A DNA stretch of 64,000 bases, taken from contig JANMDX010000256.1 of the NCBI GenBank assembly GCA_031376505.1, positions 8,682-72,681 of the forward strand, given 5' to 3'. The notes beneath the pieces are model-generated. The model had not been told where the DNA came from and searched no databases. It saw only the letters and a list, made by a program, of their open reading frames with translations. This stretch comes from Acidobacteriota bacterium (GTDB taxonomy: Bacteria > Acidobacteriota > Vicinamibacteria > Vicinamibacterales > UBA2999). Both the position numbers and the translations under genes were made by a program. How positions within the stretch are numbered: position 1 is the stretch's first letter; the number at the start of each line of letters is the position of its first letter. Shown here in pieces: positions 1-64,000 of the stretch.

Positions 1-1
1 G

Positions 2-643
2 GAGCAGCAGGCCCGCGACGAGCGGCGCCGCAAGAAGCAGATCGCGGTGGGCAACACCGAAACCGCTGGCGTCGAACCCGAGGCGCTCGGCGACGTGCTG
101 CGCCAACAATCCGAGCCCGAGTTCGTGTCGGCGGCCTACTTCCTGAAGTTCAAGTTCGACCCGGGCCGCTACGCGCTGGCCGGTAAGGAGCAGATCGACG
201 GCCGCGAGGTGCTGCGGGTCGAGTACTACCCGACCCGGTTGTTCGACGACCACGACTTCGACGAGGCGCGCGACCAACGCCGCGCTGACACGCCTTCGAG
301 CCGGCGCGAGCGCCGTCGGGAGCACGAGGACGCCGACGAGCGCTTCGACCGCCAGATGAACAAGGTGGCGCTCGTCACGCTGTGGGTACTGCGCGAAGAA
401 CGCCAGATCCTCCGTTACGTGTTCGACAATGTGGACATGGGCTTCCTTCCTGGCCGCAGCGTGCTGCGGGTTGACGGCCTGACGGCGTCGATGCAGATGG
501 GCGAGGCGTTCCCTGGCGTGTGGCTGCCCAAGACGGTGAACGCGCGCATGCGCTTCGGTCTGGCCGCCGGTCCCGTGGACGCGGCGTATGACATCGAATA
601 CTTCGACTACAAGCAGGCGGGCGTCACGGTGAAGGTACGATGA
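2..643 (+). CDS. Hypothetical protein, 5'-truncated by the window edge
   Basis: The reading frame is open from position 2; the listed ORF 47..643 is only its first in-window Met. The stop overlaps the ATG of the next gene (ATGA at 640-643). It contains a strongly charged D/E/R insert (SSRRERRREHEDADERFDRQ). No family was recognised with confidence. Confidence 0.5.
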   Translation, partial: EQQARDERRRKKQIAVGNTETAGVEPEALGDVLRQQSEPEFVSAAYFLKFKFDPGRYALAGKEQIDGREVLRVEYYPTRLFDDHDFDEARDQRRADTPSSRRERRREHEDADERFDRQMNKVALVTLWVLREERQILRYVFDNVDMGFLPGRSVLRVDGLTASMQMGEAFPGVWLPKTVNARMRFGLAAGPVDAAYDIEYFDYKQAGVTVKVR

Positions 644-1881
644 GCGCGGCGGTCGTCGCATGGGTGCTCGTTGCAGCGACCGCGACCGCTGGGGCCACCC
701 AGCCTGCCGATCCGCCCATCGTGGAGATTCGCGTGCACGGCAACCACGCGACGCCCGATGCCGACGTGCTGAACGTGAGCGGCCTGAAGGTTGGCGATGC
801 GGCGAGTGACGCGAACCTGGAGGCGGCGAAGGCCCGGTTGGATGCCAACGGACGCTTCGCCACGGTCGCGGTGCGCCGGCTCGCCCGGTCCATCGACGAT
901 CCGAGCGACATCATGGTCATGCTGCTCGTGGAGGAGGTGGCCGGCGCCAGCCAGGACCTGCCCCGTCCCGGCTGGCTGAGACAGGCTGGCGCCGGCCTGA
1001 TGTGGCAACCGGTGGTGCGCTACGAGGAAGGGTATGGCTTCACCTACGGGCTCCAGCCCGCCCTGGCGGACCTCTTCGGCCGCGACAGCCGCGTGCTGGT
1101 GCCGCTCACGTGGGGCGGCGAACGCCGTGCCGGTCTCGAGCTGCGTCGTGGCGTTGCGGGACCCGTCGTGTCGCGAGTCGTCGCCACGGCCGACGTCCAC
1201 CGCACCGAGCATCCGGCCTTCGACGTCGTCGAGCAGCGGACCAGCGTGCGGGTGCGCGCCGAGCGATCTCTTGGTTCGAGCCTGCGTGTGGGTGCGGCTG
1301 CCGGTCACGACCGCGTGCGCTTTGGCGACGAGCGAGGCGAGGTGACCAGCTACGCGGCCGATCTGGTGGTCGACACGCGGCTCGACCCCGCGTTTCCTCG
1401 CAACGCCGTGTGGGGACGAGCGGAACTCGCGCGCCTCGACGTGGCGACCGGCGTGCGGCGCCGGCACACGGTCGATGCACATGTGGCCGTCGGCCTCATG
1501 GCGGGGTCGGCGCTGACGGTCAGCACGTTCCAGATGTCGGCCAGCGGCGCGCTGCCCGCCTACGAGCAAGCCTTCATCGGAGGCGGTCCGTCGTTGCGCG
1601 GTTACCGGCGCGGCTACCGGGTGTCGGACAACGCGGCGGGCGTCTCGGCGTCGTGGGCGATGCCTGTCGGCTCGCCGCTCGACGTGGCCCGCACGGGCGT
1701 GCGCGTGTTCGCCGACTGGGCCGGGGTGTACGACGCCGGTACGTCCTGGCGGGACGCTGAATACGACCGCGGTATCGGCGCAGGCGTGTTCGCGCAGGCC
1801 GCCGCCTTCACTACCGGTGTCGACTTGGCCCGGGGCAACGGGCGCTGGCGGCTGCACTTCCGGATGGGCACGAAGTTCTAG
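640..1881 (+). CDS. Omp85/D15 surface-antigen family outer-membrane protein (single POTRA + beta-barrel)
   Basis: Signal peptide (MSAAVVAWVLVAATATAGA). One POTRA-like segment (IVEIRVHGNHATPDADVLNVSGLKVGD...RLDANGRFATVAV). The remainder is Gly/aromatic-rich and ends in a terminal Phe (HFRMGTKF). At 413 aa it is too short to be BamA proper. Confidence 0.7.
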   Translation: MSAAVVAWVLVAATATAGATQPADPPIVEIRVHGNHATPDADVLNVSGLKVGDAASDANLEAAKARLDANGRFATVAVRRLARSIDDPSDIMVMLLVEEVAGASQDLPRPGWLRQAGAGLMWQPVVRYEEGYGFTYGLQPALADLFGRDSRVLVPLTWGGERRAGLELRRGVAGPVVSRVVATADVHRTEHPAFDVVEQRTSVRVRAERSLGSSLRVGAAAGHDRVRFGDERGEVTSYAADLVVDTRLDPAFPRNAVWGRAELARLDVATGVRRRHTVDAHVAVGLMAGSALTVSTFQMSASGALPAYEQAFIGGGPSLRGYRRGYRVSDNAAGVSASWAMPVGSPLDVARTGVRVFADWAGVYDAGTSWRDAEYDRGIGAGVFAQAAAFTTGVDLARGNGRWRLHFRMGTKF

Positions 1882-1893
1882 GGGCCCCGGCCC

Positions 1894-2739
1894 CTAGTAG
1901 TCCCTGCTCGTCAGCACGTACTCTCGAATCGCCTGCGCCAGGCCGGCCTCGTCGTTCGACGCGGCGATCGGCAGGCCCAACGCCAGCAGCTCGGGTTCGG
2001 CGTTGCCCATCACGACGCCGGTACCCGCCCATTGCAGCATGTCCACGTCGTTGTGGTTGTCGCCGATGGCGAACACGTGGGACTGCGACACGCCGAAGTG
2101 GGCCGCCACCTGCGCGAGCGCGCCGCCCTTGGTGGCACCAAGGGCATTGACGTCAACGAGCGTGAAGTCACGTGCAGGATAGGCGGTCACCGACACCGAC
2201 GCGCCCTCGGTCACGCCCTCGGCGCCAAGCGCCTCGATGAGCGACGCCATGGCCACGGAGGGTCCATTGAACGCCACCTGCACCGGGTCGTGGTCCTCGC
2301 AGGCAGACTCCAGATCGTCTACGGTCTGCACCAGGTGCCGGATCTTCTTGTAGTAGCCGCGGCGGTTGGGATGATCCCACGAGAGCGTGTCGACCATCGT
2401 CTGTCCCGCCCCGTCGCGGTCAAACTGCACGAGCGTCGAACTGCGCCAGGCACGCGTGCCTGCAAGCACGCGACGGGCCGTGGCACGCGGCAGGTGGCGG
2501 GTCGCCAGCGTGGGCCCGCCGCGCACGCGCGCGACGGCCCCGTTGTACGCCACGACCGTGAGTGGGTCGGGCAGGCCAATCACCGCGGGCAACGCGAACG
2601 GATAGCTGCGACCGGTGATGACGACCAGGTGAATCCCCCGCGCGGCAGCCTCATGAAGCGCCGCGAGGTTCGGTTCTGGTACGTCACCATGACGATTGAG
2701 AAGCGTCCCGTCGACGTCGAGGGCGATGAGTCGAGTCAC
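1894..2739 (-). CDS. Cof-type HAD-IIB family hydrolase/phosphatase
   Basis: DxDGT motif at the N-terminus (IALDVDGTLL) and GDxxND near the C-terminus (AIGDNHNDVDM). The GTG start overlaps the stop of the upstream gene (GTGA). Confidence 0.85.
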   Translation of the reverse strand: MTRLIALDVDGTLLNRHGDVPEPNLAALHEAAARGIHLVVITGRSYPFALPAVIGLPDPLTVVAYNGAVARVRGGPTLATRHLPRATARRVLAGTRAWRSSTLVQFDRDGAGQTMVDTLSWDHPNRRGYYKKIRHLVQTVDDLESACEDHDPVQVAFNGPSVAMASLIEALGAEGVTEGASVSVTAYPARDFTLVDVNALGATKGGALAQVAAHFGVSQSHVFAIGDNHNDVDMLQWAGTGVVMGNAEPELLALGLPIAASNDEAGLAQAIREYVLTSRDY

Positions 2740-3170
2740 CCGGTGATGCGCTTCACGAATGCGTCGTATGCCTCTGGGTTCTTGGCTTTCATGTGGGCGG
2801 CGTACTCCAGCCCGACGCGCTCGAGGTTGGCCATGTACGACGGGTCCTTGTACCCATCACGAATCCCTGCCAGCACGGGCCGCATCCGCTCGAACACGAG
2901 GAGCAGCTCGCGGCCACTCTGGAAAAACAGGTCCTGGTTGAGCACTCCTGTCACGACAAACGACGCCACCATGTCCCAATAGGAGATGACCATCCGGTAC
3001 GACGCGTTCTCGCCGCTGCCAGGCGGCACCAGCGTCGCCAGCTCTTCCCATGTCTTTGGGCGGAAGTGCGCGGTAAACCACGCGCGCGCTTCGCGCATGC
3101 GGTCTTCGCGGCGCATTTCGTAGAGACGCAGTATCAGATTCGCGTCGTCGTAGGTCGGTCGAGCGGTCAT
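2736..3170 (-). CDS. Conserved-looking hypothetical protein (144 aa)
   Basis: Only the last 144 codons of track ORF 2736..4442 have protein-like composition (MTARPTYDDANLILRLYEMRREDRMREARAWF...). ATG is at 3168-3170. The upstream part of that ORF is antisense to sucA. Confidence 0.6.
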   Translation of the reverse strand: MTARPTYDDANLILRLYEMRREDRMREARAWFTAHFRPKTWEELATLVPPGSGENASYRMVISYWDMVASFVVTGVLNQDLFFQSGRELLLVFERMRPVLAGIRDGYKDPSYMANLERVGLEYAAHMKAKNPEAYDAFVKRITG

Positions 3171-3221
3171 CACGGTTCGCCCCCAGGGAAATGAAACAGC
3201 CTGCACTACAATCATTGAGCC

Positions 3222-6029
3222 ATGAATTCGTGGGACCAGTTTACCGGGGCCAACGCCGGGTACGTACTCGAACTCTTCGAACGCTACCAACAGGATCCGA
3301 TGTCGGTCGACAGCGACACACGCGCGGCGTTCCTCGCGTGGACTCCGCCGGTCGTGGGCGCACCCGTCGCGACCGCGGCCGCGAATGCGACCGATACGGC
3401 GGCGGCCATTGCCGCGGTCACACTCGCCGAATCTATCCGGCGCTACGGCCACCTTGCGGCGACCCTGGACCCTATCGGCTACCACCGGCCGGTCGGCGAT
3501 CCCTCGCTGCACCCGCACGCGCACGGCCTCACCACCGACGCCCTGCGCGCACTGCCGGCGAGCATTATCGGCGGGCCCGTCGCGGCCGGCGCCGCAAGCG
3601 CGTTCGAGGCTGTCGAACGGTTGCGGGAGGTCTACTGTGCCACGAGCGGCCACGACTTCGCCCAGGTCTTCGTGCCCGACGAGCGCGTGTGGCTGCGCCA
3701 GTCGGTCGAAGCACGACGTTTCCGTCCGCCGGCCGATCCGATCGAGAACCGCGAACTGCTCAACCGGATTACCCAGGTCGAAGTGTTCGAGCGTTTCCTG
3801 CAGCGCACATTCCCCGGCAAGACGCGCTTCTCGATCGAAGGGCTCGATCTGATGATTCCCGTGCTCGATGAGATCATCGCCGACGCGGCCGCCTCGGGCG
3901 TGCGCCACGTGATGATCGCCATGGCGCACCGCGGACGGCTCAACGTGCTCGCGCACGTGATGCGAAAGCCCTACGCGCAGATCCTCGCGGAGTTCAAAGA
4001 CCCGCTCTTCTCGCGCAGCAGCCGGATCGACCTCGGCTGGATGGGCGACGTGAAGTACCACGCCGGTGCCCGTGTGGAAGATCCCGATCGTCCCACGACC
4101 CTCGTGATCACGATGCCGCCCAACCCCAGCCATCTCGAAGCGGTCGATCCCGTGCTCGTGGGCATGACGCGGGCCGCCGCCACTTCGGTCGACGCGCCCG
4201 GCGCGCCACGGCTGCGCACCAATGAGGTGCTCGGTATCCTGATTCACGGCGACGCCGCCTTCCCCGGCCAGGGCATCGTGGCGGAGACCCTGAATCTCTC
4301 GCGGCTCACCGGCTGGGACGTCGGCGGCACGATTCACATCATCGCGAACAACCAGCTGGGCTTCACGGCCGAGCCGCACGAGTCGTTCTCGACCAGCTAC
4401 GCAAGCGGCCTCGCACGCGGCTTCAAGGTGCCCATCGTGCACGTCAACGCCGACGATCCGGTCGCGTCAATCGAAGCGGCGCGGTTGGCGTGGGCCTATC
4501 GCGAGCGGTTCGGCCTGGATTTCCTGATCGACCTCGTGGGCTATCGCCGCCACGGCCACAACGAGGGCGACGAAGCGGCGTTCACGCAGCCGTTGCTCTA
4601 CCAGCGCGTAGCCGAGCATCCCACGGTGCGGCAGCAGTATGCCGCGGCGCTCGTTGCGGCCGGCGCCCTGCCTGCGGCAGCGCCCGACGAACTCGTGGCC
4701 GCTCATGCCGCGCTCATGGAAGGGGCCTACGCAAACCTCCAGCCAGAGGCCCACTACGTGCCCGAGGTGCCGGTCGTGCCGCCAAGCGGCGCCGCGGCGC
4801 GGGTGGTCACGGCGGTGCCGCTCGCGCGGCTCGTGGCGCTCAACGAAGCACTGGCCCAGGTGCCAAGCGGCTTCACGGTGCACAAGAAGCTCGAACGCGG
4901 GCGCGAGCGCAAGAAAGCCATGCTGGCTGCGCCGGCCGAACGGACCATCGACTGGGCCGCCGCCGAAGAACTGGCGATGGCCTCGGTGCTGGCCGACGGC
5001 ATCGCCATTCGCTTCACCGGCGAAGACGTCGAGCGCGGCACGTTCAGCCACCGCCATGCGGTACTGCACGACGCCGTGACGGGCGAGCGTCATACCCCGC
5101 TGCAGGCGCTGCCGCAGGCCACGGCGGCCTTCGAGATCCACAACAGCGCGCTCTCGGAGCTGGCCGTGATCGGCTTCGAACTGGGCTACAACCTGCAGGA
5201 GCCCCGACGGCTCGTAGTGTGGGAGGCACAGTACGGCGACTTCATCAACGGCGCGCAGACGATCCTCGACGAGTACCTGATGTCGGGTCGGGCGAAGTGG
5301 GGCATGGCGCCCTCGCTCGTGCTGCTGCTGCCGCATGGCTACGAAGGACAGGGCCCGGATCACTCGAGCGCTCGCGTAGAGCGCTTTCTGCAGCTGGCCG
5401 CCGACCTCAACGTGCGCATCGTCAACTGCACGACGGCCGCGCAGTACTTCCACGTGCTGCGCCGCCAGGCGTTGCTGCTCGGCACCGACCCGCTGCCGCT
5501 CATCGTGCTCACGCCAAAGAGTCTGCTGCGCCACCCGCTCGTGGCATCGGCGGCGCAGGACCTGGCCGAGGGCGGGTTCCAGAAGGTGATCCAGGACGAG
5601 CAGGCCGTCGCGAGCCCCTCGAAGGTGCGGCGCGTGGTCGTCTGCAGCGGCAAGGTCTATGTCGACCTGGTCGGCAGCGAGCAGCGCAAGAACGACACCA
5701 GCGTGGCGCTTGTGCGCCTCGAGCAGCTCTATCCGTTCCCCTCCGAGCAGTTGCGGGACGCGCTCGAGCGGTACTCCAGGCTGCAAGAGGTGTGCTGGGT
5801 GCAGGAAGAGCCCGAGAACATGGGCGCATGGGATTCTGTGCGGCCAGAGTTGGAGCAGCTGATCGCCGGGCGCTGGCCGCTGCGGTACGTGGGGCGGGTG
5901 CGCAACTCGAGCCCGTCGGAAGGCTCGGCGGCGTGGCACCACGTCAATCAGCGTGCGGTCGTCGCGCAGGCGTTTGAAGAGAAGGCGGACGTCGGCGCGG
6001 CCAATCGAGTGATGTCCAAGCAGGTGTAA
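3222..6029 (+). CDS. sucA: 2-oxoglutarate dehydrogenase E1 component
   Basis: 935 aa with the typical N-terminus [22 protein letters not shown] and a ThDP-enzyme core ([19 protein letters not shown]; [12 protein letters not shown]). Immediately followed by the E2 gene. Confidence 0.95.
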
Positions 6030-6076
6030 TTGCGCAGCGGCTAGCGACTAGCAGCTGGCGGCGAAGGGATGCGACA

Positions 6077-7273
6077 GTGAACATCGTAGTGCCGGAACTC
6101 GGTGAGTCGGTGGTTGAGGCCCGCATCGCGCGGTGGCTCAAGAACGAAGGCGATCAGGTGGCGCTCGGCGAGCCGCTGGTGGAGCTCGAGACCGAGAAAA
6201 TCGACCTCGAGGTGAGCGCCGATCGGGCCGGCGTGCTGACCAGCATCAAGCATCAAAACGGCGCCGACGTGAAGGTTGGCGAAGTACTGGCCGTGCTCGA
6301 TCCGTCCCAGGCCGCAGCCGTGCCCGCGGTGGTCACGCCCATCGCGGTGCCGGCTTCCGAGGCTTCCGCGGCCTCGAGTACCCCGAAGGCCACGCCCACG
6401 GCCAAGAATGTGGCGCGCGAGCACGACGTGAAGCTGGAGGCAGTGCCGGCCAGCGGTCCCCGCGTGACCAAGCAGGACGTCCGCGAGTTCGTGTCGGGGT
6501 CGACACCCGCCCCATCCGCGCCGGCCAAGGCCGCTCCGGCGCCGCGGCCCGCGGCGCCGCGGGCGGCCGGTGAGCGCGTCGAAGAGCGCGTGCGTATGAC
6601 GAAGCGCCGGTCCACGATTGCCCGCCGGCTGGTCGAGGCGCAGCGCACGGCGGCCATGCTGACGACGTTCAACGAAGTGGACATGAGCGCCGTCATGGCC
6701 CTGCGCGAGCGCCGCAAGGAGGGCTTCCAGAAGAAGTTCGGCGTCGGCCTCGGCATCGCGTCCTTCTTCGTGAAGGCGGCGGTCGGCGCGCTCAAGGCAT
6801 TCCCTGAACTGAACGCCGAGATTCAGGGCGATGAAGTCGTCTACAAGCGGTACTACGACATTGGCGTGGCGGTCGGCGCCGAGGGCGGCCTGGTCGTGCC
6901 GGTGCTGCGCAACACCGACCAGATGTCGTTTGCCGGGGTGGAACTCGGCATCCGCGATTTCGCGGCGCGCGCGGGCAACGGCACCCTCACGCTCGAAGAC
7001 TTGAAGGGCGGCACCTTCACCATCACCAACGGCGGGGTCTTCGGATCGATGATGAGCACGCCGATCCTGAATCCACCGCAAGTGGGCATTCTGGGGCTGC
7101 ACAAGATCGCCGATCGCGCCATGGCCGTGAACGGTGAAGTCGTGATCCGCCCGATGATGTACCTGGCCCTCAGCTACGACCACCGTCTGGTCGATGGCCG
7201 CGAGGCCGTGCAGTTCCTCGTGAAGATCAAGGAATACATCGAAGATCCCGCCTGGTTGCTGGTCGAAGGCTGA
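6077..7273 (+). CDS. sucB: Dihydrolipoyllysine-residue succinyltransferase (2-oxoglutarate dehydrogenase E2)
   Basis: Lipoyl domain with the lipoyl-Lys motif ([12 protein letters not shown]), an Ala/Pro-rich linker, and a catalytic domain with the active-site SYDHRLVDG. Confidence 0.95.
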
Positions 7274-7293
7274 GGTCAGTTGCAGTAAGATTG

Positions 7294-7315
7294 CCGGGCC
7301 TCCCCAGAGGTCCGG
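7294..7315 (+). terminator. Possible stem-loop after sucB (no U-tract)
   Basis: CCGGGCCTC-CCCA-GAGGTCCGG forms a 9-bp stem including one G-U pair. It lies 20 nt after the sucB stop and 4 nt before the next start. No T-run follows, so its function is uncertain. Confidence 0.3.
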
Positions 7316-7318
7316 ACC

Positions 7319-7891
7319 GTGGAATCACCTAGCGCAACCATCCTGCTCCATGCGTGGCGGGGCGGCGAGGCAACCGCTCTCGATCGCCTGCTGCCGCTCG
7401 TCTACGACGAGCTTGCCCGCATTGCCCGCGGCGCGCTGCGGTCGGAGCGCCCGGACCACACGCTGCAGACTCGCGCACTCGTCCACGAAGCCTATTTGCG
7501 GCTCATCGACGCCGACGTCTCGTGGCAGGACAAGGCGCATTTCATGGCCGTGGCCGCACGTACGATGCGGCGCGTGCTGGTGGACCATGCGCGCAGCCGG
7601 CGCCGGCAGAAACGCGGCGGGGGCGCCGTGAAAGTGGAGCTCGAAGACGTGGCCGCAGTCATCGCGGCGCCCTCGGTGGACGTCCTCGACCTGCACGACG
7701 TGCTCGAGCGGCTGGCCGAGTTCGACGCACGCAAGGCCAGCATCGTCGAGCTGCACTTCTTCGGCGGGCTGAGCTACGACGAAACCGCGGAAGCCGTGGG
7801 CGTGTCGGCGGCGACCGTGGACCGCGAGCTGCGGATGGCCAAGGCGTGGCTCCGCCACGAGCTCACGATACGCGGCAGCGCCGTCGAGTAG
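7319..7891 (+). CDS. ECF-type RNA polymerase sigma factor (kinase-associated subgroup)
   Basis: Region 2 (HEAYLRL) and region 4 HTH (SYDETAEAVGVSAATVDRELRMAKAWL). The N-terminus LLHAWRGGEATALDRLLPLVYDEL is typical of ECF sigmas that are genomically paired with Ser/Thr kinases. Confidence 0.9.
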   Translation: MESPSATILLHAWRGGEATALDRLLPLVYDELARIARGALRSERPDHTLQTRALVHEAYLRLIDADVSWQDKAHFMAVAARTMRRVLVDHARSRRRQKRGGGAVKVELEDVAAVIAAPSVDVLDLHDVLERLAEFDARKASIVELHFFGGLSYDETAEAVGVSAATVDRELRMAKAWLRHELTIRGSAVE

Positions 7892-7924
7892 CCGCGACGC
7901 CTTCGGGCGGAAGGGAGTGGTCGT

Positions 7925-10804
7925 ATGACCCCCGAACGTTGGGCGGCCGCACAGGCGTTATTCGAGGCGGCCCTAGCCTGCCCCGACGACGCCCGGGCCG
8001 CGCTCGTGGATCGCGAGGCCTCCGACCGCGAGCTAGCCGAGCTTGTGCACGGCCTGATTGCTGCTGACATCGAAGAACACGCGGGACGACCCCTCGTCGG
8101 GGTCATCAGCGATGCGGTCGCCGAGGCCACCACCACCCCGCGCCCGCCGCTCGAGCGCCTGGGGCCTTACAAGCTCGTGAAGATGCTGGGCGAAGGGGGC
8201 ATGGGCGCCGTCTACCTGGCGGAACGCGATGACGACGAGTTCCTGCAGCAAGTGGCGATCAAGGTGGTGCGCGGGCTGCTCGATCCGGAGCGCGTGCGCC
8301 AGTTCCGCGCCGAGCGCCAGATCCTGGCGTGGCTCGAACACCCGAATATCGCCCGCCTGCTCGACGGCGGCACGACACCAGAGGGCCTCCCCTACCTGGT
8401 CATGGAGCAGGTGGAAGGCGTGCCGATCGATCAGCACTGCGACACGCAGCAACTGTCGGTCGAGGATCGGCTGCGGCTGTTCTTGGAGGTCTGTGATGCG
8501 GTCAGCCACGCGCACCGCAGCCTGATCGTGCACCGCGACATCAAGCCCAGCAACATCATGGTGACCGCCGAGGGCGTGCCCAAGCTGCTCGACTTCGGCA
8601 TCGCGCGCCTCACGCTTGAAGGCGCGCCGGATGCGCCGGCCCCGCCCCAGGGGCGGATGCTGACCCCCGACTACGCCAGTCCGGAGGTCGTGCGCGGCGA
8701 ACACGTCACCACGTCGGCCGACGTGTATGCGCTCGGCGTGCTGCTCTACGAGCTCATGACGGGTGCCCGCCCTCATCGCTTTGCAACGATGACGAGCGCG
8801 GAGATCGAGCGCGTGGTGTGTCACGTGACGCCGAGCCGCCCGAGCGTCGCGGCCGTCGAGCCCATGCCGCGCGCTTCGGAGCCGGCTGAGCGGGCCCGGG
8901 TGCGGCGGTTGACGCCGAGCCGACTCAGTGCGCGGCTGGCAGGCGACCTCGACGCCGTCATCGGCATGGCGCTGCACAAGCAGCAGGCCGAACGGTATCC
9001 GTCGGTCGAAGCACTGGCCGCGGACCTCCGGCGTCACCTCGATCACCGCCCCGTGCGGGCCCGCGAGGCCACCTGGAGGTACGTGGCCGCGCGCTTCGGG
9101 TCGCGCCACCGCTTCGGCGTGGGCGCGGCGGCGTTGCTGCTGCTGGTCGTCGGCACGGCGGCCGTCGGCTTCTCAGTGCAAGCCGCCCGGCTGGCCGAAG
9201 AACGTGACCGGACCGCGCGCGAGCGCGATACGGCGCAGCAGGTGGTCTCGTTCCTGACGGGCCTGTTCGTCGTCTCTGACCCCGATCGGACCGGAGCTGA
9301 GCCCATCACGGCGCGGGAGCTGCTCGACCGTGGCGCCGAGCGCCTCGACACGGAACTGGCGGGGCAGCCGGTCGTGCAGGCCCGTCTGCTCGGCACCATC
9401 GGCACCGTCTACGGCAGCCTGGGCATCTACGATCGGTCGGCGGCCCTGCTCGAACGTGGGCTCGAGCTGCGCCGCTCGACGCTCGGGCGAGACCACGAAG
9501 AGACTGCGACGTCCATGGAGGAGCTGGCGGAGGCCTACCGCGAGCTAGCGCGCCTCGAGGAAGCCGAGACGCTGCACCGCGAGGCGCTGGCGTTGAAGCG
9601 GCGGGTCGGGGCCTCGCCTTCGTCGGTGGCCTCATCGCTCAACAACCTGGGGCTCACTCTGAGCGAGCGTGGACGCTACGGCGATGCCGAGCCCCTGCTG
9701 CGCGAGGCCATCGAGACCTGGCGCGCTCACGATGGGCCGACGGCCGAGGTCGTGGCCGTGGGCCTGAACAACCTCGCGTCGATTGTGCGCCAGCAGGGGC
9801 GGCTCGACGACGCGGTGCCGATGCTGGAACAAGCGATCGCCATCCGGCGGCAGCGGCACGGCAACGGACACCCGGCCCTGGCGCAGGTGCTCGGCCATCT
9901 GGGTCAGGTGTTCAACGCGAAGGGCGAATTCAACAAGGCCGAGCCGCTCTTGCGCGAGGCCCTGGCCATTCGCCGACGCGCGTACGGCGACGACCACCCC
10001 GATACCCTCACCGCCCTGAACAACCTCACGTCGCTCCTGCACGACCAAGGCGACCTGGCTGCGGCCGAGCCGTTGTACCGGGCGGCGCTGGCGAGCGTCG
10101 GCAAGCGGTTGGGCACGACACACCCAGACTACGCCGTGCAGCTCAGCAATCTCGCGACCCTGCTCGAGGACGAGTGCCGATACGACGAGGCCGAGCGTCT
10201 CTATCGGGAGTCGCTCGCGGTACGGCAGCTCGCCTACGGCGCCGAACATGCGGCCGTCGCTCGCGTGCAGCACCACCTCGGGCGCGTGCTGCTCAAGATG
10301 GGGCGCACGGGCGAAGCTGATCCGTTGCTACACGCGGCGCTTGCGGTACGACGCAGGACACTGCCTGCCGGGCACTACGAAATTGCCCTCAGCATGGCCG
10401 TGCTCGGGGAGGCCGCGGCGGCCGATGGACGGCCCACCGAAGGAGTCCGGTTGCTGCAGGAGGCGCTCGAGCTGCAGCGCGCAAGTCTCGGCTCGGGCCA
10501 TCCGGCGGTGGCAGACTCCCTACTGGCGCTGTCGGCGCTCAAGCGCCAACTGCGCAATCCTGCCGCCGCGGTAGACCTGGCCACGGAGGCGATGGCCATC
10601 CGCACTGCGAAACTGCCAGAGGGACACTGGAAGCTGGCCACTGCCAAGATCGAGCTGGCGGCTGTCTTCGTCGCACTGGGCCGGATTCAAGACGCACAGC
10701 CGCTCTTGACTCAGGCTGTGGCGGTGCTGACGGCCCGGCTCGGCGAACACGACCCGAGGGCCGCCGAGGCTCGCAGGCTGCTGAGTGCGGCGGGCCACGG
10801 CTGA
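7925..10804 (+). CDS. Ser/Thr protein kinase with one TM segment and a long TPR array
   Basis: Hanks motifs: GEGGMGAVYLA, VAIK, HRDIKPSN, LLDFGIA, YASPEV. TM segment GVGAAALLLLVVGTAAVGF. The C-terminal roughly 500 aa carries repeated TPR-like units (NNLG/NNLA...Y.EAL). Confidence 0.9.
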   Translation: MTPERWAAAQALFEAALACPDDARAALVDREASDRELAELVHGLIAADIEEHAGRPLVGVISDAVAEATTTPRPPLERLGPYKLVKMLGEGGMGAVYLAERDDDEFLQQVAIKVVRGLLDPERVRQFRAERQILAWLEHPNIARLLDGGTTPEGLPYLVMEQVEGVPIDQHCDTQQLSVEDRLRLFLEVCDAVSHAHRSLIVHRDIKPSNIMVTAEGVPKLLDFGIARLTLEGAPDAPAPPQGRMLTPDYASPEVVRGEHVTTSADVYALGVLLYELMTGARPHRFATMTSAEIERVVCHVTPSRPSVAAVEPMPRASEPAERARVRRLTPSRLSARLAGDLDAVIGMALHKQQAERYPSVEALAADLRRHLDHRPVRAREATWRYVAARFGSRHRFGVGAAALLLLVVGTAAVGFSVQAARLAEERDRTARERDTAQQVVSFLTGLFVVSDPDRTGAEPITARELLDRGAERLDTELAGQPVVQARLLGTIGTVYGSLGIYDRSAALLERGLELRRSTLGRDHEETATSMEELAEAYRELARLEEAETLHREALALKRRVGASPSSVASSLNNLGLTLSERGRYGDAEPLLREAIETWRAHDGPTAEVVAVGLNNLASIVRQQGRLDDAVPMLEQAIAIRRQRHGNGHPALAQVLGHLGQVFNAKGEFNKAEPLLREALAIRRRAYGDDHPDTLTALNNLTSLLHDQGDLAAAEPLYRAALASVGKRLGTTHPDYAVQLSNLATLLEDECRYDEAERLYRESLAVRQLAYGAEHAAVARVQHHLGRVLLKMGRTGEADPLLHAALAVRRRTLPAGHYEIALSMAVLGEAAAADGRPTEGVRLLQEALELQRASLGSGHPAVADSLLALSALKRQLRNPAAAVDLATEAMAIRTAKLPEGHWKLATAKIELAAVFVALGRIQDAQPLLTQAVAVLTARLGEHDPRAAEARRLLSAAGHG

Positions 10805-11146
10805 CCGGGGCCGGACGACGCCGAGGGCAAGACTCGCTGATTGGCGCTTCAGAAGCCAGGAAACCGCAGCAGTCAATTCCCCGTTCTAGTAGACTATTGT
10901 TGTCGTCCCTGCGCACCTTTCGGAGGCTGCGGCGGGTCGAAAATTGGCAGTTCTCGCAGGGTTGGAAGCCCCCCCCAGGCGCCTGGCCCTCAGGGAACTG
11001 CCGAAGCCGGCGGTTGAGGTGCTTACGGCCTGAGTCTTGCTTAAGGCAAGGCTGGGCCCGACATTTCACCTGCTGGCGAAGGCCAAGCAGCCCCAGAAGC
11101 TCTCTGCCATGAGCGTCTGGTCACTGGGCCGATACGAGGACGACCG

Positions 11147-12217
11147 ATGTTGGCCGCAACTGCCGAAGCACAACTGATTGGGGATAGCCCCGCCGTCGCC
11201 GATCTCCGCACGGACATCGAGCGCACGGCACGGTCCGACGCCAAGGTGCTCATCACCGGGGAGAGCGGCGTGGGCAAGGAGCTGGTCGCACGGTCCGTAC
11301 ACGCCCACAGCTCGCGGGCGTCGAAGCCGTTTGTGGCGGTCAACTGCGCGGGCCTGCCGGAGACACTGCTCGAATCGGAACTGTTCGGGCACGTCAAGGG
11401 CAGCTTCACGGGCGCCTACCGTGACAAGCAAGGCAAGCTTGAAATGGCCGACGGCGGCACGCTCTTTCTCGATGAAGTCGGCGAGATGACCCTGCGCATG
11501 CAGGGCCTGCTGCTGCGTTTCCTCGAAACCGGCGAGTTGCAGAAGGTCGGCGCCGACCGGGTGCGCGCTACCGTCAGCATCCGCGTCATCGCCGCGACCA
11601 ATCGCAACCTGCGCGAGCTCATCGCGCAGCAGGCGTTCCGCGAAGACTTGTTCTACCGGCTCAACGTGATTCACCTGCTGGTGCCGCCCCTACGCGAGCG
11701 ACGCACCGACATTCCCGACCTCGTGCAGCGCTTTCTGCTGCGCAGCAGCGCGACTGGCCACTACGCGATGCGGTCGGTATCGCCAGAGGCCATGGACGCT
11801 CTGTGCAAGTACTCCTGGCCCGGCAACGTGCGCGAACTGCAGAACCTCGTCGAGCGGCTCGTCGTGACCTGCCAGCGCGAGATCGCGCTGCCCGACGACC
11901 TCCCGCCGGAGATCCGGCTGCTGCCCTTCGGCGCTTATCGGCCGCGGCGCGAACGCCGGCGCACGGTGTCCGACGAGCTGTACCAGAAGCTCGTCGACAC
12001 CGGCGAGTCGTTCTGGACGCTCGTCTATCCGCTCTACATGCAGCGTGAGATCACCAGAGGCCATCTGCGCGACCTCGTGCGGAAGGGCCTTCAGGAGGCC
12101 CGCGGCAACTATCGGATCGTCGTGCGCATCTTCAATATGCCGACGGGCGACTACAAACGGTTCCTCAACTTCCTGCGCACTCACGAGTGCCAGGTCTCGT
12201 TCAAGGAGTTCCGATGA
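11147..12217 (+). CDS. Sigma-54-dependent transcriptional activator without receiver/sensor domain (paralog 1)
   Basis: The AAA+ domain starts about 10 residues from the N-terminus: Walker A GESGVGKE, Walker [10 protein letters not shown], sigma-54 contact loop [26 protein letters not shown]-terminal HTH-like tail [25 protein letters not shown]. Confidence 0.9.
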   Translation: MLAATAEAQLIGDSPAVADLRTDIERTARSDAKVLITGESGVGKELVARSVHAHSSRASKPFVAVNCAGLPETLLESELFGHVKGSFTGAYRDKQGKLEMADGGTLFLDEVGEMTLRMQGLLLRFLETGELQKVGADRVRATVSIRVIAATNRNLRELIAQQAFREDLFYRLNVIHLLVPPLRERRTDIPDLVQRFLLRSSATGHYAMRSVSPEAMDALCKYSWPGNVRELQNLVERLVVTCQREIALPDDLPPEIRLLPFGAYRPRRERRRTVSDELYQKLVDTGESFWTLVYPLYMQREITRGHLRDLVRKGLQEARGNYRIVVRIFNMPTGDYKRFLNFLRTHECQVSFKEFR

Positions 12218-12855
12218 CGGCCCCCATGTTCGCAATCCTGTCGCTGTGCGCGTCGGTGTCCGTGTCGGCGCAGTCGAGCGGAGCACCAGTGCCCCGCCAG
12301 CCGGCGCCCGCGACGGCGGCCGCCCAGAAGCCGCCGGCAGTGCCGGACATACCTGACGGCGTCACGCCGCCGTCCGACTACGTGATCGGAGCCGAAGACG
12401 TGCTCGACATCATCGTCTGGCGCGAAAAAGACCTTTCGGCCGAAGTCATGGTGCGCCCCGACGGGCTGGTCTCACTGCCGCTGCTGAACGACGTGCAGGC
12501 CGGCGGACTCTCGGTGGAGCAGTTCCGCGAGCGCGTCGCCACCGCGGTCGCCAAGTTTGTCGAGTCACCGAGCGTGACGGTGATCGTGAAGACGATCAAC
12601 AGCCGCAAGGTGTACGTCATGGGCGAAGTCATGAAGCCCGGCCCCTATCCTCTGACCGCGCCAACCACCGTGCTGCAGTTGCTCGCAGCCGCGGGCGGAC
12701 CGACGCCGTTTGCGGACGTGAAAGACATCAGCATCGTGCGCACCGTCGGGGCCAAGACCGTGCGTCTGCCCTTCAACTACAAGGAAGTGGCACGCGGCCG
12801 GAAGATCGAGCAGAACGTGCTGCTTCGTCCCGGCGACACGGTGATTATCCCATGA
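12214..12855 (+). CDS. Polysaccharide export protein (Wza/EpsE-like, periplasmic/OM)
   Basis: Signal peptide MTAPMFAILSLCASVSVSAQ. Poly_export-type motif (YVIGAEDVLDIIVWREKDLSAEVMVRPDGLVSLPLLNDVQAGGLS) followed by an SLBB-like part. The ATG at 12214 overlaps the previous stop (ATGA). Confidence 0.9.
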   Translation: MTAPMFAILSLCASVSVSAQSSGAPVPRQPAPATAAAQKPPAVPDIPDGVTPPSDYVIGAEDVLDIIVWREKDLSAEVMVRPDGLVSLPLLNDVQAGGLSVEQFRERVATAVAKFVESPSVTVIVKTINSRKVYVMGEVMKPGPYPLTAPTTVLQLLAAAGGPTPFADVKDISIVRTVGAKTVRLPFNYKEVARGRKIEQNVLLRPGDTVIIP

Positions 12856-14132
12856 CGTCTTGTCGAGGCCTGATCGGTTTGGCGATCGTTGGATGCAGCC
12901 TCGCGATCGCGGACGCCGAAGCACAAACCGCGCGGCCGCCATCGTCAGGCCTTCAGGCCACTGGAAACATCTACGGCGGGTACGACGCCCCCCTCTTCGA
13001 CAACACCTCCACCAACGCCTTCAATCCCACGGGTCAGGGATTCGCTGGCGGAGATGTGAATCTAGACTACTTCCGGCCGGGCCGCCGGGTGTCGCTGGGG
13101 ACTGCGGTGATGGCGTCGAATCGGTACTACCCCGACTCCACGCCGTCGACGGCACCTTCGTACGTCGCGTCGCTCTCGCTCAGTTCTGTGAGTCGAGGAC
13201 GCTGGTCCTGGGTACTCGGACAGTACGCACAGTACGCTCCACTGTCGGCCGCCACGCTGTTTGCCGGCGGAGCGGCGAACCCGTCGCTGGGTGGCACTCT
13301 GAGCGGGGCGATTCTGGCTGGATCCACGAATTTTCAGATCTCGACCATTCGCCAGGTGGATATCAATACCGCGGCCAACGTGGCCTACTCCGTCAGCCGC
13401 CGGACGCAGGTGTCGCTGGCTACCATCGTCGGAACTCAGCTGCAAATCGACTCCACGCAGCCGAACGCGGTTCGGTATGACGGGCGCGTACGACTCTCAC
13501 GAGAAGTGACACGCAACATGCGGGCCTATGTCGGGTACGGACTGGCTGAGGTGCGCGTCCCGGCCCGGGGCGCGGCCCCAAGCTTCGCGACGCGGATTGA
13601 TGGCTACGACTTTGGAATCGACTTCTCGCGGCCGTTCCAACTGACACGAAACACGACCATCGGCATTCGAACGGGCGTCGTCAAGGTGCCCAATGCCGGC
13701 CGGTCTGAATTCACGGCGGTCGGGGCCGCAACCCTCGACTACAAGGTGACGGGCAGCTGGAGCGCCCAGCTCGCCGCCACTCGCGATGCGCGTTTCGTGC
13801 AGGCGTATCGAAACGCCGTGGTGTTCTCCGGCGTTTCGCTGTCAGTCGGCGGGCAGCTCGCGACCCGCCTGGGCGCCGCGCTAAACGCCAATTACTCATC
13901 GGGGCGCATCAACATCGCGCCCGCGCCTGTCGAATTCGACTCGGCCTCGACCTCCGCGCGGTTGCGATACGACGTCACGCGGACGGCTGGACTGTTCGCG
14001 GAATACAACCTGTTCCGGTCGCGCTTCGACGCGAGCAGCTCGCTATCTGGATACCCGACCGGGGCGTTCGGACGCCACGGTGTGCGCGCTGGACTGTCCC
14101 TTGGGGTCAGCCCGTTCAGTAGACGACCCTAG
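12852..14132 (+). CDS. Putative outer-membrane beta-barrel protein of the EPS locus
   Basis: Signal peptide (MTSCRGLIGLAIVGCSLAIADAEA). Alternating, Gly/Ser/Thr/Tyr-rich composition typical of OM barrels. Its position between the exporter and chain-length genes matches PEP-CTERM loci. ATGA overlap with the previous gene. Confidence 0.6.
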   Translation: MTSCRGLIGLAIVGCSLAIADAEAQTARPPSSGLQATGNIYGGYDAPLFDNTSTNAFNPTGQGFAGGDVNLDYFRPGRRVSLGTAVMASNRYYPDSTPSTAPSYVASLSLSSVSRGRWSWVLGQYAQYAPLSAATLFAGGAANPSLGGTLSGAILAGSTNFQISTIRQVDINTAANVAYSVSRRTQVSLATIVGTQLQIDSTQPNAVRYDGRVRLSREVTRNMRAYVGYGLAEVRVPARGAAPSFATRIDGYDFGIDFSRPFQLTRNTTIGIRTGVVKVPNAGRSEFTAVGAATLDYKVTGSWSAQLAATRDARFVQAYRNAVVFSGVSLSVGGQLATRLGAALNANYSSGRINIAPAPVEFDSASTSARLRYDVTRTAGLFAEYNLFRSRFDASSSLSGYPTGAFGRHGVRAGLSLGVSPFSRRP

Positions 14133-14150
14133 GTTTCGGAGACGACTGCC

Positions 14151-15719
14151 ATGCTGCCCGGAAAACACTATAAGTTCGACGATGTCGCCAGAATCGCCTG
14201 GCGAGGCAAGTGGCTGGTGATCGCGCCGGCCATCGTGACGTCGGTGCTGGCCGCGACCTACTTGCGCTTCGTGCCCGACGTCTACCGCGCCGATACGACG
14301 ATTCTGGTGGTGGCGCAACGCGTGCCGGACATCTACGTGAAGTCCACCGTCACGTCGAACATCCAACTCCGCCTGCAGTCCATCAGCCCGCAAATCCTCA
14401 GCCGCTCGCGGCTCGAACCCATCCTCTTGGATCTCAACCTGTATCCCGACCGCCGTCAGCGTGAACCGATGGAGGACGTGATCGCCTACATGCGCAGGCA
14501 GGTCGAAGTCATCACGTTGCGCGGCGACGCGTTCATGGTGGCTTACCAGTCCGAGAGCCCCGTGCTCGCGCAGCAGGTCACCGAACGTCTGGCCTCGCTC
14601 TTCATCGAGGAGAACCTGCGCGATCGCGAAGTGCAAGCGGAGCAGACAGGGCAGTTTCTCGAGTCGCAGCTGATCGACGCGCGCAAGCGGCTGATTGAGC
14701 ACGAGAAGCGACTCGAGGGGTTCCGAATGCGGAACGCTGACAGCCTGCCTGCTCAGGCGCAGAACAACTTCCAGGCCGTGCAAACGCTGCAGATGGAGGC
14801 GCAGGGCATCACCGACTCGCTCGAGCGTGACCGCGACCGCCGCCTGATCATCGAGCGATCGCTTGCCGACATCGGCGCCGTCCCCGACGACGCCCAGGGC
14901 AGTACTGCTCCGGTCGATCCCGGTGGCAGTGCCTCGACGGGGCCGGCCGCCACGGAGCTGGCCACTGCGAGGGAGGCACTGCGCAACTTGCGGACGCGGC
15001 TGAAGCCGGAGCACCCCGACGTGATCCGCGGCGAGCGCATCGTCGTGGAACTGGAGCAGAAGGCGCGCCAGGAGCAGGCGGCCATGGCGGCGGCCGCCGC
15101 CGGCGCGTCACCCACATCGACCTCCGTGCCCATGTCCGCCTCGGAGCGCCGCGCGCGAGCGCTTCGCGACGAGATGACCCAGATCTCCGCGACCATCCGC
15201 ACCAAGGAGGTCCGCCTCGCGAAGCTCCAGGACGAGCTGGCCAACTACCGGAGCCGGCTCGATGCGGCGCCGGCTCGAGAGTCGGAAATGACCGAATTGA
15301 TGCGCGACTACGGTACGCTCCAGTCCACGTATCAGAACCTTCTCGCCAAGCGCGAGGAGTCGAAGATCGCGACCAACGTCGAACGCCGTCAGATCGGCGA
15401 GCAGTTTCGGGTGCTCGACCCGCCGCGGCGGCCCGAGCGTCCCTACTCGCCCAATCGGCCGCTGGTGCAGGCCGCAGGTACTCTGCTCGGTCTGCTCCTG
15501 GGACTCGGCGTGATCGTGCTGCTCGAAATCCGTGACCAGACGTTGCACAAGGAAGCCGACGTGCTCGAGACCCTCGACCTTCCCGTCCTCGCCACCGTGC
15601 CGCGCATGCGCAACGCCGACGAGCGCCGCACGCATCTTCGGCAAGTGTTGGGATTGTCAGGCGCCGCCGTGGGCGGCATCGGCGTAGCGATCGCCATTGC
15701 CTGGAGCTGGCTCCGCTAA
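14151..15719 (+). CDS. Polysaccharide chain-length determinant protein (Wzz/EpsF-like)
   Basis: N-terminal TM (WLVIAPAIVTSVLAATYL), Wzz motif region, a long coiled-coil periplasmic part, and a C-terminal TM (LLGLLLGLGVIVLL). GGAGA Shine-Dalgarno sequence upstream. Confidence 0.85.
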   Translation: MLPGKHYKFDDVARIAWRGKWLVIAPAIVTSVLAATYLRFVPDVYRADTTILVVAQRVPDIYVKSTVTSNIQLRLQSISPQILSRSRLEPILLDLNLYPDRRQREPMEDVIAYMRRQVEVITLRGDAFMVAYQSESPVLAQQVTERLASLFIEENLRDREVQAEQTGQFLESQLIDARKRLIEHEKRLEGFRMRNADSLPAQAQNNFQAVQTLQMEAQGITDSLERDRDRRLIIERSLADIGAVPDDAQGSTAPVDPGGSASTGPAATELATAREALRNLRTRLKPEHPDVIRGERIVVELEQKARQEQAAMAAAAAGASPTSTSVPMSASERRARALRDEMTQISATIRTKEVRLAKLQDELANYRSRLDAAPARESEMTELMRDYGTLQSTYQNLLAKREESKIATNVERRQIGEQFRVLDPPRRPERPYSPNRPLVQAAGTLLGLLLGLGVIVLLEIRDQTLHKEADVLETLDLPVLATVPRMRNADERRTHLRQVLGLSGAAVGGIGVAIAIAWSWLR

Positions 15720-15733
15720 GCAACGCCACCACC

Positions 15734-16789
15734 ATGTATCACGAGTATTACGGGCTGACGGAACGCCCCTTCGACCTCACGCCGAACGCGAGATACCTGT
15801 ACCTCACGCCGATGCACCGCGAGGCGCTGGCGGCCGTTCAGTACGGCATTACGTCTCGACGCGGCATCATCGTCGTCACGGGCGAGGCTGGTACCGGCAA
15901 GACGACCATCGTGCGCGCGGCGCTGCGGGCCCTGCGAGGCGAGAACGTCCGACAGACGTACCTGAACAACCCGACGCTCACCCGCGACGAGTTCCTCCAG
16001 TTCCTCACGAAGGCATTCCGGCTCGGCGCCGACGCGGCCGAATCGAAGACCGACCTGCTCTCGAAGCTGACCGCCAGTCTGGCCAAGTCTCATGCGGCCG
16101 GGCAGGTGACGGCGCTTGTCGTCGACGAAGCGCAGAGCCTTCCGCACGAACTGCTCGAGGAGATCCGCCTGCTTGCAAACATCGAGACGTCGACGGCCAA
16201 GCTCCTGCAGGTCGTGCTCGTAGGACAGCCCGAGCTGGCCGATCGGCTCAACGACACGTCGTTGCGTCAGTTGAAACAGCGCGTCGCCATCCGCGCGACA
16301 CTGCGGCCACTCGACCTCCGCGCCACGGCGGCCCTTATCGCAGGCCGGATCCGGGTCGCTGGGGGGAATCCTCCCGAGGTCTTCACGCCTGCAGCGGTTG
16401 AGCTGGTCTACCGATACTCTGGAGGAGTGGCTCGCACGATCAACGTCATCTGTGACAACGCGCTCTTGAGCGGGTTTGCCGCGGAACAGCGGCCTGTGGG
16501 GCCGGTCATCGTCGAAGAAGTGTCCCGCGACTTCGATCTGGTTGCCAAAGCCGCGCCGGAGCGGCCCCAGTCGCGGACGCCGCAATCGGCTGACGCACCG
16601 CGTCCCACACTTGGCACCAGACCAGAGGGCGCGGCGGTGCCCGCGCGGCCGGCCGACGGGTCGGGTGGCCCCCCGGCGCCAGCGCTGACGGCCGGAGGGG
16701 CAATGATCGCGCCTGACGACGCCGGTTCGCGCGATCTCTTTACCAGCTTCGGCAAGCGCCGGTGGTTTTCGTTCAGGAAGAAATCATGA
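15734..16789 (+). CDS. ExeA-like AAA ATPase (putative secretion ATPase of PEP-CTERM loci)
   Basis: MYHEYYGLTERPFDLTPNARYLYLTPMHREAL, then Walker A GEAGTGKTT and Walker B LVVDEAQ. Low-complexity Pro/Ala tail. Confidence 0.85.
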   Translation: MYHEYYGLTERPFDLTPNARYLYLTPMHREALAAVQYGITSRRGIIVVTGEAGTGKTTIVRAALRALRGENVRQTYLNNPTLTRDEFLQFLTKAFRLGADAAESKTDLLSKLTASLAKSHAAGQVTALVVDEAQSLPHELLEEIRLLANIETSTAKLLQVVLVGQPELADRLNDTSLRQLKQRVAIRATLRPLDLRATAALIAGRIRVAGGNPPEVFTPAAVELVYRYSGGVARTINVICDNALLSGFAAEQRPVGPVIVEEVSRDFDLVAKAAPERPQSRTPQSADAPRPTLGTRPEGAAVPARPADGSGGPPAPALTAGGAMIAPDDAGSRDLFTSFGKRRWFSFRKKS

Positions 16790-17655
16790 GTCGTTTTGGA
16801 AAGGCCCTCGATCGCGCCAACAACGGACCCTTGGCGTCCCCAACGACGGCGCTTGCGCCCAGCGAGGCGCCGGACGCGTCGTTGTTCGACGCCGCGTGGG
16901 ACGTCACTGAGCCCGCGCCAGCCTCGGCCCGTCGAGTCACGCCGCCGGCGGCACCTGCAGTAGGGCCTGTGGGCATCAATTTCCATCCAGCGCTGGCGGA
17001 GAAGGTGGTCGCGGCCAACGGGGCGCCCACGGTGGCCCTGGAGCAATACCGGCGGCTCGCCGGCCGCCTGCACCAATGGCAACTGGACCACGAGGGCAAG
17101 CTCATCATGATCGTGAGCGCGGTGGCCGGCGAAGGCAAGACGTTGACATCGGTCAACCTCGCGCTGACGCTGAGTGGCTCGTACCAGCGGCGTGTGCTGC
17201 TCATCGACTGCGATTTGCGTCGGCCCACCGTGCACGCGGCGTTTCAGATTCCAAGCTCGCCAGGAGTGGCCGATATCGTTACGCGCGACGAGATACCCGT
17301 CGTGCGCGTGAGCGAGCGTCTCTCGGTCGTGCCGGCGGGGCACATGGACGGCGATCCCATGGGGGTGCTCACGTCCGACGCCATGACGGCCCTGCTCGTG
17401 CAGGCGCGGCGCGAGTACGACTGGGTGTTGCTCGACACCGCGCCGCTCGCGGCGCTGCCCGATGCGAATCTTCTGGCGGATCACGTGGACGGCGCAGTGC
17501 TGGTCGTGTCGGCAGGACGCACGGAATTCGCCCTCGTCGAGACGGCCGTGAAGGTGATCGGCCGCGAACGTCTGCTCGGTGTGGTGCTGAACGGCGTGGA
17601 TCCCAGGGACATGACCACGGCGAACTATCACGCCGACTACTACGGGAGGCGGTAG
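16786..17655 (+). CDS. Bacterial tyrosine (BY) kinase, CpsD/EpsG-like
   Basis: Walker A AVAGEGKT, Walker A' LLIDCDLRRP, Walker B VLLDTAP, and a C-terminal Tyr cluster (NYHADYYG). The ATG at 16786 overlaps the previous stop (ATGA). Confidence 0.85.
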   Translation: MSRFGKALDRANNGPLASPTTALAPSEAPDASLFDAAWDVTEPAPASARRVTPPAAPAVGPVGINFHPALAEKVVAANGAPTVALEQYRRLAGRLHQWQLDHEGKLIMIVSAVAGEGKTLTSVNLALTLSGSYQRRVLLIDCDLRRPTVHAAFQIPSSPGVADIVTRDEIPVVRVSERLSVVPAGHMDGDPMGVLTSDAMTALLVQARREYDWVLLDTAPLAALPDANLLADHVDGAVLVVSAGRTEFALVETAVKVIGRERLLGVVLNGVDPRDMTTANYHADYYGRR

Positions 17656-17682
17656 CACCCGCGCCGCCGGGTCCATTCACGC

Positions 17683-19071
17683 ATGACAGGTCAACTAAGC
17701 ACCAGGACGCCGTTCCTGATGCTGCTCGAGACGGTGATGATCGTGCTCGCGGTGGCGCTCGCGGCCGCGATCCGTCTGGGCGGGGCAGCTGCCGTCGATG
17801 TGCTGACGACGCCGCTTGGGCTGGCACGCGCTGGCGTCGTTGCGGCCACGTGCCAGCTCTGTCTGTTCTTTGCCGACATGTACGACCTTCGGGTGGTGGC
17901 TGACCGTCGCGAGCTGTTCGTGCGGCTGCTCAGGTCGCTGGCCGCCACCGCCGGTATTCTGGCGGTCGTCTACTACTGGTTCCCCCTGCTCATCGTGGGC
18001 CGGGGCGTGTTCCTGCTCACCACCGCGTTTGTCATCATCGCCATTCTGCTGTCGCGCGTCGGGTTCACGTGGGCCACCGCGCAGGTGCGGCCCGGAGAAC
18101 GCCTGCTGCTGATCGGCACGACCCCGGCGGCCGTCGCGCTGGCGCAGGAGATCCACGAGCGGCAGGCGGAGCTCGGCGTCGAGATCGTGGGGTTCGTCGA
18201 CTCGGATCCCGCCAAGGTCGGCGCGGTGCTCTTCAATCCCGGGATCATCGGCACCATCGAGGACATTCCGCACATCGTCAAGAGCCGCGAGGTCGACCGT
18301 GTGGTGGTGAGCCTCATCGACGCGCGCGGACGCCTGAACATGGACAAGCTGCTCGAGATCAAGCTGAGCGGCGTCACCTTCGATCATCTCGCCACGGTCT
18401 ACGAGGAGTACACCGGAAAGATCGCCGTCGAGAACCTGCGCCCGAGCTGGATGATCTTCTCCGAGGGCTTCCGCAAATCGCGCGTGCAGGTGGTGACCAA
18501 GCGCGCGCTTGACCTCGTGGCGTCGTCGCTCGGACTGTTGCTGGCGGCGCCCATCGCGCTCGTGGTCATGGCGCTCATCAAGCTCACGTCGCAGGGGCCG
18601 GTGTTCTATCGGCAGGAGCGCGTCGGCCAGCACGGGCGTACCTTCACCGTCTTGAAGTTCCGCTCGATGCGGGTGGACGCGGAGGAGACGACGGGCCCGG
18701 TCTGGGCACAGAAGAACGATACGCGGGCCACTCGGGTAGGCCGCGTCCTCCGGCGCACGCGCCTCGATGAAATACCGCAGCTCTGGAACGCCCTGCGCGG
18801 TGACATGAGCATGGTGGGCCCGCGGCCCGAACGTCCGGGCTTCGTGGCCGACCTCACGAAGCAGATCCCGTTTTACGGCCAGCGGCACGTCGTCAAGCCG
18901 GGCGTCACCGGGTGGGCCCAGGTGCGCTACACCTACGGCGCGAGCACGGAAGATGCTCTTCAGAAGCTGCAGTACGACCTCTACTACATCAAGAACATGT
19001 CGGTGGCTCTCGACATCTTCGTCATGGTCCAGACGGTGAAGACCGTGCTGCTGCGCCGAGGGGCGTCATGA
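17683..19071 (+). CDS. Undecaprenyl-phosphate sugar phosphotransferase (WbaP/EpsB-like priming transferase)
   Basis: Multiple N-terminal TM helices and a central Rossmann-like segment. C-terminal bacterial sugar-transferase domain (KRALDLVASS...GPVFYRQERVG..G..F...KFRSM...DEIPQLWNALRGDMSMVGPRP). Confidence 0.9.
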   Translation: MTGQLSTRTPFLMLLETVMIVLAVALAAAIRLGGAAAVDVLTTPLGLARAGVVAATCQLCLFFADMYDLRVVADRRELFVRLLRSLAATAGILAVVYYWFPLLIVGRGVFLLTTAFVIIAILLSRVGFTWATAQVRPGERLLLIGTTPAAVALAQEIHERQAELGVEIVGFVDSDPAKVGAVLFNPGIIGTIEDIPHIVKSREVDRVVVSLIDARGRLNMDKLLEIKLSGVTFDHLATVYEEYTGKIAVENLRPSWMIFSEGFRKSRVQVVTKRALDLVASSLGLLLAAPIALVVMALIKLTSQGPVFYRQERVGQHGRTFTVLKFRSMRVDAEETTGPVWAQKNDTRATRVGRVLRRTRLDEIPQLWNALRGDMSMVGPRPERPGFVADLTKQIPFYGQRHVVKPGVTGWAQVRYTYGASTEDALQKLQYDLYYIKNMSVALDIFVMVQTVKTVLLRRGAS

Positions 19072-19973
19072 GTAGGCCGCCGGCAGGGGCCGCCGGCATC
19101 CAGAACGCGATGACGATCGATGTGGAAGATTACTTTCACGTCAGCAACTTTGAAGGGGTCGTCGCGCGCGAGTCGTGGGCGTCGCGCGAGAGTCGCGTAG
19201 AGGCGAACACCGACCGGCTGCTCGAGTTGTTCGACGGCGCGGGCGTGCACGCGACGTTCTTCGTACTGGCCTGGGTGGCGGAACGAACGCCGGCCCTCGT
19301 GCGTCGGATCAGCGACGGCGGACACGAGGTCGCGTCACACGGCTACGCGCATCGCTTGATCTACGACCAGACGCCTGACGATTTTCGAGACGATGTGCGC
19401 GTCGCCAAGCGGACGCTCGAGGACACGTCCGGCCAGCCCGTGGACGGGTATCGCGCGCCGAGCTTCTCGGTCACCGCGCGGTCGCTCTGGGCGCTCGATG
19501 TGCTCATCGAGGAAGGCTACAAGTACGACTCCAGCATCTTTCCGATCCATCACGACCGGTACGGGATTCCCGACGCGGAACGCCATGCGGGGATCGTGCG
19601 ACGGCCGTCCGGGTCGATCATCGAGGTGCCGGCCTCGACAGTACGAGTGGGAGGCATGAACTTCCCCATCGGCGGCGGCGGCTACTTCCGCATGTTGCCC
19701 TACCAGTGGACACGGTGGGGCATCCAGCGGGTAAATGACACCGAAGCCGCGCCCACGGTGTTCTACCTGCACCCCTGGGAGATCGATCCCGGCCAACCGC
19801 GCCTGGCGGGCAGCTGGCTTGGACGGCTGCGTCACTATCGCAATCTGCACGCTACCGAGGCGCGGCTGGAACGGCTCCTGCGCGACTTCCCGTTTGGCAC
19901 GATGCGGTCGCTCATCGACGGTGCGCCTTTGCCGGATCTGACGGTCGGCGCGCAGCTTCCGGCATCGAGGTGA
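19068..19973 (+). CDS. Polysaccharide deacetylase family protein (PEP-CTERM-locus type)
   Basis: MTIDVEDYFHVSNFEG..., ATFFVLAWVAER, EVASHGYAH: NodB-type motifs. The ATG at 19068 overlaps the previous stop (ATGA). Confidence 0.9.
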   Translation: MSRPPAGAAGIQNAMTIDVEDYFHVSNFEGVVARESWASRESRVEANTDRLLELFDGAGVHATFFVLAWVAERTPALVRRISDGGHEVASHGYAHRLIYDQTPDDFRDDVRVAKRTLEDTSGQPVDGYRAPSFSVTARSLWALDVLIEEGYKYDSSIFPIHHDRYGIPDAERHAGIVRRPSGSIIEVPASTVRVGGMNFPIGGGGYFRMLPYQWTRWGIQRVNDTEAAPTVFYLHPWEIDPGQPRLAGSWLGRLRHYRNLHATEARLERLLRDFPFGTMRSLIDGAPLPDLTVGAQLPASR

Positions 19974-21037
19974 CGGTCGTGAGCGCCATAGAACGAGGCC
20001 GACGTGCCAGCGCGCCACTCACGGTCGTGCCCTGGCAGGACGAGGCGGCGTGGAATGGGTATGTCGACGGACACCCCGACGCCTCCGGCTACCACCTCTG
20101 GCGGTGGCGCGTAATCTTCGACCAGGTCTTCGGGCACCGCACGTCCTACGCGGCAGCGATGCGCGACGGGCGCATTGTGGGCGTGCTTCCACTGGTGCTG
20201 TTCGCCTCGCGCGTGTTCGGACGATTCGTGGTGTCGCTGCCATTTGTGAACTACGGAGGGGTCGTGGCCGATGACGACGAGGCGGCTGCCCGACTGGTCG
20301 AATACGCTGGCGCCTATACCCGCGAGCAGGGCGCCTCGCATCTCGAGCTTCGGCACGACCGTCGCCGGTTCCCGCAGCTGACGCCCAAGGCGCACAAGGT
20401 CGCGATGACCCTGCCGCTGCCCACCGATGCCGACGCGCTGTGGGCGGCGCTCGATCGCAAGGTGCGCAACCAGGTACGAAAGGCCGAGAAGAGCGAGCTC
20501 ACGACCGAGGTGGGAGGCCGCGACCTCGTGGGCGAGTTCTACCACGTGTTCTGCCGAAACATGCGCGATCTGGGCACGCCGGTCTACTCGTCGCGCCTCT
20601 TCGAGGCCGTGCTCGATACGTTCCCGGATCGCACGCGAGTGATCGTGGTACGACACGGTGGCGCCCCCGTGGCTGCCGGCCTTACGTGGCGGTGGCGCAC
20701 TCGGACCGAAGTGCCGTGGGCGTCATCGCTGCGCGAGTTCAACGCGATGTCGGCCAATAACCTGCTGTACTGGACAATCTTGAAGCACGCGATCGCCGAC
20801 GGCAGCACCGTGATGGATCTCGGGCGATCCACGCCGAACGAAGGCACGTTCCATTTCAAGAAGCAGTGGGGCGCGCTGGCTTCGCCGCTCTGTTGGGAGT
20901 ACGACGTGGCGTCGGGCACGCTACCGGATCAGAGCCCGAAGAACCCGAAGTTCCAGCTCGCGATTCGGGCGTGGCAGCGCCTGCCGCTGGCGGTGGCAAA
21001 CGTGGTGGGGCCGCGGATTGTCAGATCGATTCCGTGA
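19970..21037 (+). CDS. FemAB-like / GNAT-fold protein associated with PEP-CTERM EPS loci
   Basis: Size and motifs (HLWRWRVIFDQVFGHR..., NNLLYWTILKHAIADG, FHFKKQWGA) fit the FemAB-related family that follows the deacetylase in such loci. The GTG start overlaps the previous stop (GTGA). Confidence 0.8.
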   Translation: MTVVSAIERGRRASAPLTVVPWQDEAAWNGYVDGHPDASGYHLWRWRVIFDQVFGHRTSYAAAMRDGRIVGVLPLVLFASRVFGRFVVSLPFVNYGGVVADDDEAAARLVEYAGAYTREQGASHLELRHDRRRFPQLTPKAHKVAMTLPLPTDADALWAALDRKVRNQVRKAEKSELTTEVGGRDLVGEFYHVFCRNMRDLGTPVYSSRLFEAVLDTFPDRTRVIVVRHGGAPVAAGLTWRWRTRTEVPWASSLREFNAMSANNLLYWTILKHAIADGSTVMDLGRSTPNEGTFHFKKQWGALASPLCWEYDVASGTLPDQSPKNPKFQLAIRAWQRLPLAVANVVGPRIVRSIP

Positions 21038-21092
21038 GCCGGGCCCAGCTCCGCTTGGCTTCGCGCAGTTGTTGTTGCGTAGTGGGAAACCG

Positions 21093-22163
21093 ATGATGCA
21101 GGCTCGTGACCAGTTGCCTCGCGCTCCAATCCGTTCCCTTGACTTCCTCAGAAGCTGGGCTATTGCTTCTGTGGTGCTGGCGCATGCGTGCCTGGCATAT
21201 GGCGTGGGCCCGGCGCTCGCGCCATTGCAGCTGGGCGGGACCGGAGTCGACTTGTTCTTTCTCCTGAGCGGATGGTTACTGGGCTCGCAACTCTTGCGCG
21301 AGCTCAAGGCGACTGGGTCTATTCGACTGACCCGGTTCTGGTCCCGCCGTTGGATGCGAACGCTGCCCGCATACTATGCGCTGCTGCTCGTGACATTCGC
21401 GGAGCAGATCGTCGTCAAGGGCAACTACGACTTGAACTGGTCGTACCTGTGGTTTGGGCAGAACTATTTCGGTGATCTGACATATCTCTACGTCAGCTGG
21501 TCGCTGTGCGTCGAAGAGCACTTCTACCTGGCGATCGCGCCGTTCCTCGTCTTCGCCTTCTCGCTAGGCGCATGGGGCGCCGTCGTGGGTGCCGCCGCAC
21601 TGTTCACGCCGTTCACGCTTCGCACGCTGGGGCTCTACGGCGATCTCGTGCAGACCCATGTGAGGTTCGACGCGTGTCTGGCTGGCGTCGCGTTGGCGGC
21701 GATCCCGGTCCTTCTTCCGAACGCCTGGCGCAGAATATCGGCGCTGGCAACACCAATCGGCGGGGCCGGGGCGCTGCTCTTTGGGTGGTTCGTCTGGGCG
21801 CGATGGAATCCAGAATATGCAATTCCACTCGATGAGCCGACGCTCTGCATTCTGATGTACGGCAGCGTGCTATTGATGGCGGTGTCAAGCGAGCAGTGGC
21901 AGAAAAGGCTCTACGTCCCTGGCTCCGCGTATCTTGCCAAGCGAGCGTACTCGGTGTATCTGTTACACCCAGAGAGTCTGGCGCTGATGAGGCACCTCAA
22001 CGTGCCTTCGTTTCCGCTGTTCCTGTTGCTGTCGTGGGCGGTGACACTGATCGCAGCAGAGGTTCTGTATCGGGCCGTTGAACTCCCAATCATGAATGCC
22101 CGCGAACGATACCGATTTTCTGCGACACACCATGTCGCAGCAGTCGAACCTGCCAGTCTCTAG
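21093..22163 (+). CDS. Acyltransferase family 3 membrane protein (O-acyltransferase)
   Basis: IRSLDFLRSWAIASVVLAH..., GVDLFFLLSGWLL, SWSLCVEEHFY: Acyl_transf_3 hallmarks with about 10 TM helices. The start is placed at ATG 21093, but the track ORF starts at 21018, so it is uncertain. Confidence 0.8.
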   Translation: MMQARDQLPRAPIRSLDFLRSWAIASVVLAHACLAYGVGPALAPLQLGGTGVDLFFLLSGWLLGSQLLRELKATGSIRLTRFWSRRWMRTLPAYYALLLVTFAEQIVVKGNYDLNWSYLWFGQNYFGDLTYLYVSWSLCVEEHFYLAIAPFLVFAFSLGAWGAVVGAAALFTPFTLRTLGLYGDLVQTHVRFDACLAGVALAAIPVLLPNAWRRISALATPIGGAGALLFGWFVWARWNPEYAIPLDEPTLCILMYGSVLLMAVSSEQWQKRLYVPGSAYLAKRAYSVYLLHPESLALMRHLNVPSFPLFLLLSWAVTLIAAEVLYRAVELPIMNARERYRFSATHHVAAVEPASL

Positions 22164-22178
22164 CCCACCGGCGGCGGG

Positions 22179-24200
22179 CTACGGGACGACTACGTGAATG
22201 TCACTGCTGGGTGCGCTGGATCCCGACGCGTTCGTCGCTCGAACACGGATCCAGTAGCTGCCAGGCGGCACCGCGCCGGCGGCGAAGCTCATCCCCTGCA
22301 CCGTCAGTGTGCCGTAGTCGCTCAGGCCAGACTGCGAGCCCACCTCGAGTCGAAAGCTCGAGGCTTGCGGCCCGTCGTTGCTGGCATGCCATGTCAACGT
22401 CACGCTGCGTGAAGTACCGACCGTGGCCTGAAGATCGGTTGGATAATTCGGCGGGTTCCCGGAACCACCGCCAACGATCACCTGCACCTCGTTCGAGGCC
22501 GGACTCGTTCCCGTGCGGCCCACCGAGCGAAGCCTGAAGTAGTACTGCCCCGCCGGCAGGTTCGAGGCAACGTAGCCGCCGAGTGTGCCGAGCGATGCGC
22601 CCGAGACGTAATCCGACAGGCCCGGCGCACTACCCGCTTCGACCAGAACATCGCTCACGTTCGGATCGGTCGTCGGGTCCCAGTTCAGCGCCACGGTGGT
22701 GCCGCTGGCCGTGACGCGAAAATTCGCTGGCGCGGCCACCGTGCTCCCTGCCCCGAGCGTGACGACCAATTCTCGCGACTCGCCGCTACTGCCATCGGCG
22801 TAGCTGGCCCGCAGGCGCACGTAGAATGTCCCGCTCGCCTGGATCGGCAGTGTAAGGCTCTGTAGGGACGCCGACAGCGACAGGACGCCGACGTTGGACG
22901 ATGCCGGCGACGTGCCCGCCTCGAGCAGGTACCCGACCAGGCCAGCCACAGGCGGAGCGGTCCATGAAAATGACAGTGAGGATGGACCGACCTGCGCCGA
23001 GAAGCCGAGGGGGCCTTGGGGCTGCAGGACGGCGTTGGTAATCTCGTAGACGTGCACGGTGGGCGTCGCGCCCGCCGTGTCGCCGGTGACATAGAGCCGG
23101 CGGGTCGCCGGGTCGTAGGTGGCGCCGCGAATCGTGGCACTGCCCGCGTTGTCCATGTCGGTCAGGGTCCACGTCGCATACGGCCGCACGTCCCACGGCT
23201 GCTTGGCGCCCTGCTTCACCGCCAGCAAGTCATTGGCATCGTAGGCCCACACCTGATGCCGATACGGATACCCGTGTGCGCCCTTGTCGCTGCTGGTCGG
23301 GTCGTAGCACCAGAGGTCGCCGGCCGGATTGGGCGTCATGTGCAACGCTTGATTCGTCGTGCCGGCGCCGTAGCAGAACGCGCCGCCCTGGCGGCCGACG
23401 AACAACACGGACCGCGTACCCGCAGGAAACGCGACGCCGCCCACCTTCGTCGAGCCGTTGTAGAGGGGCCCCGGACCCTCATACGTACCAATCGTCTGAT
23501 GCGCCTGGGGATAACCGACCAGCATCGTGGCCGGCACCGACGGTTGCGTGCCCAACTGGTCGGGATCAAAGACGCTCACCGACGGGCCATAGCTTGACCG
23601 CGAGATGATCGCAATGCAGCACTGCCCCGTCAGCGCCGGCCCGCCGAGCAGCGTGCGCCACTCGGTCGGAACGACGCCCATGTAGCCCGCCACCAGCCCC
23701 GGCTGCTCCGTGCCCACCTTGTAAGGGCCGGACGCCGTGTCAATCGCCGCGCCCACGAAGTGACTGCTCGTGGCCGTGCCGCCGCCGTCGTAATACGCAT
23801 ACCCCGACAGAATCACGCGGCCGTTCCAGGCCAGCACGCCGCCGAGCAGCTTGGCGTTGGGGTCGTTGGGGTTGATGGCATTCAGGTTCGGGACCCCCCG
23901 GCACGGCTCGAGCTGGGTGGCCACCCCGCCGATGGCGGGAATCCGCACCCGCACCACGGCGGCGCCATAGACGCAGCCGTAGTACAGCGACGTGCCGTCG
24001 GCGCCCATGCTGAGGGCCGTCCCGCCGTAGGTCAGCAGCGTGCCGTTACCGTCATCACTCGGCAGCGTGAACTGCCCCTGATAGGCGAAGTTACCGGCCT
24101 GGACGAGGTGCTGTTGTGGCGCGGTCTGCGCAGTTGCCGTCACTGCCGACGCCAGGCACAACACCACGAAGCTGAGAACGATGAGGCGACGCGTCAGCAT
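22179..24200 (-). CDS. Secreted protein: unknown ~370-aa N-domain + three FN3-like modules (paralog 1)
   Basis: Signal peptide MLTRRLIVLSFVVLCLASAVTATAQ. The N-domain is near-identical to that of 24450..26861. Three ~90-aa modules end in Y/F-x-R-[LV]-R-A..N..G.S motifs (FN3-like). No PEP-CTERM tail. Confidence 0.8.
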   Translation of the reverse strand: MLTRRLIVLSFVVLCLASAVTATAQTAPQQHLVQAGNFAYQGQFTLPSDDGNGTLLTYGGTALSMGADGTSLYYGCVYGAAVVRVRIPAIGGVATQLEPCRGVPNLNAINPNDPNAKLLGGVLAWNGRVILSGYAYYDGGGTATSSHFVGAAIDTASGPYKVGTEQPGLVAGYMGVVPTEWRTLLGGPALTGQCCIAIISRSSYGPSVSVFDPDQLGTQPSVPATMLVGYPQAHQTIGTYEGPGPLYNGSTKVGGVAFPAGTRSVLFVGRQGGAFCYGAGTTNQALHMTPNPAGDLWCYDPTSSDKGAHGYPYRHQVWAYDANDLLAVKQGAKQPWDVRPYATWTLTDMDNAGSATIRGATYDPATRRLYVTGDTAGATPTVHVYEITNAVLQPQGPLGFSAQVGPSSLSFSWTAPPVAGLVGYLLEAGTSPASSNVGVLSLSASLQSLTLPIQASGTFYVRLRASYADGSSGESRELVVTLGAGSTVAAPANFRVTASGTTVALNWDPTTDPNVSDVLVEAGSAPGLSDYVSGASLGTLGGYVASNLPAGQYYFRLRSVGRTGTSPASNEVQVIVGGGSGNPPNYPTDLQATVGTSRSVTLTWHASNDGPQASSFRLEVGSQSGLSDYGTLTVQGMSFAAGAVPPGSYWIRVRATNASGSSAPSSDIHVVVP
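23022..24128 (-). repeat. Copy A of a ~1.1-kb near-identical direct duplication (N-domain coding segment)
   Basis: The DNA aligns by eye with 25671..26789 with only scattered substitutions, e.g. ...GTAGACGTGCACGGTGGGCGTCGCGCCCGCCGTGTCGCC... is present in both. Confidence 0.85.
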
Positions 24201-24262
24201 GCAAAGGGCTCCCCGGCTCGTAAAGTATAGGGGCCCTGAGATTCGAGCCTCAATGCTTTACA

Positions 24263-24277
24263 GCATAAACAAGGCCA
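24263..24277 (-). promoter_or_regulatory. Candidate sigma-54 (-24/-12) promoter for 22179..24200
   Basis: The minus strand reads TGGCCTTGTTTATGC, with GG and GC at the canonical 10-nt separation. It lies about 63 nt upstream of ATG 24200. The -12 element is ATGC rather than TTGC. Confidence 0.45.
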
Positions 24278-24449
24278 CACTGGCGCGCCGAAGGAAACCC
24301 GGTCTCTGTATGCGTGTTTTGGTTTAATTTTGGACTGTTTCGTCTATTTTTCGTCAGGCAGCCAGCGAGCCGACCGCTACCGTCCGTTTCAATTCTAGAC
24401 AGCAGCAGTCGGAATTTGCTCGGTTGCGCCTGCTCCAGACACTCCGTGG

Positions 24450-26861
24450 CTACTGGACCTGTACTCTGACTTCGTTCGAGGCACGGCCCACGCCGCAGCC
24501 GTTCATTGGACGGACCCGGACGAAATAGACCCCAGGCGGCACGTCATTCAGGAATGACCCGCTGCGCGCCATTGAGGCCTTCCCGAAGTTGGCCGCACCA
24601 GACGCCGAGCCCGCTTCGATGAGGTAGCTCACCGGAGCCAATTGGTCATCCGCTTTCGCTGTGTCGGGGTCGAGCGGCGTCCATCCCAGGCTCACCCGCC
24701 GTCCAGTCACGACCGACTTGAGCTTGGTGCGGAAGCGAGGCGTGACGCAGGTATCGCCGCCCACGTCGAAGCGAAGGTCGGTGGTCTCGCTCGGACCGAC
24801 ATCCGACAACACCGTCACCCGCGCAAAGTAGCTGCCCTTCGGTAGCCGGCTCGACGACGTCGTCGTGTCCGCGGTCAGCGTCTGCACGTCGCTTGCGCCC
24901 ACCGTCGTACCGACCGCCACCGAGTAGCTCGAGCCGCTGCAGCCATCGGCGTCGGACCAGGTCAGGTTCACGAGTCCGCTCAAGGAGGTCGCAGACAGCC
25001 CCGACACGCGGCGCGGCTTGGTCGAGCAGCCCACCGACACGACCACTTCCTTGGAGGCCGCGCTGGTGCCGTTGGCATTCTTCGCTCTGACCCGCACGTA
25101 GTACTTGCCGATGCCCACGTTCGGCACCGACACCGTCGTAACAAGCCCGACCGGAGTGGAGTACACGGTCTGTCCTGGTGCCACGCCGGCCTCGACCAGG
25201 TAGCTCGTCGCGATCCCGCCGGTCAGCGGCGGCGACCAACGGAGCGACACGGTCGACTGCTTCACCGCCCCGTAGACCCCAACCGGCGCCCCAGGCAACG
25301 CCGCCGGTGTGACGCACCCTTCGTCTACCAGACCGTCGTTGTCGTTGTCGATGTTGTCGCCGCAGATCTCCACCTTGACCTGCACGCAGTTCTCGTCGAT
25401 CAAGCCGTCGCCGTCGTTGTCGATGAGGTCACCGCACACCTCCACGGTCAGCGTGACGCAGTTTTCGTCGATGAGGCCGTCGCCATCGTTGTCGAGACCA
25501 TCGCCGCAGACCTCAACCACAATCGGCGTGCAGCCCTCGTCAACCAGGCCATCCAGATCGTTGTCAATGCCGTCACCACACACCTCGGCGACCGGCGTCG
25601 GCGCGCAGCCCTCGTCAATCAGGCCATCGCCGTCGTTATCAATGCCGTCACCACACACCTCGGTCGGGGCCGTGGGCTGCAGTACGGCGTTGGTGATCTC
25701 GTAGACGTGCACGGTGGGCGTCGCGCCCGCCGTGTCGCCAGTGACGTAGAGCCGTCGCGTCGCCGCGTCGTAGGTGGCGCCGCGAATCGTGGCGCTGCCC
25801 GCATTGTCCATCTCGGTCAGGGTCCACGTCGCATACGGCCGCACGTCCCACGGCTGCTTGAGGCCCTGCTTCACCGCCAGCAGGTCGACGGCGTCATACG
25901 CCCACACCTGATGCCGATACGGGTACCCATGCCCGCCCTTATCGCTGTTGGTCGGGTCGTAGCACCAGAGGTCGCCGGCCGGATTGGGCGTCATGTGCAA
26001 CGCTTGATTCGTCGTACCGGCGCCGTAGCAGAACGCGCCGCCCTGCCGGCCGACGAACAACACGGACCGCGTACCCGCCGGAAACGCCACGCCGCCCATC
26101 TTCGTCGAGCCGTTGTAGCCTCCCGCCCCAGACCCTTCGTACGTGCCAATCGTCTGATGCGCCTGGGGATAGCCGACCAGCATCGTGGCCGGCACCGACG
26201 ACTGCGTGCCCAGGTGGTCGGGGTTGAAGACGCTCACCGAGGGGCCGTAGCTCGACCGCGAGATGATCGCAATGCAGCACTGCCCCGTCAGCGCCGGCCC
26301 GCCGAGCAGCGTGCGCCACTCGGCCGGAATCACGCCCATGTAGCCCGCCACCAGCCCCGGCTGCTCGGTGCCCACCTTGTAGGGACCGGACGCCGTGTCG
26401 ATTGCCGCGCCCACGAAGTGACTGGTCGTCGCCGTGCCGCCGCCGTCGTAATACGCATACCCCGACAGAATCACGCGGCCGTTCCATGCCAGCACGCCGC
26501 CGAGCAGCTTGGCGTTGGGATCGTTGGGGTTGATGGCATTCAGGTTCGGGACGCCCCGGCACGGATCGATCTGGGTGGCCACCCCGCCCATCGTGGGAAT
26601 CCGCACCCGTACCACGGCGGCGCCATAGACGCAGCCGTAGTACAGCGACGTGCCGTCGCCGCCGATCCCTAGTGCGTTAGCACCCCAGGTCGTCTGGACG
26701 CCCGCGGAATCCTTGTCGGGCAGCGTGAACTTGCCCTGATAGGCGAAGTTGCCAGCCTGCACCAACGGCAGTTGTTGCGGAGGCGTCTGCGCGGCCACTG
26801 AAGCTGCCGCGGCGAGACTCAGAAGGGCGACGAGAAGGGCTGTGGCTGACCGTGAATGCAT
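24450..26861 (-). CDS. Secreted protein: same unknown N-domain + five Cys/Asp-rich repeats + three FN3-like modules (paralog 2)
   Basis: Start placed at ATG 26861 (MHSRSATALLVALLSLAAAASVAAQ is a signal peptide). The longer track ORF (to 26969) would run across the promoter motif. No PEP-CTERM tail. Confidence 0.8.
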   Translation of the reverse strand: MHSRSATALLVALLSLAAAASVAAQTPPQQLPLVQAGNFAYQGKFTLPDKDSAGVQTTWGANALGIGGDGTSLYYGCVYGAAVVRVRIPTMGGVATQIDPCRGVPNLNAINPNDPNAKLLGGVLAWNGRVILSGYAYYDGGGTATTSHFVGAAIDTASGPYKVGTEQPGLVAGYMGVIPAEWRTLLGGPALTGQCCIAIISRSSYGPSVSVFNPDHLGTQSSVPATMLVGYPQAHQTIGTYEGSGAGGYNGSTKMGGVAFPAGTRSVLFVGRQGGAFCYGAGTTNQALHMTPNPAGDLWCYDPTNSDKGGHGYPYRHQVWAYDAVDLLAVKQGLKQPWDVRPYATWTLTEMDNAGSATIRGATYDAATRRLYVTGDTAGATPTVHVYEITNAVLQPTAPTEVCGDGIDNDGDGLIDEGCAPTPVAEVCGDGIDNDLDGLVDEGCTPIVVEVCGDGLDNDGDGLIDENCVTLTVEVCGDLIDNDGDGLIDENCVQVKVEICGDNIDNDNDGLVDEGCVTPAALPGAPVGVYGAVKQSTVSLRWSPPLTGGIATSYLVEAGVAPGQTVYSTPVGLVTTVSVPNVGIGKYYVRVRAKNANGTSAASKEVVVSVGCSTKPRRVSGLSATSLSGLVNLTWSDADGCSGSSYSVAVGTTVGASDVQTLTADTTTSSSRLPKGSYFARVTVLSDVGPSETTDLRFDVGGDTCVTPRFRTKLKSVVTGRRVSLGWTPLDPDTAKADDQLAPVSYLIEAGSASGAANFGKASMARSGSFLNDVPPGVYFVRVRPMNGCGVGRASNEVRVQVQ
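25314..25661 (-). repeat. Five in-frame 72-bp (24-aa) tandem coding repeats, E-[VI]-C-G-D-x-[IL]-D-N-D-x-D-G-L-[IV]-D-E-[GN]-C
   Basis: EVCGDGIDNDGDGLIDEGCAPTPVA / EVCGDGIDNDLDGLVDEGCTPIVV / EVCGDGLDNDGDGLIDENCVTLTV / EVCGDLIDNDGDGLIDENCVQVKV / EICGDNIDNDNDGLVDEGCVTPAA. Confidence 0.9.
25671..26789 (-). repeat. Copy B of the ~1.1-kb near-identical direct duplication
   Basis: See 23022..24128. Same orientation, about 2.65 kb apart. Confidence 0.85.
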
Positions 26862-26952
26862 GGTGTCCCCGATGCTGATGATTCGTGTGCGGTGAGCCAC
26901 GTGCAGTCGGGGGAACTGCGTGGGCAATGACTCCTTCACGCCCGCCGTAAGA

Positions 26953-26967
26953 GCAAGTGGTGTGCCC
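26953..26967 (-). promoter_or_regulatory. Candidate sigma-54 (-24/-12) promoter for 24450..26861
   Basis: The minus strand reads GGGCACACCACTTGC (then TC): GGCAC-N5-TTGCT with canonical spacing, about 92 nt upstream of ATG 26861. Confidence 0.6.
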
Positions 26968-27169
26968 ACGTCGGGGGACGGCCGCTAAGTGATTGCGCGC
27001 GCAGGCACTTGCGCCGCTCCCGCGGCACAAGCTCAGCCGGCACGCCACAACCGATCTCGACCCGGGACTGACGAGACTGTCAGTGAGGGTGGCGGGGCGA
27101 ACGCCGTACGCGCCGGCGCAGCGCGCGCGGAATCACGTGAGTACGGCGATCGGATTTGTAATCGGGTGG

Positions 27170-29080
<1,911 letters not shown>

Positions 29081-29121
29081 TGCCGTCTACCCCAGTGCTC
29101 TTGACGACCAGCTCATATCCG

Positions 29122-30267
29122 TCATTGTAGCTGTGCGGGCGGCGCGGCCGCGTCCGCGTCCGGCTCGGACTCGCCGCGGTAAACCGCCGCGTACCGGCGC
29201 ACCATCTCGTCGATCGTGAAGTGGCGCAACAGTCGCTGGCGGCCGGCGCAGCCCCAGGTGCGCGCGCGAGCCGGGTCTCCCGCGACGTCGAGCAGGGCCG
29301 CGGCCAGGCCCTCGGCACTGCGCGCGGGCGTGAGGCGCCCGGTCTCGCCGTCGACGACCACCTCGGGTGTGCCCCCCACCCTGGTCGCCACGACCGGCAG
29401 TGCGGCCGCCATCGCTTCGAGCAGCGTCAGGGAGATGCCTTCGCTCGTGGAGCTGTTGGCAAACACGTCCATGCCGGCGATGATCGCCCGGGCGTCGTCA
29501 CGATGCCCCAGGAACTGCACGCGCCCCGTGGCGCCGTGCGCCTGCACGGCGCGCTCAAGAGCGGAACGCTCCGGTCCGTCGCCCACGACGAACAGCCGCA
29601 CCCGCGGATTCACCTGCCCGGCCTCGGCGACGGCCGCGACGAGCGTGCCGAGGTCCTTGACCAGGTCGAGACGGGCGACAGTGCCAACGACACAGTCCTC
29701 GTCGGCCACTCCCAGGGCGACGCGCGCGGCCGCACGTGCGGCCGCCGTCGGCGGCTGCCCTGGGTCGATCCCGTTCCAGATCACCCGCATCCGGCTCGGC
29801 ACGCCCTCCTTCAGCAGGTGGGCCCGCAAGTCGTGCGACACCGAGAACAGCTGCGGCGCGCCAGCCATCAGCAGTGCGTTGGCAAGCCGGCGCTTGGCAG
29901 ACGGCGGCGCATCAGAGAGCCGGCCATGCTCGGTATAGATCGCGCGGGTGCCCCCGGCAATCAGCGTGGCGAGCCGCCCGTACACAAACGGCGAATAGTG
30001 GTGGCAATGGAGCACGTCGGCACGCATGCTCCGGGCAATGGCAGCGAGCGCGAATGGCAGACGCGCGTCAAAACCTGGCCGCCGCCCGAGCACGTGGACT
30101 GGCACGCCGAGCGCGGTCACGCGGCCAGCCCAGGCGCCCGCTGCGTCAAGGCAGCAGACCGCCATCGACATCTGGGCGTGCAGCCGCCGGACCATCTCGA
30201 TCACAAGGCGTTCAGTGCCGCCAGGATCCAGCTGCAGAACGACCTGCAGCACGCGGAGCGGCCTCAC
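29122..30267 (-). CDS. Glycosyltransferase family 4 (PEP-CTERM/EpsH-associated sugar transferase type)
   Basis: VRPLRVLQVVLQLDPGGTERLV N-terminus and a C-terminal GT1/GT4 E-x7-E region (STSEGISLTLLEAMAAALPVVATRVGGTPEVV). The GTG at 30267 overlaps the upstream stop (GTGA). The track ORF extension to 30453 is rejected. Confidence 0.85.
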   Translation of the reverse strand: MRPLRVLQVVLQLDPGGTERLVIEMVRRLHAQMSMAVCCLDAAGAWAGRVTALGVPVHVLGRRPGFDARLPFALAAIARSMRADVLHCHHYSPFVYGRLATLIAGGTRAIYTEHGRLSDAPPSAKRRLANALLMAGAPQLFSVSHDLRAHLLKEGVPSRMRVIWNGIDPGQPPTAAARAAARVALGVADEDCVVGTVARLDLVKDLGTLVAAVAEAGQVNPRVRLFVVGDGPERSALERAVQAHGATGRVQFLGHRDDARAIIAGMDVFANSSTSEGISLTLLEAMAAALPVVATRVGGTPEVVVDGETGRLTPARSAEGLAAALLDVAGDPARARTWGCAGRQRLLRHFTIDEMVRRYAAVYRGESEPDADAAAPPAQLQ

Positions 30268-31613
30268 GCGATGGCTTTGCGGCGCGGGGCCGGCATGACC
30301 GGTGTCGCGCTCTTCGACTTGGCGTGCGCGGACGCTAGCGCGGCCGTCCGAGAGCGAAATTCCCTCTGAAACGCCGCCAAGCCGGCAAATGTCAGCCAGG
30401 TCAGTTCGTTGTTCGCGGCGGCAATAAAGGCACCGCCGACGATGAAGGCGCACATGGACGCAACCGCGGCTGTGGCCGTAGTCACATAGTAATTCCGCTC
30501 CTCGTCAGTAAGGCCCTCTAGCTTTGCCGCAACAATCCGGATGCGTAACCCCGTGAAGATAGAATAGGCAAACGCCGCGATCCATAGCAGAAAACCGGCG
30601 TAGCCTGCCTCAGCGAGCACCTGCAGGTGACTGCTGTGGACCGCTCGGTGGCTGCCCCACAGACCGCCGGAATCATCGTAGTCGTCATACGCATCGTCGT
30701 ACCTGCGCACGCCGACGCCGAGGGGGTTTGCCTGGACCATCTTGAGCGCGATCCGCCAGAAATGCAGCCGGCTGATCGCAGAACCTTCGCCCACTTCCTG
30801 GTAGGTGCTAATGGTCTCGATCCGCTTCAGGTAGCCCTCGGGCATCGGCGCGAAGTTGTAGGTCAGGACTGCCGCCAAGCCAAGGCCGATCGTCCACAAG
30901 ATCGGCCGACGCTGGAGCAGCGCCAGAATCACCGCGAGCGCGACCAAGGCCAGCAGCCCGGCGCGGGAATTCGTGGCGATCACCGTGAGCACGCTCAGAG
31001 GAATGGCCGCAAGAAAACCCAACTTTATGAACCTCAGCCCGGGCAAGTCGGACAGCAACGTGGTGCCGGCACTGGCCATGAACGGAATCGACATGTTGAT
31101 CGCCAAGGCGTAGGCGTTGTTGTCCACGAATGTGCCGGACTGGCCTTCTGCAAAGCTTACGCCTCCGCCCACCAGTGCCACGACGCCGGCTTTCGCGGAG
31201 TAGAAGGCAAACGAGCCCGCCATGACGGCGAAATACTGGGAGATCTGTTGGCGAGACTTGAGGATCGTCACGGCCAGCATGGACACCGCGATCACACGGG
31301 CGAACTGGTCGACGAAGCTCCAATCCACCCTCAGATAGCTCGTCTCATGCGCGAGGAGGGTCACCGCCAGGAACAGCCAGCTCAGAATACTGAGCGGATG
31401 GGTAAAGTTCGGAAGAATGCCTGACAGCAGCGACGGGACGAGCAGCAGCAGGCCCGACACCAGCGACAGGTGATAGGGATACAGGTACCACCAGATCCAA
31501 TCGAGCGGGCGGAACAGCGTGAACCAGACGTACTGGAGCAGGGCGATGTGCCGGCTGAAGAGCGAGCCGGCAAAACCACACGCAATCAGAATGACGATTA
31601 AGAGGGAGCGCAT
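30264..31613 (-). CDS. O-antigen ligase/polymerase-like membrane protein (Wzy_C family)
   Basis: About 12 TM helices with a central periplasmic loop segment (TNSRAGLLALVALAV...) as in the O-antigen ligase family. Such a gene is a regular member of exosortase EPS loci. Confidence 0.8.
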   Translation of the reverse strand: MRSLLIVILIACGFAGSLFSRHIALLQYVWFTLFRPLDWIWWYLYPYHLSLVSGLLLLVPSLLSGILPNFTHPLSILSWLFLAVTLLAHETSYLRVDWSFVDQFARVIAVSMLAVTILKSRQQISQYFAVMAGSFAFYSAKAGVVALVGGGVSFAEGQSGTFVDNNAYALAINMSIPFMASAGTTLLSDLPGLRFIKLGFLAAIPLSVLTVIATNSRAGLLALVALAVILALLQRRPILWTIGLGLAAVLTYNFAPMPEGYLKRIETISTYQEVGEGSAISRLHFWRIALKMVQANPLGVGVRRYDDAYDDYDDSGGLWGSHRAVHSSHLQVLAEAGYAGFLLWIAAFAYSIFTGLRIRIVAAKLEGLTDEERNYYVTTATAAVASMCAFIVGGAFIAAANNELTWLTFAGLAAFQREFRSRTAALASAHAKSKSATPVMPAPRRKAIA

Positions 31614-31737
31614 CGTGCGGTTCGCAGGCCGAGATACGAATTCAGGTTACCACAGCGGTCTCGACCGGAGACGCAGGGACAGGCCGGGCGACGGCCGCGC
31701 GTGCGGCGGCACGCCACCACGAGCAGGCAGTTCTTGC

Positions 31738-34299
31738 TCAGAGAGCCCAGAGAAGTAGCGCGACAGTCGCGACGCCAACAGCCGAGACGACCAGGCGCCA
31801 CAGTCGCCTCACCGCAATCGCCCGCTGCGGTACGAACCTCGACGGGGCCGGCCACGACGTGGCTTCCGGCTGGTAGAGCGGCAGGCGCACGACGCAGTCT
31901 TCAAACCATGGCCGCGAGAAGCCATACGACAACAAGAGCACAACCGGCCTGGTACGGGTTCGCGTGGGCATTGCCGCCAGCATCTCGAGCGGGCGGCGGT
32001 GGAACCCGCCCGCGCAATCGAGAAAGCGCCGGCGTTCGAGGTCGGTCCCCGCATAGACCGCAGCCAGGTCGAAGACTTCCGACTTCCGGACATCCTGAGC
32101 GGCCCACGTCTCGGTCGGGAATTCGAGACGCTCTGGATGCTCGAGATACAGATGCTCGTGGTCGGCCATCCAGCGCGCGTAGTGCAGTAGCACGGTGCGC
32201 GCGTAATCCCAGCGCCCGTCGCAGCGGCCAAGTTCTTGGCGCGTCGACAAGTAGCGGCCGAGTGCCTGAAGAAGCACGGTATAGGACCAGCGCCGTTCGG
32301 CATCGAGCAGTGCCAGCGCGTCGAGGTCATCGCGGGGATGCACGACTCGCCGCACGAGCTCGTCGGCCTTTGCGATGAAGCGCTCGTCACGAATCAGCCG
32401 GTGCGCGTCAAGCAGCGTGAGAATCGCATTGGCGGCCCCGCGGCCAGGTCCGTGGTAGTCGCCAGACACGGTGGCGCTGGCACCGCCCGTCGGCGATGAA
32501 CACAACCAGGGCAGTGGCCAGCGGGCGCGGCGGCCGTCATCCATCGCAATCACCCAGTTGGCCAGGCTCAGCACCGCGTCGCGGCTGGTGGGATCGCCGG
32601 TCAGAAAATAGTGCAGGAGCAGGCCATGTGAATAGCAGTGCTCATTGGACGGCCCTCCACCGTCGAGCCCGGCATCCCGAGGATACGTGCGGTGGGTTGA
32701 CCGGCCGGCAGCGGTGTAGTGGGCGGTGTGCCAGAACAGCCCGCCGTTGTAAGCCGCGCGGTCCTGGGACGTCCAGTAGACGTCGATGTGCGAGACGTGC
32801 CTGGCCAGGTCGCGCGCCAACTGCCACCAGCGGTGATCATCGTGCCGCAAGGCCTGCAACGCGAGTCCGTACACCGCATCGTACTGATTGTTGTAGTGCG
32901 AGACGATCTGGCGGCCTGGCTCCGGCCCGTTCTCGTGATCCGCATACAGCTCGCCGTAGTGCCGCCATCCGTACTCGTCGATCCGCTCGCGCTTGGCGGC
33001 AAAGGTGTCGGCGCCGTCTAGCGCCGCGCCAATCAGGCGCTCATACACTGCATTCTCGCCCGGGCGAGCCAGCTCCAGGCCGGGCACGAGTTCGGCGGCG
33101 GCGACCGCCTGCACCTCGGGCAGGACGCTCGCGGGAGCGCGACGCCACTCGAGTGGCAGGTCGGTGACGCCATCCAGTCCCCAGCCGATCCAGAACTCGT
33201 AGTCGCAGCGCTCTCCGCCCTGGAGCTCGTGCGGATCGCGACCCGCCGGCAAACACGATACGTCCAGAGTGCCATCGGCGTGCACGTCCAGGGCCTTGGG
33301 GAACACCTCCCAGAAGCGTTCGGCCGCAACGCAGAGCATGCCGCTCGAACCCTCGGCCACCAGCACCGGATTTGCGCGCAGCCCTGCGACGCCGGCGGCA
33401 CCGGCCCGCCCGGTATACCCGCGATGGTCGAGGCTCACGTTGCCGTCGCAATTGAGGTGCGCGGGACTCTTCCAGTGTTCGCCGCCGCTCGAGTGTTGTG
33501 TCACCGCGAACGGCAAGGCGACCTCAGACAGGGGCGCGTCGTGTTCGAGCGACGCGCGGCACGTGTGAAGCGCCAGGGGGAGCGGCACACGAACGACGGC
33601 GTCGCGCAGCAGCACCGACCCCGCATCGCCCAGCTCCCAGAGCCCGCCGGGATGCAGGGCAGCCTTCGGGTTGTGCAGGCAGAGCTCCACGCCCATGACC
33701 GGCAGGCCGGCCAGGAACGTGAGCCGTAGACTCAGATTGAGCTGCACGCCCTCTGGACCCGACGCGTCCCCGTCGACGCGCAGCACGACCCGGAGTGGAC
33801 CGGTCACCTCGGCTTCAATGGCAGCGAGGCGCACGGGAATCGACCGCCCTTCTGCGTCGCGCAGCAGCACGGACGCACGCGGCGCGTCGATCACCGGCCG
33901 CCCCTCGTCGAGCACGGCCGTGAACGGATGGCCGAGGTCCAGATCCAGGTCGATCTGGCTTGAGCCGCTCGTGACCGACGCCCGACGCGCTGACAGGCTG
34001 AGGGCGACCGGATACGGCGCCACAGGTCCTGCGAGATCGTCGCGCACGAGAATCTCGGCGCCTCCAGGCGGCAGGTCGACGCGCGTGTCGAGCAGGGCCC
34101 AACGCACGCTGCCATCGGACCAGTGTTCGAGCGCGCGGGCCTGCGTGGGCAGCGCCTCGCCTGCCACCGCCACGAGCGTGGCGACGTCGCGCACGCGGCC
34201 GCGGGGTAGGGGCACGCCGACAGTAATCGGCTCGCCTCGCCTCGGCACGGCCGATGTGGGCCGCGCCGTCAAGCGGCCCAGCACACCGGGCGCCATCAT
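31738..34299 (-). CDS. Large three-domain protein, tentatively PcRGLX/YetA-like (polysaccharide lyase-like alpha/alpha toroid), with C-terminal TM anchor
   Basis: The N-terminus EPITVGVPLPRGRVRDVATL...EHWSDGSVRWALLD resembles the RIFT-barrel start of that family. The centre has DEYGWRHYGELYADHE...HYNNQYD...GGLFWHTAHY. The C-terminus has the hydrophobic helix LWRLVVSAVGVATVALLLWAL. Start at the ATG pair 34296/34299. Confidence 0.6.
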   Translation of the reverse strand: MMAPGVLGRLTARPTSAVPRRGEPITVGVPLPRGRVRDVATLVAVAGEALPTQARALEHWSDGSVRWALLDTRVDLPPGGAEILVRDDLAGPVAPYPVALSLSARRASVTSGSSQIDLDLDLGHPFTAVLDEGRPVIDAPRASVLLRDAEGRSIPVRLAAIEAEVTGPLRVVLRVDGDASGPEGVQLNLSLRLTFLAGLPVMGVELCLHNPKAALHPGGLWELGDAGSVLLRDAVVRVPLPLALHTCRASLEHDAPLSEVALPFAVTQHSSGGEHWKSPAHLNCDGNVSLDHRGYTGRAGAAGVAGLRANPVLVAEGSSGMLCVAAERFWEVFPKALDVHADGTLDVSCLPAGRDPHELQGGERCDYEFWIGWGLDGVTDLPLEWRRAPASVLPEVQAVAAAELVPGLELARPGENAVYERLIGAALDGADTFAAKRERIDEYGWRHYGELYADHENGPEPGRQIVSHYNNQYDAVYGLALQALRHDDHRWWQLARDLARHVSHIDVYWTSQDRAAYNGGLFWHTAHYTAAGRSTHRTYPRDAGLDGGGPSNEHCYSHGLLLHYFLTGDPTSRDAVLSLANWVIAMDDGRRARWPLPWLCSSPTGGASATVSGDYHGPGRGAANAILTLLDAHRLIRDERFIAKADELVRRVVHPRDDLDALALLDAERRWSYTVLLQALGRYLSTRQELGRCDGRWDYARTVLLHYARWMADHEHLYLEHPERLEFPTETWAAQDVRKSEVFDLAAVYAGTDLERRRFLDCAGGFHRRPLEMLAAMPTRTRTRPVVLLLSYGFSRPWFEDCVVRLPLYQPEATSWPAPSRFVPQRAIAVRRLWRLVVSAVGVATVALLLWAL

Positions 34300-34570
34300 C
34301 GGCCGACGGGCGCAGCTGCTGGGCAGCGGAACGCGAGACTGTGACAGATGGCCGCCATGTGTGCTCGGGTGTGCAGCCGGCCGCGCGACACGCGCACGGC
34401 GACGAAATTGTGCGGCGTCGAGCCCGCAGGTGCCGGATGAATTGCGCAGCAAACCGCCGACAACGGCCCGATCGTTACGATATCATACAGCGTATTCTGT
34501 CGCTCACCATGTCAGGCCTCCCGATTCCGACGCCACATTTGCGTCGGTCCATTCCGCGGTCGAGGCGTTC

Positions 34571-35743
34571 GTGATTGCCAGCAGCCGGCCCGTCCGCGTG
34601 CTGGAACTGCGCAGTGTGCGTGGCACGGGCGGCGGTCCGGAGAAGACGATCCTGCTCGGCACCGCGCTGACCGACCGGCGCAGAGCCGAGATTACGGTCT
34701 GCTACATCCGCGACGTGCGCGACGGCGTATTCGGCATCGACGCGTGGTCGAGGTCGCTGGGCATCCCGTATGTCGAGGTGCCCGAGCGTCGTTCGATCGA
34801 CCCGACGGTACTACCGGCGCTCAGGCGCATCGTGCGCGACCGCCGGATCGACATCGTGCATGCGCACGAGTACAAGACTGATCTGCTGGGGTTGCTGCTG
34901 GCGCGGCTTGACGGCGTGATCCCGCTGGCCACCGCACACGGCTGGACGGGGCACTCCTGGAAAGAACGGCGCATCTACTATCCCGCCGACCGCTGGCTGC
35001 TGGCGCGATACACGCAGGTCATTGCGGTGTCCGAAGAGATCCGGCAGGTGCTCATCAGGTCTGGGGCGCGTCCCGAACGCGTGACGACCGTGCTGAATGC
35101 GATTGACCCCGCGCAGTTCCGGCGCAACTCCGCGCAGGAGCCCTCGGCCCGTGCGGCGCTCGGGCTGCCGGCCGACGCCGTGGTGTTCGGCGCCGTGGGA
35201 CGGGCCGAACCGCAGAAGCGGTTCGACCTGCTCATCGAGGCGTTTGCCGTAATTGCCCGCGACCGAGCTGGGGCCCAGCTGGTCATCGTGGGCGAGGGGT
35301 CGAGTCTAGCGGCTCTGCGGCAACAGGTTGAGCATCTGGGAGCGACCGGCGCCCGCGTGCACCTGCTGGGGCATCGCAACGACGTCCCGATGCTGCATCA
35401 TGCGTTCGACGTGTTCGTGCAGTCGTCCGACTACGAGGGCACGCCCAACGCTGTGCTCGAGGCAATGGCCCTCGGTACGCCCGTTGTCGCCACCCGAGCC
35501 GGTGGCACTGTCGAGATCGCCCACGACGGCCGGCACGGCTTGCTCGTGGACTGCGGAGATCTCGACGGACTGGCACGAGCGATGGCCGCACTGGCCGACG
35601 ACCCGGCGCGCGGACGCGCCCTGGCCAAGGCCGCTCGCCAGCGCGTCGAAACCGACCTGTCGTTTGCTCGACGGGTCGCGATGCTCGAAGACCTCTACGA
35701 ACGGCTCATGCACGACTGCGGCGCGAGGAACGCCCGGGCATGA
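34571..35743 (+). CDS. Glycosyltransferase family 4
   Basis: VRVLELRSVRGTGGGPEKTIL N-terminus and a C-terminal EGTPNAVLEAMALGTPVVATRAGGTVEI motif. GTG 34571 is the first plausible start. The upstream 300 codons of the track ORF are antisense to the neighbouring gene. Confidence 0.85.
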   Translation: MIASSRPVRVLELRSVRGTGGGPEKTILLGTALTDRRRAEITVCYIRDVRDGVFGIDAWSRSLGIPYVEVPERRSIDPTVLPALRRIVRDRRIDIVHAHEYKTDLLGLLLARLDGVIPLATAHGWTGHSWKERRIYYPADRWLLARYTQVIAVSEEIRQVLIRSGARPERVTTVLNAIDPAQFRRNSAQEPSARAALGLPADAVVFGAVGRAEPQKRFDLLIEAFAVIARDRAGAQLVIVGEGSSLAALRQQVEHLGATGARVHLLGHRNDVPMLHHAFDVFVQSSDYEGTPNAVLEAMALGTPVVATRAGGTVEIAHDGRHGLLVDCGDLDGLARAMAALADDPARGRALAKAARQRVETDLSFARRVAMLEDLYERLMHDCGARNARA

Positions 35744-36333
35744 GGGCGGCCAAGTCCCTGGCCCGCGGCTTGGCGGGTGTGTTGGTGCTGCCAGTGCGCG
35801 CGTCACTCGAGGTGCGGACCCTCGTCATCGGGCGCGATCGCGCCTTCCAGGCGTCGGCAGAGTGGCTGGCGCTCGTGCCGGGTCTGCTTGGACAGTACGT
35901 GCGGCGCGCCTTCCTGGCGGCGACCACGCGCGGATGCGGTCCCGACACGGTGATTGGGGCGGGCTGCGTGTTCTCGACGACTCGAGTACGCCTCGACGGC
36001 AACGCCTACCTCGGACCGCAGTGCAATCTGGGCTGGGTGCACGTGGAGCGCGATGTGCTGATTGCCGCTGGCGTGCAGATCCCGAGTGGACCCCATACGC
36101 ACGGCAGCGCGCGGCTCGACATCCCGATCCGGGATCAGCCAGGCACGCCCGTCTGCGTCCACGTTCGCGAAGGCGCCTGGATCGGCAACGGGGCGATCGT
36201 CCTGGCCGATGTGGGACGGCACGCCATCGTGGCCGCCGGCGCCGTCGTGACCAGGCCGGTGCCCGACTATGCCATTGTCGGCGGGGTGCCCGCGAAGCTG
36301 ATCCGGTCGCGACGCGACGAGGCCAGCTCGTGA
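35740..36333 (+). CDS. Hexapeptide-repeat (LbH) O-acetyltransferase
   Basis: Left-handed beta-helix repeats (IGAGCVF..., VHVREGAWIGNGAIVLADVGRHAIVAAGAVVTRPVPDYAIVGGVPAKLI). ATGA overlap with the previous gene. Confidence 0.85.
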   Translation: MRAAKSLARGLAGVLVLPVRASLEVRTLVIGRDRAFQASAEWLALVPGLLGQYVRRAFLAATTRGCGPDTVIGAGCVFSTTRVRLDGNAYLGPQCNLGWVHVERDVLIAAGVQIPSGPHTHGSARLDIPIRDQPGTPVCVHVREGAWIGNGAIVLADVGRHAIVAAGAVVTRPVPDYAIVGGVPAKLIRSRRDEASS

Positions 36334-37517
36334 GGGTGCTGTACCTCACGCACCGACTTCCATATGCACCTAACCGCGGAGATCGCATTCGCGCTTTTCA
36401 CTTGCTCGAAGGCCTGCGCCAGGCCTTCGAGGTCGAGGTGGTGTCGCTCGTGCACGACGACCAGGAAGCCTCGCACGCCAGCGATGTCGCGGCGCGTGGA
36501 ATGAGGGTGTCCACAGCGCCGGTCGCCGGAGTATCGCGCTGGCTGCGCGCGCCATTGGCCTTGCCAGGCACCGAGCCCCTCACGCACGTGCTGCTCGACG
36601 CGCCCGCAATCGACGCCCTGCTGCGGCGCGTCGTTGCGGCGCGACGTCCGTCGGTAGTGGTGGCGTTCTGCAGCGGCATGGCGAAGTTCGCGCTCCGCGA
36701 GCCGCTGGCGCAAATCCCGTACGTGCTCGACATGGTGGATGTCGACTCGCAGAAGTGGCAGCAGCTCGGCGAGGTGGCCCGGCCGCCCAAACGCTGGGTG
36801 TATCGCCGGGAAGCGCGGGTGTTGTCGGCCTTCGAAACGCACGCCACTGAACGAGCCGTGACCACTCTGGTCATCAACGAGAAGGAACGTGCGGTGCTGA
36901 GCGCCATGGCGCCGACCGCCGACGTACGCGTGCTGCCCAACGGCGTGGACGTGGACGACTTCAGGCCCACAGGCCAGGCGCCGCCCTCGCGCACGGTGGT
37001 ATTCTGCGGCGTCATGAACTACGCGCCCAATGAAGCGGGCGCGTCGTGGCTCGTCACAAAGGTATGGCCGTCGGTTGTGGCACGACACCCTGACGCGCAG
37101 CTCGAGATCGTCGGGAGCGAGCCGTCAGTGGCCGTACGCGCGCTGGCGGCGCCGGGCGTGACCGTGACCGGGAAGGTGCCCCATACGCGCGACTACCTGT
37201 GGCGAGCCGCTGTCTCGGTGGCCCCACTCCACACCGCGCGCGGCCTGCAGAACAAGGTGCTCGAAGCACTTGCGGCCGGAGTGCCAGTCGTGACGACGAC
37301 CGCGGTGCGCGAGGGGCTCCCCGACGGGGTCGGCCGAGGCTGCACCGTGGCGGATGCCGCCGACCAATTTGCGGCAAGTATCGTGCGCCTGCTTGACATG
37401 AGCCCCGACGAGCGGCGCTCGCTCGCCTCCAGCGTCGACCTGTCAGGCCTGTCGTGGCACGGGCCGCGAGCGCAGATGATCGACGTCGTGCGAAGCGCGG
37501 CCGGGATTCACGTGTGA
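36330..37517 (+). CDS. Glycosyltransferase (PEP-CTERM/EpsH-associated sugar transferase type)
   Basis: VRVLYLTHRLPYAPNRGDRIRAFHLL N-terminus characteristic of this family; C-terminal GLQNKVLEALAAGVPVVTT. The GTG at 36330 overlaps the previous stop (GTGA). Confidence 0.85.
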   Translation: MRVLYLTHRLPYAPNRGDRIRAFHLLEGLRQAFEVEVVSLVHDDQEASHASDVAARGMRVSTAPVAGVSRWLRAPLALPGTEPLTHVLLDAPAIDALLRRVVAARRPSVVVAFCSGMAKFALREPLAQIPYVLDMVDVDSQKWQQLGEVARPPKRWVYRREARVLSAFETHATERAVTTLVINEKERAVLSAMAPTADVRVLPNGVDVDDFRPTGQAPPSRTVVFCGVMNYAPNEAGASWLVTKVWPSVVARHPDAQLEIVGSEPSVAVRALAAPGVTVTGKVPHTRDYLWRAAVSVAPLHTARGLQNKVLEALAAGVPVVTTTAVREGLPDGVGRGCTVADAADQFAASIVRLLDMSPDERRSLASSVDLSGLSWHGPRAQMIDVVRSAAGIHV

Positions 37518-37535
37518 TCGGCGATGAACACTTCG

Positions 37536-39818
37536 CTACGGCAAGGCCGCCAGTTGCGCCACGGCGTCGGCCGCGCCAGGGAACTTGCGGTCGAGTGCCA
37601 ACGCCGCCTTGAGCGATGCCTTGGCGCGAGCTGGCTCGTTGTTCTTTGACAGCGCCAGCCCGAGCCGGTAGTGGTACTCGGGATTGTCTGGGGCGAACTT
37701 CACGGCGTCTTCGAAGGCAGCGACCGAGAAGCCGAAGAGGTTGCGCCGGTAGTAGATGAGCCCGAGCGTGTCGCTCACCTCTGGCGATTCCGGCGACCCC
37801 ACCTTCGCCGTCTGCGCGAGTTGCAGCGCCACGTCGAGGTTCTCGCCGTCTTCCACTTTCATCCACGCCAGGTTGTTGGCCGCGACCACGGCAGACGCAT
37901 CGACCCGGAGCACGGCTTCGTAGGCCTTCTTTGCCTCGTCGCGCCGGTTGGCCATGTGGTGCAGCACGGCCACGACGGTCTTGGGCCCGACTGCGGTCGG
38001 CTGCAGGGCGGCCAGCCGCTGGAACTCTCGCAGCGCGTCCTCGAGGCGCCGATCGGCCACGTAGAGCTGCCCGAGCATCGAGTACGCCTCGAGCAGCGCC
38101 GGGTCGGCCTCGATGGCGCGCTTCAACAATGCCTCGGCGGTCTTGAAGTCACGGGTCTCGCCGTAGGCGCGCGCGGCCAGCACGAGCGACTTCGCGTCGG
38201 TGGGCGCTTTTTCGAGTGCGGTGTTCGCCGCCGCGAGCGCGCCCGCCACATTGCCGGAGGCGAGGCGGCTCGCCACCAGACCTCCGAGGGCTTCGTAAGA
38301 CGACGGCTGGGACACGAGGGCGGCGGCAAAGCGCTGCTCCGCCGCTTTCGGGTCGCGCCGCACGAGGCGAATCTGCCCCTCGAGCAGCTGTACGCGGGGC
38401 TCGTTGGGCAACTGCGTGGCGACCGGTCGCAGTTCGTTGGCGGCGTTGTCGGCCTGACCGGCGCCCACGTACGCGCGCACGAGTGCCAGCCGCGCTTCCA
38501 GGTGATTGGGCGCGTTGCGCACAGCCTGTTGCGCAACATCGATGGCTTTTTCGTACTGGCGCTCGGCAAGGTGGATCCGCGACAACTCGACCTGCGCCGG
38601 CACGTAGTTGGGTTCGAGGCGCAACACCTCGAGCAGCGAGGCCCGCGCTTCGCCGGCGCGCCGCCGCTGCAGCAGCGCCTGCGCCAGCCAGAAGTGGCCG
38701 GCTTCGTACTTGCTGTCAACAGCGACCGATTGCTGCAGGTCGGTCAGCGCCTCGTCGATCTTGCCGGCATCGAGCCGGAAGCGGCCCCGAAGCGCGAGGG
38801 CCTTGGCCGAGCGCGGCTGGGCCTTCAACAGCTCGTCAAGGTGGGCGTGCGCGGCAGGCTGGCGGCCTGCCATGTAGTCGATGGTGGCAAGCCGCAACTT
38901 CGCGTCGGCGAACTGGCGGCGGTCGCCTGACATCTTCTGGAGCCGCTCGACAGCTTCCGTCTCGCGGTTGGTCGCGAGCAACACTTCCGTGAGCAGGAAG
39001 CCGGCAGTGGCATCGCCCAGATCGTCGGCGAGCGAACGCAGATGGGGTTCAGCCTTCGACGCCTGATTCAGATTGACGTACAGCGATGCCAGCGCCCGCA
39101 GCGCCAGCGCGTTCTTTGCGTCGAGCGCCAGCGCTGACGCAAAGGCCTTTTCCGCGCCGGCCATGTCGCCAGACTGGAGCCGGTAGCTGCCAAGCGCCAG
39201 GTGCGCCTCGGGCGAGGTCGGGTCGACGGCGATTGCCTGGGCGTAGGCGGCCTCGGCCTCGGGCAGGCGGCCGCGCACACTCTGAATCGCCGCAAGCGTA
39301 GCGTGCGTGAGCCCGCGGTTCGGATCGAACTCGATCGCCCTCTTCAGTGACTCGGCCGCCGCCTCGTAGTCCTTCATGCCGGCCAGCGCATTGCCGAGCA
39401 GCACGTGCGCGGCAGCGTTCTTGGGCTCTCGTTCGATGACCTTCCGAGCCCGGGCCCGGGCGTCTTCGTAACGGGTCGCAAGCAGAAGATACTGGCCGGC
39501 CATCAGCTGCACCTTCGGTTCGTCGGGCAGGAGGTCGGCAGCGCGCACGTACTCGGGATACGCGGCTTCAGGGTTTCTGGAGTTCGAATACGCCTCGCCA
39601 AGCTGGAAACGCGCGCGGCCAAACGCCGGATCGATCTGAATGGCGGAGCGATACTCGATGATCGCCTCGGGGTACTGGCGTTGGGCGGCATATGCGTCGC
39701 CGCGTGTGAGGTGCTGCTGCTTCTCTGTGGCCGGATCACTCGAACAGGCCGCCGAGTACGCCACGAGTGCGGCGATCGCCACGAAGCGTGGCGCGCAAGA
39801 CAGACTGCGGGAAGACAT
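37536..39818 (-). CDS. prsT: PEP-CTERM system TPR-repeat lipoprotein
   Basis: Lipoprotein signal (FVAIAALVAYSAAC). The whole protein is TPR repeats. It sits directly downstream of EpsI and the exosortase. Start at ATG 39818. Confidence 0.85.
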   Translation of the reverse strand: MSSRSLSCAPRFVAIAALVAYSAACSSDPATEKQQHLTRGDAYAAQRQYPEAIIEYRSAIQIDPAFGRARFQLGEAYSNSRNPEAAYPEYVRAADLLPDEPKVQLMAGQYLLLATRYEDARARARKVIEREPKNAAAHVLLGNALAGMKDYEAAAESLKRAIEFDPNRGLTHATLAAIQSVRGRLPEAEAAYAQAIAVDPTSPEAHLALGSYRLQSGDMAGAEKAFASALALDAKNALALRALASLYVNLNQASKAEPHLRSLADDLGDATAGFLLTEVLLATNRETEAVERLQKMSGDRRQFADAKLRLATIDYMAGRQPAAHAHLDELLKAQPRSAKALALRGRFRLDAGKIDEALTDLQQSVAVDSKYEAGHFWLAQALLQRRRAGEARASLLEVLRLEPNYVPAQVELSRIHLAERQYEKAIDVAQQAVRNAPNHLEARLALVRAYVGAGQADNAANELRPVATQLPNEPRVQLLEGQIRLVRRDPKAAEQRFAAALVSQPSSYEALGGLVASRLASGNVAGALAAANTALEKAPTDAKSLVLAARAYGETRDFKTAEALLKRAIEADPALLEAYSMLGQLYVADRRLEDALREFQRLAALQPTAVGPKTVVAVLHHMANRRDEAKKAYEAVLRVDASAVVAANNLAWMKVEDGENLDVALQLAQTAKVGSPESPEVSDTLGLIYYRRNLFGFSVAAFEDAVKFAPDNPEYHYRLGLALSKNNEPARAKASLKAALALDRKFPGAADAVAQLAALP

Positions 39819-39831
39819 GGCGGGTGGACTC

Positions 39832-40473
39832 CTATTCGGGAACGAACCGCGACAGCAACGGAAAGATATCGGCGGCAAGAGCTTCGGCACGGCGGCTCGC
39901 CGCGCTGGCGTCTTCGCCTCGGGCCACAGGGCTCAGCACGCGCACAAGCGCGCCGTCGGTGCGGTTGCGCTGGGCGGCATCCCACACGAGGTAGGCCTTG
40001 CTCCAGTACTCGCTCGCGACGGTGCGGCCGCGCCCTTGGTACCAATACAGCGCCACTTGCCGGTCTTCGCCCTTCTGGATCACATAACGATTCACCTCGA
40101 CCGCACCCGAAGAGCCGGCGGCAATCGTGGTGCGGCCCGCTTGCACCGGCACCCAGCCCGCGCCCGGCAGACAGTTCATCGGAGAGTGGATGGTGTCGCC
40201 CTGCCGCTGGCTGCGGTAGTACCCGACAAACAGGCCGACCTGCGCCCCGGGAGACGCGTACGCACGCAACAGATAGTCATCCACGCCGAGCACGCGCATC
40301 GTGTCGAAGTCGAGAGGAGCGGCGTCGGTGCCCGTCCAGCGGCCGATCGCCATTGGAAAATCCGCCAACGCGTCGCGAGGCGCGGTGGCATCGGCCCGTT
40401 CTGATGCAGCAAGCGCGGCCGCGGCCGCACTGAGCGTCAGGAAGACCACGAAGAGTCGGGTGGTTAACGTCAT
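39832..40473 (-). CDS. epsI: Exosortase-associated EpsI family protein
   Basis: Signal/anchor, then DFPMAIGRWTG...DDYLLRAY....VGLFVGYYRSQRQGDTIHSPMNCLPGAGW, the hallmark EpsI core. Confidence 0.85.
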   Translation of the reverse strand: MTLTTRLFVVFLTLSAAAAALAASERADATAPRDALADFPMAIGRWTGTDAAPLDFDTMRVLGVDDYLLRAYASPGAQVGLFVGYYRSQRQGDTIHSPMNCLPGAGWVPVQAGRTTIAAGSSGAVEVNRYVIQKGEDRQVALYWYQGRGRTVASEYWSKAYLVWDAAQRNRTDGALVRVLSPVARGEDASAASRRAEALAADIFPLLSRFVPE

Positions 40474-40477
40474 GCGG

Positions 40478-41371
40478 TCACACCGACGCGCTACTGGCGG
40501 GTACGCCGGAAGGCAGCACGGGGTCTGGCGTGATGCGATTCACAAGTTCGCGCAGCGCGAAGAGCAGGGCAAGGGCCGCTACGAACACGAGCCAGCCCGA
40601 GACCCCATGAAGAAATCCTTCAGCCACGTCGGCGCCGTAGCGATGGGCCGCGATCCCTGTGCCCGCGACGCGCAGGCCGTTGGTCAGCACGGCAATCGGC
40701 ACGGTCGAGACCGCGAGCAGGCAGCGCACCCAAAGCCGCGAGTCCATGAAGTAGGCATACACGACACTCAGCGTGAGCAGCGACACGAGCGAGCGGATGC
40801 CGCTGCACGCCTCGGCCACTTCGAGAGTGGTGTTGGCCAGGATCATCACGTTGCCTTCTCGTAGCACCGGCACGCCGAACGCCTCGAGGCCGGCCTGACC
40901 GACCTGTGAGGCCAGCAGCTGCAGCGGCAGCGCGACCTGGTTGAAGAGCAATGCCGGCAAGGGAATCATCAGCAGGAGGAAGGCCAGCGGAAACGCGAGC
41001 AGGCGCAGATGCGCCCATCCAAAAGCGAACAGCACCACACCCACAAGCACGCCCACCATCGCTACGCGCGTGAGGAACAGCTCGGCGCCAAGCGTGCCCG
41101 CCCCAAGCAGCAGCAGGCTGCCGACGACCACGGCGAAGCCAAGCGCACTGGGTCTCAACGCCGCCGCGGTAAGCGCCGCGCGGCGCTCCCATGCCAGGAA
41201 CAGCGCGACCGGCACGACCAGAAAGCCGTGGGAGTAGTTGTAGTCGGTGGACCAGTCGGCAACCAGATTGCGCGCGACGTCGAAGAACACGGCCGCAAAG
41301 GCAACGCCCGCCAGCACCGCCATGACGGCTGCGCGAGAGGGCGGCCCGGTGCGCAATGGGAGAATCGTCAC
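40478..41371 (-). CDS. Exosortase (EpsH/XrtA-like)
   Basis: DWSTDYNYSHGFLVVPVALFLAW, catalytic-Cys motif EACSGIRSL, NGLRV and HGVSGW motifs, 8 TM helices. The start is uncertain: GTG 41371 is chosen, with alternatives ATG 41323 and TTG 41449 (the latter would overlap the upstream hairpin tail). Confidence 0.9.
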   Translation of the reverse strand: MTILPLRTGPPSRAAVMAVLAGVAFAAVFFDVARNLVADWSTDYNYSHGFLVVPVALFLAWERRAALTAAALRPSALGFAVVVGSLLLLGAGTLGAELFLTRVAMVGVLVGVVLFAFGWAHLRLLAFPLAFLLLMIPLPALLFNQVALPLQLLASQVGQAGLEAFGVPVLREGNVMILANTTLEVAEACSGIRSLVSLLTLSVVYAYFMDSRLWVRCLLAVSTVPIAVLTNGLRVAGTGIAAHRYGADVAEGFLHGVSGWLVFVAALALLFALRELVNRITPDPVLPSGVPASSASV

Positions 41372-41440
41372 TCTCGAGGAAGTATCGGTCGGAACGAGGC
41401 GATTTCGTAGCGATGAATGGCGGCTCGCGGACGGCCGCGG

Positions 41441-41474
41441 AAATGACAACGGCGAGGCGCTGACGCGCCCCGCC
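41441..41474 (-). terminator. Stem-loop (possible attenuator/terminator) between the PEP-CTERM gene and the exosortase
   Basis: The minus-strand RNA forms GGCGGGGCGC-GUCA-GCGCCUCGCC, a 10-bp stem with one G-U pair, followed by GUUGUCAUUU. Confidence 0.4.
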
Positions 41475-41508
41475 GTGCGGAATCAACTGAAGTGGGAGCC
41501 GCCTGCAG

Positions 41509-42219
41509 CTAGGCGGTCTGAGCCGCGGCCCGACGGCGACGGCGACGAGCCGCCGCGGCGCCGGCCAGGCCAGTCGCGAGCAACACCATGCTGGCTGGTT
41601 CCGGCACGACGGTGGGCGCCGTGTTCACGAACGACTCGCTATTGCCTTCGCCGCCAATCGACTGCACGTGTGTGCCGATGCGCAGGTCGCCGGTCGACAG
41701 GCTGGTCAGCAGGCTGGCGAACGTGGAGCCCTGGTTGAGCGTGAAGATCAGCCTCAGCCACTCACCCGGGTTGACGCCGTTTGGCGATACCGGTGGCCGG
41801 GCGCCGACGCCGTCGGTGGCCCGGAACTGGATGCCGTTTCCGCCCGGCAGGTTCCGGTTACCGGCGAGCTCTCTGAAGCTCACGCCGCTTGACCCGTTCA
41901 TGCTGCTCAGCGCGATCAGCGTCGGATTGGGTTGGTCGAAATATATCTGGGTAATCGAGGACGCGCCCGGGCCCGTGTTGCTGAACAGGAACTCCACCGA
42001 GCCATTTCCCAGGTCGGTCAGTGCGGCACTGAGCTGCGACTGCCCGATGGCGCAGCTGGACGCGGCGTTGTTGGTCACGCACGAGAATCCGAGCGTGGCA
42101 GCCTCGGTCCGGGCCGTTCCGAGCGCAAACACCGTGGCAACCGCGGCGGCCGACAACGCAATCCGGGAAACTGACATTCGCATCACCAAGGCGCTCATCC
42201 TTTTCTCTACGGTAGCCAC
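41509..42219 (-). CDS. PEP-CTERM sorting-domain protein (putative exosortase substrate)
   Basis: C-terminus VVPEPASMVLLATGLAGAAAARRRRRRAAAQTA = PEP motif + TM helix + Arg cluster. N-terminal signal (…RIALSAAAVATVFALGTARTEA). The start is ambiguous: GTG 42219, or ATG 42198/42183/42177. Confidence 0.9.
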   Translation of the reverse strand: MATVEKRMSALVMRMSVSRIALSAAAVATVFALGTARTEAATLGFSCVTNNAASSCAIGQSQLSAALTDLGNGSVEFLFSNTGPGASSITQIYFDQPNPTLIALSSMNGSSGVSFRELAGNRNLPGGNGIQFRATDGVGARPPVSPNGVNPGEWLRLIFTLNQGSTFASLLTSLSTGDLRIGTHVQSIGGEGNSESFVNTAPTVVPEPASMVLLATGLAGAAAARRRRRRAAAQTA

Positions 42220-42274
42220 ACTTCACAGAGGAAGATCCGCCTGCGGTGCGGTGTCCGTTGACGCATATTGAACA

Positions 42275-42289
42275 GCAATAACGCTGCCA
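42275..42289 (-). promoter_or_regulatory. Candidate sigma-54 (-24/-12) promoter for the PEP-CTERM gene/exosortase operon
   Basis: The minus strand reads TGGCAGCGTTATTGC (TGGCA-N6-TTGC, canonical spacing). It lies 56 nt upstream of the first possible start codon. Confidence 0.65.
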
Positions 42290-42469
42290 ACTGTCCACGA
42301 CCGTGTACCTACGCGCCGTATTGAGGGTTTCCAGGCGATGGGTTCAAGGGGAGGGCCAGATGCAAGTCATGGTCGCGCATTTTGGGAAAAATAATCGTGC
42401 CCTGCGCAGACTAGTAAGGCTCGGCTGCCGCGGTTGGGCGCTCGGGCGCTTGACACCTCATGCCAGGTG

Positions 42470-42483
42470 CACGCAGCTGCGTG
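42470..42483. promoter_or_regulatory. 14-bp perfect palindrome CACGCAGCTGCGTG in the divergent control region
   Basis: Perfect dyad, about 180 bp upstream of the sigma-54 motif at 42275-42289 and about 130 bp upstream of the activator start at 42615. Confidence 0.3.
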
Positions 42484-42614
42484 GTTCAGGTCTTCCGTCC
42501 AGACTTTGTTCTGCTCTTTCCTGACAGATAGTCGCTCGATTCTTGTTCTTGTCCGCAAACTGCTGATATTCTGACGTGGTAGTGGTCCGTTCAGACTACG
42601 GGTCGACCAAATCA

Positions 42615-43775
42615 ATGCAGCCAGTCGACGCTCCCCGAGACATACCGGCGCCCCAGCCTCGCCAGCAGGTCCTGATTGGACGGAGCCAGGCTCTGAAGGT
42701 CGTACATCAGGAGATCGAGTACGCCGCGCGGTCCGACGCGAAGGTGCTTGTCACGGGGGCCAGTGGCGTGGGCAAGGAAGTGGTCGCGCACCTCATCCAC
42801 ACCCGCAGCCGGCGGCGCCACGCGCCGATGCTTACGATCAACTGTGCGGCCATGCCTGACTCGCTGCTCGAGTCCGAGCTCTTCGGACACGCCCGGGGTA
42901 GCTTCACCGACGCGTATCGCGACAAGCGCGGGCTCTTTGAAGCCGCCAATGGCGGCACGGTGTTCCTCGACGAAGTCGGCGAGATGTCACTCCGCATGCA
43001 GGCGTTGCTGCTCAGATTTCTCGAAACCGGGGAGATTCAGCGGGTGGGCGACGAGCGCAATCGCGCCAACGTCAACGTCCGCGTCGTGGCCGCGACGAAT
43101 CGGCGTCTGCCCGAACGCATCCAGAGCGGCGACTTCCGCGAAGACCTCTACTATCGGCTCAATGTGATTCACATCACGATTCCGCCGCTGCGCGAACGTC
43201 GCGACGACGTGGCGCCGCTGCTCGAGCACTTCCTGCGGCAATTCGCGGTCGAACACGGCGTGCCTCTGCCGGCAACCGCCGACGACGCGGTGACCGCGCT
43301 CGAAGCGTACGACTGGCCCGGCAACGTTCGAGAGCTCCGCAACATCGCCGAGCGTCTGACCTGCCGCTGCCCCGGCGGCGTGATTCGCATCGAAGATCTG
43401 CCGGCGGAAGTACGGGCTGTGGCTGTGCCTCCCGACGCGCCGGGGACGAAGCCAGGCGCGACCGCTCCGGCGCAAGCCTTGCTCGATCGGATCCTGCTCA
43501 GGGGTGAATCGTTCTGGGATGTGGCGTACGAACCGTTCATGGCCCGCGACTTGACGCGTGAGGACGTGCGGCACCTGGTGCGCGTGGGGCTCGAACAAAC
43601 CCGCGGGAACTACAAGGCGCTGGTGCAGCTGTTCAACATGGAACCGCAGGACTACAAGCGGTTCCTGAATTTCCTGCGCAAATACGGCTGCCACATGCCG
43701 TTCCAGCGATTCCGGATGGCGCCGGGTCGCGGCGACAGCGGCGCAGCCGGTTCGAGCGGTAAAGAGCCCGTCTGA
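42615..43775 (+). CDS. Sigma-54-dependent transcriptional activator without receiver/sensor domain (paralog 2)
   Basis: About 25 residues precede the AAA+ core: Walker A GASGVGKE, Walker [10 protein letters not shown], contact loop [26 protein letters not shown]-terminal tail [25 protein letters not shown] matches paralog 1. ATG 42615 is preferred over GTG 42576. Confidence 0.9.
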
Positions 43776-43787
43776 GCCGGCGCGCTC
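43772..43787. terminator. Small hairpin formed by two convergent stop codons
   Basis: CTGAGC-CGGC-GCTCAG: a 6-bp perfect stem that includes TGA of 42615..43775 and the reverse TGA of 43786..44445. No U-tract. Confidence 0.25.
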
Positions 43788-44445
43788 AGGCCGCCGACAC
43801 CGCGTCGACGTACGACTGCCAGCGCGGGTTGTCGGGCATCGCAAACGCGACCCCGCACGCCACGGGTTGCAATGGGTCGCCGCGATGAGCCCACACGCGC
43901 TGTCCGCGCAAGTCGATACCGAGCTCTGGGATGACGACGTGCACCGTGTCGCCCGGGGGCGACATGCCGAAGACCTCGAGACAGACGCCGCCGTAGCTCA
44001 CGTCGAGCAGCCGGCCCGGCAACCCTTCCACCACCGCTGCGACGTCGGAGGCCAGACGCTTCCGTGGCCACCGGCGCTTGGGCCGCGGGACCGCAAGGAG
44101 TTCTGCGATGGTCAACTCGAGATCGCGGGGCGTTACCGGCGAGAGAAGATACCGCGCACCGAGTCCGCCCGCTTCGACTTCAAGGACGTGATCCTGGCCA
44201 CCGATGACGATGGCCACGGTGCGAGGAAACTCGACGCGCGCCACCGCCACGAGATGCAAGCCGTTGTACGGGCCAAGGCGCACGTCGGTGACGAGTACTT
44301 CGGGGGGCGAGCCCTCTTCCAGAGTGCGTCGGGCGTCCGGGAAACTCGAACACGCACGCGCTGCGAAACCAGCACGCCTCAGGGCGGTCACGCGTCCCGA
44401 CAGAACGTGAGGATCAGCACTGACGACGAGGATGTCTGATGTCAT
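43786..44445 (-). CDS. Degenerate receiver (REC) domain + PilZ domain protein (copy 1)
   Basis: CheY-like fold (ILVVSADP...VLVTDVRLGPYNGLHLV...AIVIGGQD...YLLSPV). C-terminal PilZ motifs RRWPRKR (RxxxR) and DVSYGG (DxSxxG). Start at ATG 44445. Confidence 0.8.
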   Translation of the reverse strand: MTSDILVVSADPHVLSGRVTALRRAGFAARACSSFPDARRTLEEGSPPEVLVTDVRLGPYNGLHLVAVARVEFPRTVAIVIGGQDHVLEVEAGGLGARYLLSPVTPRDLELTIAELLAVPRPKRRWPRKRLASDVAAVVEGLPGRLLDVSYGGVCLEVFGMSPPGDTVHVVIPELGIDLRGQRVWAHRGDPLQPVACGVAFAMPDNPRWQSYVDAVSAA

Positions 44446-44471
44446 GCTCAAGGTTTGCCGAGTATGACATT

Positions 44472-44486
44472 GCAAACCATCGGCCA
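44472..44486 (-). promoter_or_regulatory. Candidate sigma-54 (-24/-12) promoter for REC-PilZ copy 1
   Basis: The minus strand reads TGGCCGATGGTTTGC (then AA) with canonical GG/GC spacing, 27 nt upstream of ATG 44445. The 7-bp inverted repeat GGTTTGC/GCAAACC (44452-44458 / 44472-44478) overlaps the -12 element. Confidence 0.5.
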
Positions 44487-44601
44487 AGCGTAAATCTGGC
44501 GTCTGCGCTCAATTCGCATGCCTGGCGCTGGGCCTGACCAGACTTCTGGCCCTTGTTCCAGGGACAAATCGAGGATGCCCCGGAACGAGTCCCTCGGCCA
44601 G

Positions 44602-45306
44602 TTAGGCAGGCAGCCCAGGCCCGCCCGAGAGCGGCAGGATGCCTGGGAGCAGTTCCAGACCGTCGACAAACGAGCGCCATCGAGCATCGACTGCGCTGTC
44701 GCGACGCAGAGCCAACCCGCAGGCAATGGGCTGGGCCCTACCGGGGCGTTTGGCCCACACCCGCTCGACCGGCACGGCAAGGCCCGTCGAGGGCACGGTC
44801 AGCTCGAGCGCGTCGGTCGGGATGTCGGCGCCAAAGAACTCGATGCCCGCGCCGCCGTAGCTCACGTCTACGATGCGTGCTTCGATACCAGATACAAACG
44901 TAGCGAGCTCGCGAACGGGGCGCTTGCGTGGCCAGCGGCGCTGGGGACGAGGGGCGGCCACGAGTTCGGCGAGCACGGCCGCAAGCCGGTCGGCCGCCAC
45001 CGGCTCGACCAGGTACCTGGCCCCAAGGTGATACGACTCGGCCTGCAGGGCGGAGTCTCTGGGCCCGACGACGAGACAGGTCGTCCTCGGGTGCTCCACC
45101 TGCGCAATGGCGACGAGATGGAGTCCGTTGTAGTCGCCAAGATGCACGTCGGTGACGATGGCGTGCGGCTCGAGCTCCGACAGCACCTGGCGCGCGTCGA
45201 GAAAGGTCTCGACCGGCATCACGGAGAATCCCGCATCCCGGAGGGCCTCGAGTCTTCCAGCTGAAGTGGAATCGTTGGCGCCTACGACGAGCACCGGCAT
45301 TTGCAT
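44602..45306 (-). CDS. Degenerate receiver (REC) domain + PilZ domain protein (copy 2)
   Basis: Paralog of 43786..44445 (VLVVGAND...AIVTDVHLGDYNGLHLV...YLVEPV; RRWPRKR; DVSYGG). The start is ambiguous: ATG 45306 or 45300, or GTG 45330. Confidence 0.8.
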   Translation of the reverse strand: MQMPVLVVGANDSTSAGRLEALRDAGFSVMPVETFLDARQVLSELEPHAIVTDVHLGDYNGLHLVAIAQVEHPRTTCLVVGPRDSALQAESYHLGARYLVEPVAADRLAAVLAELVAAPRPQRRWPRKRPVRELATFVSGIEARIVDVSYGGAGIEFFGADIPTDALELTVPSTGLAVPVERVWAKRPGRAQPIACGLALRRDSAVDARWRSFVDGLELLPGILPLSGGPGLPA

Positions 45307-45530
45307 AACGTCAGGTCCTTGAGTTGCCACGCTCCAAAACGTGCTTCAAAGATCGGGCCAAGACGAATTGCGCAAATTAAGGCCAAGACTTGATGGATTG
45401 CGGTGCATCCTGACGTGGGGCGTCAACATAATCGTAAAGGATCAAACCCCAAGCGTCGGTGAATTGACGGGTGCCCATGGCGCATGAATCGGGTGTTGCG
45501 CGCCGGTTGTCGACTGGTTCAGGATAGGCC

Positions 45531-46364
<834 letters not shown>

Positions 46365-46509
46365 GCGGGCCGGCGCGCGCCACAGCGCCTCGTTTGTCGC
46401 CGATCGCGGCGACGCCGCCCACCGGCTGGATCACGCGGCCGCGCGGCACCTGGCGGGCCCGTTCTCGCTGTCGCGAGCCGGACTGCAGCGGCTCGTCGGG
46501 CAGGGGCGC

Positions 46510-47376
46510 GTGCGGGTGAACGGCGTGGCGGCGGCCCGGCCGGCGCAGCGGGTCAACGCCGGCGATGTGGTGCAGGTGGACGTCCCGTCGGCTCCGCAAC
46601 GCCAGGCGCCCACGGCCGAGGCGCTGCCGCTGTCGATCCTGTACGAAGACACGTCCATCCTGGTGCTCGTCAAGCCGCCTGGCATGGTGGCCCACCCGTC
46701 GTCGGCCCACAGGTCGGGCACGCTACTGAACGCGCTGCTCTGGCATGCGGACCGCGACCCGGGGCAGGCGTCCAGCTGGCAACCCCGGTTGGTGCAACGC
46801 CTCGACAAGGACACGTCGGGTCTGCTCGTGGTCGCGAAATCGCCCGAGGCGCACGCCGCGTTGCAGGGGGAGCGTGCGCACTTCGTGAAAGAGTACTTGG
46901 CCATCGTGTGGGGGCGCCCGGTGCCCGCGCGGGGCGCGATTGACCATCGGCTCGGACGCGACCCCCTGGACCGGCGACGGGTGATGGTGCGCGACGGCGG
47001 CGCCACGGCCCTGACGCGTTATCGAGTCCTTGATCGCTCGCGCCGGCACGCGCGCGGGCTGAGCCTCGTGTGCTGCGAGCTCGTCACCGGACGCACCCAT
47101 CAACTGCGCGTGCACCTGGCAGCGCAGGGCTGGCCGATCGTCGGGGATCAGACCTACGGGGAGCCATCCCGCACGCGCATCGCAGACACGACGGTCGATC
47201 GCGCCGCGCGCGCGTTCGACCGTCAGGCGTTGCATGCGTGGCGTCTGCAGTTTGCGCACCCGCGATCGGGGCGCCTCATGCAGTTTGAAGCCCCAGTGCC
47301 CCCGGACATGGCCGCGCTCATGGCGACCGCGGCACTGGGACGCGGCCTGCCGCGGGTTCTCGCCCCGCGCGTATAA
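46510..47376 (+). CDS. RluA/RluD-family pseudouridine synthase (true start probably upstream of 46510)
   Basis: Catalytic motif HRLDKDTSGLLVVAK. GTG 46510 is the first canonical start, but the same frame upstream encodes the beginning of an S4 domain (HRLDHAAARHLAGPFSLSRAGLQRLVGQGRV). See the finding for 46351-46512. Confidence 0.85.
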   Translation: MRVNGVAAARPAQRVNAGDVVQVDVPSAPQRQAPTAEALPLSILYEDTSILVLVKPPGMVAHPSSAHRSGTLLNALLWHADRDPGQASSWQPRLVQRLDKDTSGLLVVAKSPEAHAALQGERAHFVKEYLAIVWGRPVPARGAIDHRLGRDPLDRRRVMVRDGGATALTRYRVLDRSRRHARGLSLVCCELVTGRTHQLRVHLAAQGWPIVGDQTYGEPSRTRIADTTVDRAARAFDRQALHAWRLQFAHPRSGRLMQFEAPVPPDMAALMATAALGRGLPRVLAPRV

Positions 47377-47408
47377 TCGGCGCGGCCGCGCGCGCGGCCG
47401 CCTGTCCA

Positions 47409-48473
47409 ATGACCCGCGACGACCTCACGCGCCGACTCGCGGCACAGCCCCGCACACCCCTGGCCGCGCTGCCGACGCCGCTCGAAGACGCGGTGCGCCT
47501 GCGTCATGCGCTCGGCGGACCGAAGCGCTGTCCGCGCATCCTCGTGAAACGCGACGACCTGACGGGGCTCGGGCTAGGTGGCAACAAGGCCCGCAAGCTC
47601 GAGTATCTGCTCGGCGATGCGCTGGCCAACGGGGCCACCGCGATCATCACCACCGGCGCCGTGCAGTCGAACCACGCGCGCATGACCGCGGCCGCCGCCG
47701 CCATGTGCGGTCTGGAATCGCACCTGGTGCTTACGGCGAGCAGCGCCGACCCGATCGACGAAGGCAATCTGCTGCTCGACCGCCTCTTTGGCGCTCATGT
47801 GTACTTCGTGCCGGCCGTGGATCCGATGCTGGCCGTTGGACATGACGAGGCGAAGGTGGCCGACGTGGCCGACGCCGTTCGCGCGCGCGGCGGGCGCCCC
47901 TATGTGATTCCAGTCGGCGGCTCGAGCGCGATCGGCGCGCTCGGGTACGTGGCCGGCACACTCGAACTCGCGCGTCAGCTCGACGCCCTCGAGGTTCGCC
48001 CCACTCGGCTGTACTTCGGCAGCGGGTCGCGCGGTACGCAAGCCGGGCTCACGCTGGGCGCCCACCTGGCGCAGACGTCGTACCGTCTGCACGGGATCGC
48101 GGTAAGCGCCGGCGAACCGGAGAAGATCGAGCGGGCACGGCGGGTGGCGCGCGAAACCGCGGCGCTGCTCGGAGCCGACGACTCGGTGACGGCCGTGGAG
48201 TTCTTCACCGATCAGCACCACATCGGCGAGGGCTACGGCCTGCCGACCCCCGAAGCGCTCGAGGCGATGCTCCTCGTGGCGCGGTCCGAAGCTCTTGTGC
48301 TGGATCCCACCTACACCGCAAAGGCGATGGCGGCTCTGGTGCACCACGTCCGGACCGGCGCGGTCGGCGCGGACGACGCCGTGGTGTTCCTGCACACGGG
48401 CGGAAGCCCAGCGGTCTTCGCGCAGACGGCCCGCGAGAAGCTGCACGCATCTCCCGGTTGGCAGATTCTGTAA
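47409..48473 (+). CDS. D-cysteine desulfhydrase / ACC deaminase family PLP enzyme
   Basis: PTPLE...KRDDLTGLGLGGNKARKLEYLLGDAL (PLP Lys), TTGAVQSNHAR, and a Gly-rich loop later. Confidence 0.9.
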   Translation: MTRDDLTRRLAAQPRTPLAALPTPLEDAVRLRHALGGPKRCPRILVKRDDLTGLGLGGNKARKLEYLLGDALANGATAIITTGAVQSNHARMTAAAAAMCGLESHLVLTASSADPIDEGNLLLDRLFGAHVYFVPAVDPMLAVGHDEAKVADVADAVRARGGRPYVIPVGGSSAIGALGYVAGTLELARQLDALEVRPTRLYFGSGSRGTQAGLTLGAHLAQTSYRLHGIAVSAGEPEKIERARRVARETAALLGADDSVTAVEFFTDQHHIGEGYGLPTPEALEAMLLVARSEALVLDPTYTAKAMAALVHHVRTGAVGADDAVVFLHTGGSPAVFAQTAREKLHASPGWQIL

Positions 48474-48732
48474 CAACTGCGTCATTCGAGGTGTGCAGAA
48501 ACTGAGCACCGTGTGCTGCAACGGCACACCTGAGTCTAAACTATTTATACACAAAGAGTTAGACGCAGGCGTTGACTCATAAGTGGCTCTTCGGTGTGTC
48601 GTACGCAACACCCGGCCGCTCCGCAACCGGCAGTTGACGCCGGCTGCAGCCATGTGCAGATTCGTATGGGTCTCGGCGGTTTTCCTAACGAACTCGCCTT
48701 GTCGTTCCCGTCGTCGAAGGCGCCCGCATTCT

Positions 48733-48747
48733 TGGCAGCGGCTTTGC
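48733..48747 (+). promoter_or_regulatory. Candidate sigma-54 (-24/-12) promoter immediately upstream of the S8 protease gene
   Basis: TGGCAGCGGCTTTGC (TGGCA-N6-TTGC). Only 13 nt separate the -12 GC from ATG 48761, implying a leaderless or near-leaderless mRNA if the motif is functional. Confidence 0.45.
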
Positions 48748-48760
48748 GAAGACGGATGGC

Positions 48761-50833
48761 ATGAACTCTCCGTCATCCGAACGCCGAACCGTCTGGACCC
48801 AGGCATCTATTCGGCGGCTGTCGCTCTGCGCGCTGCTGGTGGCTGTGGGCCTCGGTGCTTTCTCGACCGATGCATCCGCGCAGCGCCGCTTCAAGCCCAC
48901 TCGCTCCGACGAGGTCAAGTTCGACCGACTCCTGCAAGACGTCGCGGGCGACGACGACACCGTCCCGGTCATCGTTGAATTCAACGACGAGTCGGGCGCG
49001 GACCGACTCGTCGCGGCAAGCGGCGGCAACCAGGGCAAGCGCCTCGGCGGCATGCGCGGCCGCACGACCCGCATGTCAAAACGCATGCTGCGCCGGCTCG
49101 CGGCGAGCGGCGCGGTGAAGCGCGTGCACTACGACCGTCCGGTCGAGGCGCTGCTGGGCCGCACGGCTGCGACCATCGGCGCCCTCACGGTACAGCAGCG
49201 CATGGGCTACAGGGGCGCTGGTATCGGCGTGGCCGTCATTGACTCGGGCGTCACGCCCAACCACGACGATCTCCGGTATGCCGGCAGCACCACCCAGCGC
49301 GTCTCGAAGTTCGTGGATTTCGTGGGCACGGGCACGTCGGCCTACGACGACTGGGGTCATGGCACACACGTGGCGGGAATCATTGCCGGCAACGGCTATG
49401 ACAGCTACGGCGTGCGCACGGGCGTGGCGCCAGACGCCACGATCGTATCGCTGAAGGCGCTCGACGGCTACGGCCGGGGCCGCGTCAGCATGATCATCGC
49501 GGCGCTCGACTGGGCCGTGGCAAACCGCGCGGCCTACAACATCCGCGTGATCAACATGTCGCTCGGCGCGGGGGTGTTCGAGTCGTACAAGACCGACCCG
49601 CTCACGCTGGCCGCCAAGCGCGCCGTCGACGCGGGCATCGTGGTCGTGGCCGCGGCCGGCAACATCGGCAGGGACGCCAACGGCAACGCGCAGTATGGCG
49701 CCATCACGGCGCCGGGCAACGCGCCGTGGGTGCTCACGGTGGGTGCCGCCGACGGCAAGGGCAACCTGTTTCGCGGCGACGACGAGGTCGCCCCCTACAG
49801 CTCGCGCGGGCCCACCGCGCACGACTTCGCCGCCAAACCCGATCTGGTCGCGCCCGGCACGGGCGTGGCGTCGCTTGCGAGCCCAGGCAGCAAGATGTAC
49901 GTGGAGAAGCCACAGTTCCTGCTGGCCGGCAGCCGGTCCACGCAGTTCAAGCCGTACCTGACGTTGAGCGGCACGAGCATGGCCGCGCCGGCCGTGGCCG
50001 GCACGGTGGCCCTGATGCTGCAGGCCAATCCCAATCTGACACCGAACCTGGTGAAGGCGCTGCTGCAATACACGGCCCAAGCCAAGCAGGGCGTCGACCT
50101 GCTCACGCAGGGCGCCGGCTTCTTGAACGCGCGCGGCGCGGTCACGCTGGCTGAGTATTTTCGCACCGGCCGGCCGGGCAGCCGATATCCCCATTCGGGT
50201 TCGTGGAGCCGCCACATCGTATGGGGCAACCACGTCATCACGGGCGGCGTGATTGCACCCTTCGCCAATGCCTGGGCCACCAACATCGTGTGGGGCGAGA
50301 GCCAGACGTCGGCCGGCCAGAACATCGTGTGGGGTGAAGCCTGCGGCGGACCGTGCGCAAACGTCACCTGGGGCTCCAACATCGTGTGGGGCGAGAACAT
50401 CGTCTGGGGTGAAGACATCGTCTGGGGCCTCGACGACAACATCGTGTGGGGCGAGAACATCGCCTGGGGCATGGACGACAACATCGTCTGGGGTGAAAAC
50501 GTGGTGTGGGGAATGGACTGCGGCGCCGCCAATTGCGCCAACGTGGTCTGGGGACAGCACACCGGCGCGTCGGGCTTGAACGTCGTCTGGGGCATGGCCG
50601 AGGGCCTCAACGTGGTCTGGGGCAACAACATCGTCTGGGGCGAGAACATCGTGTGGGGTGAAAGCACCGACCCCGACGCCTCGTGGGGCAGTTCCGGCAC
50701 CGACGCAGCCGTCTACGGCGACGAATCAGCCGAGATTCTCGCCTTCGACCCCTTGGCCTGGGACGCCGCGAACAATCCCGACCTGCCGGATGCTCTGACG
50801 ACGGGCACGACCCCGAACGGAGGCAGCTTCTAA
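48761..50833 (+). CDS. Secreted S8 (subtilisin-family) serine peptidase with C-terminal VWG-repeat domain
   Basis: Signal peptide; I9-like propeptide (VPVIVEFND...); catalytic triad contexts VAVIDSGV (Asp), HGTHVAG (His), SGTSMAAP (Ser). Confidence 0.9.
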   Translation: MNSPSSERRTVWTQASIRRLSLCALLVAVGLGAFSTDASAQRRFKPTRSDEVKFDRLLQDVAGDDDTVPVIVEFNDESGADRLVAASGGNQGKRLGGMRGRTTRMSKRMLRRLAASGAVKRVHYDRPVEALLGRTAATIGALTVQQRMGYRGAGIGVAVIDSGVTPNHDDLRYAGSTTQRVSKFVDFVGTGTSAYDDWGHGTHVAGIIAGNGYDSYGVRTGVAPDATIVSLKALDGYGRGRVSMIIAALDWAVANRAAYNIRVINMSLGAGVFESYKTDPLTLAAKRAVDAGIVVVAAAGNIGRDANGNAQYGAITAPGNAPWVLTVGAADGKGNLFRGDDEVAPYSSRGPTAHDFAAKPDLVAPGTGVASLASPGSKMYVEKPQFLLAGSRSTQFKPYLTLSGTSMAAPAVAGTVALMLQANPNLTPNLVKALLQYTAQAKQGVDLLTQGAGFLNARGAVTLAEYFRTGRPGSRYPHSGSWSRHIVWGNHVITGGVIAPFANAWATNIVWGESQTSAGQNIVWGEACGGPCANVTWGSNIVWGENIVWGEDIVWGLDDNIVWGENIAWGMDDNIVWGENVVWGMDCGAANCANVVWGQHTGASGLNVVWGMAEGLNVVWGNNIVWGENIVWGESTDPDASWGSSGTDAAVYGDESAEILAFDPLAWDAANNPDLPDALTTGTTPNGGSF
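50213..50689 (+). repeat. About 16 irregularly spaced coding repeats with core N-[IV]-[VTA]-W-G
   Basis: HIVWG, NIVWGE, NIVWGE, NVTWG, NIVWGENIVWGEDIVWG, NIVWGENIAWG, NIVWGENVVWG, NVVWG, NVVWG, NVVWGNNIVWGENIVWGE. Confidence 0.85.
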
Positions 50834-51495
50834 TGGAGAAGATGCCGTACTCCGAAGCACTGCACGCGTCGCTGCCGGCCATGGAGTTCCCGGTCGCCCA
50901 CGACGTCGCCTCGACCGATTGGCGTCAACAGTTGCCAGTGCTGGCAGCCGGCGCGGTCACGCTGCGGGCGATGCGCATCGAAGACGCCGAGTCGCTCTGC
51001 CAACTGCTCACGACGGCGGAAGTGGCCCGCTTCGTCTCGCCGCCTCCCTCGACGGTTGAGGGGTTCCGCCGCTTCATCGCATGGGCGGGTCGCGAACAGG
51101 CCGCCGGCAAGTATGCGTGCTTCGCGGTGGTGCCAGCGGGCACTGACACGGCCGTGGGCCTCTTCCAGGTGCGCCAGCTCGACTCGGAGTTCCAGAATGC
51201 CGAGTGGGGTTTCGTGATCGGCTCGCCCTACTGGGGCACCGGCCTGTTTGCCGAGGGCGCACAACTGGTCGTCGACTTCGCGGTCGACACGATCGGCGTG
51301 AACCGTCTGGAAGCCCGGGCGGCCGTGCCAAACGGGCGAGGTAACGGCGCCCTGGCCAAAGTGGGCGCCGTGCGCGAGGCTCTGCTGCGCCAGTCGTTCG
51401 AGCGCAATGGACAGCGCTACGACCAGCACCTCTGGTCGATTCTGGCCTCGGACTGGCGCGCGGCGCGTCAGGTCACCTCCGCCTCCGTGCACTAG
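50833..51495 (+). CDS. GNAT-family N-acetyltransferase (RimJ/RimL-like)
   Basis: VTLRAMRIEDAESLCQLL..., FAVVP....VGLFQVR..., IGSPYWGTGLF, NRLEARAAV.N.RGNGALAKVGA. The ATG at 50833 overlaps the protease stop (TAATG). Confidence 0.8.
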   Translation: MEKMPYSEALHASLPAMEFPVAHDVASTDWRQQLPVLAAGAVTLRAMRIEDAESLCQLLTTAEVARFVSPPPSTVEGFRRFIAWAGREQAAGKYACFAVVPAGTDTAVGLFQVRQLDSEFQNAEWGFVIGSPYWGTGLFAEGAQLVVDFAVDTIGVNRLEARAAVPNGRGNGALAKVGAVREALLRQSFERNGQRYDQHLWSILASDWRAARQVTSASVH

Positions 51496-51523
51496 CCGTC
51501 GGTCGTCAATCAACGCCACGGAT

Positions 51524-51557
51524 CGGCCGTGCTGCATGGGCAGCACGGCCGTTTCTG
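51524..51557 (+). terminator. Rho-independent terminator after the GNAT gene
   Basis: Perfect 12-bp stem CGGCCGTGCTGC-ATGG-GCAGCACGGCCG followed by TTTCTG, 29 nt after the stop. Confidence 0.65.
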
Positions 51558-51652
51558 CGTACGAGGCGGTGCCCTCCGCGTCATCGTTTGTAACGGTGAC
51601 AGGCCCAGAGACAACTCGTTACGCGTCCGCGGTTGGTGACGGTCTCCTCGGT

Positions 51653-54022
51653 GTGGTCCAATGGAGGCTTCTCGTGGCCGTCCCATCCCGCGTTCTCCGT
51701 GTCTCTCTCGTGTGGTCCGCGCTGGCAAGCGTCGGCATGATGAGCGCGCAGATGGCATCGGCGCAAACGGTGGCCGAGAAAGCCAGCCCCGAGACCGCTC
51801 AGACCGAGATTCTGGTCCGCGACGGGACAGGCAAAGCCACCATCCGCGCCACGAGAATCGCCGAGAAAGACTTCACACTCGACGGGCGGCTCGACGAGGC
51901 GATCTATTCCTCGGTGGCTCCGCTCACCGGCTTTGTCCAGCAGGAACCCGACGAAGGCGCGCCCGCCACCGAGAAGACCGAAGCATGGATCTTCTTCGAC
52001 GACAAGAACGTCTACGTCGCCGCCCGCCTGTATGAATCCGAGCCTGGCCGGCGCGTGCAGAGCGAGATGCGGCGTGACTCATTCAACATCAGCAGCAACG
52101 ACCATGTGGCCGTGGTGTTCGACACGTTCAACGACGCGCGCAATGGCTTCGGCTTCGCGGCCAACCGCCTTGGCGGGATGTTCGACTGGGCGACCACCAA
52201 CGAGCAGCCCAGTCCCAACTGGAATGGGTTGTGGTCGTCGAAGGCCGAGGACTTCGACGGCGGCTGGACGATCGAGATGCGCGTGCCCTTCCGCTCGATC
52301 CGCTTCAAGGAAGGCAGCAACACGTGGGGCGTGAACATGCGCCGCATGGTCCGCTTCAAGAACGAAACGTCGTACCTGAACGCGGTGCCCCGGTCATGGG
52401 GACGCCGTGGCCTCAACAAACTCTCGAACGCCGCGTCCCTCGTAGGGCTGGCGACGCCGAAGCGTTCGATCAACCTTGACGTGAAGCCGTACGCGCTTGG
52501 CTCCGTGCTGACCAACCGCGCCGCAACGCCGGCATTCAACGACAAGGGCGACGCCAACTTCGGCGTGGACGCCAAGTGGGGCGTGACGCAGCAGTTCGTG
52601 GCCGACTTCACGTACAACACCGACTTCGCCCAGGTGGAGGACGACGACGCGCAGGTGAACCTCACGCGCTTCTCGCTGTTTTTTCCTGAGAAGCGCGAGT
52701 TCTTTCTCGAGGGCCAGGATGCGTTTGCGTTCGGCGGCGTCGGGGGCGGGGGTGGGGGCGGTGGTGGCGGGGGCGGTGGCGGGGGCGGCGGGGGTGGTGG
52801 CGGCGGCGGGGGTGGCGGCGGCGGGGGCGGAGCCAACAACCTGACGCCGATCTTGTTCTATAGCCGGCGGATCGGCCTCGGCGGCGGCACCGTCGTGCCG
52901 ATCATCGGCGGAGCCCGTGTGCTCGGCCGGAGCGGTGGCTGGCAGGTGGGCGCGTTGTCGATGGAAACCAACGACGTGCCGTCGGCCGGCGTGCCGCTGA
53001 CGAACTTTTCTGTGCTGCGCGTAAACCGCGACGTACTGCGCCGCAGCCGCATCGGCATGGTCGCCACGAGCCGGAACCCGTCGGCGGGGAACTCCGCCAA
53101 CAACTACTCAGCGGGCGTCGATGCCCAGTTCAACGTCAGAAGCAACGTCTTCATCAACACCTACTGGGCCCGCACGCAGACCAGCGGCAAGACCGGCAGT
53201 GAGCAGAGCTACCGCGGCCGCTTCGACTGGAACGGGGACCGGTACGGTGCCAACATGGAACACCTCTTCGTGGGCGAGGGGTTCAATCCCGAAGTGGGCT
53301 TCATGCGCCGGTCAGCGTTTCGCCGTTCCTTCGGCCAGATGCGGTTCAGCCCGCGCCCGAAGAACTTGCCTGGCGTGCGCAAGCTGTCCTATCAGGCCAG
53401 CGCCGACTACATCACGGCGGCGTCCAGCGGCCGAGTGGAGTCGGAGGAATACCAAGGCACCTTCAACGCCGAACTGAACAGCGGCGACTTCATCAGCGCG
53501 GAAGTGACCCAGGCCTACGAGGGGCTGTTGGCGCCATTCACGGTCGCCCCTGGCGTCGTCGTGCCGATCGGCGGATACCGCTTCACCCAGAACAAGGTGT
53601 CGTATTTCATGGGCGGCCAGCGGCGCATCAGTGGCGGGATCACCGCGCTCCGCGGCGGCTTCTACAACGGCACGCTCACGGAGATGACGTGGCGCGGACG
53701 CGTGGAGTTCACGTCGCAGATCTATGCCGAGCCGACACTTTCGTGGAACCGCGTGGAAGGCCCGTACGGCAACGGCAACAGCAATCTGGCGGGCACGCGA
53801 CTCACCTACACGGTGACACCCCGCATGTTCGCGGCCGCACTGGTGCAGTACCAGTCGCGCACCCAGTCGATGAGCACCAACCTGCGCTTCCGGTGGGAAT
53901 ATCAGCCGGGCAGCGAATTGTTCGTCGTCTACAGCGACGGACGCACGACGGCCAACCCCGGATACCCGGATCTCGAGAACCGCTCGGTCGTCGTGAAGCT
54001 GACGAAGCTGTTCCGCAGGTAG
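51653..54022 (+). CDS. CBM9-like + DUF5916-like outer-membrane/secreted protein
   Basis: DGRLDEAIYSSVAPLTGFVQQEPDEGAPATEKTEAWIFFDDKNVYVAARL...DHVAVVFDTFND.RNGFGF matches the CBM9-like N-domain of this family. The C-terminal half is beta-rich. Start set at GTG 51653, after the terminator (signal-like RLLVAVPSRVLRVSLVWSALASVGMMSAQMASA). The track start 51407 is rejected. Confidence 0.75.
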   Translation: MVQWRLLVAVPSRVLRVSLVWSALASVGMMSAQMASAQTVAEKASPETAQTEILVRDGTGKATIRATRIAEKDFTLDGRLDEAIYSSVAPLTGFVQQEPDEGAPATEKTEAWIFFDDKNVYVAARLYESEPGRRVQSEMRRDSFNISSNDHVAVVFDTFNDARNGFGFAANRLGGMFDWATTNEQPSPNWNGLWSSKAEDFDGGWTIEMRVPFRSIRFKEGSNTWGVNMRRMVRFKNETSYLNAVPRSWGRRGLNKLSNAASLVGLATPKRSINLDVKPYALGSVLTNRAATPAFNDKGDANFGVDAKWGVTQQFVADFTYNTDFAQVEDDDAQVNLTRFSLFFPEKREFFLEGQDAFAFGGVGGGGGGGGGGGGGGGGGGGGGGGGGGGGGGANNLTPILFYSRRIGLGGGTVVPIIGGARVLGRSGGWQVGALSMETNDVPSAGVPLTNFSVLRVNRDVLRRSRIGMVATSRNPSAGNSANNYSAGVDAQFNVRSNVFINTYWARTQTSGKTGSEQSYRGRFDWNGDRYGANMEHLFVGEGFNPEVGFMRRSAFRRSFGQMRFSPRPKNLPGVRKLSYQASADYITAASSGRVESEEYQGTFNAELNSGDFISAEVTQAYEGLLAPFTVAPGVVVPIGGYRFTQNKVSYFMGGQRRISGGITALRGGFYNGTLTEMTWRGRVEFTSQIYAEPTLSWNRVEGPYGNGNSNLAGTRLTYTVTPRMFAAALVQYQSRTQSMSTNLRFRWEYQPGSELFVVYSDGRTTANPGYPDLENRSVVVKLTKLFRR
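52742..52831 (+). repeat. 30 consecutive glycine codons (mixed GGC/GGG/GGT/GGA), G-run-rich DNA
   Basis: Read codon by codon in frame. Preceded by GGC GGC GTC and followed by GCC AAC AAC. Several G5 runs (GGGGGCGGGGGTGGGGGC...). Confidence 0.95.
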
Positions 54023-54085
54023 CTCGCCTCACGCGCGGCCGCCGCGCTGTTCCGCAGGTAGCTCGCCTCACACGCGGCCGCCGCG
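54008..54085. repeat. Tandem 39-bp duplication (2 copies, 1 mismatch) spanning the stop codon of 51653..54022
   Basis: CTGTTCCGCAGGTAGCTCGCCTCACGCGCGGCCGCCGCG / CTGTTCCGCAGGTAGCTCGCCTCACACGCGGCCGCCGCG. Confidence 0.95.
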
Positions 54086-54096
54086 CCGGGCGCCCC

Positions 54097-56499
54097 TCAG
54101 CCGCACACGTCGTGGAGCGCCTGTTCCAGCACGCCGAGCAGTACATCGGCGTGCGCGCGCGCAAAGGTCATCGGCGGCCGCAGCTTGATGACGTTCTCGT
54201 GCGGGCCGTCGGTGCCCATCAGCACGCCCAATTCGACGGCGCGCTGGACCACGGCCGAAGCGGTGGCGCCGTCGTGTGCCTTGGTGCGCCGGTCGGCCAC
54301 GAACTCGATGCCGAAGAACAGACCCCGCCCGCGCACGTCGCCGATGCGCGGAAAACGATCGACCAGGCGGCGGATGCCATGAAGGATGTAGTCGCCCTGC
54401 ACGCGGGCGTTCTCGAGCAGATGCTCCTGCTCCAGCACGTCGAGCACGGCCAGCCCCACGGCCGACGACACCGAGTTGCCTCCAAACGTGTTGAAGTACT
54501 CCATGCCGTTGGCAAACGCCTCGGCGAGCGCTTGTGTGGTGGCCACGACTGCCAAGGGATGCCCCGCACCCGCAGGCTTTCCCATCGTCACGATGTCGGG
54601 CACGACCTCATGCTCCGTGAAGGCCCACATGCTCGTGCCCACGCGCCCAAAACCCACCTGCACCTCGTCGGCGATGCAAAGGCCGCCGGCCGCGCGGACG
54701 GCTGCGTAGACCTCGCGCAGATAGCCGGACGGCAGGAACACCTGGCCGCCGACGCTCGGAATCGTCTCGGCGATGAACGCCGCAGGCGCCCAGCCCGTGG
54801 CGAGTGCTTCCGACAGCACACGGCGCGCCTTCGCCGCGAACCGCGCGCCCATCTCGAAGGCGGGCCAGTCGTCGGGCGCGCGATACGGTTCTGGTAGCGG
54901 TAGCTGGCACACGAAGTCGGGCCGGCCCTTGCCGCCCTTCGGCGTGTACTTGTAGGGACTGATCTCGATGAGCGCCTGCGTGTGGCCGTGGTACGCCCAG
55001 TCCAGTACCGCCATGCCGTGGCGACCCGTGGCCGTGCGCGCGATGCGCAGCGCCAGGTCGTTGGCCTCGCTGCCCGAGTTGCAGAAGAACAGGCAGTCGA
55101 GCCCGGCCGGTAGCGTGGCAGCCAGACGCTCGGCATAGCGCACGACGTTTTCGTGCAGATACCTCGTGTTGGTGTTGAGCACCGCGGCCTGGGTCGCAAG
55201 GGCCGCGACGACCTTTGGATGGCAGTGCCCGACATGTGCCACGTTGTTGAAGCAGTCGAGGTACTGGCGACCCTGCGCATCGATGAGCCACACGTCGTCG
55301 CCGCGTACGATGTGCAGCGGCGTGCGGTACGACAGGCTGAGATTCTTGCCCATGTGCACGCGCCGGGCAGCCAGCAGCGCGGTGGCGTCCCGGGACGGGG
55401 ACACCGGCAGCCCTTGCCGACACGAGCGCTTCAGGGCGTTTACAAACGAGACGCGGTCGGTCGATGCCATCCACCGTAGCAACTCCCACGCCGGAGCTTC
55501 GCTGACAAATAGATACGGGTCGTTCGAGGTCGCCTGCCGCATCGCCGACACGGTGACGCTGATGCACAGCCGTCCCGCGATCAGGTCGAAGAGCACGTCG
55601 AGCTCGGCGTCGAGCAGCGGCATCTCGGCGTGGTAACCGGCTACAACCGCCGAAGCTGCTTCTACAGGGGTGTGACTCCAATGGCCAGACTCGTGCGAAC
55701 GATCCGTGGCACCGGGGCCGGGCGCCGGCAGCATTGCGTAGGCGCACGCCACGGCGACCTCAGCCACGAGCGGCGCGAACACGGCGTCGCCCACGTCGAT
55801 GAGCCCGCTGACCCCGCCCGTCGCGGGGTCGACGAGCACGTTCCAGTCGTTGGCGTCGTTGTGGATCACCTGATGACGCAGGTGGGGCAAGGCCGGTACG
55901 ACCCGCGTGTCGAAGCCGTCGAGCAACGCGCTGACGAGGGCGCGCCGCTCCGGGTCGCGCACCGCGTCGAGCCTCGCGTGCGACCTCGGCACGGCCTGGA
56001 TGTGCCAATCGAAGTCCCGGAACGCGCCTGGATGGCCGAAGCTGGCGAGCGCGCGATCGAGACGGCCAAGGACGCGCCCAAGCCCCCGGAGCATGTCCGG
56101 AGTCTGCGCGACCTGCGCGAAGGGAGTGCCTGGCAGATAGCTGACCAGGCGCACGGCATGACGCTCGCCGGTGAGTCCTTCGACTTCACCGAAGTCGCGC
56201 CGGTCGGCGAGGGCGACGACCCGTGGCAGCGGCAGCGCCGGGTCGACGGCCTGTGCGTGGCGCAGCAGCGCCGTCTGAAACGCCATGGCAGTGGCCGGCT
56301 CGGCCGCATTCACGATCTTCAACGTGAACTCGCCGTGTGCGGCGCGCACGTGAAAGTTCTGGTCGCGCTCGCTGTCGAGCGGCGCCAACACGCCGTCGAT
56401 GCCGAAGTGCGACGCGAGCAGGGCGCGAGCCGCGGCTTCCGTGAAGCCCGGACGGGGGTGGTGAATCAGAGAAGCGGGAGGAGGCGGAGTCGAAGACAT
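54097..56499 (-). CDS. Fusion protein: aminoglycoside-phosphotransferase-like kinase domain + class-III aminotransferase-fold domain (AGXT2L/phospho-lyase-like)
   Basis: The N-half has the APH catalytic loop VIHNDANDWNVLV and GLIDVGDA. The C-half has class-III motifs and the PLP-Lys context DIVTMGKPAGAGHPLA. Start at ATG 56499 (MSSTPPPPASL). Confidence 0.85.
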   Translation of the reverse strand: MSSTPPPPASLIHHPRPGFTEAAARALLASHFGIDGVLAPLDSERDQNFHVRAAHGEFTLKIVNAAEPATAMAFQTALLRHAQAVDPALPLPRVVALADRRDFGEVEGLTGERHAVRLVSYLPGTPFAQVAQTPDMLRGLGRVLGRLDRALASFGHPGAFRDFDWHIQAVPRSHARLDAVRDPERRALVSALLDGFDTRVVPALPHLRHQVIHNDANDWNVLVDPATGGVSGLIDVGDAVFAPLVAEVAVACAYAMLPAPGPGATDRSHESGHWSHTPVEAASAVVAGYHAEMPLLDAELDVLFDLIAGRLCISVTVSAMRQATSNDPYLFVSEAPAWELLRWMASTDRVSFVNALKRSCRQGLPVSPSRDATALLAARRVHMGKNLSLSYRTPLHIVRGDDVWLIDAQGRQYLDCFNNVAHVGHCHPKVVAALATQAAVLNTNTRYLHENVVRYAERLAATLPAGLDCLFFCNSGSEANDLALRIARTATGRHGMAVLDWAYHGHTQALIEISPYKYTPKGGKGRPDFVCQLPLPEPYRAPDDWPAFEMGARFAAKARRVLSEALATGWAPAAFIAETIPSVGGQVFLPSGYLREVYAAVRAAGGLCIADEVQVGFGRVGTSMWAFTEHEVVPDIVTMGKPAGAGHPLAVVATTQALAEAFANGMEYFNTFGGNSVSSAVGLAVLDVLEQEHLLENARVQGDYILHGIRRLVDRFPRIGDVRGRGLFFGIEFVADRRTKAHDGATASAVVQRAVELGVLMGTDGPHENVIKLRPPMTFARAHADVLLGVLEQALHDVCG

Positions 56500-56512
56500 C
56501 GCTGATGACCGC

Positions 56513-57220
56513 CTAATACCGGATGTCGCGGCGGCCCACGCTCTGGCCAATGTGCCCAACCTTCTGCCCGAGCGTGAAGAACTCGCCGCAGCCGGCCGCC
56601 ATGCCGAAAAACGCCGCGGATTCAGGACGCAGCCGGCCGTCGGCGTCGCAGATGCCGTCGTGCACGGTCGTCGCCACGACCTCCGCCACAAACAGCGTGC
56701 GCATCGGCGGCACGCGCAGTGTGTGCAGCAGCCGGCATTCGAGTTGAATCGGCGCCTCGTTCACCGTGGGCGCATTCACGACCGCCGCCTGGCCGCGCGT
56801 GAAGCCCGACTTGGCGAACTTGTCGGCGGGCTTGCCCGAGCTGAAGTCGATGACGTCGAAGCCATGAATCATCGAGGCGGTCGGCACGTTGAGCACGAAC
56901 TCCTTGTGGAGCGCGATCAACCCGCCGGCGATGTGCTCGTCACCGGCCGCAACGCCGATTTGAGCGGGATCGCCGTTGACCACAAACGTCCAGAGCACCG
57001 ACAGCTCGTCGGGATCGCCGGGCTTCCCGCGCACGCTCGTGATGACGGCCTGCGACGGCGGCAGCATCGGGCCCGGCTTGGCCAGAGAGGCACGGGTGCG
57101 GCCGGCGGCCTGCTCGCCCGCCTCCCGGACGGCCGGCCCGGCGGCAAGGGCCGACCTGGCGGCGAGCAGAGCAAGGGCGGGTTGGGCAAGAAACACGCGG
57201 CGAGGCGGTAGATGGTCCAT
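56513..57220 (-). CDS. Flavin-reductase-like (FMN-binding split-barrel) protein with Tat-type signal
   Basis: N-terminus MDHLPPRRVFLAQPALALLAARSALAAGP (RR-x-F-L twin-arginine pattern). Core ...VITSVRGKPGDPDELSVLWTFVVNGDP....NVPT...; start at ATG 57220. Confidence 0.65.
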   Translation of the reverse strand: MDHLPPRRVFLAQPALALLAARSALAAGPAVREAGEQAAGRTRASLAKPGPMLPPSQAVITSVRGKPGDPDELSVLWTFVVNGDPAQIGVAAGDEHIAGGLIALHKEFVLNVPTASMIHGFDVIDFSSGKPADKFAKSGFTRGQAAVVNAPTVNEAPIQLECRLLHTLRVPPMRTLFVAEVVATTVHDGICDADGRLRPESAAFFGMAAGCGEFFTLGQKVGHIGQSVGRRDIRY

Positions 57221-57353
57221 GGGTCCCGGGGGTAAACGCGCGGGCGGAGGCGCGAGGAAGTATCGCATGGGCCAATGGGCACAACCTTTTCGTCATCGAA
57301 TCCGTCTATGTTGTCGATTAGCGAGAGAAGAGGCTATTTGAGAGCGAAAACAC

Positions 57354-57686
57354 ATGGGAACTGACAACGCCGTGATCAAAGGCACGCTCGACCTGCTCAT
57401 TCTGAAGGTCGTGTCGCTCGAGCCCATGCACGGCTGGGGCATCGCTCAGCGCATCCAGGCCAGGTCGGAAGATGCCTTGTCGGTGCAGCAAGGGTCGCTC
57501 TACGCCTCACTGCATCGGCTGACTCGCGAGGGGTGGCTCGAGTCGGCCTGGCGTGACACCGACCTCGGCCGTCGCGCGCGCTTCTACGCCCTCACGCCAG
57601 CGGGCCGCATCCAACTCAATGCCGAGATCGGGCACTGGATCCGGCTCTCGCGAGGCGTGGCCAGAATCGTCGACGCGACCGCCTGA
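57354..57686 (+). CDS. PadR-family transcriptional regulator
   Basis: GTLDLLILKVVSLEPMHGWGIAQRIQ...GSLYASLHRLTREGWLES.W......R.RFYALTPAGR. Confidence 0.9.
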   Translation: MGTDNAVIKGTLDLLILKVVSLEPMHGWGIAQRIQARSEDALSVQQGSLYASLHRLTREGWLESAWRDTDLGRRARFYALTPAGRIQLNAEIGHWIRLSRGVARIVDATA

Positions 57687-57714
57687 GGCGGCCGCCACGT
57701 TCACAGGAGTTGCG

Positions 57715-60339
57715 ATGTCCTTGAGATCGAATCTTTCGTTCCGGATTCGGGCACTGTTCCGAGGCAACCGCATGCGCCGTGAGCTCAGCGACGAGATGGC
57801 GTTCCACCAGGAGATGGAGGCGCGGCAACTCGTCGAGCGGGGCTGGCTGCCGGAGGCAGCAGTTACCGAAGCCCGGCGTCGCTTCGGTCACGAGGGGCAG
57901 GAGGCACAACGTGCGCGCGACAGCTGGGGCATCGGGGCCGTCGTCGATGCCGGCGGTGATGTGCGCGTGGCACTGCGGCAGCTGCGTCGGCGTCCGCTGT
58001 TCACAGTACTCGGCGTGGGCACGCTCGCCCTCGGCATTGGCGCCACCGTCGCGCTGTCGAGCGTCGTGATCGGGCTGCTCGTGCGTCCGATGCCGGTAGC
58101 CGACGAGGCGCGCGTGCAGGTCTTCTGGAGCGACTTCAACTGGCGCGGCGTGGAGTTCGACTTCGTGAAGCAACGCCAGCACGCGTTCTCGAGTCTGGCC
58201 GCCTACTCGAACGAAAGCTACACCCTGCGCGTGCACGACCAGAGTTCGACGGTGTTGGCCACGGTGGGCTCGGCCGAGCTCTTCGACGTCCTCGAGGCCA
58301 GGCCGCTCCTGGGTCGGGCCTTCCAGGCCGGCGACGACCGGCCAGGCGCGGCGCCGATAGCGGTGGTGAGCCACGGGTTCTGGCAGCAGGAACTCGGCGG
58401 CGATCCGGGTGCCGTCGGGCGTCGCATCGAGATCGACGGCGCGTCCGTCGAAGTCGTCGGCGTGATGCCGCGCGGCTTCTATTTCCCGTCGCCGGCGTTT
58501 CGTATCTGGCGGCCGCTGACGCTCGATCCCGCGACGGACAGCTATCAGGGCAACGGCTGGCTCGTGCTGGTGGGCCGCGAACGCGCCGGGCTCAGCCGCG
58601 GTGAGCTCGCCGCCGATGTGCAAGCCATCGCCGCGGCCCTGGGTGAGCGCTTTACCTACCCGGAAGCGTGGGACAAGACGCGTGGGGCGGCGGTGACGCC
58701 GCTGCGCGAGTACACGAGGGGGGCGATCAGGCCGGCCATGTTACTGCTGCAGACGGCGGTACTGCTGGTCCTCCTCATCGCGTGCGCCAACGTCGCTGCG
58801 CTCGTCCTGGCCCGGACGACCGACCGGCGAGAGGAACTAGCACTGCGCACGGCCCTTGGCGCCGGCCGTGGACGCCTGGTACGGCAGATCGTCACCGAGT
58901 CGGTCGTGATGTCGGTGATCGCTGGAGGCCTCGGGGCTGGACTCGCCGTGGCGGGATTCCGCACGCTGGTCGCGCGCCTCCCACTGACCGACGGCCTCGA
59001 GGACGCCCTGACGGTGGACTGGACGCTCTTCGCCTTGTCGGCAGGACTGTCGCTCGTGCTGGGCGTCGTGGTGGCATTGGCGCCCGTGCGTGGCCTCGTC
59101 GCCGGCCGCCGGCAAGGGCCAGGGGGCGAGCGCTCTGCTGGCGGTATCGCGGCGGCGGGTCCCCGTCGAGTACACAACACGCTCGTTGCGGCGGAAGTGG
59201 CTCTCGCGGTGCTGCTCATCGCCGGAGCCGCGATGTTCACGCGTTCGGTCAGCCGCCTCTATGCCATCGACGCCGGCTTCGACGCGGTCGATGTCGCGGC
59301 CATCGATCTGGTGGCGCCAACCCGCATCATGGCCGCCGCCGAGCGGGCGACGTTCTTCCGGGACACCATCGCGCGCGTGGCGGAGATGCCTGGTGTGCGG
59401 GCCGTGGGCCTGGTCACACGCCTGCCCTTGCGCGACGGCGGGTGGCAAGGCACGGTGACCATCGAGGACCGTACCGACTTGCGCGAAGGGCGCGAACCGA
59501 ACGCGCTGTACCGCGTCATCTCGCCCGGCTACCTGCAGGCCATGGGCATGACCCTGACTGACGGGCGTGCGTTTGCGGCCACTGATGGCCATGGAGCCCC
59601 GGCGGTGGGCATCGTGAGCGCTTCGTTTGCCAAAACGATGTGGCCTGACCGCAGTCCTGTGGGGCGCCGCGTACAACACACCTTCGACGACACACCCCGG
59701 TGGGTCACGATCGTCGGCGTGGTCGAGGAAGTGCGCATGACGCGCATGACCGGCGACAACCCGCTGGTGCTCTATGTGCCGCTCGCGCAATCGGACGCGC
59801 CGGAAGGCTCGGTGCTCGTGGTGAGAGGCGCAGGAACCGCCCCGCCGGTCTCCGCCGTACGTGCTGCCATCCACGACGTCGACGCACGCGTCGCCATCGG
59901 GCGAGTCACCACGCTCGATGCCGTGATCGCGGCAGCCGTGGCCGAACCGCTGCGCCTGCGCTTCTTCTTGTCGGTGCTCGGCGCGCTGGCGCTCGTGATC
60001 GGCGCAGTCGGAATCTACAGCGTGGTGTCGTACTCCGTGACCAGACGTCGTGCCGAGTTCGGCGTGCGTCTCGCACTCGGTGCGTCGCCTGGACGTATCC
60101 TCAGACACGTGATCGGCGGCGGCCTGATGCCGGTGGGCGTCGGCGTGGTGACCGGCATCGGAAGCGCGTTGGCGATCGGCTCAGCAATGAGCCGGTTCCT
60201 CTACGGCGTCGCCCCGACCGACCTCCCGAGTCTGATCGCCGCTGCTGCAACCCTGCTGGCCGCGGGCGCGCTGGCCGCGTCGATTCCGGCCGTGCGCGCG
60301 GGACGTACAGACCCGGTGCAGGCCCTGAGGGCGGACTGA
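57715..60339 (+). CDS. ADOP-family duplicated FtsX/MacB-type permease
   Basis: N-terminus MSLRSNLSFRIRALFRGNRMRRELSDEMAFHQEMEARQLVERG is typical of the acidobacterial duplicated orphan permease family. Two MacB_PCD + FtsX halves. AGGAG Shine-Dalgarno sequence 6 nt upstream of ATG 57715. Confidence 0.9.
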   Translation: MSLRSNLSFRIRALFRGNRMRRELSDEMAFHQEMEARQLVERGWLPEAAVTEARRRFGHEGQEAQRARDSWGIGAVVDAGGDVRVALRQLRRRPLFTVLGVGTLALGIGATVALSSVVIGLLVRPMPVADEARVQVFWSDFNWRGVEFDFVKQRQHAFSSLAAYSNESYTLRVHDQSSTVLATVGSAELFDVLEARPLLGRAFQAGDDRPGAAPIAVVSHGFWQQELGGDPGAVGRRIEIDGASVEVVGVMPRGFYFPSPAFRIWRPLTLDPATDSYQGNGWLVLVGRERAGLSRGELAADVQAIAAALGERFTYPEAWDKTRGAAVTPLREYTRGAIRPAMLLLQTAVLLVLLIACANVAALVLARTTDRREELALRTALGAGRGRLVRQIVTESVVMSVIAGGLGAGLAVAGFRTLVARLPLTDGLEDALTVDWTLFALSAGLSLVLGVVVALAPVRGLVAGRRQGPGGERSAGGIAAAGPRRVHNTLVAAEVALAVLLIAGAAMFTRSVSRLYAIDAGFDAVDVAAIDLVAPTRIMAAAERATFFRDTIARVAEMPGVRAVGLVTRLPLRDGGWQGTVTIEDRTDLREGREPNALYRVISPGYLQAMGMTLTDGRAFAATDGHGAPAVGIVSASFAKTMWPDRSPVGRRVQHTFDDTPRWVTIVGVVEEVRMTRMTGDNPLVLYVPLAQSDAPEGSVLVVRGAGTAPPVSAVRAAIHDVDARVAIGRVTTLDAVIAAAVAEPLRLRFFLSVLGALALVIGAVGIYSVVSYSVTRRRAEFGVRLALGASPGRILRHVIGGGLMPVGVGVVTGIGSALAIGSAMSRFLYGVAPTDLPSLIAAAATLLAAGALAASIPAVRAGRTDPVQALRAD

Positions 60340-60421
60340 CATCGGTGTCCAGCCGATGCCGACGCCGGGCTCGGCAGCCGGCTGCCAGCCGGCCTCTCGC
60401 GAGGGGCTGCGCTGTGGCTGC

Positions 60422-61540
60422 TCATCGTGAGAATCGTGCTTTGAGGCTCAAGAACGGCGTTTCGAGCCATCGATACGAAACGGCCGCGAACACGACAGTC
60501 AGGGCAAGCGCCGCACTGAACTGAAGAGCCATCGGCATCAGGGCGGGGCCAGGAGCCGCAAGATAGTTCCACGCCAGCGACAGCGCGAGCAGGTGAAACA
60601 CATACAGACCGTAGGATATTCGCCCGAGGTATACCGTCCATCCCCAGGGGCTCTCGCAGGCGAGCGCTGCGACAACCAACACACCCGAAGCCAACGTCGC
60701 GGCTGGGTACGTGAGCAGCACCCACGGCCCGTCCTGCGGCGCATAGCCGCACACGACGAACATGGCCAATGCCGTGGCCATCATGGCCCATCGCATCGGC
60801 AGTGACACGTGCGGTCTGCGCCCAGCCAACAGGGACGCCATGAGAGCCCCAGCGGCGATCGGATCCAACCGTGTGACCGGGTTGGTCCAAAGCCACCGGT
60901 CATCGGCCGCTGCACCGATCGCGACCACGAACGCTCGCGCCACTACGGAGACGAGAATCAATGAGAAGGCGATGGTGCGCAGATGCGCCATGAACCTGGA
61001 CAGGGTCAGCGGCCACAGCAGATAGAACTGCTCTTCCATCGAGACCGACCACAAAATGAAGGCCACGGTCTGGATCCCCCAGGGCCGCATGACGATCGCG
61101 ACGTTGGCCAGGAAGACACTGAAAGCCGCGAGATGGAATCTCGGGAACGACTGGTGCAAGACCAGCGGAACGATCCACGTCGCGGCCGCCAGGAACACGA
61201 AGTACAACGGCCAGATCCGCAGGATCCGGCGAATCCAGAAGGCCTTGACATCGATCGAGCCACACCGCCTGTGCTCGCGCAGCAGCAGTTCAGTGATGAG
61301 GTACGAGCTCAAGAAGTAGAACAAGTCGAGCCCGAACCGGCCACCGACTTTCAGCGCCGTGAGCGCAGCACCGATTCCTGCCGGTACCCCGGCTGCAGCC
61401 AGCGCCTCGTACTGGGGAAGTCCATGGGTACAAAACACCAGCAGAAAAGCGCCGAAGCGAAGCGCGTCGAGCTGCGGGTAGTAGAAGCGTGACGTGTCGC
61501 GAGGCAGCGGCGCGCCAGTGGCTGTCACGGTCTGCGTCAT
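60422..61540 (-). CDS. Acyltransferase family 3 membrane protein
   Basis: YYPQLDALRFGAFLLVFCTH, GLDLFYFLSSYLITELL, WSVSMEEQFYLLWP. Start at ATG 61540. Confidence 0.8.
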   Translation of the reverse strand: MTQTVTATGAPLPRDTSRFYYPQLDALRFGAFLLVFCTHGLPQYEALAAAGVPAGIGAALTALKVGGRFGLDLFYFLSSYLITELLLREHRRCGSIDVKAFWIRRILRIWPLYFVFLAAATWIVPLVLHQSFPRFHLAAFSVFLANVAIVMRPWGIQTVAFILWSVSMEEQFYLLWPLTLSRFMAHLRTIAFSLILVSVVARAFVVAIGAAADDRWLWTNPVTRLDPIAAGALMASLLAGRRPHVSLPMRWAMMATALAMFVVCGYAPQDGPWVLLTYPAATLASGVLVVAALACESPWGWTVYLGRISYGLYVFHLLALSLAWNYLAAPGPALMPMALQFSAALALTVVFAAVSYRWLETPFLSLKARFSR

Positions 61541-61833
61541 GTCCCGGGGTGTGTCGTGGATGGATGGAATGCACGCAGTGTGCGGGACGCCGGTGACCAG
61601 GACTGCGCCGATTCCCAGGCCGCAGGACACGGTCGAGTGGTCACAAGTAGACATCAGGAAAGTGACGAATCGCAAACAACCGGGCCGGGCCTGCTGGTGA
61701 CGGGAGCGCGATCACCCTGGGCACGACGGGGTCCTGTGGTATTGACTCGCTGCATGCGTCTTCCAGGATCTGCGCGGACCAGGGCGTTGCTCTCGACAGG
61801 AATCTGGCTCGACGCCGGAGGGCCGGGGCCGGC

Positions 61834-63435
61834 GTGCTAGGCTGGCGCGTGGTCAGTTTTCCGAGTCGGCAGAAGGCCAGTCTCATTGCCGCGTTGGTTC
61901 TGGGTGCGGCTTTGCGGATTCCAGGGGTGTTCTGGGGATGGAACTTCCCCCCGGGGTGGGCCGACCATCACATCGATGAGTTCACTCATCAGATCTATGC
62001 GGAGATGCTGATCGAACCGACCAGGCCTCCTCGATGGTCGCCAAATCCCTATCCCAGAGGCCTGGCCGCGCACGTCGCGCTGCCGTTTCTGGCCGTGCGC
62101 GCCGTTCAGGGCCAGCTTCGCGGCGAGTTACCCCCGGTTGTTCAGATCATCACAGCCGGCCGGGTCGTCGTGTGGCTGTACGGCACCGCGACGATCGGGA
62201 TCGTGTTCCTGTTGGCCAGACGCTTGTTTTCAGACAGCCGCGTGGCTCACCTGGCGGCATGGCTCTTCGCGCTGGCAGGGCTTCACGTCACGCAAAGCCA
62301 TTTCTTCGTGGCCGACGTGCCGGCGCTGTTCTGGTCGCTTGTGGGCACGCTCTTGCTGCTGCGGGAGATGCTGCGACGAGACGCGTCCGGTCATGTGTGG
62401 CTGAGCGCTGCCGCCTTCTCTTTCGGAGTGGCATTCGGCCTGAAACTGGTCGTCGCGACCCTGCCGTCTTTGGCGATCGTGGCGCTGTGGCGACCCGCCA
62501 GGATGGAACGGGCCATCATGGCCGCGGCGTTCTTCCTGTGCGGGCTGGTCATCGTCAACGCGGGAACCTACACCACACCTGAACTGCTCATGACGATGCT
62601 CAAGTCGGCGTCGTCCTGGGAGTTCAGCCGCGTCTTCAGCATGTTGGTGTACGCGATCCAGGGGCCAAGCCTGGCTGGCGGCGCGGTGCTGCTGCTCGGG
62701 ATGGCGGCGGTGATCCCGATGGCCCGTCGGCTGTTTGCGAAGCCCTGGACGGCCGACCGCACCGCTGTGGTTCTCTGCGTCATCCCGCCCCAGGTGATCC
62801 TGGCCGGGCTCGTCGTGTTCACGATGGACAATTTCCTGCGTCATGTGATTCCCTTCATCCCATGGCTCGTCCTGGCGGCCGCCTGGACCCTCGTTTCGCT
62901 CATCGACCAGGCGCGGCAAAGAGGGCTGCATGCGGCCTGGATCCTCGCGCCCGTCTTCGCGTATCAGCTGGCGTTCGTCGTAGACGGCGAGCGGTTCTTC
63001 ATCGACGAACCGCGGAACCACGCCGCGCAGTGGCTCCGTCAGAACGTGCCCTCACAAACAGAGATTTGGTGGGACGGCCATCAATTGATTTGGGACTACA
63101 AGGACATCGTGTTTCCGCGCGACGGCCGGCCTGAGGTGCTCGTCATCGAGATGCACCGCGCCAATGAATATTTGAGTGGCATGGGATGGAAGAACAACCT
63201 GCCCAGAGAGCGGCGGTTCGTATTCGGACCGAGATCCCAACGCACCGTGGATCAGCTCCAGGCGGTGTTTGAGGGTCGATCCGAGTACCGCGAGGTCGCC
63301 CGGTTCGAACCGCACTACGTCATGCCCGAATACCGGGTAGTGCAGACGCTGCTCGGGAATCGGTCCCGCAATTACCTCGCCGAGGTCGTGATATTCAAGA
63401 AAGCGCCGAGGATGAGCAGCCAACGCAGCGAATGA
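61834..63435 (+). CDS. GT-C fold glycosyltransferase (family 39/ArnT-PMT-like), tentative
   Basis: Multi-TM N-terminal two-thirds with an early loop motif (HIDEFTH), followed by a soluble C-terminal domain. GTG start. Confidence 0.6.
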   Translation: MLGWRVVSFPSRQKASLIAALVLGAALRIPGVFWGWNFPPGWADHHIDEFTHQIYAEMLIEPTRPPRWSPNPYPRGLAAHVALPFLAVRAVQGQLRGELPPVVQIITAGRVVVWLYGTATIGIVFLLARRLFSDSRVAHLAAWLFALAGLHVTQSHFFVADVPALFWSLVGTLLLLREMLRRDASGHVWLSAAAFSFGVAFGLKLVVATLPSLAIVALWRPARMERAIMAAAFFLCGLVIVNAGTYTTPELLMTMLKSASSWEFSRVFSMLVYAIQGPSLAGGAVLLLGMAAVIPMARRLFAKPWTADRTAVVLCVIPPQVILAGLVVFTMDNFLRHVIPFIPWLVLAAAWTLVSLIDQARQRGLHAAWILAPVFAYQLAFVVDGERFFIDEPRNHAAQWLRQNVPSQTEIWWDGHQLIWDYKDIVFPRDGRPEVLVIEMHRANEYLSGMGWKNNLPRERRFVFGPRSQRTVDQLQAVFEGRSEYREVARFEPHYVMPEYRVVQTLLGNRSRNYLAEVVIFKKAPRMSSQRSE

Positions 63436-64000
63436 CCTTCCTCCTGACTCTCGGCCTCATTCTTCTCACGTGGCTCGGGCTGGCGGCGGCACTGGCTGGC
63501 GTGGGCCTCGCATTTCAGCGGCAGTTCGGGATCCGGCGGATCACCGCCGATGGCGTGCTCGTCGCATTCTGGTTGGGATTCTGCGGCGCGATCCTGTTGC
63601 TGCAGATCTGGCACCTGGTATTTGCCGTGTCCTGGCAGCCGGGCGCCATTCTTGCCGTCGCAGGCCTCTATGGGTGGGGATCGAACCGGAAGGGCGTGCG
63701 CGATTGGCTGGCCTCGGTCGATTGGCGTTTGGCCTGGCCTGTACTTGTGGTTCTCGCCCTTGCCGCTGTCTGGACAGCGAACCGCGCCATGGGGCCGCAG
63801 AGCGCCTATGACAGCGGCGTGTATCACATTCAGGCCATGCGCTGGGTCCAGTCCTATCCAATCGTCCCGGGCCTCGGAAACCTGCACGGCCGACTGGCGT
63901 TCAACAGTGCGAGTTCGCTCTATGCCGCGATGCTGGCCATCGGCCCGTGGCACGACCGCGTCGAACACATTGCCAACGGCGCGCTCCTACTCGCGCTCTT
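63432..64000 (+). CDS. Integral membrane protein, 3'-truncated by the window edge
   Basis: Not in the ORF track because there is no in-window stop. The ATG at 63432 overlaps the previous stop (ATGA). The translation MTFLLTLGLILLTWLGLAAALAGVGLAF...GLGNLHGRLAFNSASSLYAAMLAIGPW is hydrophobic and helix-rich. Confidence 0.55.
   Translation, partial: MTFLLTLGLILLTWLGLAAALAGVGLAFQRQFGIRRITADGVLVAFWLGFCGAILLLQIWHLVFAVSWQPGAILAVAGLYGWGSNRKGVRDWLASVDWRLAWPVLVVLALAAVWTANRAMGPQSAYDSGVYHIQAMRWVQSYPIVPGLGNLHGRLAFNSASSLYAAMLAIGPWHDRVEHIANGALLLAL

Follow-up and report, generated by a model that had tools for sequence, protein, structure and literature searches.

A pair of paralogous sigma-54 activators without sensor domains, here called EBP1 and EBP2, two neighbouring REC-PilZ genes and promoter signals common to them form a conserved module that is physically tied to XrtA/PEP-CTERM EPS genes in Vicinamibacterales, as comparison of about 90 related loci shows. 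Regarding its function, we favour, with moderate confidence, the reading that in the XrtA/PEP-CTERM EPS system of this order EBP1 and EBP2 drive sigma-54 promoters and are controlled in trans, the REC-PilZ proteins being the best candidates for this control. A literature search found no published description of a module made of such an activator pair, REC-PilZ proteins and promoters; the layout of a sensor-less AAA+ motor plus a DNA-binding domain is already known from PspF and HrpR/HrpS.

Gene content of the island

The DNA analysed, hereafter the window, is a 64-kb stretch of a Vicinamibacterales (Acidobacteriota) genome, and NCBIfam models and ORFs identify an XrtA-type PEP-CTERM/exosortase EPS island at positions 11147-43775. 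The host is a soil acidobacterium, and the island, of about 30 kb, carries slime and surface-protein export genes. The earlier note had listed the hallmark genes of a PEP-CTERM system, and every one of them was found where it had been placed. The exosortase (40478-41449, minus strand) has the ACSGIRS motif and scores 212.5 bits with the XrtA model (cut-off 208); EpsI (39832-40473, minus strand) reaches 149.5 with a cut-off of 42.8, and the PEP-CTERM protein (41509-42219, minus strand), with VPEP...RRRRRR at its C-terminus, 26.3 with a cut-off of 16. For the latter, alignment with locus L090 indicates that the gene most likely starts at the ATG at 42198 (41509..42198). The EpsB_2 sugar transferase, the deacetylase, the FemAB protein and the stp1 glycosyltransferase are also above their curated cut-offs. 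Seven further components have an XrtA-system model as top match with a score below its cut-off, namely the exporter (144 vs 180), the chain-length determinant (273.8 vs 278.9), the ATPase (249.7 vs 324.5), the tyrosine kinase (143.9 vs 230.7), the amidotransferase (626.7 vs 816.9), the O-ligase-like protein (166.8 vs 188.1) and the PrsT-like TPR lipoprotein (288.8 vs 312.2); therefore, the system is a divergent XrtA-type one.

As for the gene order, the export/assembly operon (12214..22163, plus strand; NCBIfam and Pfam) starts with the Wza-like exporter, an unknown 426-aa protein, the chain-length determinant, the ExeA-like ATPase and the tyrosine autokinase, and ends with the EpsB_2 priming transferase, the deacetylase, the FemAB-like protein and an acyltransferase_3. 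It is followed by a minus-strand block (22179..34452), defined by model and domain matches, with two paralogous secreted fn3/PKD/MopE proteins, the AsnB-type amidotransferase, a GT4 glycosyltransferase, the O-ligase-like protein and a PcRGLX-like 904-aa protein; two candidate sigma-54 promoters lie within this block (24262-24277 and 26952-26967). A GT4 glycosyltransferase, a hexapeptide acetyltransferase and the stp1-family glycosyltransferase come next (34500..37517, plus strand; frame plot and NCBIfam), and then the PrsT-like lipoprotein, EpsI and XrtA (37536..41449, minus strand; ORFs and NCBIfam), in a layout identical to that of L090 and L092.

The activator pair and its genomic neighbourhood

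EBP1 (11147..12217) and EBP2 (42615..43775), both on the plus strand and recognised with Pfam and NCBIfam, are 52% identical across 348 aa, tail included. In line with their earlier description as an ATPase core plus a shared tail, their Pfam matches are limited to Sigma54_activat and AAA_lid_14; an N-terminal domain is precluded by the in-frame stops found at 11042 and 42564, and the homologs, which number in the hundreds, are 355-390 aa long. Walker A and B are kept in both proteins, as are the F and T of the sigma-54-contacting loop (GSFTGA in EBP1, GSFTDA in EBP2). The last ~105 and 124 aa, respectively, have no Pfam match even at E<=10; this tail, which ends both proteins as a helical domain of ~85 aa, is predicted to fold with five main helices (pLDDT >90), and its sequence finds nothing in the PDB, while Fis is matched at non-significant values both by Foldseek (E=8.8) and by hhalign (E=0.21). 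The tail had been called unusual, which agrees with its lack of Pfam and PDB matches; it is best read, tentatively, as a divergent DNA-binding domain.

No histidine kinase and no REC-containing sigma-54 activator occurs among the genes scanned across the whole 64 kb, so the absence noted earlier for 32 kb holds over a larger region; rpoN was not seen within the window. The related loci retrieved contain no trustworthy REC-containing EBP: two REC-EBP fusions (P0035 and L050) look chimeric, since their contigs are 4 kb long and the junctions fall at conserved motifs, and were rejected. Since the activators have no sensor domain, they are probably controlled in trans.

The stop codon of EBP1 overlaps the ATG of wza (ATGA at 12214-12217), and this arrangement shows EBP1 to be the first cistron of the predicted export/assembly operon. 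EPS export genes follow 52 of 71 EBP1 orthologs within 3 kb, on the same strand and in the same order, and the succession is kept down to 64% identity; a REC-PilZ gene lies within 2.5 kb of 25 of the 27 EBP2 orthologs. These counts, and the EBP2-type paralogs found beside PEP-CTERM genes, bear out the proposed association of the activators with exosortase-type EPS loci. On the other hand, the activators, with which the island was earlier taken to begin and end, are paralogous and flank it but are not part of it: in L006, whose flanks have 86-89% nucleotide identity, positions 12218 to ~42490 are replaced by ~93 nt, and EBP1, EBP2, both REC-PilZ genes and their promoters are retained. Ten further loci have this island-less layout, and the gap in L013 holds unrelated cargo. 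The island is an indel of 30 kb, absent from close relatives in which the whole module is preserved, and a module that persists there does not serve this island only.

That the pair persists where the island is absent would also suit a different scenario, in which the island is under a canonical PrsK/PrsR couple encoded at another site of the genome, and EBP1 and EBP2 regulate something else and became its neighbours by an accident of insertion. We consider this very improbable: the order of EBP1 and export operon, with its overlapping stop and start, is conserved, EBP2-type paralogs adjoin PEP-CTERM genes in unrelated arrangements, one upstream element is common to the promoters of the PEP-CTERM gene, of an EBP and of REC-PilZ, and none of the retrieved loci offers a reliable receiver-containing activator. 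In addition, the rule given as established in the earlier note, that PrsK and PrsR are the regulatory module of such systems, was too general: the PrsK/PrsR/PrsT profile of Haft et al. 2006 is a proteobacterial one, with other regulators elsewhere still to be found, so that a window lacking PrsK/PrsR is no surprise in itself. In Proteobacteria, PEP-CTERM genes depend on RpoN (PMC1569441, PMC9850573).

The two activators lie next to each other, in tandem in island-less genomes and divergently in distant ones, which, with the lack of a sensor domain in both, an identical recognition-helix stretch and an identity close to the 55-65% of HrpR/HrpS, would fit a HrpR/HrpS-like hetero-hexamer that works only jointly, one subunit being the target of a trans-acting regulator. 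We regard this as possible, at roughly one chance in four; many EBP1 loci have no EBP2 in the 9 kb upstream, although it could sit past the far end of the island, and EBP2-type paralogs are found alone beside PEP-CTERM genes.

Promoters, upstream elements and REC-PilZ proteins

The sigma-54 promoters proposed earlier were located, as predicted -24/-12 sites, before the genes of EBP1, the PEP-CTERM protein and REC-PilZ1; an upstream element is common to the three. The promoter of the EBP1-led operon (CGGCCTGAGTCTTGCT, 11026..11041, plus strand) is conserved at orthologous loci, where the GG and TTGC positions are invariant and the spacer is variable; a site at a similar position precedes EBP1 in 43 of 75 loci, the remaining 32 having no recognisable one at the threshold applied (background 0.17 sites per kb). 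The candidate activator site of this promoter, AGACTATTGTT (10891..10901, plus strand), is conserved, is the sole match in the window and lies 134 nt 5' of the -24 element; its family has the consensus GACT-W-W-W-G-T-Y-C (GACTWTTGTYC-type). Of 39 non-redundant loci from close and distant clades, most (about three quarters) have the element between -121 and -151, with 6-mers 24-78 times over background; it also lies 5' of sigma-54 sites adjoining PEP-CTERM genes (L093 and L094) and of a PilZ-EBP1 operon (L001).

The promoter of the PEP-CTERM gene (TGGCAGCGTTATTGCT, 42274..42289, minus strand) has counterparts in L090 (TGGCATCCCCGTTGCT) and L092 (TGGCTAAAGAATTGCT), hence in all three loci, and that of REC-PilZ1 (TGGCCGATGGTTTGCA, 44471..44486, minus strand; multi-locus alignment) is found at the same position in 15 of 19 loci. 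Both carry an element related to that of EBP1 (AAGTCTGG / CCAGACTT); AAGTCTGG occurs only twice in the window. The first copy (42499..42512; AAGTCTGG on the minus and CCAGACTTTGTTCT on the plus strand) is ~215 nt 5' of the PEP-CTERM -24 element and ~110 nt 5' of the EBP2 start, and it is conserved in L090 and L092 and kept 5' of EBP2 in the island-less L006; the second (44538..44545, minus strand) is 59 nt 5' of the REC-PilZ1 -24 element, and every locus of the close clade has it between -58 and -71. The element is short, its distance varies (-59, -134, -215), and the link among the three promoters was recognised post hoc.

In the favoured mechanism, EBP1 and EBP2, of the PspF/HrpRS class (AAA+ motor, C-terminal DNA-binding domain, no sensor), would drive these promoters, and both would bind the GACT-type element through their tail, because the predicted recognition-helix stretch (10 residues) is identical in the two. 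Expression of EBP1 would consequently be turned on by EBP1 itself or by EBP2, and the production of EPS and PEP-CTERM protein would be under a feed-forward or positive-feedback switch.

REC-PilZ1 (43786..44445, possibly up to 44487; ORFs and Pfam) and its paralog REC-PilZ2 (44602..45330; ORFs, Pfam and NCBIfam), both on the minus strand, are the adjacent pair reported earlier. REC-PilZ1 has an atypical receiver, with the Asp retained and the Lys and Thr/Ser lost, and the PilZ motifs RRWPRKR and DVSYGG; REC-PilZ2 has the same motifs, and RxxxR and DxSxxG are kept in all homologs except the most divergent one (L095). Genes for GGDEF, REC and HD-GYP proteins flank EBP2-type paralogs that lie next to PEP-CTERM genes, and separate REC and PilZ genes adjoin EBP1 in L001. 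As the best candidates for trans control, the sigma-54-dependent REC-PilZ proteins would couple the c-di-GMP level to EBP activity, in a role modelled on that of PspA for PspF or HrpV for HrpS. Of the different control module proposed earlier, the conserved activator pair, REC-PilZ genes and promoters stand, control by REC-PilZ being the conjectural part.

The REC-PilZ proteins may instead belong to the regulon as its outputs and, for instance, adjust EPS synthesis or export post-translationally in a c-di-GMP-dependent manner. PilZ proteins frequently act post-translationally on polysaccharide machinery, and PilZ domains commonly gate polysaccharide synthases (BcsA, Alg44). The activators would then be constitutively active once made and their control purely transcriptional, through a cascade or positive feedback from the EBP1 promoter, perhaps with input from the ECF sigma factor / Ser-Thr kinase pair encoded upstream. 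The sigma-54 promoters of REC-PilZ1 and EBP1 agree with this, as does the synteny of EBP1 with ECF sigma and STK-TPR genes, which extends over the whole close clade but not beyond it. We hold it for a real but lesser possibility, ahead of the joint hexamer, given that REC-PilZ remains with EBP2 where the island is absent, that EBP2-type paralogs have c-di-GMP-related neighbours, and that a fusion of PilZ and EBP exists in Myxococcus (MXAN_2902; PMC8316039).

The clustering of c-di-GMP genes around members of the EBP family, together with the c-di-GMP-binding EBPs known to control EPS, could also mean that EBP1 and EBP2 bind c-di-GMP directly, like FleQ, VpsR or BerB, making a partner protein unnecessary. 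Inspection of the sequences makes this unlikely: the N-terminal LFRS motif of FleQ is absent, the R-N pair after Walker A is R-S in EBP1 and H-L in EBP2, and an Arg-rich linker (RPRRERRR) occurs in EBP1 only.

Comparison with known regulatory systems

Like the proteobacterial PrsK/PrsR/PrsT systems (Haft 2006; Aquincola/Zoogloea floc work), this one has sigma-54 promoters that come with an upstream site and lie in long intergenic stretches ahead of PEP-CTERM genes, an EBP gene near the XrtA/EPS genes, and a PrsT-like TPR lipoprotein beside the exosortase. It differs in the lack of PrsK within the window and in having two paralogous activators, one of which heads the export operon. Unlike PrsR, these have no receiver and no recognisable Fis-type HTH in their tail; they score 270-275 bits with the PrsR model (cut-off 502.6), through the AAA+ core only, and higher with the NorR, NtrC and NifA models.

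HrpR/HrpS of Pseudomonas syringae (PMC3105312) are likewise a paralogous, adjacent pair without a cis regulatory domain, for which trans control is expected; their target is the T3SS via hrpL, here it would be an EPS system, and the neighbouring candidates are REC-PilZ proteins in place of HrpV and HrpG, which have no homolog here. HrpR/HrpS form a hetero-hexamer, which for EBP1/EBP2 is only putative. PspF also consists of AAA+ and DNA-binding domains only (the DNA-binding role of the EBP tail being predicted), and it is regulated by a partner encoded in its own regulon, PspA, a parallel that we propose for the EBPs by analogy; the PspF model gives 254 with a cut-off of 443.6, a PspA-like gene is lacking, and the tail differs in type.

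As in FleQ, VpsR, BerB and EpsI/Nla24, EBP, c-di-GMP and EPS/biofilm genes are linked, c-di-GMP dependence being presumed here; FleQ-type binding motifs are absent from EBP1/EBP2, and the PilZ domain, part of the EBP in MXAN_2902, is on the separate REC-PilZ proteins. Finally, PixA, the PilZ-REC response regulator of Myxococcus, similarly joins a c-di-GMP-binding PilZ domain and a receiver in one protein with no adjacent histidine kinase; in the proteins described here, the order is REC then PilZ, the receiver is without the conserved Lys and Thr/Ser, and the genomic partners are EBP and EPS genes instead of motility genes.

The XrtA-type island and the slot between the activators

Genes were called in the window (G+C about 67%) by third-position G+C and then scanned with NCBIfam and Pfam, and all those named for the exopolysaccharide (EPS) island in the earlier note were recovered. 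The exosortase has the catalytic-Cys motif ACSGIRS and scored 212.5 bits against the XrtA model TIGR03109 (cut-off 208) and 212 bits against TIGR02602 (cut-off 105.6); EpsI reached 149.5 bits against EpsI_fam (cut-off 42.8), and the PEP-CTERM protein (VPEP...RRRRRR) 26.3 bits for the PEP_CTERM domain (cut-off 16) and 28.3 bits for Pfam PF07589 (cut-off 20.7). Four EPS genes (EpsB_2, deacetylase, FemAB and stp1 transferase) passed their own curated NCBIfam cut-offs; for seven others, namely the exporter, chain-length determinant, ATPase, tyrosine kinase, amidotransferase, O-ligase-like and PrsT-like genes, the XrtA-system model was the best match at a score below its cut-off. Among them, the PrsT-like TPR lipoprotein scored 288.8 bits against TIGR02917 (cut-off 312.2), with a match to positions 5-599 of the 899 in the model; a lipobox-like signal is present in it, and EpsI and XrtA are its neighbours. 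With these seven under the XrtA-model cut-offs and the others above theirs, the profile scores argue that the system is genuinely of the XrtA type, though divergent.

As for further products, a 904-aa protein of the island (31738-34452, minus strand) has weak PcRGLX-like (rhamnogalacturonan-lyase-like) domains and may be a polysaccharide-modifying or -degrading enzyme; two paralogous secreted proteins (22179-24200 and 24450-26861, both on the minus strand) have fn3/PKD/MopE-type domains and a common N-terminal motif, LVQAGNFAYQG-FTLP, past the signal peptide, and no PEP-CTERM tail. The 426-aa protein encoded between the exporter and the chain-length determinant (12852-14132, plus strand) had no Pfam or NCBIfam match, and most related loci have it in the same position with an identity of just 21-64%. 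The names of close homologs assign the window to Vicinamibacterales (Acidobacteriota), with which an ADOP-family permease that it also encodes agrees. Several overlapping blastn matches from the related locus L006 at ~50270-50670 indicate an internal repeat region in the S8 protease gene (48761-50833). A mobile-element origin of the island was considered and set aside, with no integrase found and a uniform composition.

The window proteins were compared by tblastn with 95 fetched loci, most of them MAG contigs with common ancestry, so that the locus counts are not independent events. L006 has 86-89% nucleotide identity to the window on both flanks of the island; its first match stops exactly at the stop codon of the activator gene EBP1 (11147-12217), the second restarts at ~42,490-42,527, just ahead of its paralog EBP2 (42615-43775), and ~93 nt of L006 (3841-3933) replace 30.3 kb of the window (12218-42490). 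Ten further loci likewise lack the island and run in the order ECF sigma, Ser/Thr kinase, EBP1, EBP2, REC-PilZ1, REC-PilZ2, FKBP, and EBP2 directly follows EBP1 in eleven close relatives, L006 included. The gap is filled by the 30-kb XrtA island in the window, L005, L007, L009-L012 and L019/L090, and in L013 (10300-16000) by a short-chain dehydrogenase gene and a formyltransferase/AMP-binding/luciferase-like/PCP (NRPS-like) gene. The space between the activators is a variable slot: it may hold the EPS island, be empty, or contain an NRPS-like gene. The activators had been described earlier as the first and last genes of the island, and this description has to be given up: the island is an indel between them, and L006 and the ten other loci keep both without it. 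The sigma-54 promoters of the module are kept in the island-less loci, which implies that the module has a function beyond this island.

Directly upstream of EBP1 (7319-10804) are two genes, one for an ECF sigma factor (TIGR02999) and the other for a TPR-repeat Ser/Thr kinase of 959 aa; both are syntenic with EBP1 throughout the close clade (L005-L021, L091) and not in the distant genomes, and they could be an upstream input.

Regarding the genes next to the activators, export/assembly genes lie within 3 kb downstream, on the same strand, in 52 of the 71 EBP1-type genes with enough downstream sequence, and this order is kept down to 64% identity. In the window, the TGA of EBP1 overlaps the ATG of the exporter (ATGA, 12214-12217), which makes EBP1 the first cistron of the export/assembly operon. 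A gene for a receiver-PilZ (REC-PilZ) protein is found within 2.5 kb of nearly every EBP2-type gene (25/27); either the two genes converge, as they do in the window, or, in more distant genomes, REC-PilZ on the plus strand is followed by EBP2 on the minus strand, divergent from EBP1 on the plus strand. L090 and L092 have the window order, with PrsT-like, EpsI, exosortase and PEP-CTERM genes on one strand, EBP2 on the other, and then REC-PilZ. EBP2-type paralogs with 64-66% identity occur beside PEP-CTERM genes in L093 and L094, as part of a GGDEF-EBP-REC array next to an HD-GYP gene, and another lies beside TPR and PEP-CTERM genes in L095; in L001, EBP1 is preceded by separate REC and PilZ genes. 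The genomic association of activator orthologs with island-type genes, on which the earlier note had made its reading depend, is present for the EBP1 type in the 52 of 71 cases and for the EBP2 type beside PEP-CTERM genes.

Activators without sensory domains and their C-terminal tail

EBP1 and EBP2 are 52% identical over their whole length, and Pfam detects in them only the sigma-54 interaction domain (PF00158, Sigma54_activat; 228 and 224 bits) and the lid. Stop codons in frame shortly before the two starts rule out an N-terminal domain, and homologs of 355-390 aa are found in the hundreds; the picture of a sensor-less paralogous pair, made of the ATPase core and a common tail only, thus held. 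The Walker A and B motifs are intact, and the sigma-54-contacting loop (EBP1, GSFTGA; EBP2, GSFTDA) keeps its F and T. Having an AAA+ and a C-terminal domain and no cis regulatory domain, both fit the sensor-less class of PspF and HrpR/HrpS, an architecture described for HrpR/HrpS-type activators (PMC3105312). One alternative is that EBP1 and EBP2 work as an HrpRS-like obligate hetero-hexamer, with which their paralogy and shared architecture are consistent; the full reading set out below also takes the pair as possibly hetero-oligomeric.

Other members of the family were seen in related loci. A degenerate 271-aa EBP-like paralog in L047 (~11372, plus strand), with neither a GAFTGA-type loop nor the tail, adjoins REC-PilZ and EBP1/EBP2; more sensor-less paralog classes with variant tails occur in L055 (~7290, minus strand; DYKRFLAFLSQHDCHLPFHDFR) and L032 (~2347, minus strand; DYKRFMNFLAAHECTVDFREFR), which implies more than two EBP lineages per genome.

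Control of PEP-CTERM genes by sigma-54 through the kinase PrsK and the NtrC-type regulator PrsR is the established proteobacterial pattern (PMC1569441, PMC9850573), and the authors of the PrsK/PrsR profile explicitly expected other regulators outside it (Haft et al. 2006). The view of PrsK/PrsR as the regulatory module of these systems accordingly stands for Proteobacteria and is too general for PEP-CTERM systems at large. The genes scanned in the 64 kb included no match to PrsK (TIGR02916), no histidine kinase and no sigma-54 activator with a receiver; the sequence-only reading had stated the absence of the last two for the 32 kb of the island. EBP1 and EBP2 scored 275.1 and 270.2 bits against the PrsR model TIGR02915 (cut-off 502.6), matching only its AAA+ part (positions 135-384 of 445), with no REC domain, and the NorR, NtrC and NifA models outscored PrsR for both; judged by these profiles, they are not truncated PrsR proteins. 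A PrsK/PrsR pair elsewhere in the genome is an unlikely alternative source of control over the island. Two REC-AAA+-tail proteins, the homolog P0035 (497 aa) and that of L050 (2964-4001), were considered as signs of a PrsR-like ancestor and rejected: both come from ~4-kb metagenome contigs, and in each the change to EBP1-family sequence falls exactly on a conserved motif (LDEVGEM or WPGNVREL), as it does in chimeric assemblies, and their REC fusions are probably such chimeras and not real receiver-containing relatives.

As for the tail, the last ~85 residues are predicted with confidence as a helical domain with five main helices (pLDDT >90). Pfam, the Fis-type HTH (HTH_8) included, gave no match even at E<=10, and the tail profile none among PDB sequences; Foldseek, run on the PDB, found nothing of significance, a Fis-DNA complex ranking third (E=8.8), and hhalign placed the conserved RGN in register with the RGN of Fis, again not significantly. 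The tail was not assigned to HTH_8 because Foldseek, the PDB search and hhalign were all without significance; it is regarded as a putative, divergent DNA-binding domain. Its profile matched 1,305 cluster representatives at 50% identity in an exhaustive search dominated by fragments. In species-representative genomes it matched at least 583 places, and the best 80 were almost all in Acidobacteriota/Vicinamibacterales MAGs. Pfam on selected matches showed full-length members to be nearly all sensor-less, and one truncated member, P0326, to carry part of a GAF domain; a tail-only homolog search returned almost only gene fragments and was uninformative on domain architectures. The tail is a C-terminal domain family of ~85 aa outside Pfam and PDB coverage, with ~1,300 representatives (50% identity).

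Predicted sigma-54 promoters and upstream elements

The window was scanned for -24/-12 sites (background 0.17 sites per kb), and the sites were then compared across loci, after which three predicted sigma-54 promoters were well supported. The predicted EBP1 promoter (11026-11041, plus strand) lies ~120 nt before the EBP1 start and recurs in 43 of 75 loci, with the GG and TTGC positions fixed and the spacer variable. That of REC-PilZ1 (44486-44471, minus strand) is ~45 nt before the actual start of the gene and is found in 15 of 19 loci; that of the PEP-CTERM gene (42289-42274, minus strand) occupies the same place in L090 and L092. Two candidate sites (26967-26952 and 24277-24262, minus strand) are upstream of the two secreted fn3 proteins. 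A metagenome scan with XrtA returned five short loci of no use for promoter conservation, and a sigma-70 and terminator consensus scan of 42220-45540 gave no match, which says nothing on EBP2's own promoter.

An element, GACT-W-W-W-G-T-Y-C, lies ~135 nt ahead of the EBP1 promoter; its window copy is AGACTATTGTT at 10891-10901. Of 39 non-redundant loci from the two clades, about three quarters have it at -121 to -151, although the sequence around it cannot be aligned from one clade to the other; relative to background, its 6-mers show an enrichment of 24-78x, and some copies are palindromic, e.g. GACTTAAGTC. A related element, read as AAGTCTGG along the minus and as CCAGACTT(TGTTCT) along the plus strand, has exactly two copies in the window: that at 44538-44545 is 59 nt upstream of the REC-PilZ1 promoter, and that at 42499-42512 precedes the PEP-CTERM promoter by ~215 nt. 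It is conserved at both positions. GACT-type elements also occur upstream of sigma-54 sites beside PEP-CTERM genes in L093 and L094, and upstream of the PilZ-EBP1 operon in L001. Each of the three conserved predicted promoters has such an element upstream. Two observations weigh most, namely that GG/TTGC stays fixed against spacers that vary and that GACT recurs across clades with otherwise non-aligning intergenic regions; the element is a good candidate for the activator site, graded so and not as proven because the motif is short and its link with the three promoters was noticed post hoc. The regulon shown by these predicted sites comprises the EBP1-led export operon, the PEP-CTERM substrate and REC-PilZ1, and is encoded together with the two sensor-less activators.

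The leader between the EBP1 promoter and the ATG (~11055-11100) has a conserved block past the -12 (GCCCGACAATTTACCTGCTGGTGCAGGTCA in relatives), which contains an inverted repeat, CCTGC...GCAGG; Rfam found nothing in the whole window, this leader included, which indicates no known riboswitch in it.

REC-PilZ proteins, the proposed switch and known systems

REC-PilZ1 (43786-44445) and REC-PilZ2 (44602-45330), both on the minus strand, were aligned with homologs (26 in the alignment). The c-di-GMP motifs of PilZ, RxxxR and (D/N)xSxxG, read RRWPRKR and DVSYGG in both window proteins and hold across the compared homologs, with degenerate forms only in the most divergent one, that of L095. Pfam scores are below the gathering cut-offs, with 21.1 bits for PilZ (cut-off 22.5; REC-PilZ1 only) and 26.9 and 27.5 bits for REC (cut-off 30.2). 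The receiver keeps the acceptor Asp (TDV) and has S, E, A or G in place of the conserved Lys and G in place of Thr/Ser; by these residues it is atypical and possibly phosphorylation-independent. Gene neighbourhood alone makes the REC-PilZ proteins candidate trans-acting regulators of the activators.

In the proposed mechanism, the tail, whose predicted recognition-helix stretch is identical in EBP1 and EBP2, would bind the GACT-type element, and EBP1 would be activated by itself or by EBP2, giving a self-amplifying switch. The sensor-less activators would be controlled in trans, and by analogy with PspA-PspF and HrpV-HrpS the best candidates for this role are the REC-PilZ proteins, which would read c-di-GMP. 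The GGDEF and HD-GYP neighbours of EBP paralogs were counted for this route, as was a PilZ-EBP fusion known in Myxococcus (MXAN_2902; PMC8316039). Alternatively, control might be purely transcriptional, with the REC-PilZ proteins as an output, and REC-PilZ1 is itself a member of the predicted regulon; direct, FleQ-type sensing of c-di-GMP by the EBPs, a further alternative, is judged unlikely from their sequence motifs. The full reading is offered tentatively, with the odds against it: a Vicinamibacterales XrtA/PEP-CTERM matrix switch in which a sensor-less, possibly hetero-oligomeric EBP pair with an as yet unclassified DNA-binding tail would be gated in trans by c-di-GMP-reading pseudo-receiver-PilZ adaptors, and would be self-amplifying because EBP1 and a REC-PilZ adaptor are both in the regulon. 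If true, control would run from PilZ to AAA+ by a route that has been described for no enhancer-binding protein.

The outcome is a concrete, testable regulon: two activators, three base-level promoters, a candidate binding motif and candidate c-di-GMP adaptors. Vicinamibacterales belong to the most abundant bacteria in soil, few of them have been cultured, and their exopolysaccharide and PEP-CTERM surface proteins likely shape soil aggregation and biofilm life. The literature search found no paper describing the EBP-pair/REC-PilZ module and no study on PEP-CTERM/exosortase regulation outside Proteobacteria.

In comparison with known systems, sensor-less EBPs resembling EBP1 and EBP2 are already represented by PspF and HrpR/HrpS, and c-di-GMP-linked EBPs that control EPS by FleQ, VpsR and BerB. 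What appears to be new is that a paralogous pair without sensor domains, a tail of unclassified type, REC-PilZ partners and a defined set of cis elements are combined, and also that this module is conserved in an abundant, poorly studied soil order and flanks a variable cargo slot.

Follow-up and report, generated by a model that had tools for sequence, protein, structure and literature searches.

Gene conversion apparently confined to a predicted beta-propeller domain in two tandem genes of an Acidobacteriota exopolysaccharide island

Two neighbouring genes within a 64,000-nucleotide stretch of Acidobacteriota DNA (referred to below, at its full length, as the window) encode putative exported proteins that have an N-terminal domain in common and differ in their C-terminal tails (Table 1). 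Comparison of both genes with their counterparts in other genomes indicates that repeated gene conversion between the tandem copies has homogenised approximately 1.1 kb of propeller-coding DNA. Since conversion appears restricted to this one domain while the tails diverge, the propeller, and not the tails, is probably the unit under shared functional constraint, and the pair offers a clean natural experiment for locating the functional unit.

A previous sequence-only reading had described adjacent minus-strand genes with a common N-terminal domain of approximately 370 aa, in which about nine of ten residues and some 1.1 kb of DNA were nearly identical. Both ORFs and the domain were found at essentially the same coordinates. 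BLASTP revealed approximately 90% identity between aa 25-393 of copy 1 and aa 25-395 of copy 2, and blastn 89.7% identity over 1118 bp (23010-24121 versus 25666-26779). The edges of this block, at aa 25 and aa 394, are sharp, with identity above 90% inside and about 30-50% outside. The core tract (from approximately 24005 to 23030) shows 85-98% identity per 60-nt window, with identical runs of at most 70 nt, and the first 120 nt or so of the domain just 48-77% identity, which makes the profile a mosaic. The dS values within the tract are also mosaic (0.14-0.51), the core ranging from 0.14 to 0.30 versus saturated flanks. The dN/dS ratio of the N-domain (about 0.2) points to purifying selection.

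Table 1. Coordinates and basis of the features assigned to the gene pair and its surroundings.
Feature	Position	Strand	Details and basis
XrtA/PEP-CTERM EPS island	11147..43775	.	Pfam, NCBIfam
Copy 1 ("downstream" paralogue)	22179..24200	-	673 aa; signal peptide, propeller domain, three Ig-like modules; ORF
Copy 1 tail, three PKD/fn3-like Ig modules	22182..23021	-	aa 394-673; Pfam
Copy 1 N-terminal beta-propeller domain (predicted)	23022..24128	-	aa 25-393; AF2 model
Core high-identity (putative gene-conversion) tract, copy 1	23030..24005	-	copy 2 partner within 25666-26779
Copy 1 signal peptide	24129..24200	-	aa 1-24, MLTRRLIVLSFVVLCLASAVTATA then Q; read from sequence
Sigma-54-type -24/-12 element upstream of copy 1	24262..24277	-	TGGCCTTGTTTATGCT; three mismatches to TGGCAC-N5-TTGCW, GG-N10-GC kept
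Copy 2 ("upstream" paralogue)	24450..26861	-	803 aa from ATG; signal peptide, propeller domain, five acidic Cys/Asp repeats, three fn3-like modules; ORF and domain matches
Copy 2 tail, three fn3-like modules	24453..25313	-	aa ~517-803; Pfam
Copy 2, five acidic double-disulfide repeats	25314..25676	-	aa ~396-516; CGDGIDNDGDGLIDEGC type
Copy 2 N-terminal beta-propeller domain (predicted)	25677..26789	-	aa 25-395; identity to copy 1
Sigma-54-type -24/-12 element upstream of copy 2	26952..26967	-	GGGCACACCACTTGCT; one mismatch to TGGCAC-N5-TTGCW

The tandem pair is present in five other Acidobacteriota genomes (loci L001, L002, L003, L004 and L006), in each case, as in the window, between the amidotransferase and the FemAB/acyltransferase genes. 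By this synteny, the duplication is old and no assembly artefact, and it was in place, like the tail differences, before at least six Acidobacteriota genomes diverged. The tails group by position, with 54-86% and 40-77% identity within the two classes and approximately 30% between them. The N-domains instead fall together genome by genome, both the window pair and the L004/L006 clade having a bootstrap value of 100. In the case of the upstream copies of the window and L001, the tails are 87% identical (dS 0.43) and the N-domains 74% identical (dS 0.97), whereas the dS between the two N-domains of the window is 0.28, i.e. below that of the orthologous tails. Taken together, the grouping of tails by position, the grouping of N-domains by genome and the low dS of the window N-domains indicate that gene conversion was limited to the domain.

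Conversion was judged by four criteria: (i) grouping of the paralogues by genome within the tract, (ii) grouping of the flanks by orthology, (iii) a tract dS lower than that of the orthologous flanks, and (iv) sharp boundaries. All four patterns were found (in the tree, the tail identity matrix, the dS values and the identity profile). The signal is seen in the window and in the L004/L006 clade, and not in L002 or L003.

The sequence-only reading had left two explanations side by side, recent duplication with module shuffling and ongoing gene conversion; the second is borne out by these comparisons and the first is not. Approximately 90% identity in a sharply bounded 1.1-kb block could alone result from a recent partial duplication. 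However, it is highly improbable that the near-identity stems from recent tandem duplication and an exchange of tails, or from an artefact of assembly, given that five independent assemblies contain the same pair with the same position-specific tails, that dS varies along the tract, and that the two window N-domains are less diverged than either the tails or the N-domains of the upstream copies of the window and L001.

Gene conversion is known to cause concerted evolution of paralogues in bacteria, as in tufA/tufB, rRNA operons, and the opa and pil loci. As in these systems, the converted segment clusters by genome, the flanks keep their orthology and the tract boundaries are sharp. In contrast to them, the tract described here corresponds to a single structural domain in a secreted protein of several domains, and conversion is confined to some of the lineages that carry the pair.

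The pair is located, as had been proposed from the sequence, inside an EPS island, which proved to be an exosortase A (XrtA)/PEP-CTERM exopolysaccharide locus. Four NCBIfam equivalogs scored above their cut-offs (given in brackets): TIGR03109 for XrtA, 212.5 (208); TIGR03013, 474 (393); TIGR03006, 406 (276); and TIGR03019, 376 (260). TIGR03007, 03015, 03018, 03108 and 03097 were best NCBIfam matches that fell below the cut-off. The island encodes (i) two sigma-54 activators (Sigma54_activat proteins), Poly_export, a chain-length determinant, an ATPase, a tyrosine kinase and the TIGR03013 transferase, (ii) the TIGR03006 deacetylase, the TIGR03019 FemAB protein, an acyltransferase, a TIGR03108-like amidotransferase, GT4 glycosyltransferases and a Wzy-like ligase, and (iii) a PcRGLX-like protein of 904 aa, a TPR protein, EpsI (DUF3485), XrtA and a PEP-CTERM protein. 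In bacteria of soil, sediment and wastewater, loci of this type drive the formation of flocs and biofilm matrix, yet, to our knowledge, a role is known for hardly any of the secreted components that do not take part in biosynthesis. The pair therefore provides concrete candidates for factors that process or organise EPS in a major soil phylum with few cultured members, a status owed to its fixed locus position in six Acidobacteriota genomes and to the regulon's promoter type found before each gene.

Both proteins carry, as read by eye from the sequence, a Sec-like signal peptide with a hydrophobic core followed by ATA before Q in one and VAA before Q in the other. The two signal peptides are unrelated (pS 0.76), and such a peptide alone does not imply passage across the outer membrane. 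The absence of a PEP-CTERM tail, which had also been claimed, was confirmed for PF07589 (PEP-CTERM; PF07589/TIGR02595), which matches neither protein (C-termini ...DIHVVVP and ...EVRVQVQ) and does match the true PEP-CTERM protein encoded at 41509-42219 of the same window. By this criterion, neither copy is an exosortase substrate. The two genes resemble those of the PEP-CTERM proteins of the XrtA system (Haft et al. 2006, PMC1569441) in their location within the same locus, their signal peptides, and their organisation as genes standing alone, each behind a long upstream region and a sigma-54 -24/-12 element. The PEP-CTERM proteins, unlike both copies, carry a C-terminal sorting signal.

Sigma-54-dependent promoters are predicted before both genes. 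The motifs noticed in the sequence-only reading turned out to keep both their sequence and their position across five orthologous loci: the copy 2 element is kept as GGGCAC/T-N5-TTGCT at the same distance in L001, L002, L004 and L006, and the copy 1 element recurs as GGC..N..TTGCT, similarly spaced, before the downstream paralogue of L001-L004 and L006. The number of such motifs across the whole window is not above chance (24 found versus 28.5 expected), and the promoter assignment therefore relies on conservation at the orthologous loci. Each gene forms a separate unit behind its own conserved element and a long intergenic region.

The composition of the tails was as anticipated, with three FN3-like modules in copy 1, and five Cys/Asp repeats followed by three different FN3-like modules in copy 2. 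In the tail of copy 1, Pfam matches were obtained for PF00801 (aa 390-480, 32.2 bits; cut-off 23.5) and PF00041 (aa 587-669, 42.6 bits; cut-off 25), together with a Kre9_KNH-like match (aa 491-562) below its cut-off; a PDB sequence search also returned fn3 matches from titin and fibronectin. The repeats of copy 2 are matched by NF033662 in five stretches (71.3 bits; cut-off 41) and by PF11617 (39.8 bits; cut-off 27), and five units of the form C-x-D-x-x-D-N-D-x-D-G-x-x-D-E-x-C were counted in the translation, whose Dx[DN]xDG-like motif may bind Ca2+. The fn3-like modules that follow (PF00041 at aa 532-607, 27.2 bits) are 29% identical to those of copy 1 over 291 aa.

An AlphaFold2 model of the N-domain (pLDDT 93.6, pTM 0.91) is all-beta with approximately 23 strands, and the modelled fold is a beta-propeller. 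It is probably six-bladed, the blade count being read from the DSSP string and four recurring "GGxA..(turn)..LxxxG" strand pairs. Foldseek searches of the PDB returned exclusively propeller-containing proteins among the matches listed (best 50 of 142 at E<=0.001), with a best TM-score among these of 0.44 (query-normalised) or 0.57 (target-normalised) and 7-12% identity; matches to the PDB and to viral predicted structures included WD40 proteins, SGL lactonases, GH43/GH130 enzymes, plexin sema domains and phage tail fibres. Since only generic propellers appeared among the matches listed, with TM-scores of at most 0.57, these matches were not taken as family membership.

The best of the matches listed (E 1e-6 to 1e-4) were six-bladed SGL-type proteins (luciferin-regenerating enzyme, Drp35 lactonase) and five-bladed GH43/GH130 enzymes. 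Both have the all-beta toroidal fold in common with the N-domain, and in both types the functional residues are expected on one face. Membership of either was rejected. In the case of the SGL-type proteins (E 1e-6 to 5e-5) the TM-scores were 0.33-0.45 at 7-10% identity, with no PF08450-type match, and in the case of GH43/GH130 (5c0p, 3qc2, 3taw and 5a7v) they were 0.41-0.57 at 7-11% identity, with no Pfam match. A census of weak Pfam matches in 106 stand-alone members of the domain family (E<=10) revealed no SGL, GH43 or GH130 match and no significant recurrent family; the likeness is one of fold class only. The sole repeated signal was Glu_cyclase_2, in 3 of the 106 (best E 0.038; not significant).

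The earlier statement that the domain matches no recognised family was upheld, and the predicted structure led to no well-characterised family among the matches listed. Residues 1-393 gave no Pfam or NCBIfam match even at E<=1, a PDB sequence search with the single protein gave fn3 matches only and none on the N-domain, and a PDB profile search of the N-domain (114-sequence profile, E<=10) gave 0 matches. Literature searches on exosortases with propellers, Vicinamibacter EPS and vicinal-disulfide propeller lyases found no paper on the domain family.

This family, which has no name in Pfam or NCBIfam, comprises 3,779 clusters at 50% identity (E<=1e-3); the domain thus defines a family of several thousand sequence clusters named in no curated library, now provided with a confident structure model and a short list of invariant residues. 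All its genome matches are uncultured genomes, of many phyla, including genomes labelled Saccharibacteria and Woesearchaeota, and the domain is 40-60% identical across phyla. Most members are stand-alone propellers of approximately 400 aa without a second module. In the others the domain is N- or C-terminal, sometimes with two per protein, and the fusion partners are Big_7, fn3, Big_13, PKD, Laminin_G_3, Beta_helix, dockerin, PA14, PL4 domain II and the Rha78A Ig domain, Ig/fn3/Big tails being dominant. This set resembles the accessory domains of secreted carbohydrate-active enzymes. In an alignment of 114 sequences, H147, W181, C276 and C298 are invariant, and Y137, D138, R263, D300, H309, Y313, D321 and D363 are at least 90% conserved; C194 and C195 were lost together in 7 of 8 cases. 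The conserved polar residues are non-repetitive, which fits one functional site.

EPS-type neighbourhoods (GT4, GT2, Wzy-like, amidotransferase and PcRGLX-like genes) surround 25 of 77 family loci, including some in Steroidobacteraceae, Nitrospirota and Acidimicrobiia genomes; the other 52 are without EPS markers. The neighbours of P0005, a homologue from Kofleriaceae, are of the non-EPS kind. When 104 neighbours from 20 non-EPS loci were pooled, 133 Pfam families were identified, none of them in more than four proteins, and these 20 loci therefore revealed no second conserved context. Several paralogues occur per genome, some of them at a conserved non-EPS site beside HerA-like, MutS2 and CarD genes. 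With two thirds of the loci outside polysaccharide clusters, the function of the domain is not intrinsically tied to EPS synthesis.

A glycanase, lyase or adhesin role in the EPS island, as first suggested from the sequence, is plausible. Our preferred reading, a tentative one, is that an extracellular propeller works on the EPS of its own locus via one pocket, most likely by catalysis, and that conversion matches the two heads. The propeller would act outside the cytoplasm on the polysaccharide made by the XrtA locus, through a single conserved top-face pocket formed by Y137/D138/H147, the C194-C195 pair, and D300/H309 with neighbouring residues, a one-face placement obtained by reading the DSSP string with the general rules of propeller topology, and not from model coordinates. 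The activity would most likely be glycan cutting or modification, much as EPS of other bacteria is trimmed by secreted glycanases; it would be brought by the two stalks into two matrix or cell-surface contexts, and gene conversion would keep both heads fitted to the same substrate.

EPS-trimming enzymes encoded in EPS loci, and secreted or periplasmic, include ExoK and ExsH of succinoglycan (two enzymes with overlapping activity on one polymer), PslG, AlgL and BcsZ. These exported products of biosynthetic clusters serve as the working model for the preferred reading. They belong, however, to defined GH or PL families with other folds, whereas the N-domain matches no CAZy-type Pfam family. Several observations speak against an EPS enzyme. 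Neither Pfam nor the Foldseek matches listed link the N-domain, by sequence or fold, to a glycoside hydrolase, lyase, esterase, lectin or adhesin family; the 40-60% identity across phyla, set against lineage-specific EPS structures, argues for a common substrate instead of a locus-specific polymer; and the PcRGLX-like protein is already a candidate glycan-cleaving protein of the locus.

It is possible, though on the unlikely side, that the two proteins are non-catalytic matrix scaffolds or adhesins, whose propeller would bind EPS at a single pocket while the stalks (fn3 modules and acidic repeats that may bind Ca2+) anchor the polymer to, or cross-link it with, cells, surfaces or further components of the matrix. 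The closest architectural parallel is Bap1 and RbmC of Vibrio cholerae, in which an eight-bladed propeller is combined with beta-prism lectin domains, whereas the propeller here is probably six-bladed and set on fn3 and acidic-repeat stalks. In that system the conserved beta-propeller binds Vibrio exopolysaccharide (VPS) at a single site (bioRxiv 10.64898/2026.08.03.742583). Both cases involve two secreted paralogues with a common propeller head and differing accessory modules, encoded with EPS genes. The likeness is architectural, with no sequence similarity to the pair and no Bap1 or RbmC among the Foldseek PDB matches listed (best 50 of 142). A scaffold would also agree with the single units behind sigma-54 promoters and long intergenic regions, as for the structural PEP-CTERM proteins of such loci, and with the prevalence of Ig/fn3/Big tails, and conversion would hold both heads to the cell's own polymer. 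However, the stand-alone propellers that make up most of the family, scattered in genomes without EPS genes, would be monovalent binders and thus poor cross-linkers alone, and the many unique polar residues conserved across phyla fit poorly with lineage-specific EPS ligands.

Less probable still is a target other than EPS, such as a polymer common in the environment, a component of the cell envelope, or proteins that are secreted or of the PEP-CTERM type (e.g. for a protein-modifying enzyme). The XrtA/sigma-54 regulon would then simply have taken in the propeller, in Acidobacteriota and a small number of further lineages. This would account for the majority of loci without EPS markers, the lack of recurrent neighbours in the 20 sampled, the paralogues at the HerA-like/MutS2/CarD site and the high conservation reaching genomes labelled Saccharibacteria and Woesearchaeota. 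The Glu_cyclase_2 signal, that of a propeller-type glutaminyl cyclase, is a weak lead in this direction, but it is not significant and is absent from the PDB profile search and the Foldseek matches listed. Against such a target, family members lie beside Wzy-like, amidotransferase and PcRGLX-like genes repeatedly and in several phyla, and the tandem pair keeps its fixed position in the EPS island in six genomes.

The preferred catalytic reading can be extended, doubtfully, to a hitherto unrecognised, phylum-spanning family of extracellular propeller enzymes with a new active site, tailoring XrtA-type EPS, whose catalytic head would be kept uniform across isoforms with different anchors by domain-restricted conversion. 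Their active site would combine the invariant His, conserved Asp and Tyr residues and the vicinal Cys-Cys pair, amounting in practice to a new carbohydrate-active enzyme family, and their hosts would be Acidobacteriota of soils and further lineages represented by uncultured genomes alone.

Exact-sequence look-ups found no database record for copy 1 or its closest homologue (P0001), an Rfam search of the whole window gave 0 matches, and a scan for sigma-70 promoters and terminators gave nothing above chance. An in-frame GTG at 26969, upstream of the assigned start of copy 2, would give a protein of 839 aa; the ATG at 26861 is favoured, because the conserved sigma-54 element lies inside the GTG extension. 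The GC3 of copy 1 is 0.83.

The window encodes two exported proteins that share one type of propeller head and differ in their stalks; upstream of each gene lies a separate, conserved sigma-54-type element. The sequence-only reading had described this pair accurately: the shared N-terminal domain (N-domain; residues 25–393 of copy 1, the downstream paralogue, and 25–395 of copy 2, the upstream paralogue) is about 90% identical by BLASTP, the DNA is 89.7% identical over 1118 bp by blastn (23010–24121 versus 25666–26779), and domain matches (Pfam) revealed differing tails and no PEP-CTERM tail on either protein. No third copy was found within the window, the G+C content of which is about 64–71% per 2-kb slice. 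The N-termini, unrelated to each other (pS 0.76), were read as Sec signal peptides. For copy 2 the ATG start was preferred, since an alternative GTG at 26969 (36 additional residues) lies upstream of the conserved promoter element. The tail of copy 1 consists of three PKD/fn3-like modules; in that of copy 2, five repeats of the acidic double-disulfide type (NF033662, 71 bits; PF11617) precede three fn3-like modules, which share about 29% identity with the copy 1 modules.

Coordinates of the features analyzed in the window
Feature	Position	Strand	Remarks
Sigma-54 activator	11147–12217	+	flanks island; AAA+ domain from residue 10
426-aa ORF	12852–14132	+	between Poly_export gene and chain-length determinant
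Copy 1	22179–24200	-	ORF, 673 aa
Copy 1 upstream element TGGCCTTGTTTATGCT	24262–24277	-	GGC(C/A)x-N5-TTGC(T/A) type
Copy 2	24450–26861	-	ORF adjacent to copy 1; 803 aa from ATG
Acidic repeats of copy 2	25314–25676	-	
Copy 2 upstream element GGGCACACCACTTGCT	26952–26967	-	one mismatch to TGGCAC-N5-TTGCW
904-aa protein	31738–34452	-	sole Pfam match: PcRGLX-like N-terminal RIFT barrel (rhamnogalacturonan-lyase-like domain)
GT4 ORF, mechanically called	33671–35743	+	~780-nt overlap with PcRGLX-like gene; GT domain from near residue 332
PEP-CTERM gene	41509–42219		
PEP-CTERM gene element TGGCAGCGTTATTGCT	42274–42289	-	one mismatch; 55 nt upstream of the gene
Sigma-54 activator	42576–43775	+	flanks island; AAA+ domain from residue 33

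The same tandem pair occupies the same place in five other Acidobacteriota loci (L001, L002, L003, L004 and L006), and the tails are orthologous by position: all upstream copies carry acidic repeats and fn3 modules (54–86% mutual identity), all downstream copies carry three fn3 modules (40–77%), and identity between the position classes is about 30%. Because the pair and its position-specific tails recur in these loci, both the duplication and the divergence between the tails are ancient; the same recurrence excludes an assembly artefact. Acidic repeat counts differ between orthologues: the window copy has five, those of L002 and L003 have three each, and those of L001 and L004 reach at least four or five. 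The stalk of the upstream paralogue therefore looks evolutionarily variable in length.

The N-domains are 90% identical within the window, 79% within L004, 76% within L006 and 73% within L001, and only 61–74% identical to positional orthologues of other lineages. In a neighbour-joining tree (333 columns, 200 bootstraps) the two window copies grouped together (bootstrap 100), as did all L004 and L006 copies with two dispersed third paralogues (100); the downstream copies of L002 and L003 also grouped (98), retaining orthology. Between the upstream copies of the window and L001, dS (values here and below are rough owing to high G+C codon bias) was 0.43 for the tail (87% amino acid identity) and 0.97 for the N-domain (74%), and the two window N-domains differ by a dS of 0.28 and a dN of 0.06. 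The tract is a mosaic, with dS of 0.51 over residues 25–100, 0.14 over 101–200 and about 0.29 beyond, and with 85–98% identity per 60 nt between about 24005 and 23030. This is the apparent signature of repeated gene conversion confined to one domain and under purifying selection, present in some lineages and absent from others. Of the two origins first proposed for the near-identical heads, ongoing gene conversion is supported, since the N-domains group by genome and the dS between the two window heads (0.28) is below that of the orthologous tails (0.43); recent duplication with module shuffling is rejected, given the age of the pair.

The dispersed paralogues (L012:10001-11200 and L008:10001-11188) lie at non-EPS sites in the genomes carrying L004 and L006. 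Because they cluster with the 'downstream' EPS-locus copy (clade bootstrap 100), homogenisation or recent copying appears to reach beyond the tandem pair.

Both propeller genes are located inside an EPS island, as already proposed; Pfam and NCBIfam matches around them confirm this and identify the island as of XrtA/PEP-CTERM type (about 11.1–43.8 kb). The island comprises two sigma-54 activators, Poly_export, a chain-length determinant, an XrtA-associated ATPase, a tyrosine kinase, a TIGR03013 priming transferase, a TIGR03006 deacetylase, a TIGR03019 FemAB-like protein, an acyltransferase, a TIGR03108-like amidotransferase, GT4s, a Wzy-like ligase, the PcRGLX-like 904-aa protein, a TPR protein, EpsI, XrtA and a PEP-CTERM protein. 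The PcRGLX-like protein has homologues close to propeller-family members in 12 of the 77 loci, spread over several phyla; it is a candidate EPS-cleaving enzyme and possible functional partner of the propellers. The true start of the GT4 gene that overlaps it is probably much further downstream than called, because of the position of the GT domain. Both activators appear to lack a receiver domain, unlike the PrsR-type regulator of proteobacterial PEP-CTERM systems. The 426-aa ORF, without any Pfam or NCBIfam match, has equivalently placed homologues in L003 (50% identity) and in the family locus L073 (26%), and by this comparison is a conserved, unannotated locus component.

Only two one-mismatch matches to TGGCAC-N5-TTGCW occur in the window, upstream of copy 2 and of the PEP-CTERM gene; allowing up to two mismatches gives no excess over chance (24 found versus 28.5 expected). 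The decisive evidence for the putative sigma-54 assignment, which had been suggested for both genes, is conservation in orthologous loci: in L001, L002, L004 and L006 the upstream paralogue is preceded, at an unchanged distance, by GGGCAC/T-N5-TTGCT, and in L001–L004 and L006 a GGC(C/A)x-N5-TTGC(T/A) element precedes the downstream paralogue. The propeller genes share the pattern described by Haft et al. for PEP-CTERM genes (PMC1569441), in which each gene forms its own unit, has a long upstream region and carries a sigma-54 motif.

As had been supposed, the N-domain belongs to no recognised family: neither single sequences nor a 114-sequence profile matched Pfam, NCBIfam or PDB sequences, and 106 stand-alone homologues shared no recurrent weak Pfam match at E<=10. 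An AlphaFold2 model from the 114-sequence alignment is all-beta and confident (pLDDT 93.6, pTM 0.91). Its DSSP string contains about 23 strands, including four recurring 'GGxA-turn-LxxxG' strand pairs, and on this basis may be interpreted as six blades, the last closed by the N-terminal strand (38–45). The Foldseek matches listed were generic propellers only (TM scores 0.3–0.57, identity 7–13%), among them luciferin-regenerating enzyme, Drp35, WD40 proteins, GH130, GH43 and phage tail proteins; the predicted fold class is therefore clear, and membership in any family cannot be claimed.

H147, W181, C276 and C298 are invariant across the aligned family members, and Y137, D138, S146, T191, C194, C195, S203, R263, D300, H309, Y313, D321 and D363 are at least 90% conserved. 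C194 and C195 are lost together in seven of eight cases, consistent with a vicinal pair that works as a unit; C276 and C298 would form a separate disulfide. By the general topology rule that B-C and D-A loops sit on the 'top' face of propellers, neighbouring blades would present Y137/D138/H147, T191–C195 and D300 on the same face, which suggests a single site.

A word-indexed search returned more than 925 homologues, all named 'hypothetical protein', and an exhaustive profile search 3,779 (E<=1e-3) or 1,620 (E<=1e-30) 50%-identity clusters. Most homologues are stand-alone secreted propellers of ~400 aa; in longer proteins the N-domain lies at either end, sometimes twice per chain. One such protein, P0121 (841 aa), contains two complete propeller domains, 40% and 43% identical to copy 2. 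The main fusion partners in 59 long members are Big_7, fn3, Big_13, PKD and Y_Y_Y, the rarer ones Laminin_G_3, Beta_helix, dockerin, PA14, PG_binding, PL4 domain II and Rha78A Ig domain.

The propeller head would act on or bind the locus polysaccharide via one conserved pocket. We tentatively favour catalysis on the EPS, because the domain is rich in unique, conserved polar residues, stand-alone members form the majority of the family and the modules fused to the domain are like those found in secreted carbohydrate-active enzymes. An EPS-binding scaffold, by analogy with Bap1/RbmC, the Vibrio cholerae biofilm matrix proteins with a shared propeller head, is possible and nearly as likely as catalysis. 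A role unrelated to EPS is rather improbable, though supported by the two thirds of the family loci that lack EPS context. The pair itself has a fixed position in the XrtA island, its heads homogenised by gene conversion. At least two EPS marker families lie within 10 kb in 25 of the 77 loci (16 of 45 when only loci of at least 15 kb are counted), non-acidobacterial genomes included; the markers were GT4 (22 loci), Wzy-like (14), GT2 (13), PcRGLX-like and amidotransferase (12 each). No common context emerged among non-EPS loci, in 20 of which 104 neighbours represented 133 Pfam families, each in at most four proteins; the Kofleriaceae homologue neighbours AraC regulators and unknown genes. Since the remaining loci share no context, the EPS linkage is real but partial.

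Propeller fold, locus type, tail modules and conversion between paralogous genes all belong to already known kinds. What is new is a propeller head outside every named family despite thousands of members, its conserved presence, encoded twice, in acidobacterial XrtA loci, and concerted evolution limited to this domain.

Seven loci (L005, L007, L009, L011, L013, L014 and L020) represent a second conserved acidobacterial site for family paralogues, neighbouring a HerA-like ATPase, a MutS2-like protein, CarD, a YgjP-like metallopeptidase and a rhodanese-methyltransferase, none EPS-related. Among species-representative genomes, all 77 family loci derive from metagenome-assembled genomes, labelled Acidobacteriota/Vicinamibacterales, Chloroflexota, Myxococcota, Steroidobacteraceae, Nitrospirota, Acidimicrobiia and, in a few cases, Saccharibacteria, Woesearchaeota or Elusimicrobia. 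Members 40–50% identical to the window domain, some in proteins of 1165–1347 aa, lie on contigs assigned to candidate-phyla-radiation bacteria (L016 and L035, labelled Saccharibacteria) and a DPANN archaeon (L049, labelled Woesearchaeota), and could reflect horizontal transfer or mis-binning.

Follow-up and report, generated by a model that had tools for sequence, protein, structure and literature searches.

What drives a gene for a PEP-CTERM surface protein in a bacterium outside the Proteobacteria? In the 64,000-nt stretch of an uncultured Acidobacteriota MAG (order Vicinamibacterales) analysed here, referred to as the window, a PEP-CTERM protein gene and a gene for a sigma-54 activator diverge from a 395-bp intergenic region (42220-42614). 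An earlier note on this DNA, made from its letters, had proposed that the region contains a near-consensus sigma-54 promoter driving an operon of the PEP-CTERM substrate and its exosortase. Three questions follow: whether the motif is a working promoter, which activator would fire it, and how far its transcript would extend. The evidence assembled below, which is comparative throughout, argues that positions 42274-42289 of the minus strand form a functional sigma-54 (-24/-12) promoter of the PEP-CTERM gene, operating by the mechanism proposed further on, with a probability of about 0.82.

The -24/-12 element

The features that define the promoter and the gene behind it are the following.

42274-42289, minus strand: sigma-54 promoter, with -24 box TGGCA (GG at 42287-42288) and -12 box TTGCT (GC at 42275-42276); from the exact match and ortholog invariance
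42261-42265, minus strand: predicted transcription start, at about 42263; from the usual 12 nt between the -12 C and +1
42190-42263, minus strand: predicted 5' untranslated region with Shine-Dalgarno AAGGA (42198-42202); AAGGATG is invariant in 10/10 orthologs
41509-42189, minus strand: PEP-CTERM protein gene; PF07589 and TIGR02595 both above cut-offs, residues 205-229

The sequence TGGCAGCGTTATTGC occupies positions 42275-42289 of the minus strand, within the GC-poor divergent intergenic region. It reads as the earlier note had described it, an exact TGGCA-N6-TTGC with the GG and GC dinucleotides at the correct spacing. Compared with TGGCAC-N5-TTGCW, TGGCAGCGTTATTGCT matches at nine of the nine searched positions, carries in addition a T at -11 and keeps the GG-N10-GC spacing. 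The other descriptive points of that note hold as well: the -12 C (42275) lies 56 nt from the first possible start codon, GTG 42219; the motif diverges from the activator gene, which begins with ATG 42615 on the plus strand; and the region is less GC-rich than its surroundings, with 54-60% GC over 42200-42700 against 65-70% in the flanks.

Exact TGGCA-N6-TTGC occurs twice in the window, at 42275-42289 (minus) and 48733-48747 (plus), for a computed expectation of 0.57, in line with the earlier estimate of less than one chance copy. Two or more copies were obtained in 11 of 100 shuffles, and the whole 6.48-Mb genome contains 48 exact copies against the ~39 expected from base frequencies, so that motif counts alone prove no function. 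The position of the sites relative to genes was assessed with genes called crudely from GC3 (5207 genes, 86% coding). Seventeen of the exact genomic sites are intergenic and 12 of these lie at most 300 nt upstream of a co-directional gene, against 2-3 such upstream sites for each of the spacer controls, in which the same two words were separated by N4, N5, N7 or N8. This difference indicates that the organism uses the TGGCA-N6-TTGC consensus. The genome encodes one copy of rpoN (TIGR02395, 459.7 bits for a cut-off of 277) and ~25 sigma-54 activators, one of them divergently adjacent to the motif and one 30 kb away.

Conservation of the promoter and of the leader

Orthologs of the PEP-CTERM protein, with 68-86% identity, were found in nine other genomes of the genus (Acidobacteriota, Vicinamibacterales). 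TGGCA-N6-TTGCT is present in 10/10 orthologous loci, 70-91 nt ahead of the matched coding start. In the oriented alignment of the 10 loci, the 16-nt promoter has 10 invariant positions, exactly TGGCA and TTGCT, the 6-nt spacer and the flanks being variable. Directly upstream of the promoter the invariant positions amount to 2 of 88, and in the leader downstream to 1 of 70. This invariance of the motif in all orthologous loci supports the assignment, made in the earlier note, of a sigma-54 promoter to the PEP-CTERM gene.

As this genome holds two PEP-CTERM genes only, the second of which (C55) is without the motif, enrichment was examined instead on related genomes, by scanning 350 nt upstream of each of 20 unrelated PEP-CTERM genes from other Vicinamibacterales families. 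Seven of the 20 genes are preceded by a motif on the sense strand with no more than one mismatch, three of these motifs being exact; controls on the same genes, with other spacers or on the antisense strand, returned 0-2 motifs. No activator gene was found within 1.5 kb of these other PEP-CTERM genes.

The only other invariant block near the promoter is AAGGATG, followed 8 nt further on by TTG (GTG in two genomes), an arrangement that makes TTG 42189 the likely start codon. GTG 42219 is unconserved among the orthologs. Judged from this alignment, translation would probably start at TTG 42189, with ATG 42198 as an alternative, and not at GTG 42219. Either of the two preferred codons would give a 5' untranslated region of ~65-74 nt. 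The fold of the leader is not unusual (z = -0.7) and no Rfam family matches it.

Two modules in the divergent region

Two further conserved features lie between the promoter and the activator gene.

42380-42412, minus strand: conserved upstream element, candidate enhancer (UAS), at ~-117 to -150; its start lies 121-123 nt upstream of TGGCA in 9/9 genomes
42499-42572, plus strand: putative promoter module of the activator gene itself (module B), composed of CCAGACTTTGTTCT, GATAGTCGC, CTTGTCC and CTGCTGATATTCT; from conservation

The sigma-54 promoter and the conserved upstream element together constitute module A. The element reads AGTCTGCGCAGGGCACGATTATTTTTCCC here and AGTCTGG-N9-AGAACATCATCCC in the orthologs. 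Its first base is fixed 121-123 nt upstream of TGGCA in all nine genomes although the intervening DNA is unconserved (the 2 invariant positions of 88 mentioned above), and this fixed spacing, together with a position of ~-117 to -150, is as expected for an enhancer. The stretch 42380-42412 is thus a likely enhancer, to which the activator would bind. Its dyad symmetry is weak and half-sites are not definable. A position weight matrix of the element detected no second copy in the genome, and none beside a sigma-54 motif; inspection by eye of the other Vicinamibacterales PEP-CTERM promoters revealed no shared upstream element.

The earlier note had also pointed to an A/T tract upstream of the promoter and likened its position to that of bending or IHF sites. 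The tract, CATTTTGGGAAAAATAAT, does exist, at 42378-42395, one base away from where it had been placed, and it forms the right half of the upstream element, a half that is degenerate in this genome. Its proposed role does not hold: the tract sits inside the conserved element, its A/T richness is not conserved among the orthologs, and the IHF consensus WATCAANNNNTTR has no match in 42290-42420, even with one mismatch allowed. The only regional match to that consensus, 42556-42568, falls inside module B. An IHF-assisted sigma-54 promoter was considered and rejected, as no IHF site was found between enhancer and promoter.

Module B has a fixed internal spacing of 64-66 nt in the nine island-bearing genomes and ends 43 nt before the activator ATG; the distance between modules A and B varies by ~40 nt among genomes. 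Its last block, CTGCTGATATTCT, reads like an extended -10 (TGnTATTCT). The module is also kept in eight genomes that lack the PEP-CTERM locus, which marks it as the probable promoter region of the activator gene, unconnected with the PEP-CTERM gene, and leaves module A as a part of the island described below. Since a scan of the region with the sigma-70 consensus gave no hits, the activator's own promoter is inferred from the conserved TGnTATTCT. The 395-bp region, presented in the earlier note as one control region, therefore has to be split into two modules, the activator-proximal half persisting in genomes without the PEP-CTERM locus.

Two observations concern the edges of these modules. 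The leader of the activator gene contains a small palindrome, CCGTTCAGACTACGG (42586-42600, plus strand), whose sequence changes between orthologs while the symmetry persists, as in CCGTGAATTCACGG and CTCTGAGAAAAACAGAG; a hairpin and an operator are both conceivable. In the closest relative carrying the PEP-CTERM gene (locus L008, G004:C64, 1-1430), the homology to the window ends 11 nt upstream of TGGCA (window ~42300), and the G004 DNA beyond the break matches another contig of this genome (C171). The break reflects either a rearrangement that separated promoter from enhancer or a chimeric 5-kb MAG contig.

The island and its flanking activators

The candidate activators are encoded at the two ends of the island to which the PEP-CTERM gene belongs.

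42615-43775, plus strand: bEBP-2, sensor-less sigma-54 activator with an AAA+ domain, a lid and an HTH-like C-terminus; PF00158, 9e-67
11147-12217, plus strand: bEBP-1, paralogous sensor-less activator, 52% identical; the first EPS gene begins 8 nt past the stop codon

The island is 30.3 kb long (12218-42498). Its first ATG, 12226, lies 8 nt past the bEBP-1 stop codon TGA (12215-12217), and its other end is found just left of module B. Positions 12226-42219 encode a complete XrtA/PEP-CTERM exopolysaccharide system. Among the products are an export protein, a chain-length determinant, an ATPase, a tyrosine kinase and an EpsB_2 priming transferase; further genes encode a deacetylase, a FemAB-like protein, an amidotransferase, a glycosyltransferase and an O-ligase; the last ones encode a PrsT-like TPR protein (37536-39890, 288.8 for a TIGR02917 cut-off of 312.2), EpsI, the exosortase and the PEP-CTERM protein. 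Wherever the island is present in the genus, it is flanked by both sensor-less paralogs. It is absent from 8 of 19 genomes, and there bEBP-2 stands directly behind the bEBP-1 ortholog, with only module B between them and a gap of 2 to ~180 nt. The distribution of the island is patchy relative to activator similarity, which suggests that it was repeatedly gained or lost.

The island contains no activator gene of its own; its sigma-54 promoter must consequently use a resident activator, and the two flanking ones are the obvious candidates. Neither PrsR (TIGR02915) nor PrsK (TIGR02916) scores above cut-off in the genome, the best values being 433 for 502.6 and 89.5 for 300, respectively. Given an island without activator and a genome without PrsK/PrsR, the most likely activators are the flanking sensor-less proteins, bEBP-1 and/or bEBP-2.

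The divergent protein, bEBP-2, has no N-terminal domain: the AAA+ domain begins at residue 20 and is preceded by 19 variable residues. Its closest solved relatives are the AAA+ domains of NtrC, FleQ, ZraR, NtrC1 and PspF. The sigma-54 contact loop reads GSFTDA, not GAFTGA, and is invariant across the genus. The C-terminus can be aligned with the final part of the family models for PspF, NtrC and RtcR and gives a weak HTH match; no Pfam HTH family matches this domain and its sole PDB match has an E-value of 1.9. Orthologs with 82-95% identity occur in 18 of the 19 genomes of the genus and are under purifying selection. The search for more distant relatives was dominated by paralogs, and the two best distant matches (L033 and L034) are not syntenic. 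Eight genomes of the genus possess bEBP-2 and no PEP-CTERM gene; the protein is hence not dedicated to this sigma-54 promoter, and adjacency becomes weaker evidence for their partnership.

Two known arrangements are instructive. In Escherichia coli, the gene for PspF, a sensor-less activator made of AAA+ and HTH domains only, diverges from pspA, the sigma-54 target, with the enhancer in the shared intergenic region and an IHF site between enhancer and promoter. The present locus resembles it by a sensor-less activator divergent from a sigma-54 promoter, and departs from it in that no IHF site was found and that a PspA-like partner is missing, the neighbours being REC-PilZ-like. HrpR and HrpS of Pseudomonas syringae are two paralogous sensor-less activators, encoded in tandem, that form a hetero-oligomer. 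Paralogous sensor-less activators also stand in tandem in eight genomes of the genus; unlike in P. syringae, the pair is split by the 30-kb island in this genome, and a hetero-oligomer is hypothetical here.

The HrpRS comparison leads to an alternative that accepts the promoter and holds that bEBP-2 alone is not its activator. The role would fall instead to a bEBP-1/bEBP-2 hetero-oligomer, to bEBP-1 alone, or to one of the other ~23 activators of the genome. The directly tandem paralogs of the eight genomes reproduce the hrpRS layout, both paralogs always flank the island, bEBP-2 exists without a PEP-CTERM gene, and the matrix of the upstream element gives no second genomic site that would link it to other likely targets of bEBP-2. 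Against these points, the hetero-oligomer is a hypothesis only, neither paralog displays a degenerate ATPase motif in the alignments examined, and an activator gene divergent from its target promoter, as with pspF/pspA, is the layout met most often. On balance this alternative is the less probable choice.

The probable end of the transcript

One feature separates the PEP-CTERM gene from the exosortase gene.

41439-41476, minus strand: terminator-like hairpin (hairpin proper 41449-41476) of 12 bp with 10 G-C pairs, then tail UUGUCAUUUCC; from fold and conservation

The earlier note had assigned the promoter to a substrate/exosortase operon. The first part of this claim, a promoter of the PEP-CTERM gene, stands; the second, an operon with the exosortase, is made less likely by what lies between the two genes. 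The hairpin is located directly 3' of the PEP-CTERM stop codon, ahead of xrtA, with a folding energy of -38.6 kcal/mol (z = -3.5), and is nearly unchanged in seven genomes, with one compensatory pair. At ~115 nt past the stop codon, a conserved CCGATACT (41379-41389) precedes the in-frame exosortase starts GTG 41371, TTG 41356 and ATG 41323, and the conserved element and later starts suggest a shorter exosortase gene with a promoter of its own. Hairpin and CCGATACT element together indicate that the sigma-54 promoter probably serves mainly the PEP-CTERM gene. The sigma-54 unit would probably be mainly monocistronic, with possible read-through into xrtA-epsI-prsT, the degree of termination being inferred. 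This agrees with the single-gene operons of Haft et al. and with the rpoN1-independent prsT of Aquincola.

A single sigma-54 transcript spanning the PEP-CTERM gene, xrtA, epsI and prsT appears doubtful. The four genes do share one orientation and are separated by short gaps, and the T-tract of the hairpin is interrupted (UUGUCAUUUCC), so that termination could be partial. The hairpin is nonetheless strong and conserved, CCGATACT resembles a separate -10 box for xrtA, PEP-CTERM genes are mostly single-gene units (PMC1569441), and the downstream prsT of Aquincola is independent of rpoN1 (PMC9850573).

Concerning the exosortase itself, the start of its long ORF (TTG 41449) overlaps the terminator-like hairpin. 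The exosortase and EpsI (39832-41449, minus strand) are separate genes 4 nt apart, both of which match best the fused XrtD model TIGR04152; with the XrtA model the exosortase scores 212.5, narrowly above the cut-off of 208.

Other sigma-54 motifs in the neighbourhood

48733-48747, plus strand: second exact sigma-54 promoter, TGGCAGCGGCTTTGC, 13 nt before ATG 48761 of an S8 protease gene; kept in 14/14 loci

The second exact copy in the window, which the earlier note had also placed just upstream of a gene, likewise proves to be conserved as a promoter: TGGCAGC..C.TTGCGA is kept in 14/14 orthologous S8 protease loci, some of them in genomes without the island. In all 14 loci the start codon, ATG or in one case GTG, follows TTGC by 12-13 nt, which would leave the protease mRNA a leader of at most 0-3 nt. 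Further exact motifs 13-16 nt before a start codon occur elsewhere in the genome (G000 C399:11460, C318:29116, C17:42514 and C138:44844), prepilin-like and lipoprotein genes being included. On the basis of these distances, mRNAs from such start-abutting motifs would be leaderless or nearly so.

Two more candidates flank the island. The motif TGGCCGATGGTTTGC (44472-44486, minus strand), with one mismatch, lies 26 nt before ATG 44445 of the first REC-PilZ-like gene, the product of which gives weak REC and PilZ matches; it is kept as TGGCCGTTCGTTTGC in genome G018. A weaker motif, CGGCCTGAGTCTTGCT (11026-11041, plus strand), is found 107 nt upstream of bEBP-1, and its GG and TTGCT are kept in 16/16 genomes. 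It is followed by a conserved leader, GGCCCGACAAT..CCTGCTGG.GCAGG, and looks like a sigma-54 promoter for bEBP-1 and, where the island is present, for the EPS operon fused to bEBP-1. With motifs at the S8 protease, REC-PilZ-like and bEBP-1 genes, the neighbourhood looks like a small sigma-54 regulon.

Comparison with proteobacterial PEP-CTERM promoters

In Proteobacteria, a sigma-54 motif was described upstream of 99 of 167 PEP-CTERM genes, at a mean distance of 71 nt (71 +/- 38) before the start codon; it was found only in this phylum, and the genes are mostly single-gene units (PMC1569441, Haft et al. 2006). The same study defined a motif 1 of 17 nt, with TTTACA at its end, located 32-92 nt ahead of the sigma-54 motif (motif 2), in a system that includes PrsK, PrsR and PrsT. 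The region analysed here shares with this description a -24/-12 motif that precedes a PEP-CTERM gene within a long intergenic stretch (56-86 nt from the start, compared with 71 +/- 38), a conserved element further upstream, a gene that is probably a single-gene unit, and a linked XrtA/EPS locus with a PrsT-like TPR protein. It differs by the phylum, Acidobacteriota, by a genome without PrsR or PrsK above cut-off, and by candidate activators devoid of a receiver domain. The upstream element also differs, as its end is ~90 nt away from the promoter, the upper end of the 32-92 nt range, and no motif 1 ending in TTTACA was seen by eye in the 340 nt upstream.

The closest experimental parallel is pepA of Aquincola tertiaricarbonis RN12, which is RpoN1-dependent, with a mapped start and a TGGCAC/-12 promoter, prsT being unaffected (PMC9850573). 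Both loci associate a PEP-CTERM gene with a sigma-54 promoter, and the neighbouring prsT is separately transcribed in Aquincola. The evidence there is experimental and set in a PrsK-PrsR context, whereas here it is comparative alone.

Proposed mechanism

In the mechanism proposed for this promoter, sigma-54 RNA polymerase would bind TGGCA-N6-TTGCT as a closed complex, which would fire only after remodelling by an AAA+ enhancer-binding protein, proposed to be bound at 42380-42412. This protein would be one or both of the flanking sensor-less activators, bEBP-2 (42615, divergent) and bEBP-1 (11147). Transcription would proceed from ~42263 through a 65-74-nt leader carrying the conserved AAGGA ribosome-binding site. 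The transcript would encode the PEP-CTERM protein (TTG 42189) and mostly end at the hairpin 41449-41476, with some possible read-through into xrtA-epsI-prsT. Several observations weigh against this picture: the contact loop of bEBP-2 departs from GAFTGA, Pfam does not recognise its DNA-binding domain, the protein also occurs where the PEP-CTERM gene is missing, the upstream element has weak symmetry and a degenerate right half here, homology with G004 breaks off close to TGGCA, and motif counts are at chance level.

One could also take the match as accidental, or as an RNA element or binding site that has nothing to do with sigma-54, given that the number of exact genomic matches is close to the base-composition expectation and that 11% of window shuffles yield two. 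This reading is highly improbable: in 10 genomes the two half-sites stay invariant while the 6-nt spacer between them varies freely, the orientation is correct and the distance to the gene typical, unrelated PEP-CTERM genes are preceded by the same pattern, the fold is not unusual and no Rfam family matches.

Beyond the sigma-54 promoter of the PEP-CTERM gene, a broader and speculative picture can be drawn, in which the XrtA/PEP-CTERM island would be a regulator-less cassette that borrows the two tandem sensor-less activators as an HrpRS-like hetero-oligomer, possibly gated by the REC-PilZ proteins. These would run a local sigma-54 regulon comprising the bEBP-1/EPS operon, the PEP-CTERM gene, the REC-PilZ gene and the S8 protease gene, partly through leaderless mRNA from -24/-12 promoters. 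As a whole, this scenario is unlikely to hold in all its parts.

Significance

The kind of element described here is already known and the mechanism is not new. The annotation of the locus gains from the analysis, since the start codon and the operon boundary are corrected and the candidate enhancer is told apart from the activator's own promoter. The Vicinamibacterales are an abundant and barely cultured soil group, for which, to our knowledge, no promoters have been mapped; the present locus provides one well-supported sigma-54 promoter, with four candidates in one neighbourhood. The link between sigma-54 and PEP-CTERM genes, known in Proteobacteria since 2006, would thereby be carried into another phylum, where the regulators differ: PEP-CTERM surface proteins would be under sigma-54 control outside the Proteobacteria too, and this control could run without PrsK/PrsR.

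Follow-up and report, generated by a model that had tools for sequence, protein, structure and literature searches.

The sigma-54 activator that we call B, encoded at 42615..43775 (+) of the 64,000-nucleotide window (the whole stretch of DNA analysed here), appears to be a working activator that is controlled in trans and forms the B half of an A/B pair of paralogs at an EPS/PEP-CTERM/exosortase locus; we put the probability of this reading at roughly 55%. An earlier note on this DNA had described the L1 sigma-54 contact loop of B as two substitutions away from GAFTGA and had pointed out that changes in this loop often abolish activation. Translation and the loop codons at 42897..42914 (+) confirmed the two substitutions: GGT AGC TTC ACC GAC GCG encodes GSFTDA at residues 95-100, with D99 encoded by GAC. 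The paralog described in the same note as differing at the first position only, activator A (11147..12217, +; 356 aa), contains ESELFGHVKGSFTGAYRDKQG and does carry GSFTGA, encoded at 11399..11416 (+).

To define what kind of protein B is, we examined its frame, its domains and its predicted structure. The frame is 42576/42615-43775 (+) according to the open reading frame list and its translation, and the ATG at 42615 yields a protein of 386 aa in which an AAA+ module (residues 20-268) precedes a five-helix C-terminal domain (approximately residues 284-367) and a variable tail. Both paralogs matched Pfam Sigma54_activat (E = 8e-67 for B and 6e-68 for A) and AAA_lid_14, and the Pfam scan of A and B returned no domain beyond these two. 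The AAA+ module starts at residue 20 in B and at residue 10 in A, and between the preceding stop codon and the start there is room for no more than 16 and 34 extra N-terminal residues, respectively. Such short open frames and such an early AAA+ onset leave no space for a sensor domain in either protein, so that both are sensor-less, as had been proposed. Walker A, Walker B and the sensor II arginine, previously reported as intact, are present in both paralogs together with both arginine fingers and the loop F and T. Across 49 A and 50 B sequences, moreover, the Walker A K, Walker B DE, arginine fingers, sensor II R and loop F/T do not vary. An AlphaFold model of B (pLDDT 85.6) superposed through its AAA+ core on FleQ with a TM score of 0.94 and an rmsd of 1.5 Å. 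NCBIfam returned no equivalog for B above its cut-off; the PrsR model TIGR02915 scored 270.3 bits against a cut-off of 502.6 and aligned to the AAA+ part only, the receiver domain being absent. With its AAA+ core, F97 and T98 in the L1 loop, and an rpoN gene and conserved -24/-12 promoters alongside, B shares these characteristics with sigma-54 activators (PF00158).

The five-helix C-terminal domain of B is confidently predicted in the structure model. Pfam and NCBIfam scans of B identified no HTH family, including no match to HTH_8, and when the domain was modelled by itself, a fold search with that model produced nothing significant, the matches being weak (E > 5) and including Fis and other HTH proteins. 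The predicted DNA-recognition helix is nearly invariant across A and B proteins alike, which suggests that both probably read the same DNA element.

A survey of loop variants among orthologs, a check that the earlier note had called for, showed that the unusual loop is conserved. The 120 best database proteins, which range from 98% to 61% identity, include 105 with GSFTDA, 11 with GSFTGA and 2 with GAFTDA; the other 2 fall outside the loop search pattern. A strain-specific D is thus excluded, GSFTDA persisting down to approximately 61% identity. All nine rows of the window's B clade, drawn from its own taxonomic family and a neighbouring one, carry the D. GAC and GAT codons both occur among the D lineages, and the residue has thus persisted through synonymous change. 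Judged by sequence conservation, GSFTDA is a lineage variant of the L1 loop. Most B orthologs of other taxonomic families have GSFTGA, and across 50 B sequences the loops divide into 37 GSFTGA and 13 GSFTDA. The tree described below requires at least four G/D changes in B and none in A, where the loop region is nearly frozen and all 49 A-type sequences have GSFTGA. The codon for loop position 5 is mostly GGC in A and B alike, and the single transition from GGC to GAC is therefore equally open to both. Because the D is absent from most B orthologs, the role of B must predate the D and be independent of it.

In other activators, activation can be lost through a substitution at loop position 5, for example NtrC G219K, and it is conceivable that B is an anti-activator or poison subunit in which the D blocks contact with sigma-54, so that B would occupy enhancers or spoil rings of A. 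A recognition helix common to A and B would permit such competition for sites. An activator survey in D. vulgaris found GAFTDA and GSFTGA among the variants that retain activation, and target operons have been assigned to DVU2106, which carries GAFTDA (PMC4641369). E. coli NorR G266D, which converts GAFTGA to GAFTDA, binds enhancers, forms rings and open complexes and is fully active in vivo, with ATPase activity below wild type and weaker open-complex signals (PMC2941729). For the GAFTDA protein VfmH of Dickeya, an interaction with sigma-54 was not detected (PMC10714721). The lowered ATPase activity of NorR G266D and the VfmH result would fit a blocking role; against it, NorR G266D still activates, GAFTDA activators have assigned regulons, and B retains an invariant F97, T98 and full set of ATPase residues, none of which a pure blocker needs. 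The 37 B sequences with plain GSFTGA likewise indicate a role older than the D. Given that such loop variants work and that the catalytic residues are undecayed, the anti-activator role raised in the earlier note seems very improbable to us. With the D conserved, both substitutions known to work and no catalytic decay, the premise of a crippled loop also finds no support, and the loop of B is very probably functional. By analogy with NorR G266D, the D may cost some activity. Taken alone the variant is ordinary; the substitutions at positions 2 and 5 have been reported as tolerated.

We next consider A and B as a pair. They are 52% identical across 348 residues and lie 31 kb apart in the window, each with a separate promoter. 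A heads an EPS export operon: the Wza-like polysaccharide export gene (12214..12855, +) has an ATG that overlaps the stop codon of A (ATGA), with AAGGAG 5 nt upstream. Directly upstream of A are an ECF sigma factor gene (7319-7891, +) and a gene for a Ser/Thr kinase-TPR protein (7925-10804, +), which together span 7319..10804. Both activators belong to a subfamily marked by the C-terminal domain, with the signature ESFW...RGNY...FNM... followed by ...C..PF..FR, and the genome has three members. Searching the order for this domain, we recovered it from 99 of 151 genomes, mostly in 2-4 copies and usually on one contig. A tree of 86 family proteins from 64 loci, made with a quick method, splits the family into an A clade (SH-aLRT 80), whose proteins stop directly after ...CQLPFKEYR, and a B clade (SH-aLRT 85), whose proteins continue from ...CHMPFQRFR into a variable tail. 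At least 30 of the order's genomes contain both A and B, usually on the same contig and either adjacent or flanking an EPS cluster. In L033 and L034 the two genes stand in direct tandem (gaps of 92 and 118 bp), in several taxonomic families they are divergent neighbours, and in other loci they lie 30-70 kb apart around the EPS cluster. L033 has the same flanks as the window, namely the ECF sigma factor and kinase-TPR genes on one side and two receiver-PilZ genes plus FKBP on the other, and the EPS cluster of approximately 30 kb is absent between its A and B genes. The phylogeny and co-occurrence indicate an old split into sister clades A and B, which form a conserved pair across the order. In 10 of 12 single-copy genomes the copy is A, and B without A is rare. 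The functional link between the paralogs proposed earlier is therefore upheld by their age as sister clades, their co-occurrence and their near-identical predicted recognition helix, but not to the point of obligate co-dependence, given the A-only genomes.

The neighbours of B were as first described. On one side B is divergent from an operon (39832..42219, -) that encodes a PEP-CTERM protein (41509-42219, -), an exosortase (40478-41449, -) and EpsI (39832-40473, -); the Pfam labels of this operon come from the orthologous locus L032, whose homology to the window was shown. On the other side B is convergent with the gene for receiver-PilZ copy 1 (43786..44445, -), a degenerate receiver joined to a PilZ domain (RRWPR, DVSYGG), beyond which lies receiver-PilZ copy 2 (44602..45330, -). 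The c-di-GMP motifs RxxxR and DxSxxG could be read from the translations of both receiver-PilZ proteins.

To find promoters that such activators might serve, we scanned the window for sigma-54 sites. A loose -24/-12 scan was too noisy to define a regulon, and we kept only conserved or top-scoring intergenic sites. The window's top match to the sigma-54 consensus, TGGCAGCGTTATTGCT (42274..42289, -), lies upstream of the PEP-CTERM gene and is conserved in L032 and L054. A second promoter, TGGCCGATGGTTTGCA (44471..44486, -), is located approximately 25 nt upstream of the ATG at 44445 of receiver-PilZ copy 1; all six loci of the window's clade have it, even where no EPS cluster separates A from B. 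Approximately 105 nt upstream of A is a weaker sigma-54-like element, CGGCCTGAGTCTTGCT (11026..11041, +). In the alignment, four of five clade loci share this GG-N10-GC element with TTGCT; the fifth, L035, has TTGAT at this place and an exact TGGC-N8-TGCT a few bases downstream. Stronger sigma-54-like elements occur upstream of A in other families.

A short motif, ACAA(N)AGTC, recurs upstream of these promoters. It was spotted by eye and afterwards tested on other loci. One candidate enhancer element, ACAAAGTCTGG (42499..42509, -), lies approximately 210 nt upstream of the PEP-CTERM promoter, and a related element, CCAGAAGTCTGG (44538..44549, -), approximately 52 nt upstream of the promoter of receiver-PilZ copy 1; AAGTCTGG is conserved in four of six loci, with TAGTCTGG in L035 and AAGTCTTG in L033. 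A further related element, ACAATAGTCTA (10890..10900, -), is found upstream of A in the opposite orientation. The motif is rare in the genome (10 per Mb) and concentrated in the 500 bp preceding A and B genes, a 4.4% share of the sequence that holds 16 of 48 matches. Among 70 loci that had played no part in its discovery we counted 12 matches, compared with 1.8 ± 2.0 for 400 permuted words, one of which reached 12; exact matches are present in 11 of 89 independent upstream regions. These statistics make ACAA(N)AGTC a candidate enhancer element. We preferred it because a 14-bp palindrome that had also been considered as the enhancer, CACGCAGCTGCGTG (42470-42483), is not conserved in two orthologous divergent regions.

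The occurrence of one motif type before A, the PEP-CTERM operon and receiver-PilZ copy 1, together with the nearly invariant recognition helix, raises the possibility that A and B form mixed rings on the same enhancers, with two kinds of sigma-54 contact loop per hexamer, and that B brings a receiver-PilZ input into a ring that also holds A. The history of the pair, with its sister clades, its co-occurrence in at least 30 genomes and its tandem or divergent arrangements, is consistent with this idea. The nearest known case for a mixed ring is HrpR/HrpS with HrpV in Pseudomonas syringae, which likewise consists of two sensor-less sigma-54 paralogs of approximately 350 aa, sometimes directly tandem, with a small regulator gene adjoining one of them. 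Each Hrp paralog also has its own deviation from GAFTGA, GAFTGV in HrpR and GAYTGA in HrpS (PMC3105312), although these changes (A to V and F to Y) are at other positions than those in A and B. The two systems differ further in the type of C-terminal DNA-binding domain and in their targets, hrpL in one and EPS/PEP-CTERM genes in the other. Moreover, HrpR and HrpS depend strictly on each other and have partly degenerated, whereas A often occurs alone and neither A nor B is degenerate: their co-occurrence is not constant, and neither paralog shows degeneration or specialization of its ATPase motifs. The A-only genomes imply that A does not need B. The conserved neighbours of A and B also differ, and in the window the two genes are 31 kb apart with separate promoters. 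We have accordingly set aside an obligate A/B hetero-hexamer as the main reading, in view of the A-only genomes and the lack of decay in either protein, and regard mixed rings in general as a tentative alternative.

A parallel to mixed rings comes from a separate family of activators with two fused AAA+ modules. Thirteen of 19 such proteins have one D-type and one G-type loop, and in 12 of these 13 the D-type loop is in module 1. In a fourteenth protein, P0281, module 1 carries a D-type loop and module 2 no recognizable loop, and the gene for another fused protein, P0129, was found on 8 contigs. Among single-domain activators in the same match list, the D occurs in 5 of 92. One might propose from this that a D at loop position 5 marks one type of subunit in activator rings that combine two kinds of AAA+ module, that the D/G pairing has evolved repeatedly, and that A and B form such a mixed ring. 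The pairing would then be unlinked in A and B and hard-wired in the fused proteins, with G[AS]FTDA in module 1 and G[AS]FTGA in module 2, and the distinct role of D-type subunits would lie in regulation or in contact with sigma-54 or DNA. However, the fused proteins are a different lineage without the C-terminal domain of A and B and offer a parallel only; we consider this proposal doubtful.

Our preferred reading, a working B that is controlled in trans, draws on the genes that accompany each paralog. Downstream of A there is usually a Wza-like gene (38 of 46 cases), which never occurs downstream of B (0 of 49). Conversely, the 1.5 kb downstream of B contain a receiver(-PilZ) homologue in 27 of 49 cases, compared with 2 of 46 for A. 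These counts, obtained by tblastn with queries from the window's own clade, are probably underestimates, and they give partial support to a receiver-PilZ link, for B alone. Since B has no sensor domain, we infer that its control is exerted in trans, and gene neighbourhood makes the adjacent receiver-PilZ protein or proteins the most likely controller, which would bring a c-di-GMP signal to B in the manner of PspA acting on PspF or HrpV acting on HrpS. B would bind the upstream ACAA(N)AGTC element through its C-terminal helical domain, assemble into a ring and open the PEP-CTERM/exosortase and receiver-PilZ promoters. If B also drives receiver-PilZ copy 1, a feedback loop would form. A would be the older, self-sufficient activator, co-transcribed with the export operon and probably reading the same DNA element; either paralog may act at each of these promoters. 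The change from G to D at loop position 5 would tune B and not disable it.

How the D might tune B is suggested by NorR, whose GAF domain represses by targeting the sigma-54 contact surface; both G266D and G266N escape this repression fully (PMC2941729). The D of B could by analogy be a natural variant of a regulatory surface that alters how a repressing partner, either the receiver-PilZ protein or A, docks on L1, resetting the level of c-di-GMP control with the catalytic mechanism unchanged. This idea is compatible with trans control of a working B. It fits the observation that B underwent the change from G to D on at least four occasions and A on none, despite equal mutational opportunity at the GGC codon, and that the receiver(-PilZ) neighbour belongs to B and not to A. 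However, in the loci compared receiver-PilZ genes vary in orientation, copy number and presence independently of the D, no residue besides position 99 separates D-type from G-type proteins among the 50 B sequences, and binding of a receiver-PilZ protein to B is itself a supposition. There are also differences from the NorR case: NorR has its GAF sensor domain in the same polypeptide and B has none, and G266D was made in the laboratory, whereas the D of B is natural, conserved and accompanied by S at position 2. On balance we think this explanation of the D unlikely.

Comparison with other activators suggests that A and B are a variant within the known class of sensor-less, trans-controlled sigma-54 activators. 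PspF resembles B in combining an AAA+ module with a DNA-binding domain and no sensor, and its activity is set by a separate protein, PspA, that binds the AAA+ module, an arrangement that we would expect for B by analogy. PspA, however, is a coiled coil, whereas the candidate partner of B is a degenerate receiver fused to PilZ, and PspF acts alone, whereas B is one of a pair. FleQ and VpsR are c-di-GMP-responsive activators of polysaccharide genes and are among the nearest solved AAA+ structures, with FleQ 48% identical to B; they bind c-di-GMP themselves, whereas here the PilZ site is on a separate neighbouring protein. The PrsK/PrsR/PrsT system of Proteobacteria shares with this locus the sigma-54 activation, predicted here, of PEP-CTERM genes from promoters in long intergenic regions near EPS and exosortase loci. 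PrsR, however, is a response regulator: it has a receiver domain and works with a kinase, whereas B lacks a receiver and has a different C-terminal domain. To our knowledge, regulation of PEP-CTERM/exosortase genes has been described in Proteobacteria only (PrsK/PrsR).

The pair provides a natural comparison across an order, in which two intact sensor-less activators with apparently one DNA-reading helix differ at one loop position. The switch from G to D occurs only in the paralog with the receiver-PilZ neighbour, and an identical substitution releases NorR from its repressing domain. A and B thus offer a way to ask whether the subunits of an activator ring differ in role, a long-standing question, and a test case for control of sigma-54 transcription of polysaccharide and PEP-CTERM/exosortase genes by a detached c-di-GMP receptor.

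The pair belongs to a cell-surface polysaccharide and protein-sorting locus of Vicinamibacterales soil bacteria; the names carried by close homologues point to this order of the phylum Acidobacteriota. The genome (6.48 Mb in 435 contigs) has a single rpoN gene, on contig C207, and about 23 full activator domains. The loops of 20 pattern-matched activators comprise 12 GAFTGA, 5 GSFTGA, 2 GAFTDA and 1 GSFTDA, and both GAFTDA proteins are ordinary receiver-AAA+-Fis response regulators, which adds a precedent for the D. Outside the order, the C-terminal domain of A and B is found mostly on activators of 1000-2000 aa; two such representatives, of approximately 1650-1830 aa, contain a kinase, AAA_16 and a sigma-54 AAA+ module, and one of them has TPR and GAF domains as well.

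Within the genome that contains the window, an aspartate at position 5 of the GAFTGA-type loop is not confined to B, the sensor-less sigma-54 activator with a GSFTDA loop (window 42615-43775, plus strand). Two ordinary receiver-AAA+-Fis response regulators, encoded on G000:C7 (459-aa frame) and G000:C179 (489-aa frame), carry the loop GAFTDA, so that D occupies this position in 3 of the 20 activators of the genome with a readable loop.

We also observed an activator family of approximately 640-790 aa in which two complete sigma-54 AAA+ modules lie within a single polypeptide. One member, P0129, is encoded at L114:6001-8025, with two DUF1501 genes among its neighbours; the others are P0127, P0128, P0134, P0141, P0148, P0154, P0193 and P0272-P0283, and one fused protein bears the label Melainabacteria. 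A D-type loop (G[AS]FTDA) in one module was found together with a G-type loop in the other in 13 out of 19 fused proteins, and the D-type loop of the fused proteins lies mostly in module 1.

The five-helix C-terminal domain shared by B and its paralog A (window 11147-12217, plus strand) is present in a third sensor-less activator of the same genome (G000:C40:4907-6079). This protein has a GSFTGA loop and a divergent ending (...FLRHHNLKPKDD), and the tree places it as the outgroup to A and B together. In other Acidobacteriota (G233, G266, G288 and G308, among other genomes), this type of domain terminates activators that are mostly 1000-2000 aa long. Two long representatives, P0160 and P0172, combine Ser/Thr kinase, AAA_16 and sigma-54 AAA+ domains, with TPR repeats and a GAF domain additionally present in P0160. 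Directly upstream of A in the window lies a separate kinase-TPR gene (7925-10804), and this pair may represent a split form of the long kinase/AAA_16/AAA+ architecture.

A and B are separated by an EPS and PEP-CTERM cluster of approximately 30 kb (window 12214-42219), as they are in the same-genus genome G099. Two close relatives without this cluster have A and B directly in tandem (L033:8800-11122 and L034:6894-9524), and their outer flanks are identical to those of the window. At a further related locus, L035, the gap between A and B is 3.6 kb.

Further intergenic sigma-54-like elements precede two large secreted-protein genes of the cluster at 26952-26967 (GGGCACACCACTTGCT) and 24262-24277 (TGGCCTTGTTTATGCT), both on the minus strand, and the protease gene at 48761 (48733-48748, plus strand; TGGCAGCGGCTTTGCG). 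Just upstream of B, a conserved block, CTGATATTCTG (window 42563-42573, plus strand), is likely to form the -10 region of a sigma-70-type promoter that drives B itself; the block is also found at the related loci L032 and L054, and L033 has TTGATATTCTG. The divergent control region between B and the PEP-CTERM/exosortase operon additionally contains three same-strand copies of AGTCTG (42412-42601, minus strand) spaced by 92 and 93 nt, of which only the middle copy is conserved among orthologous loci.
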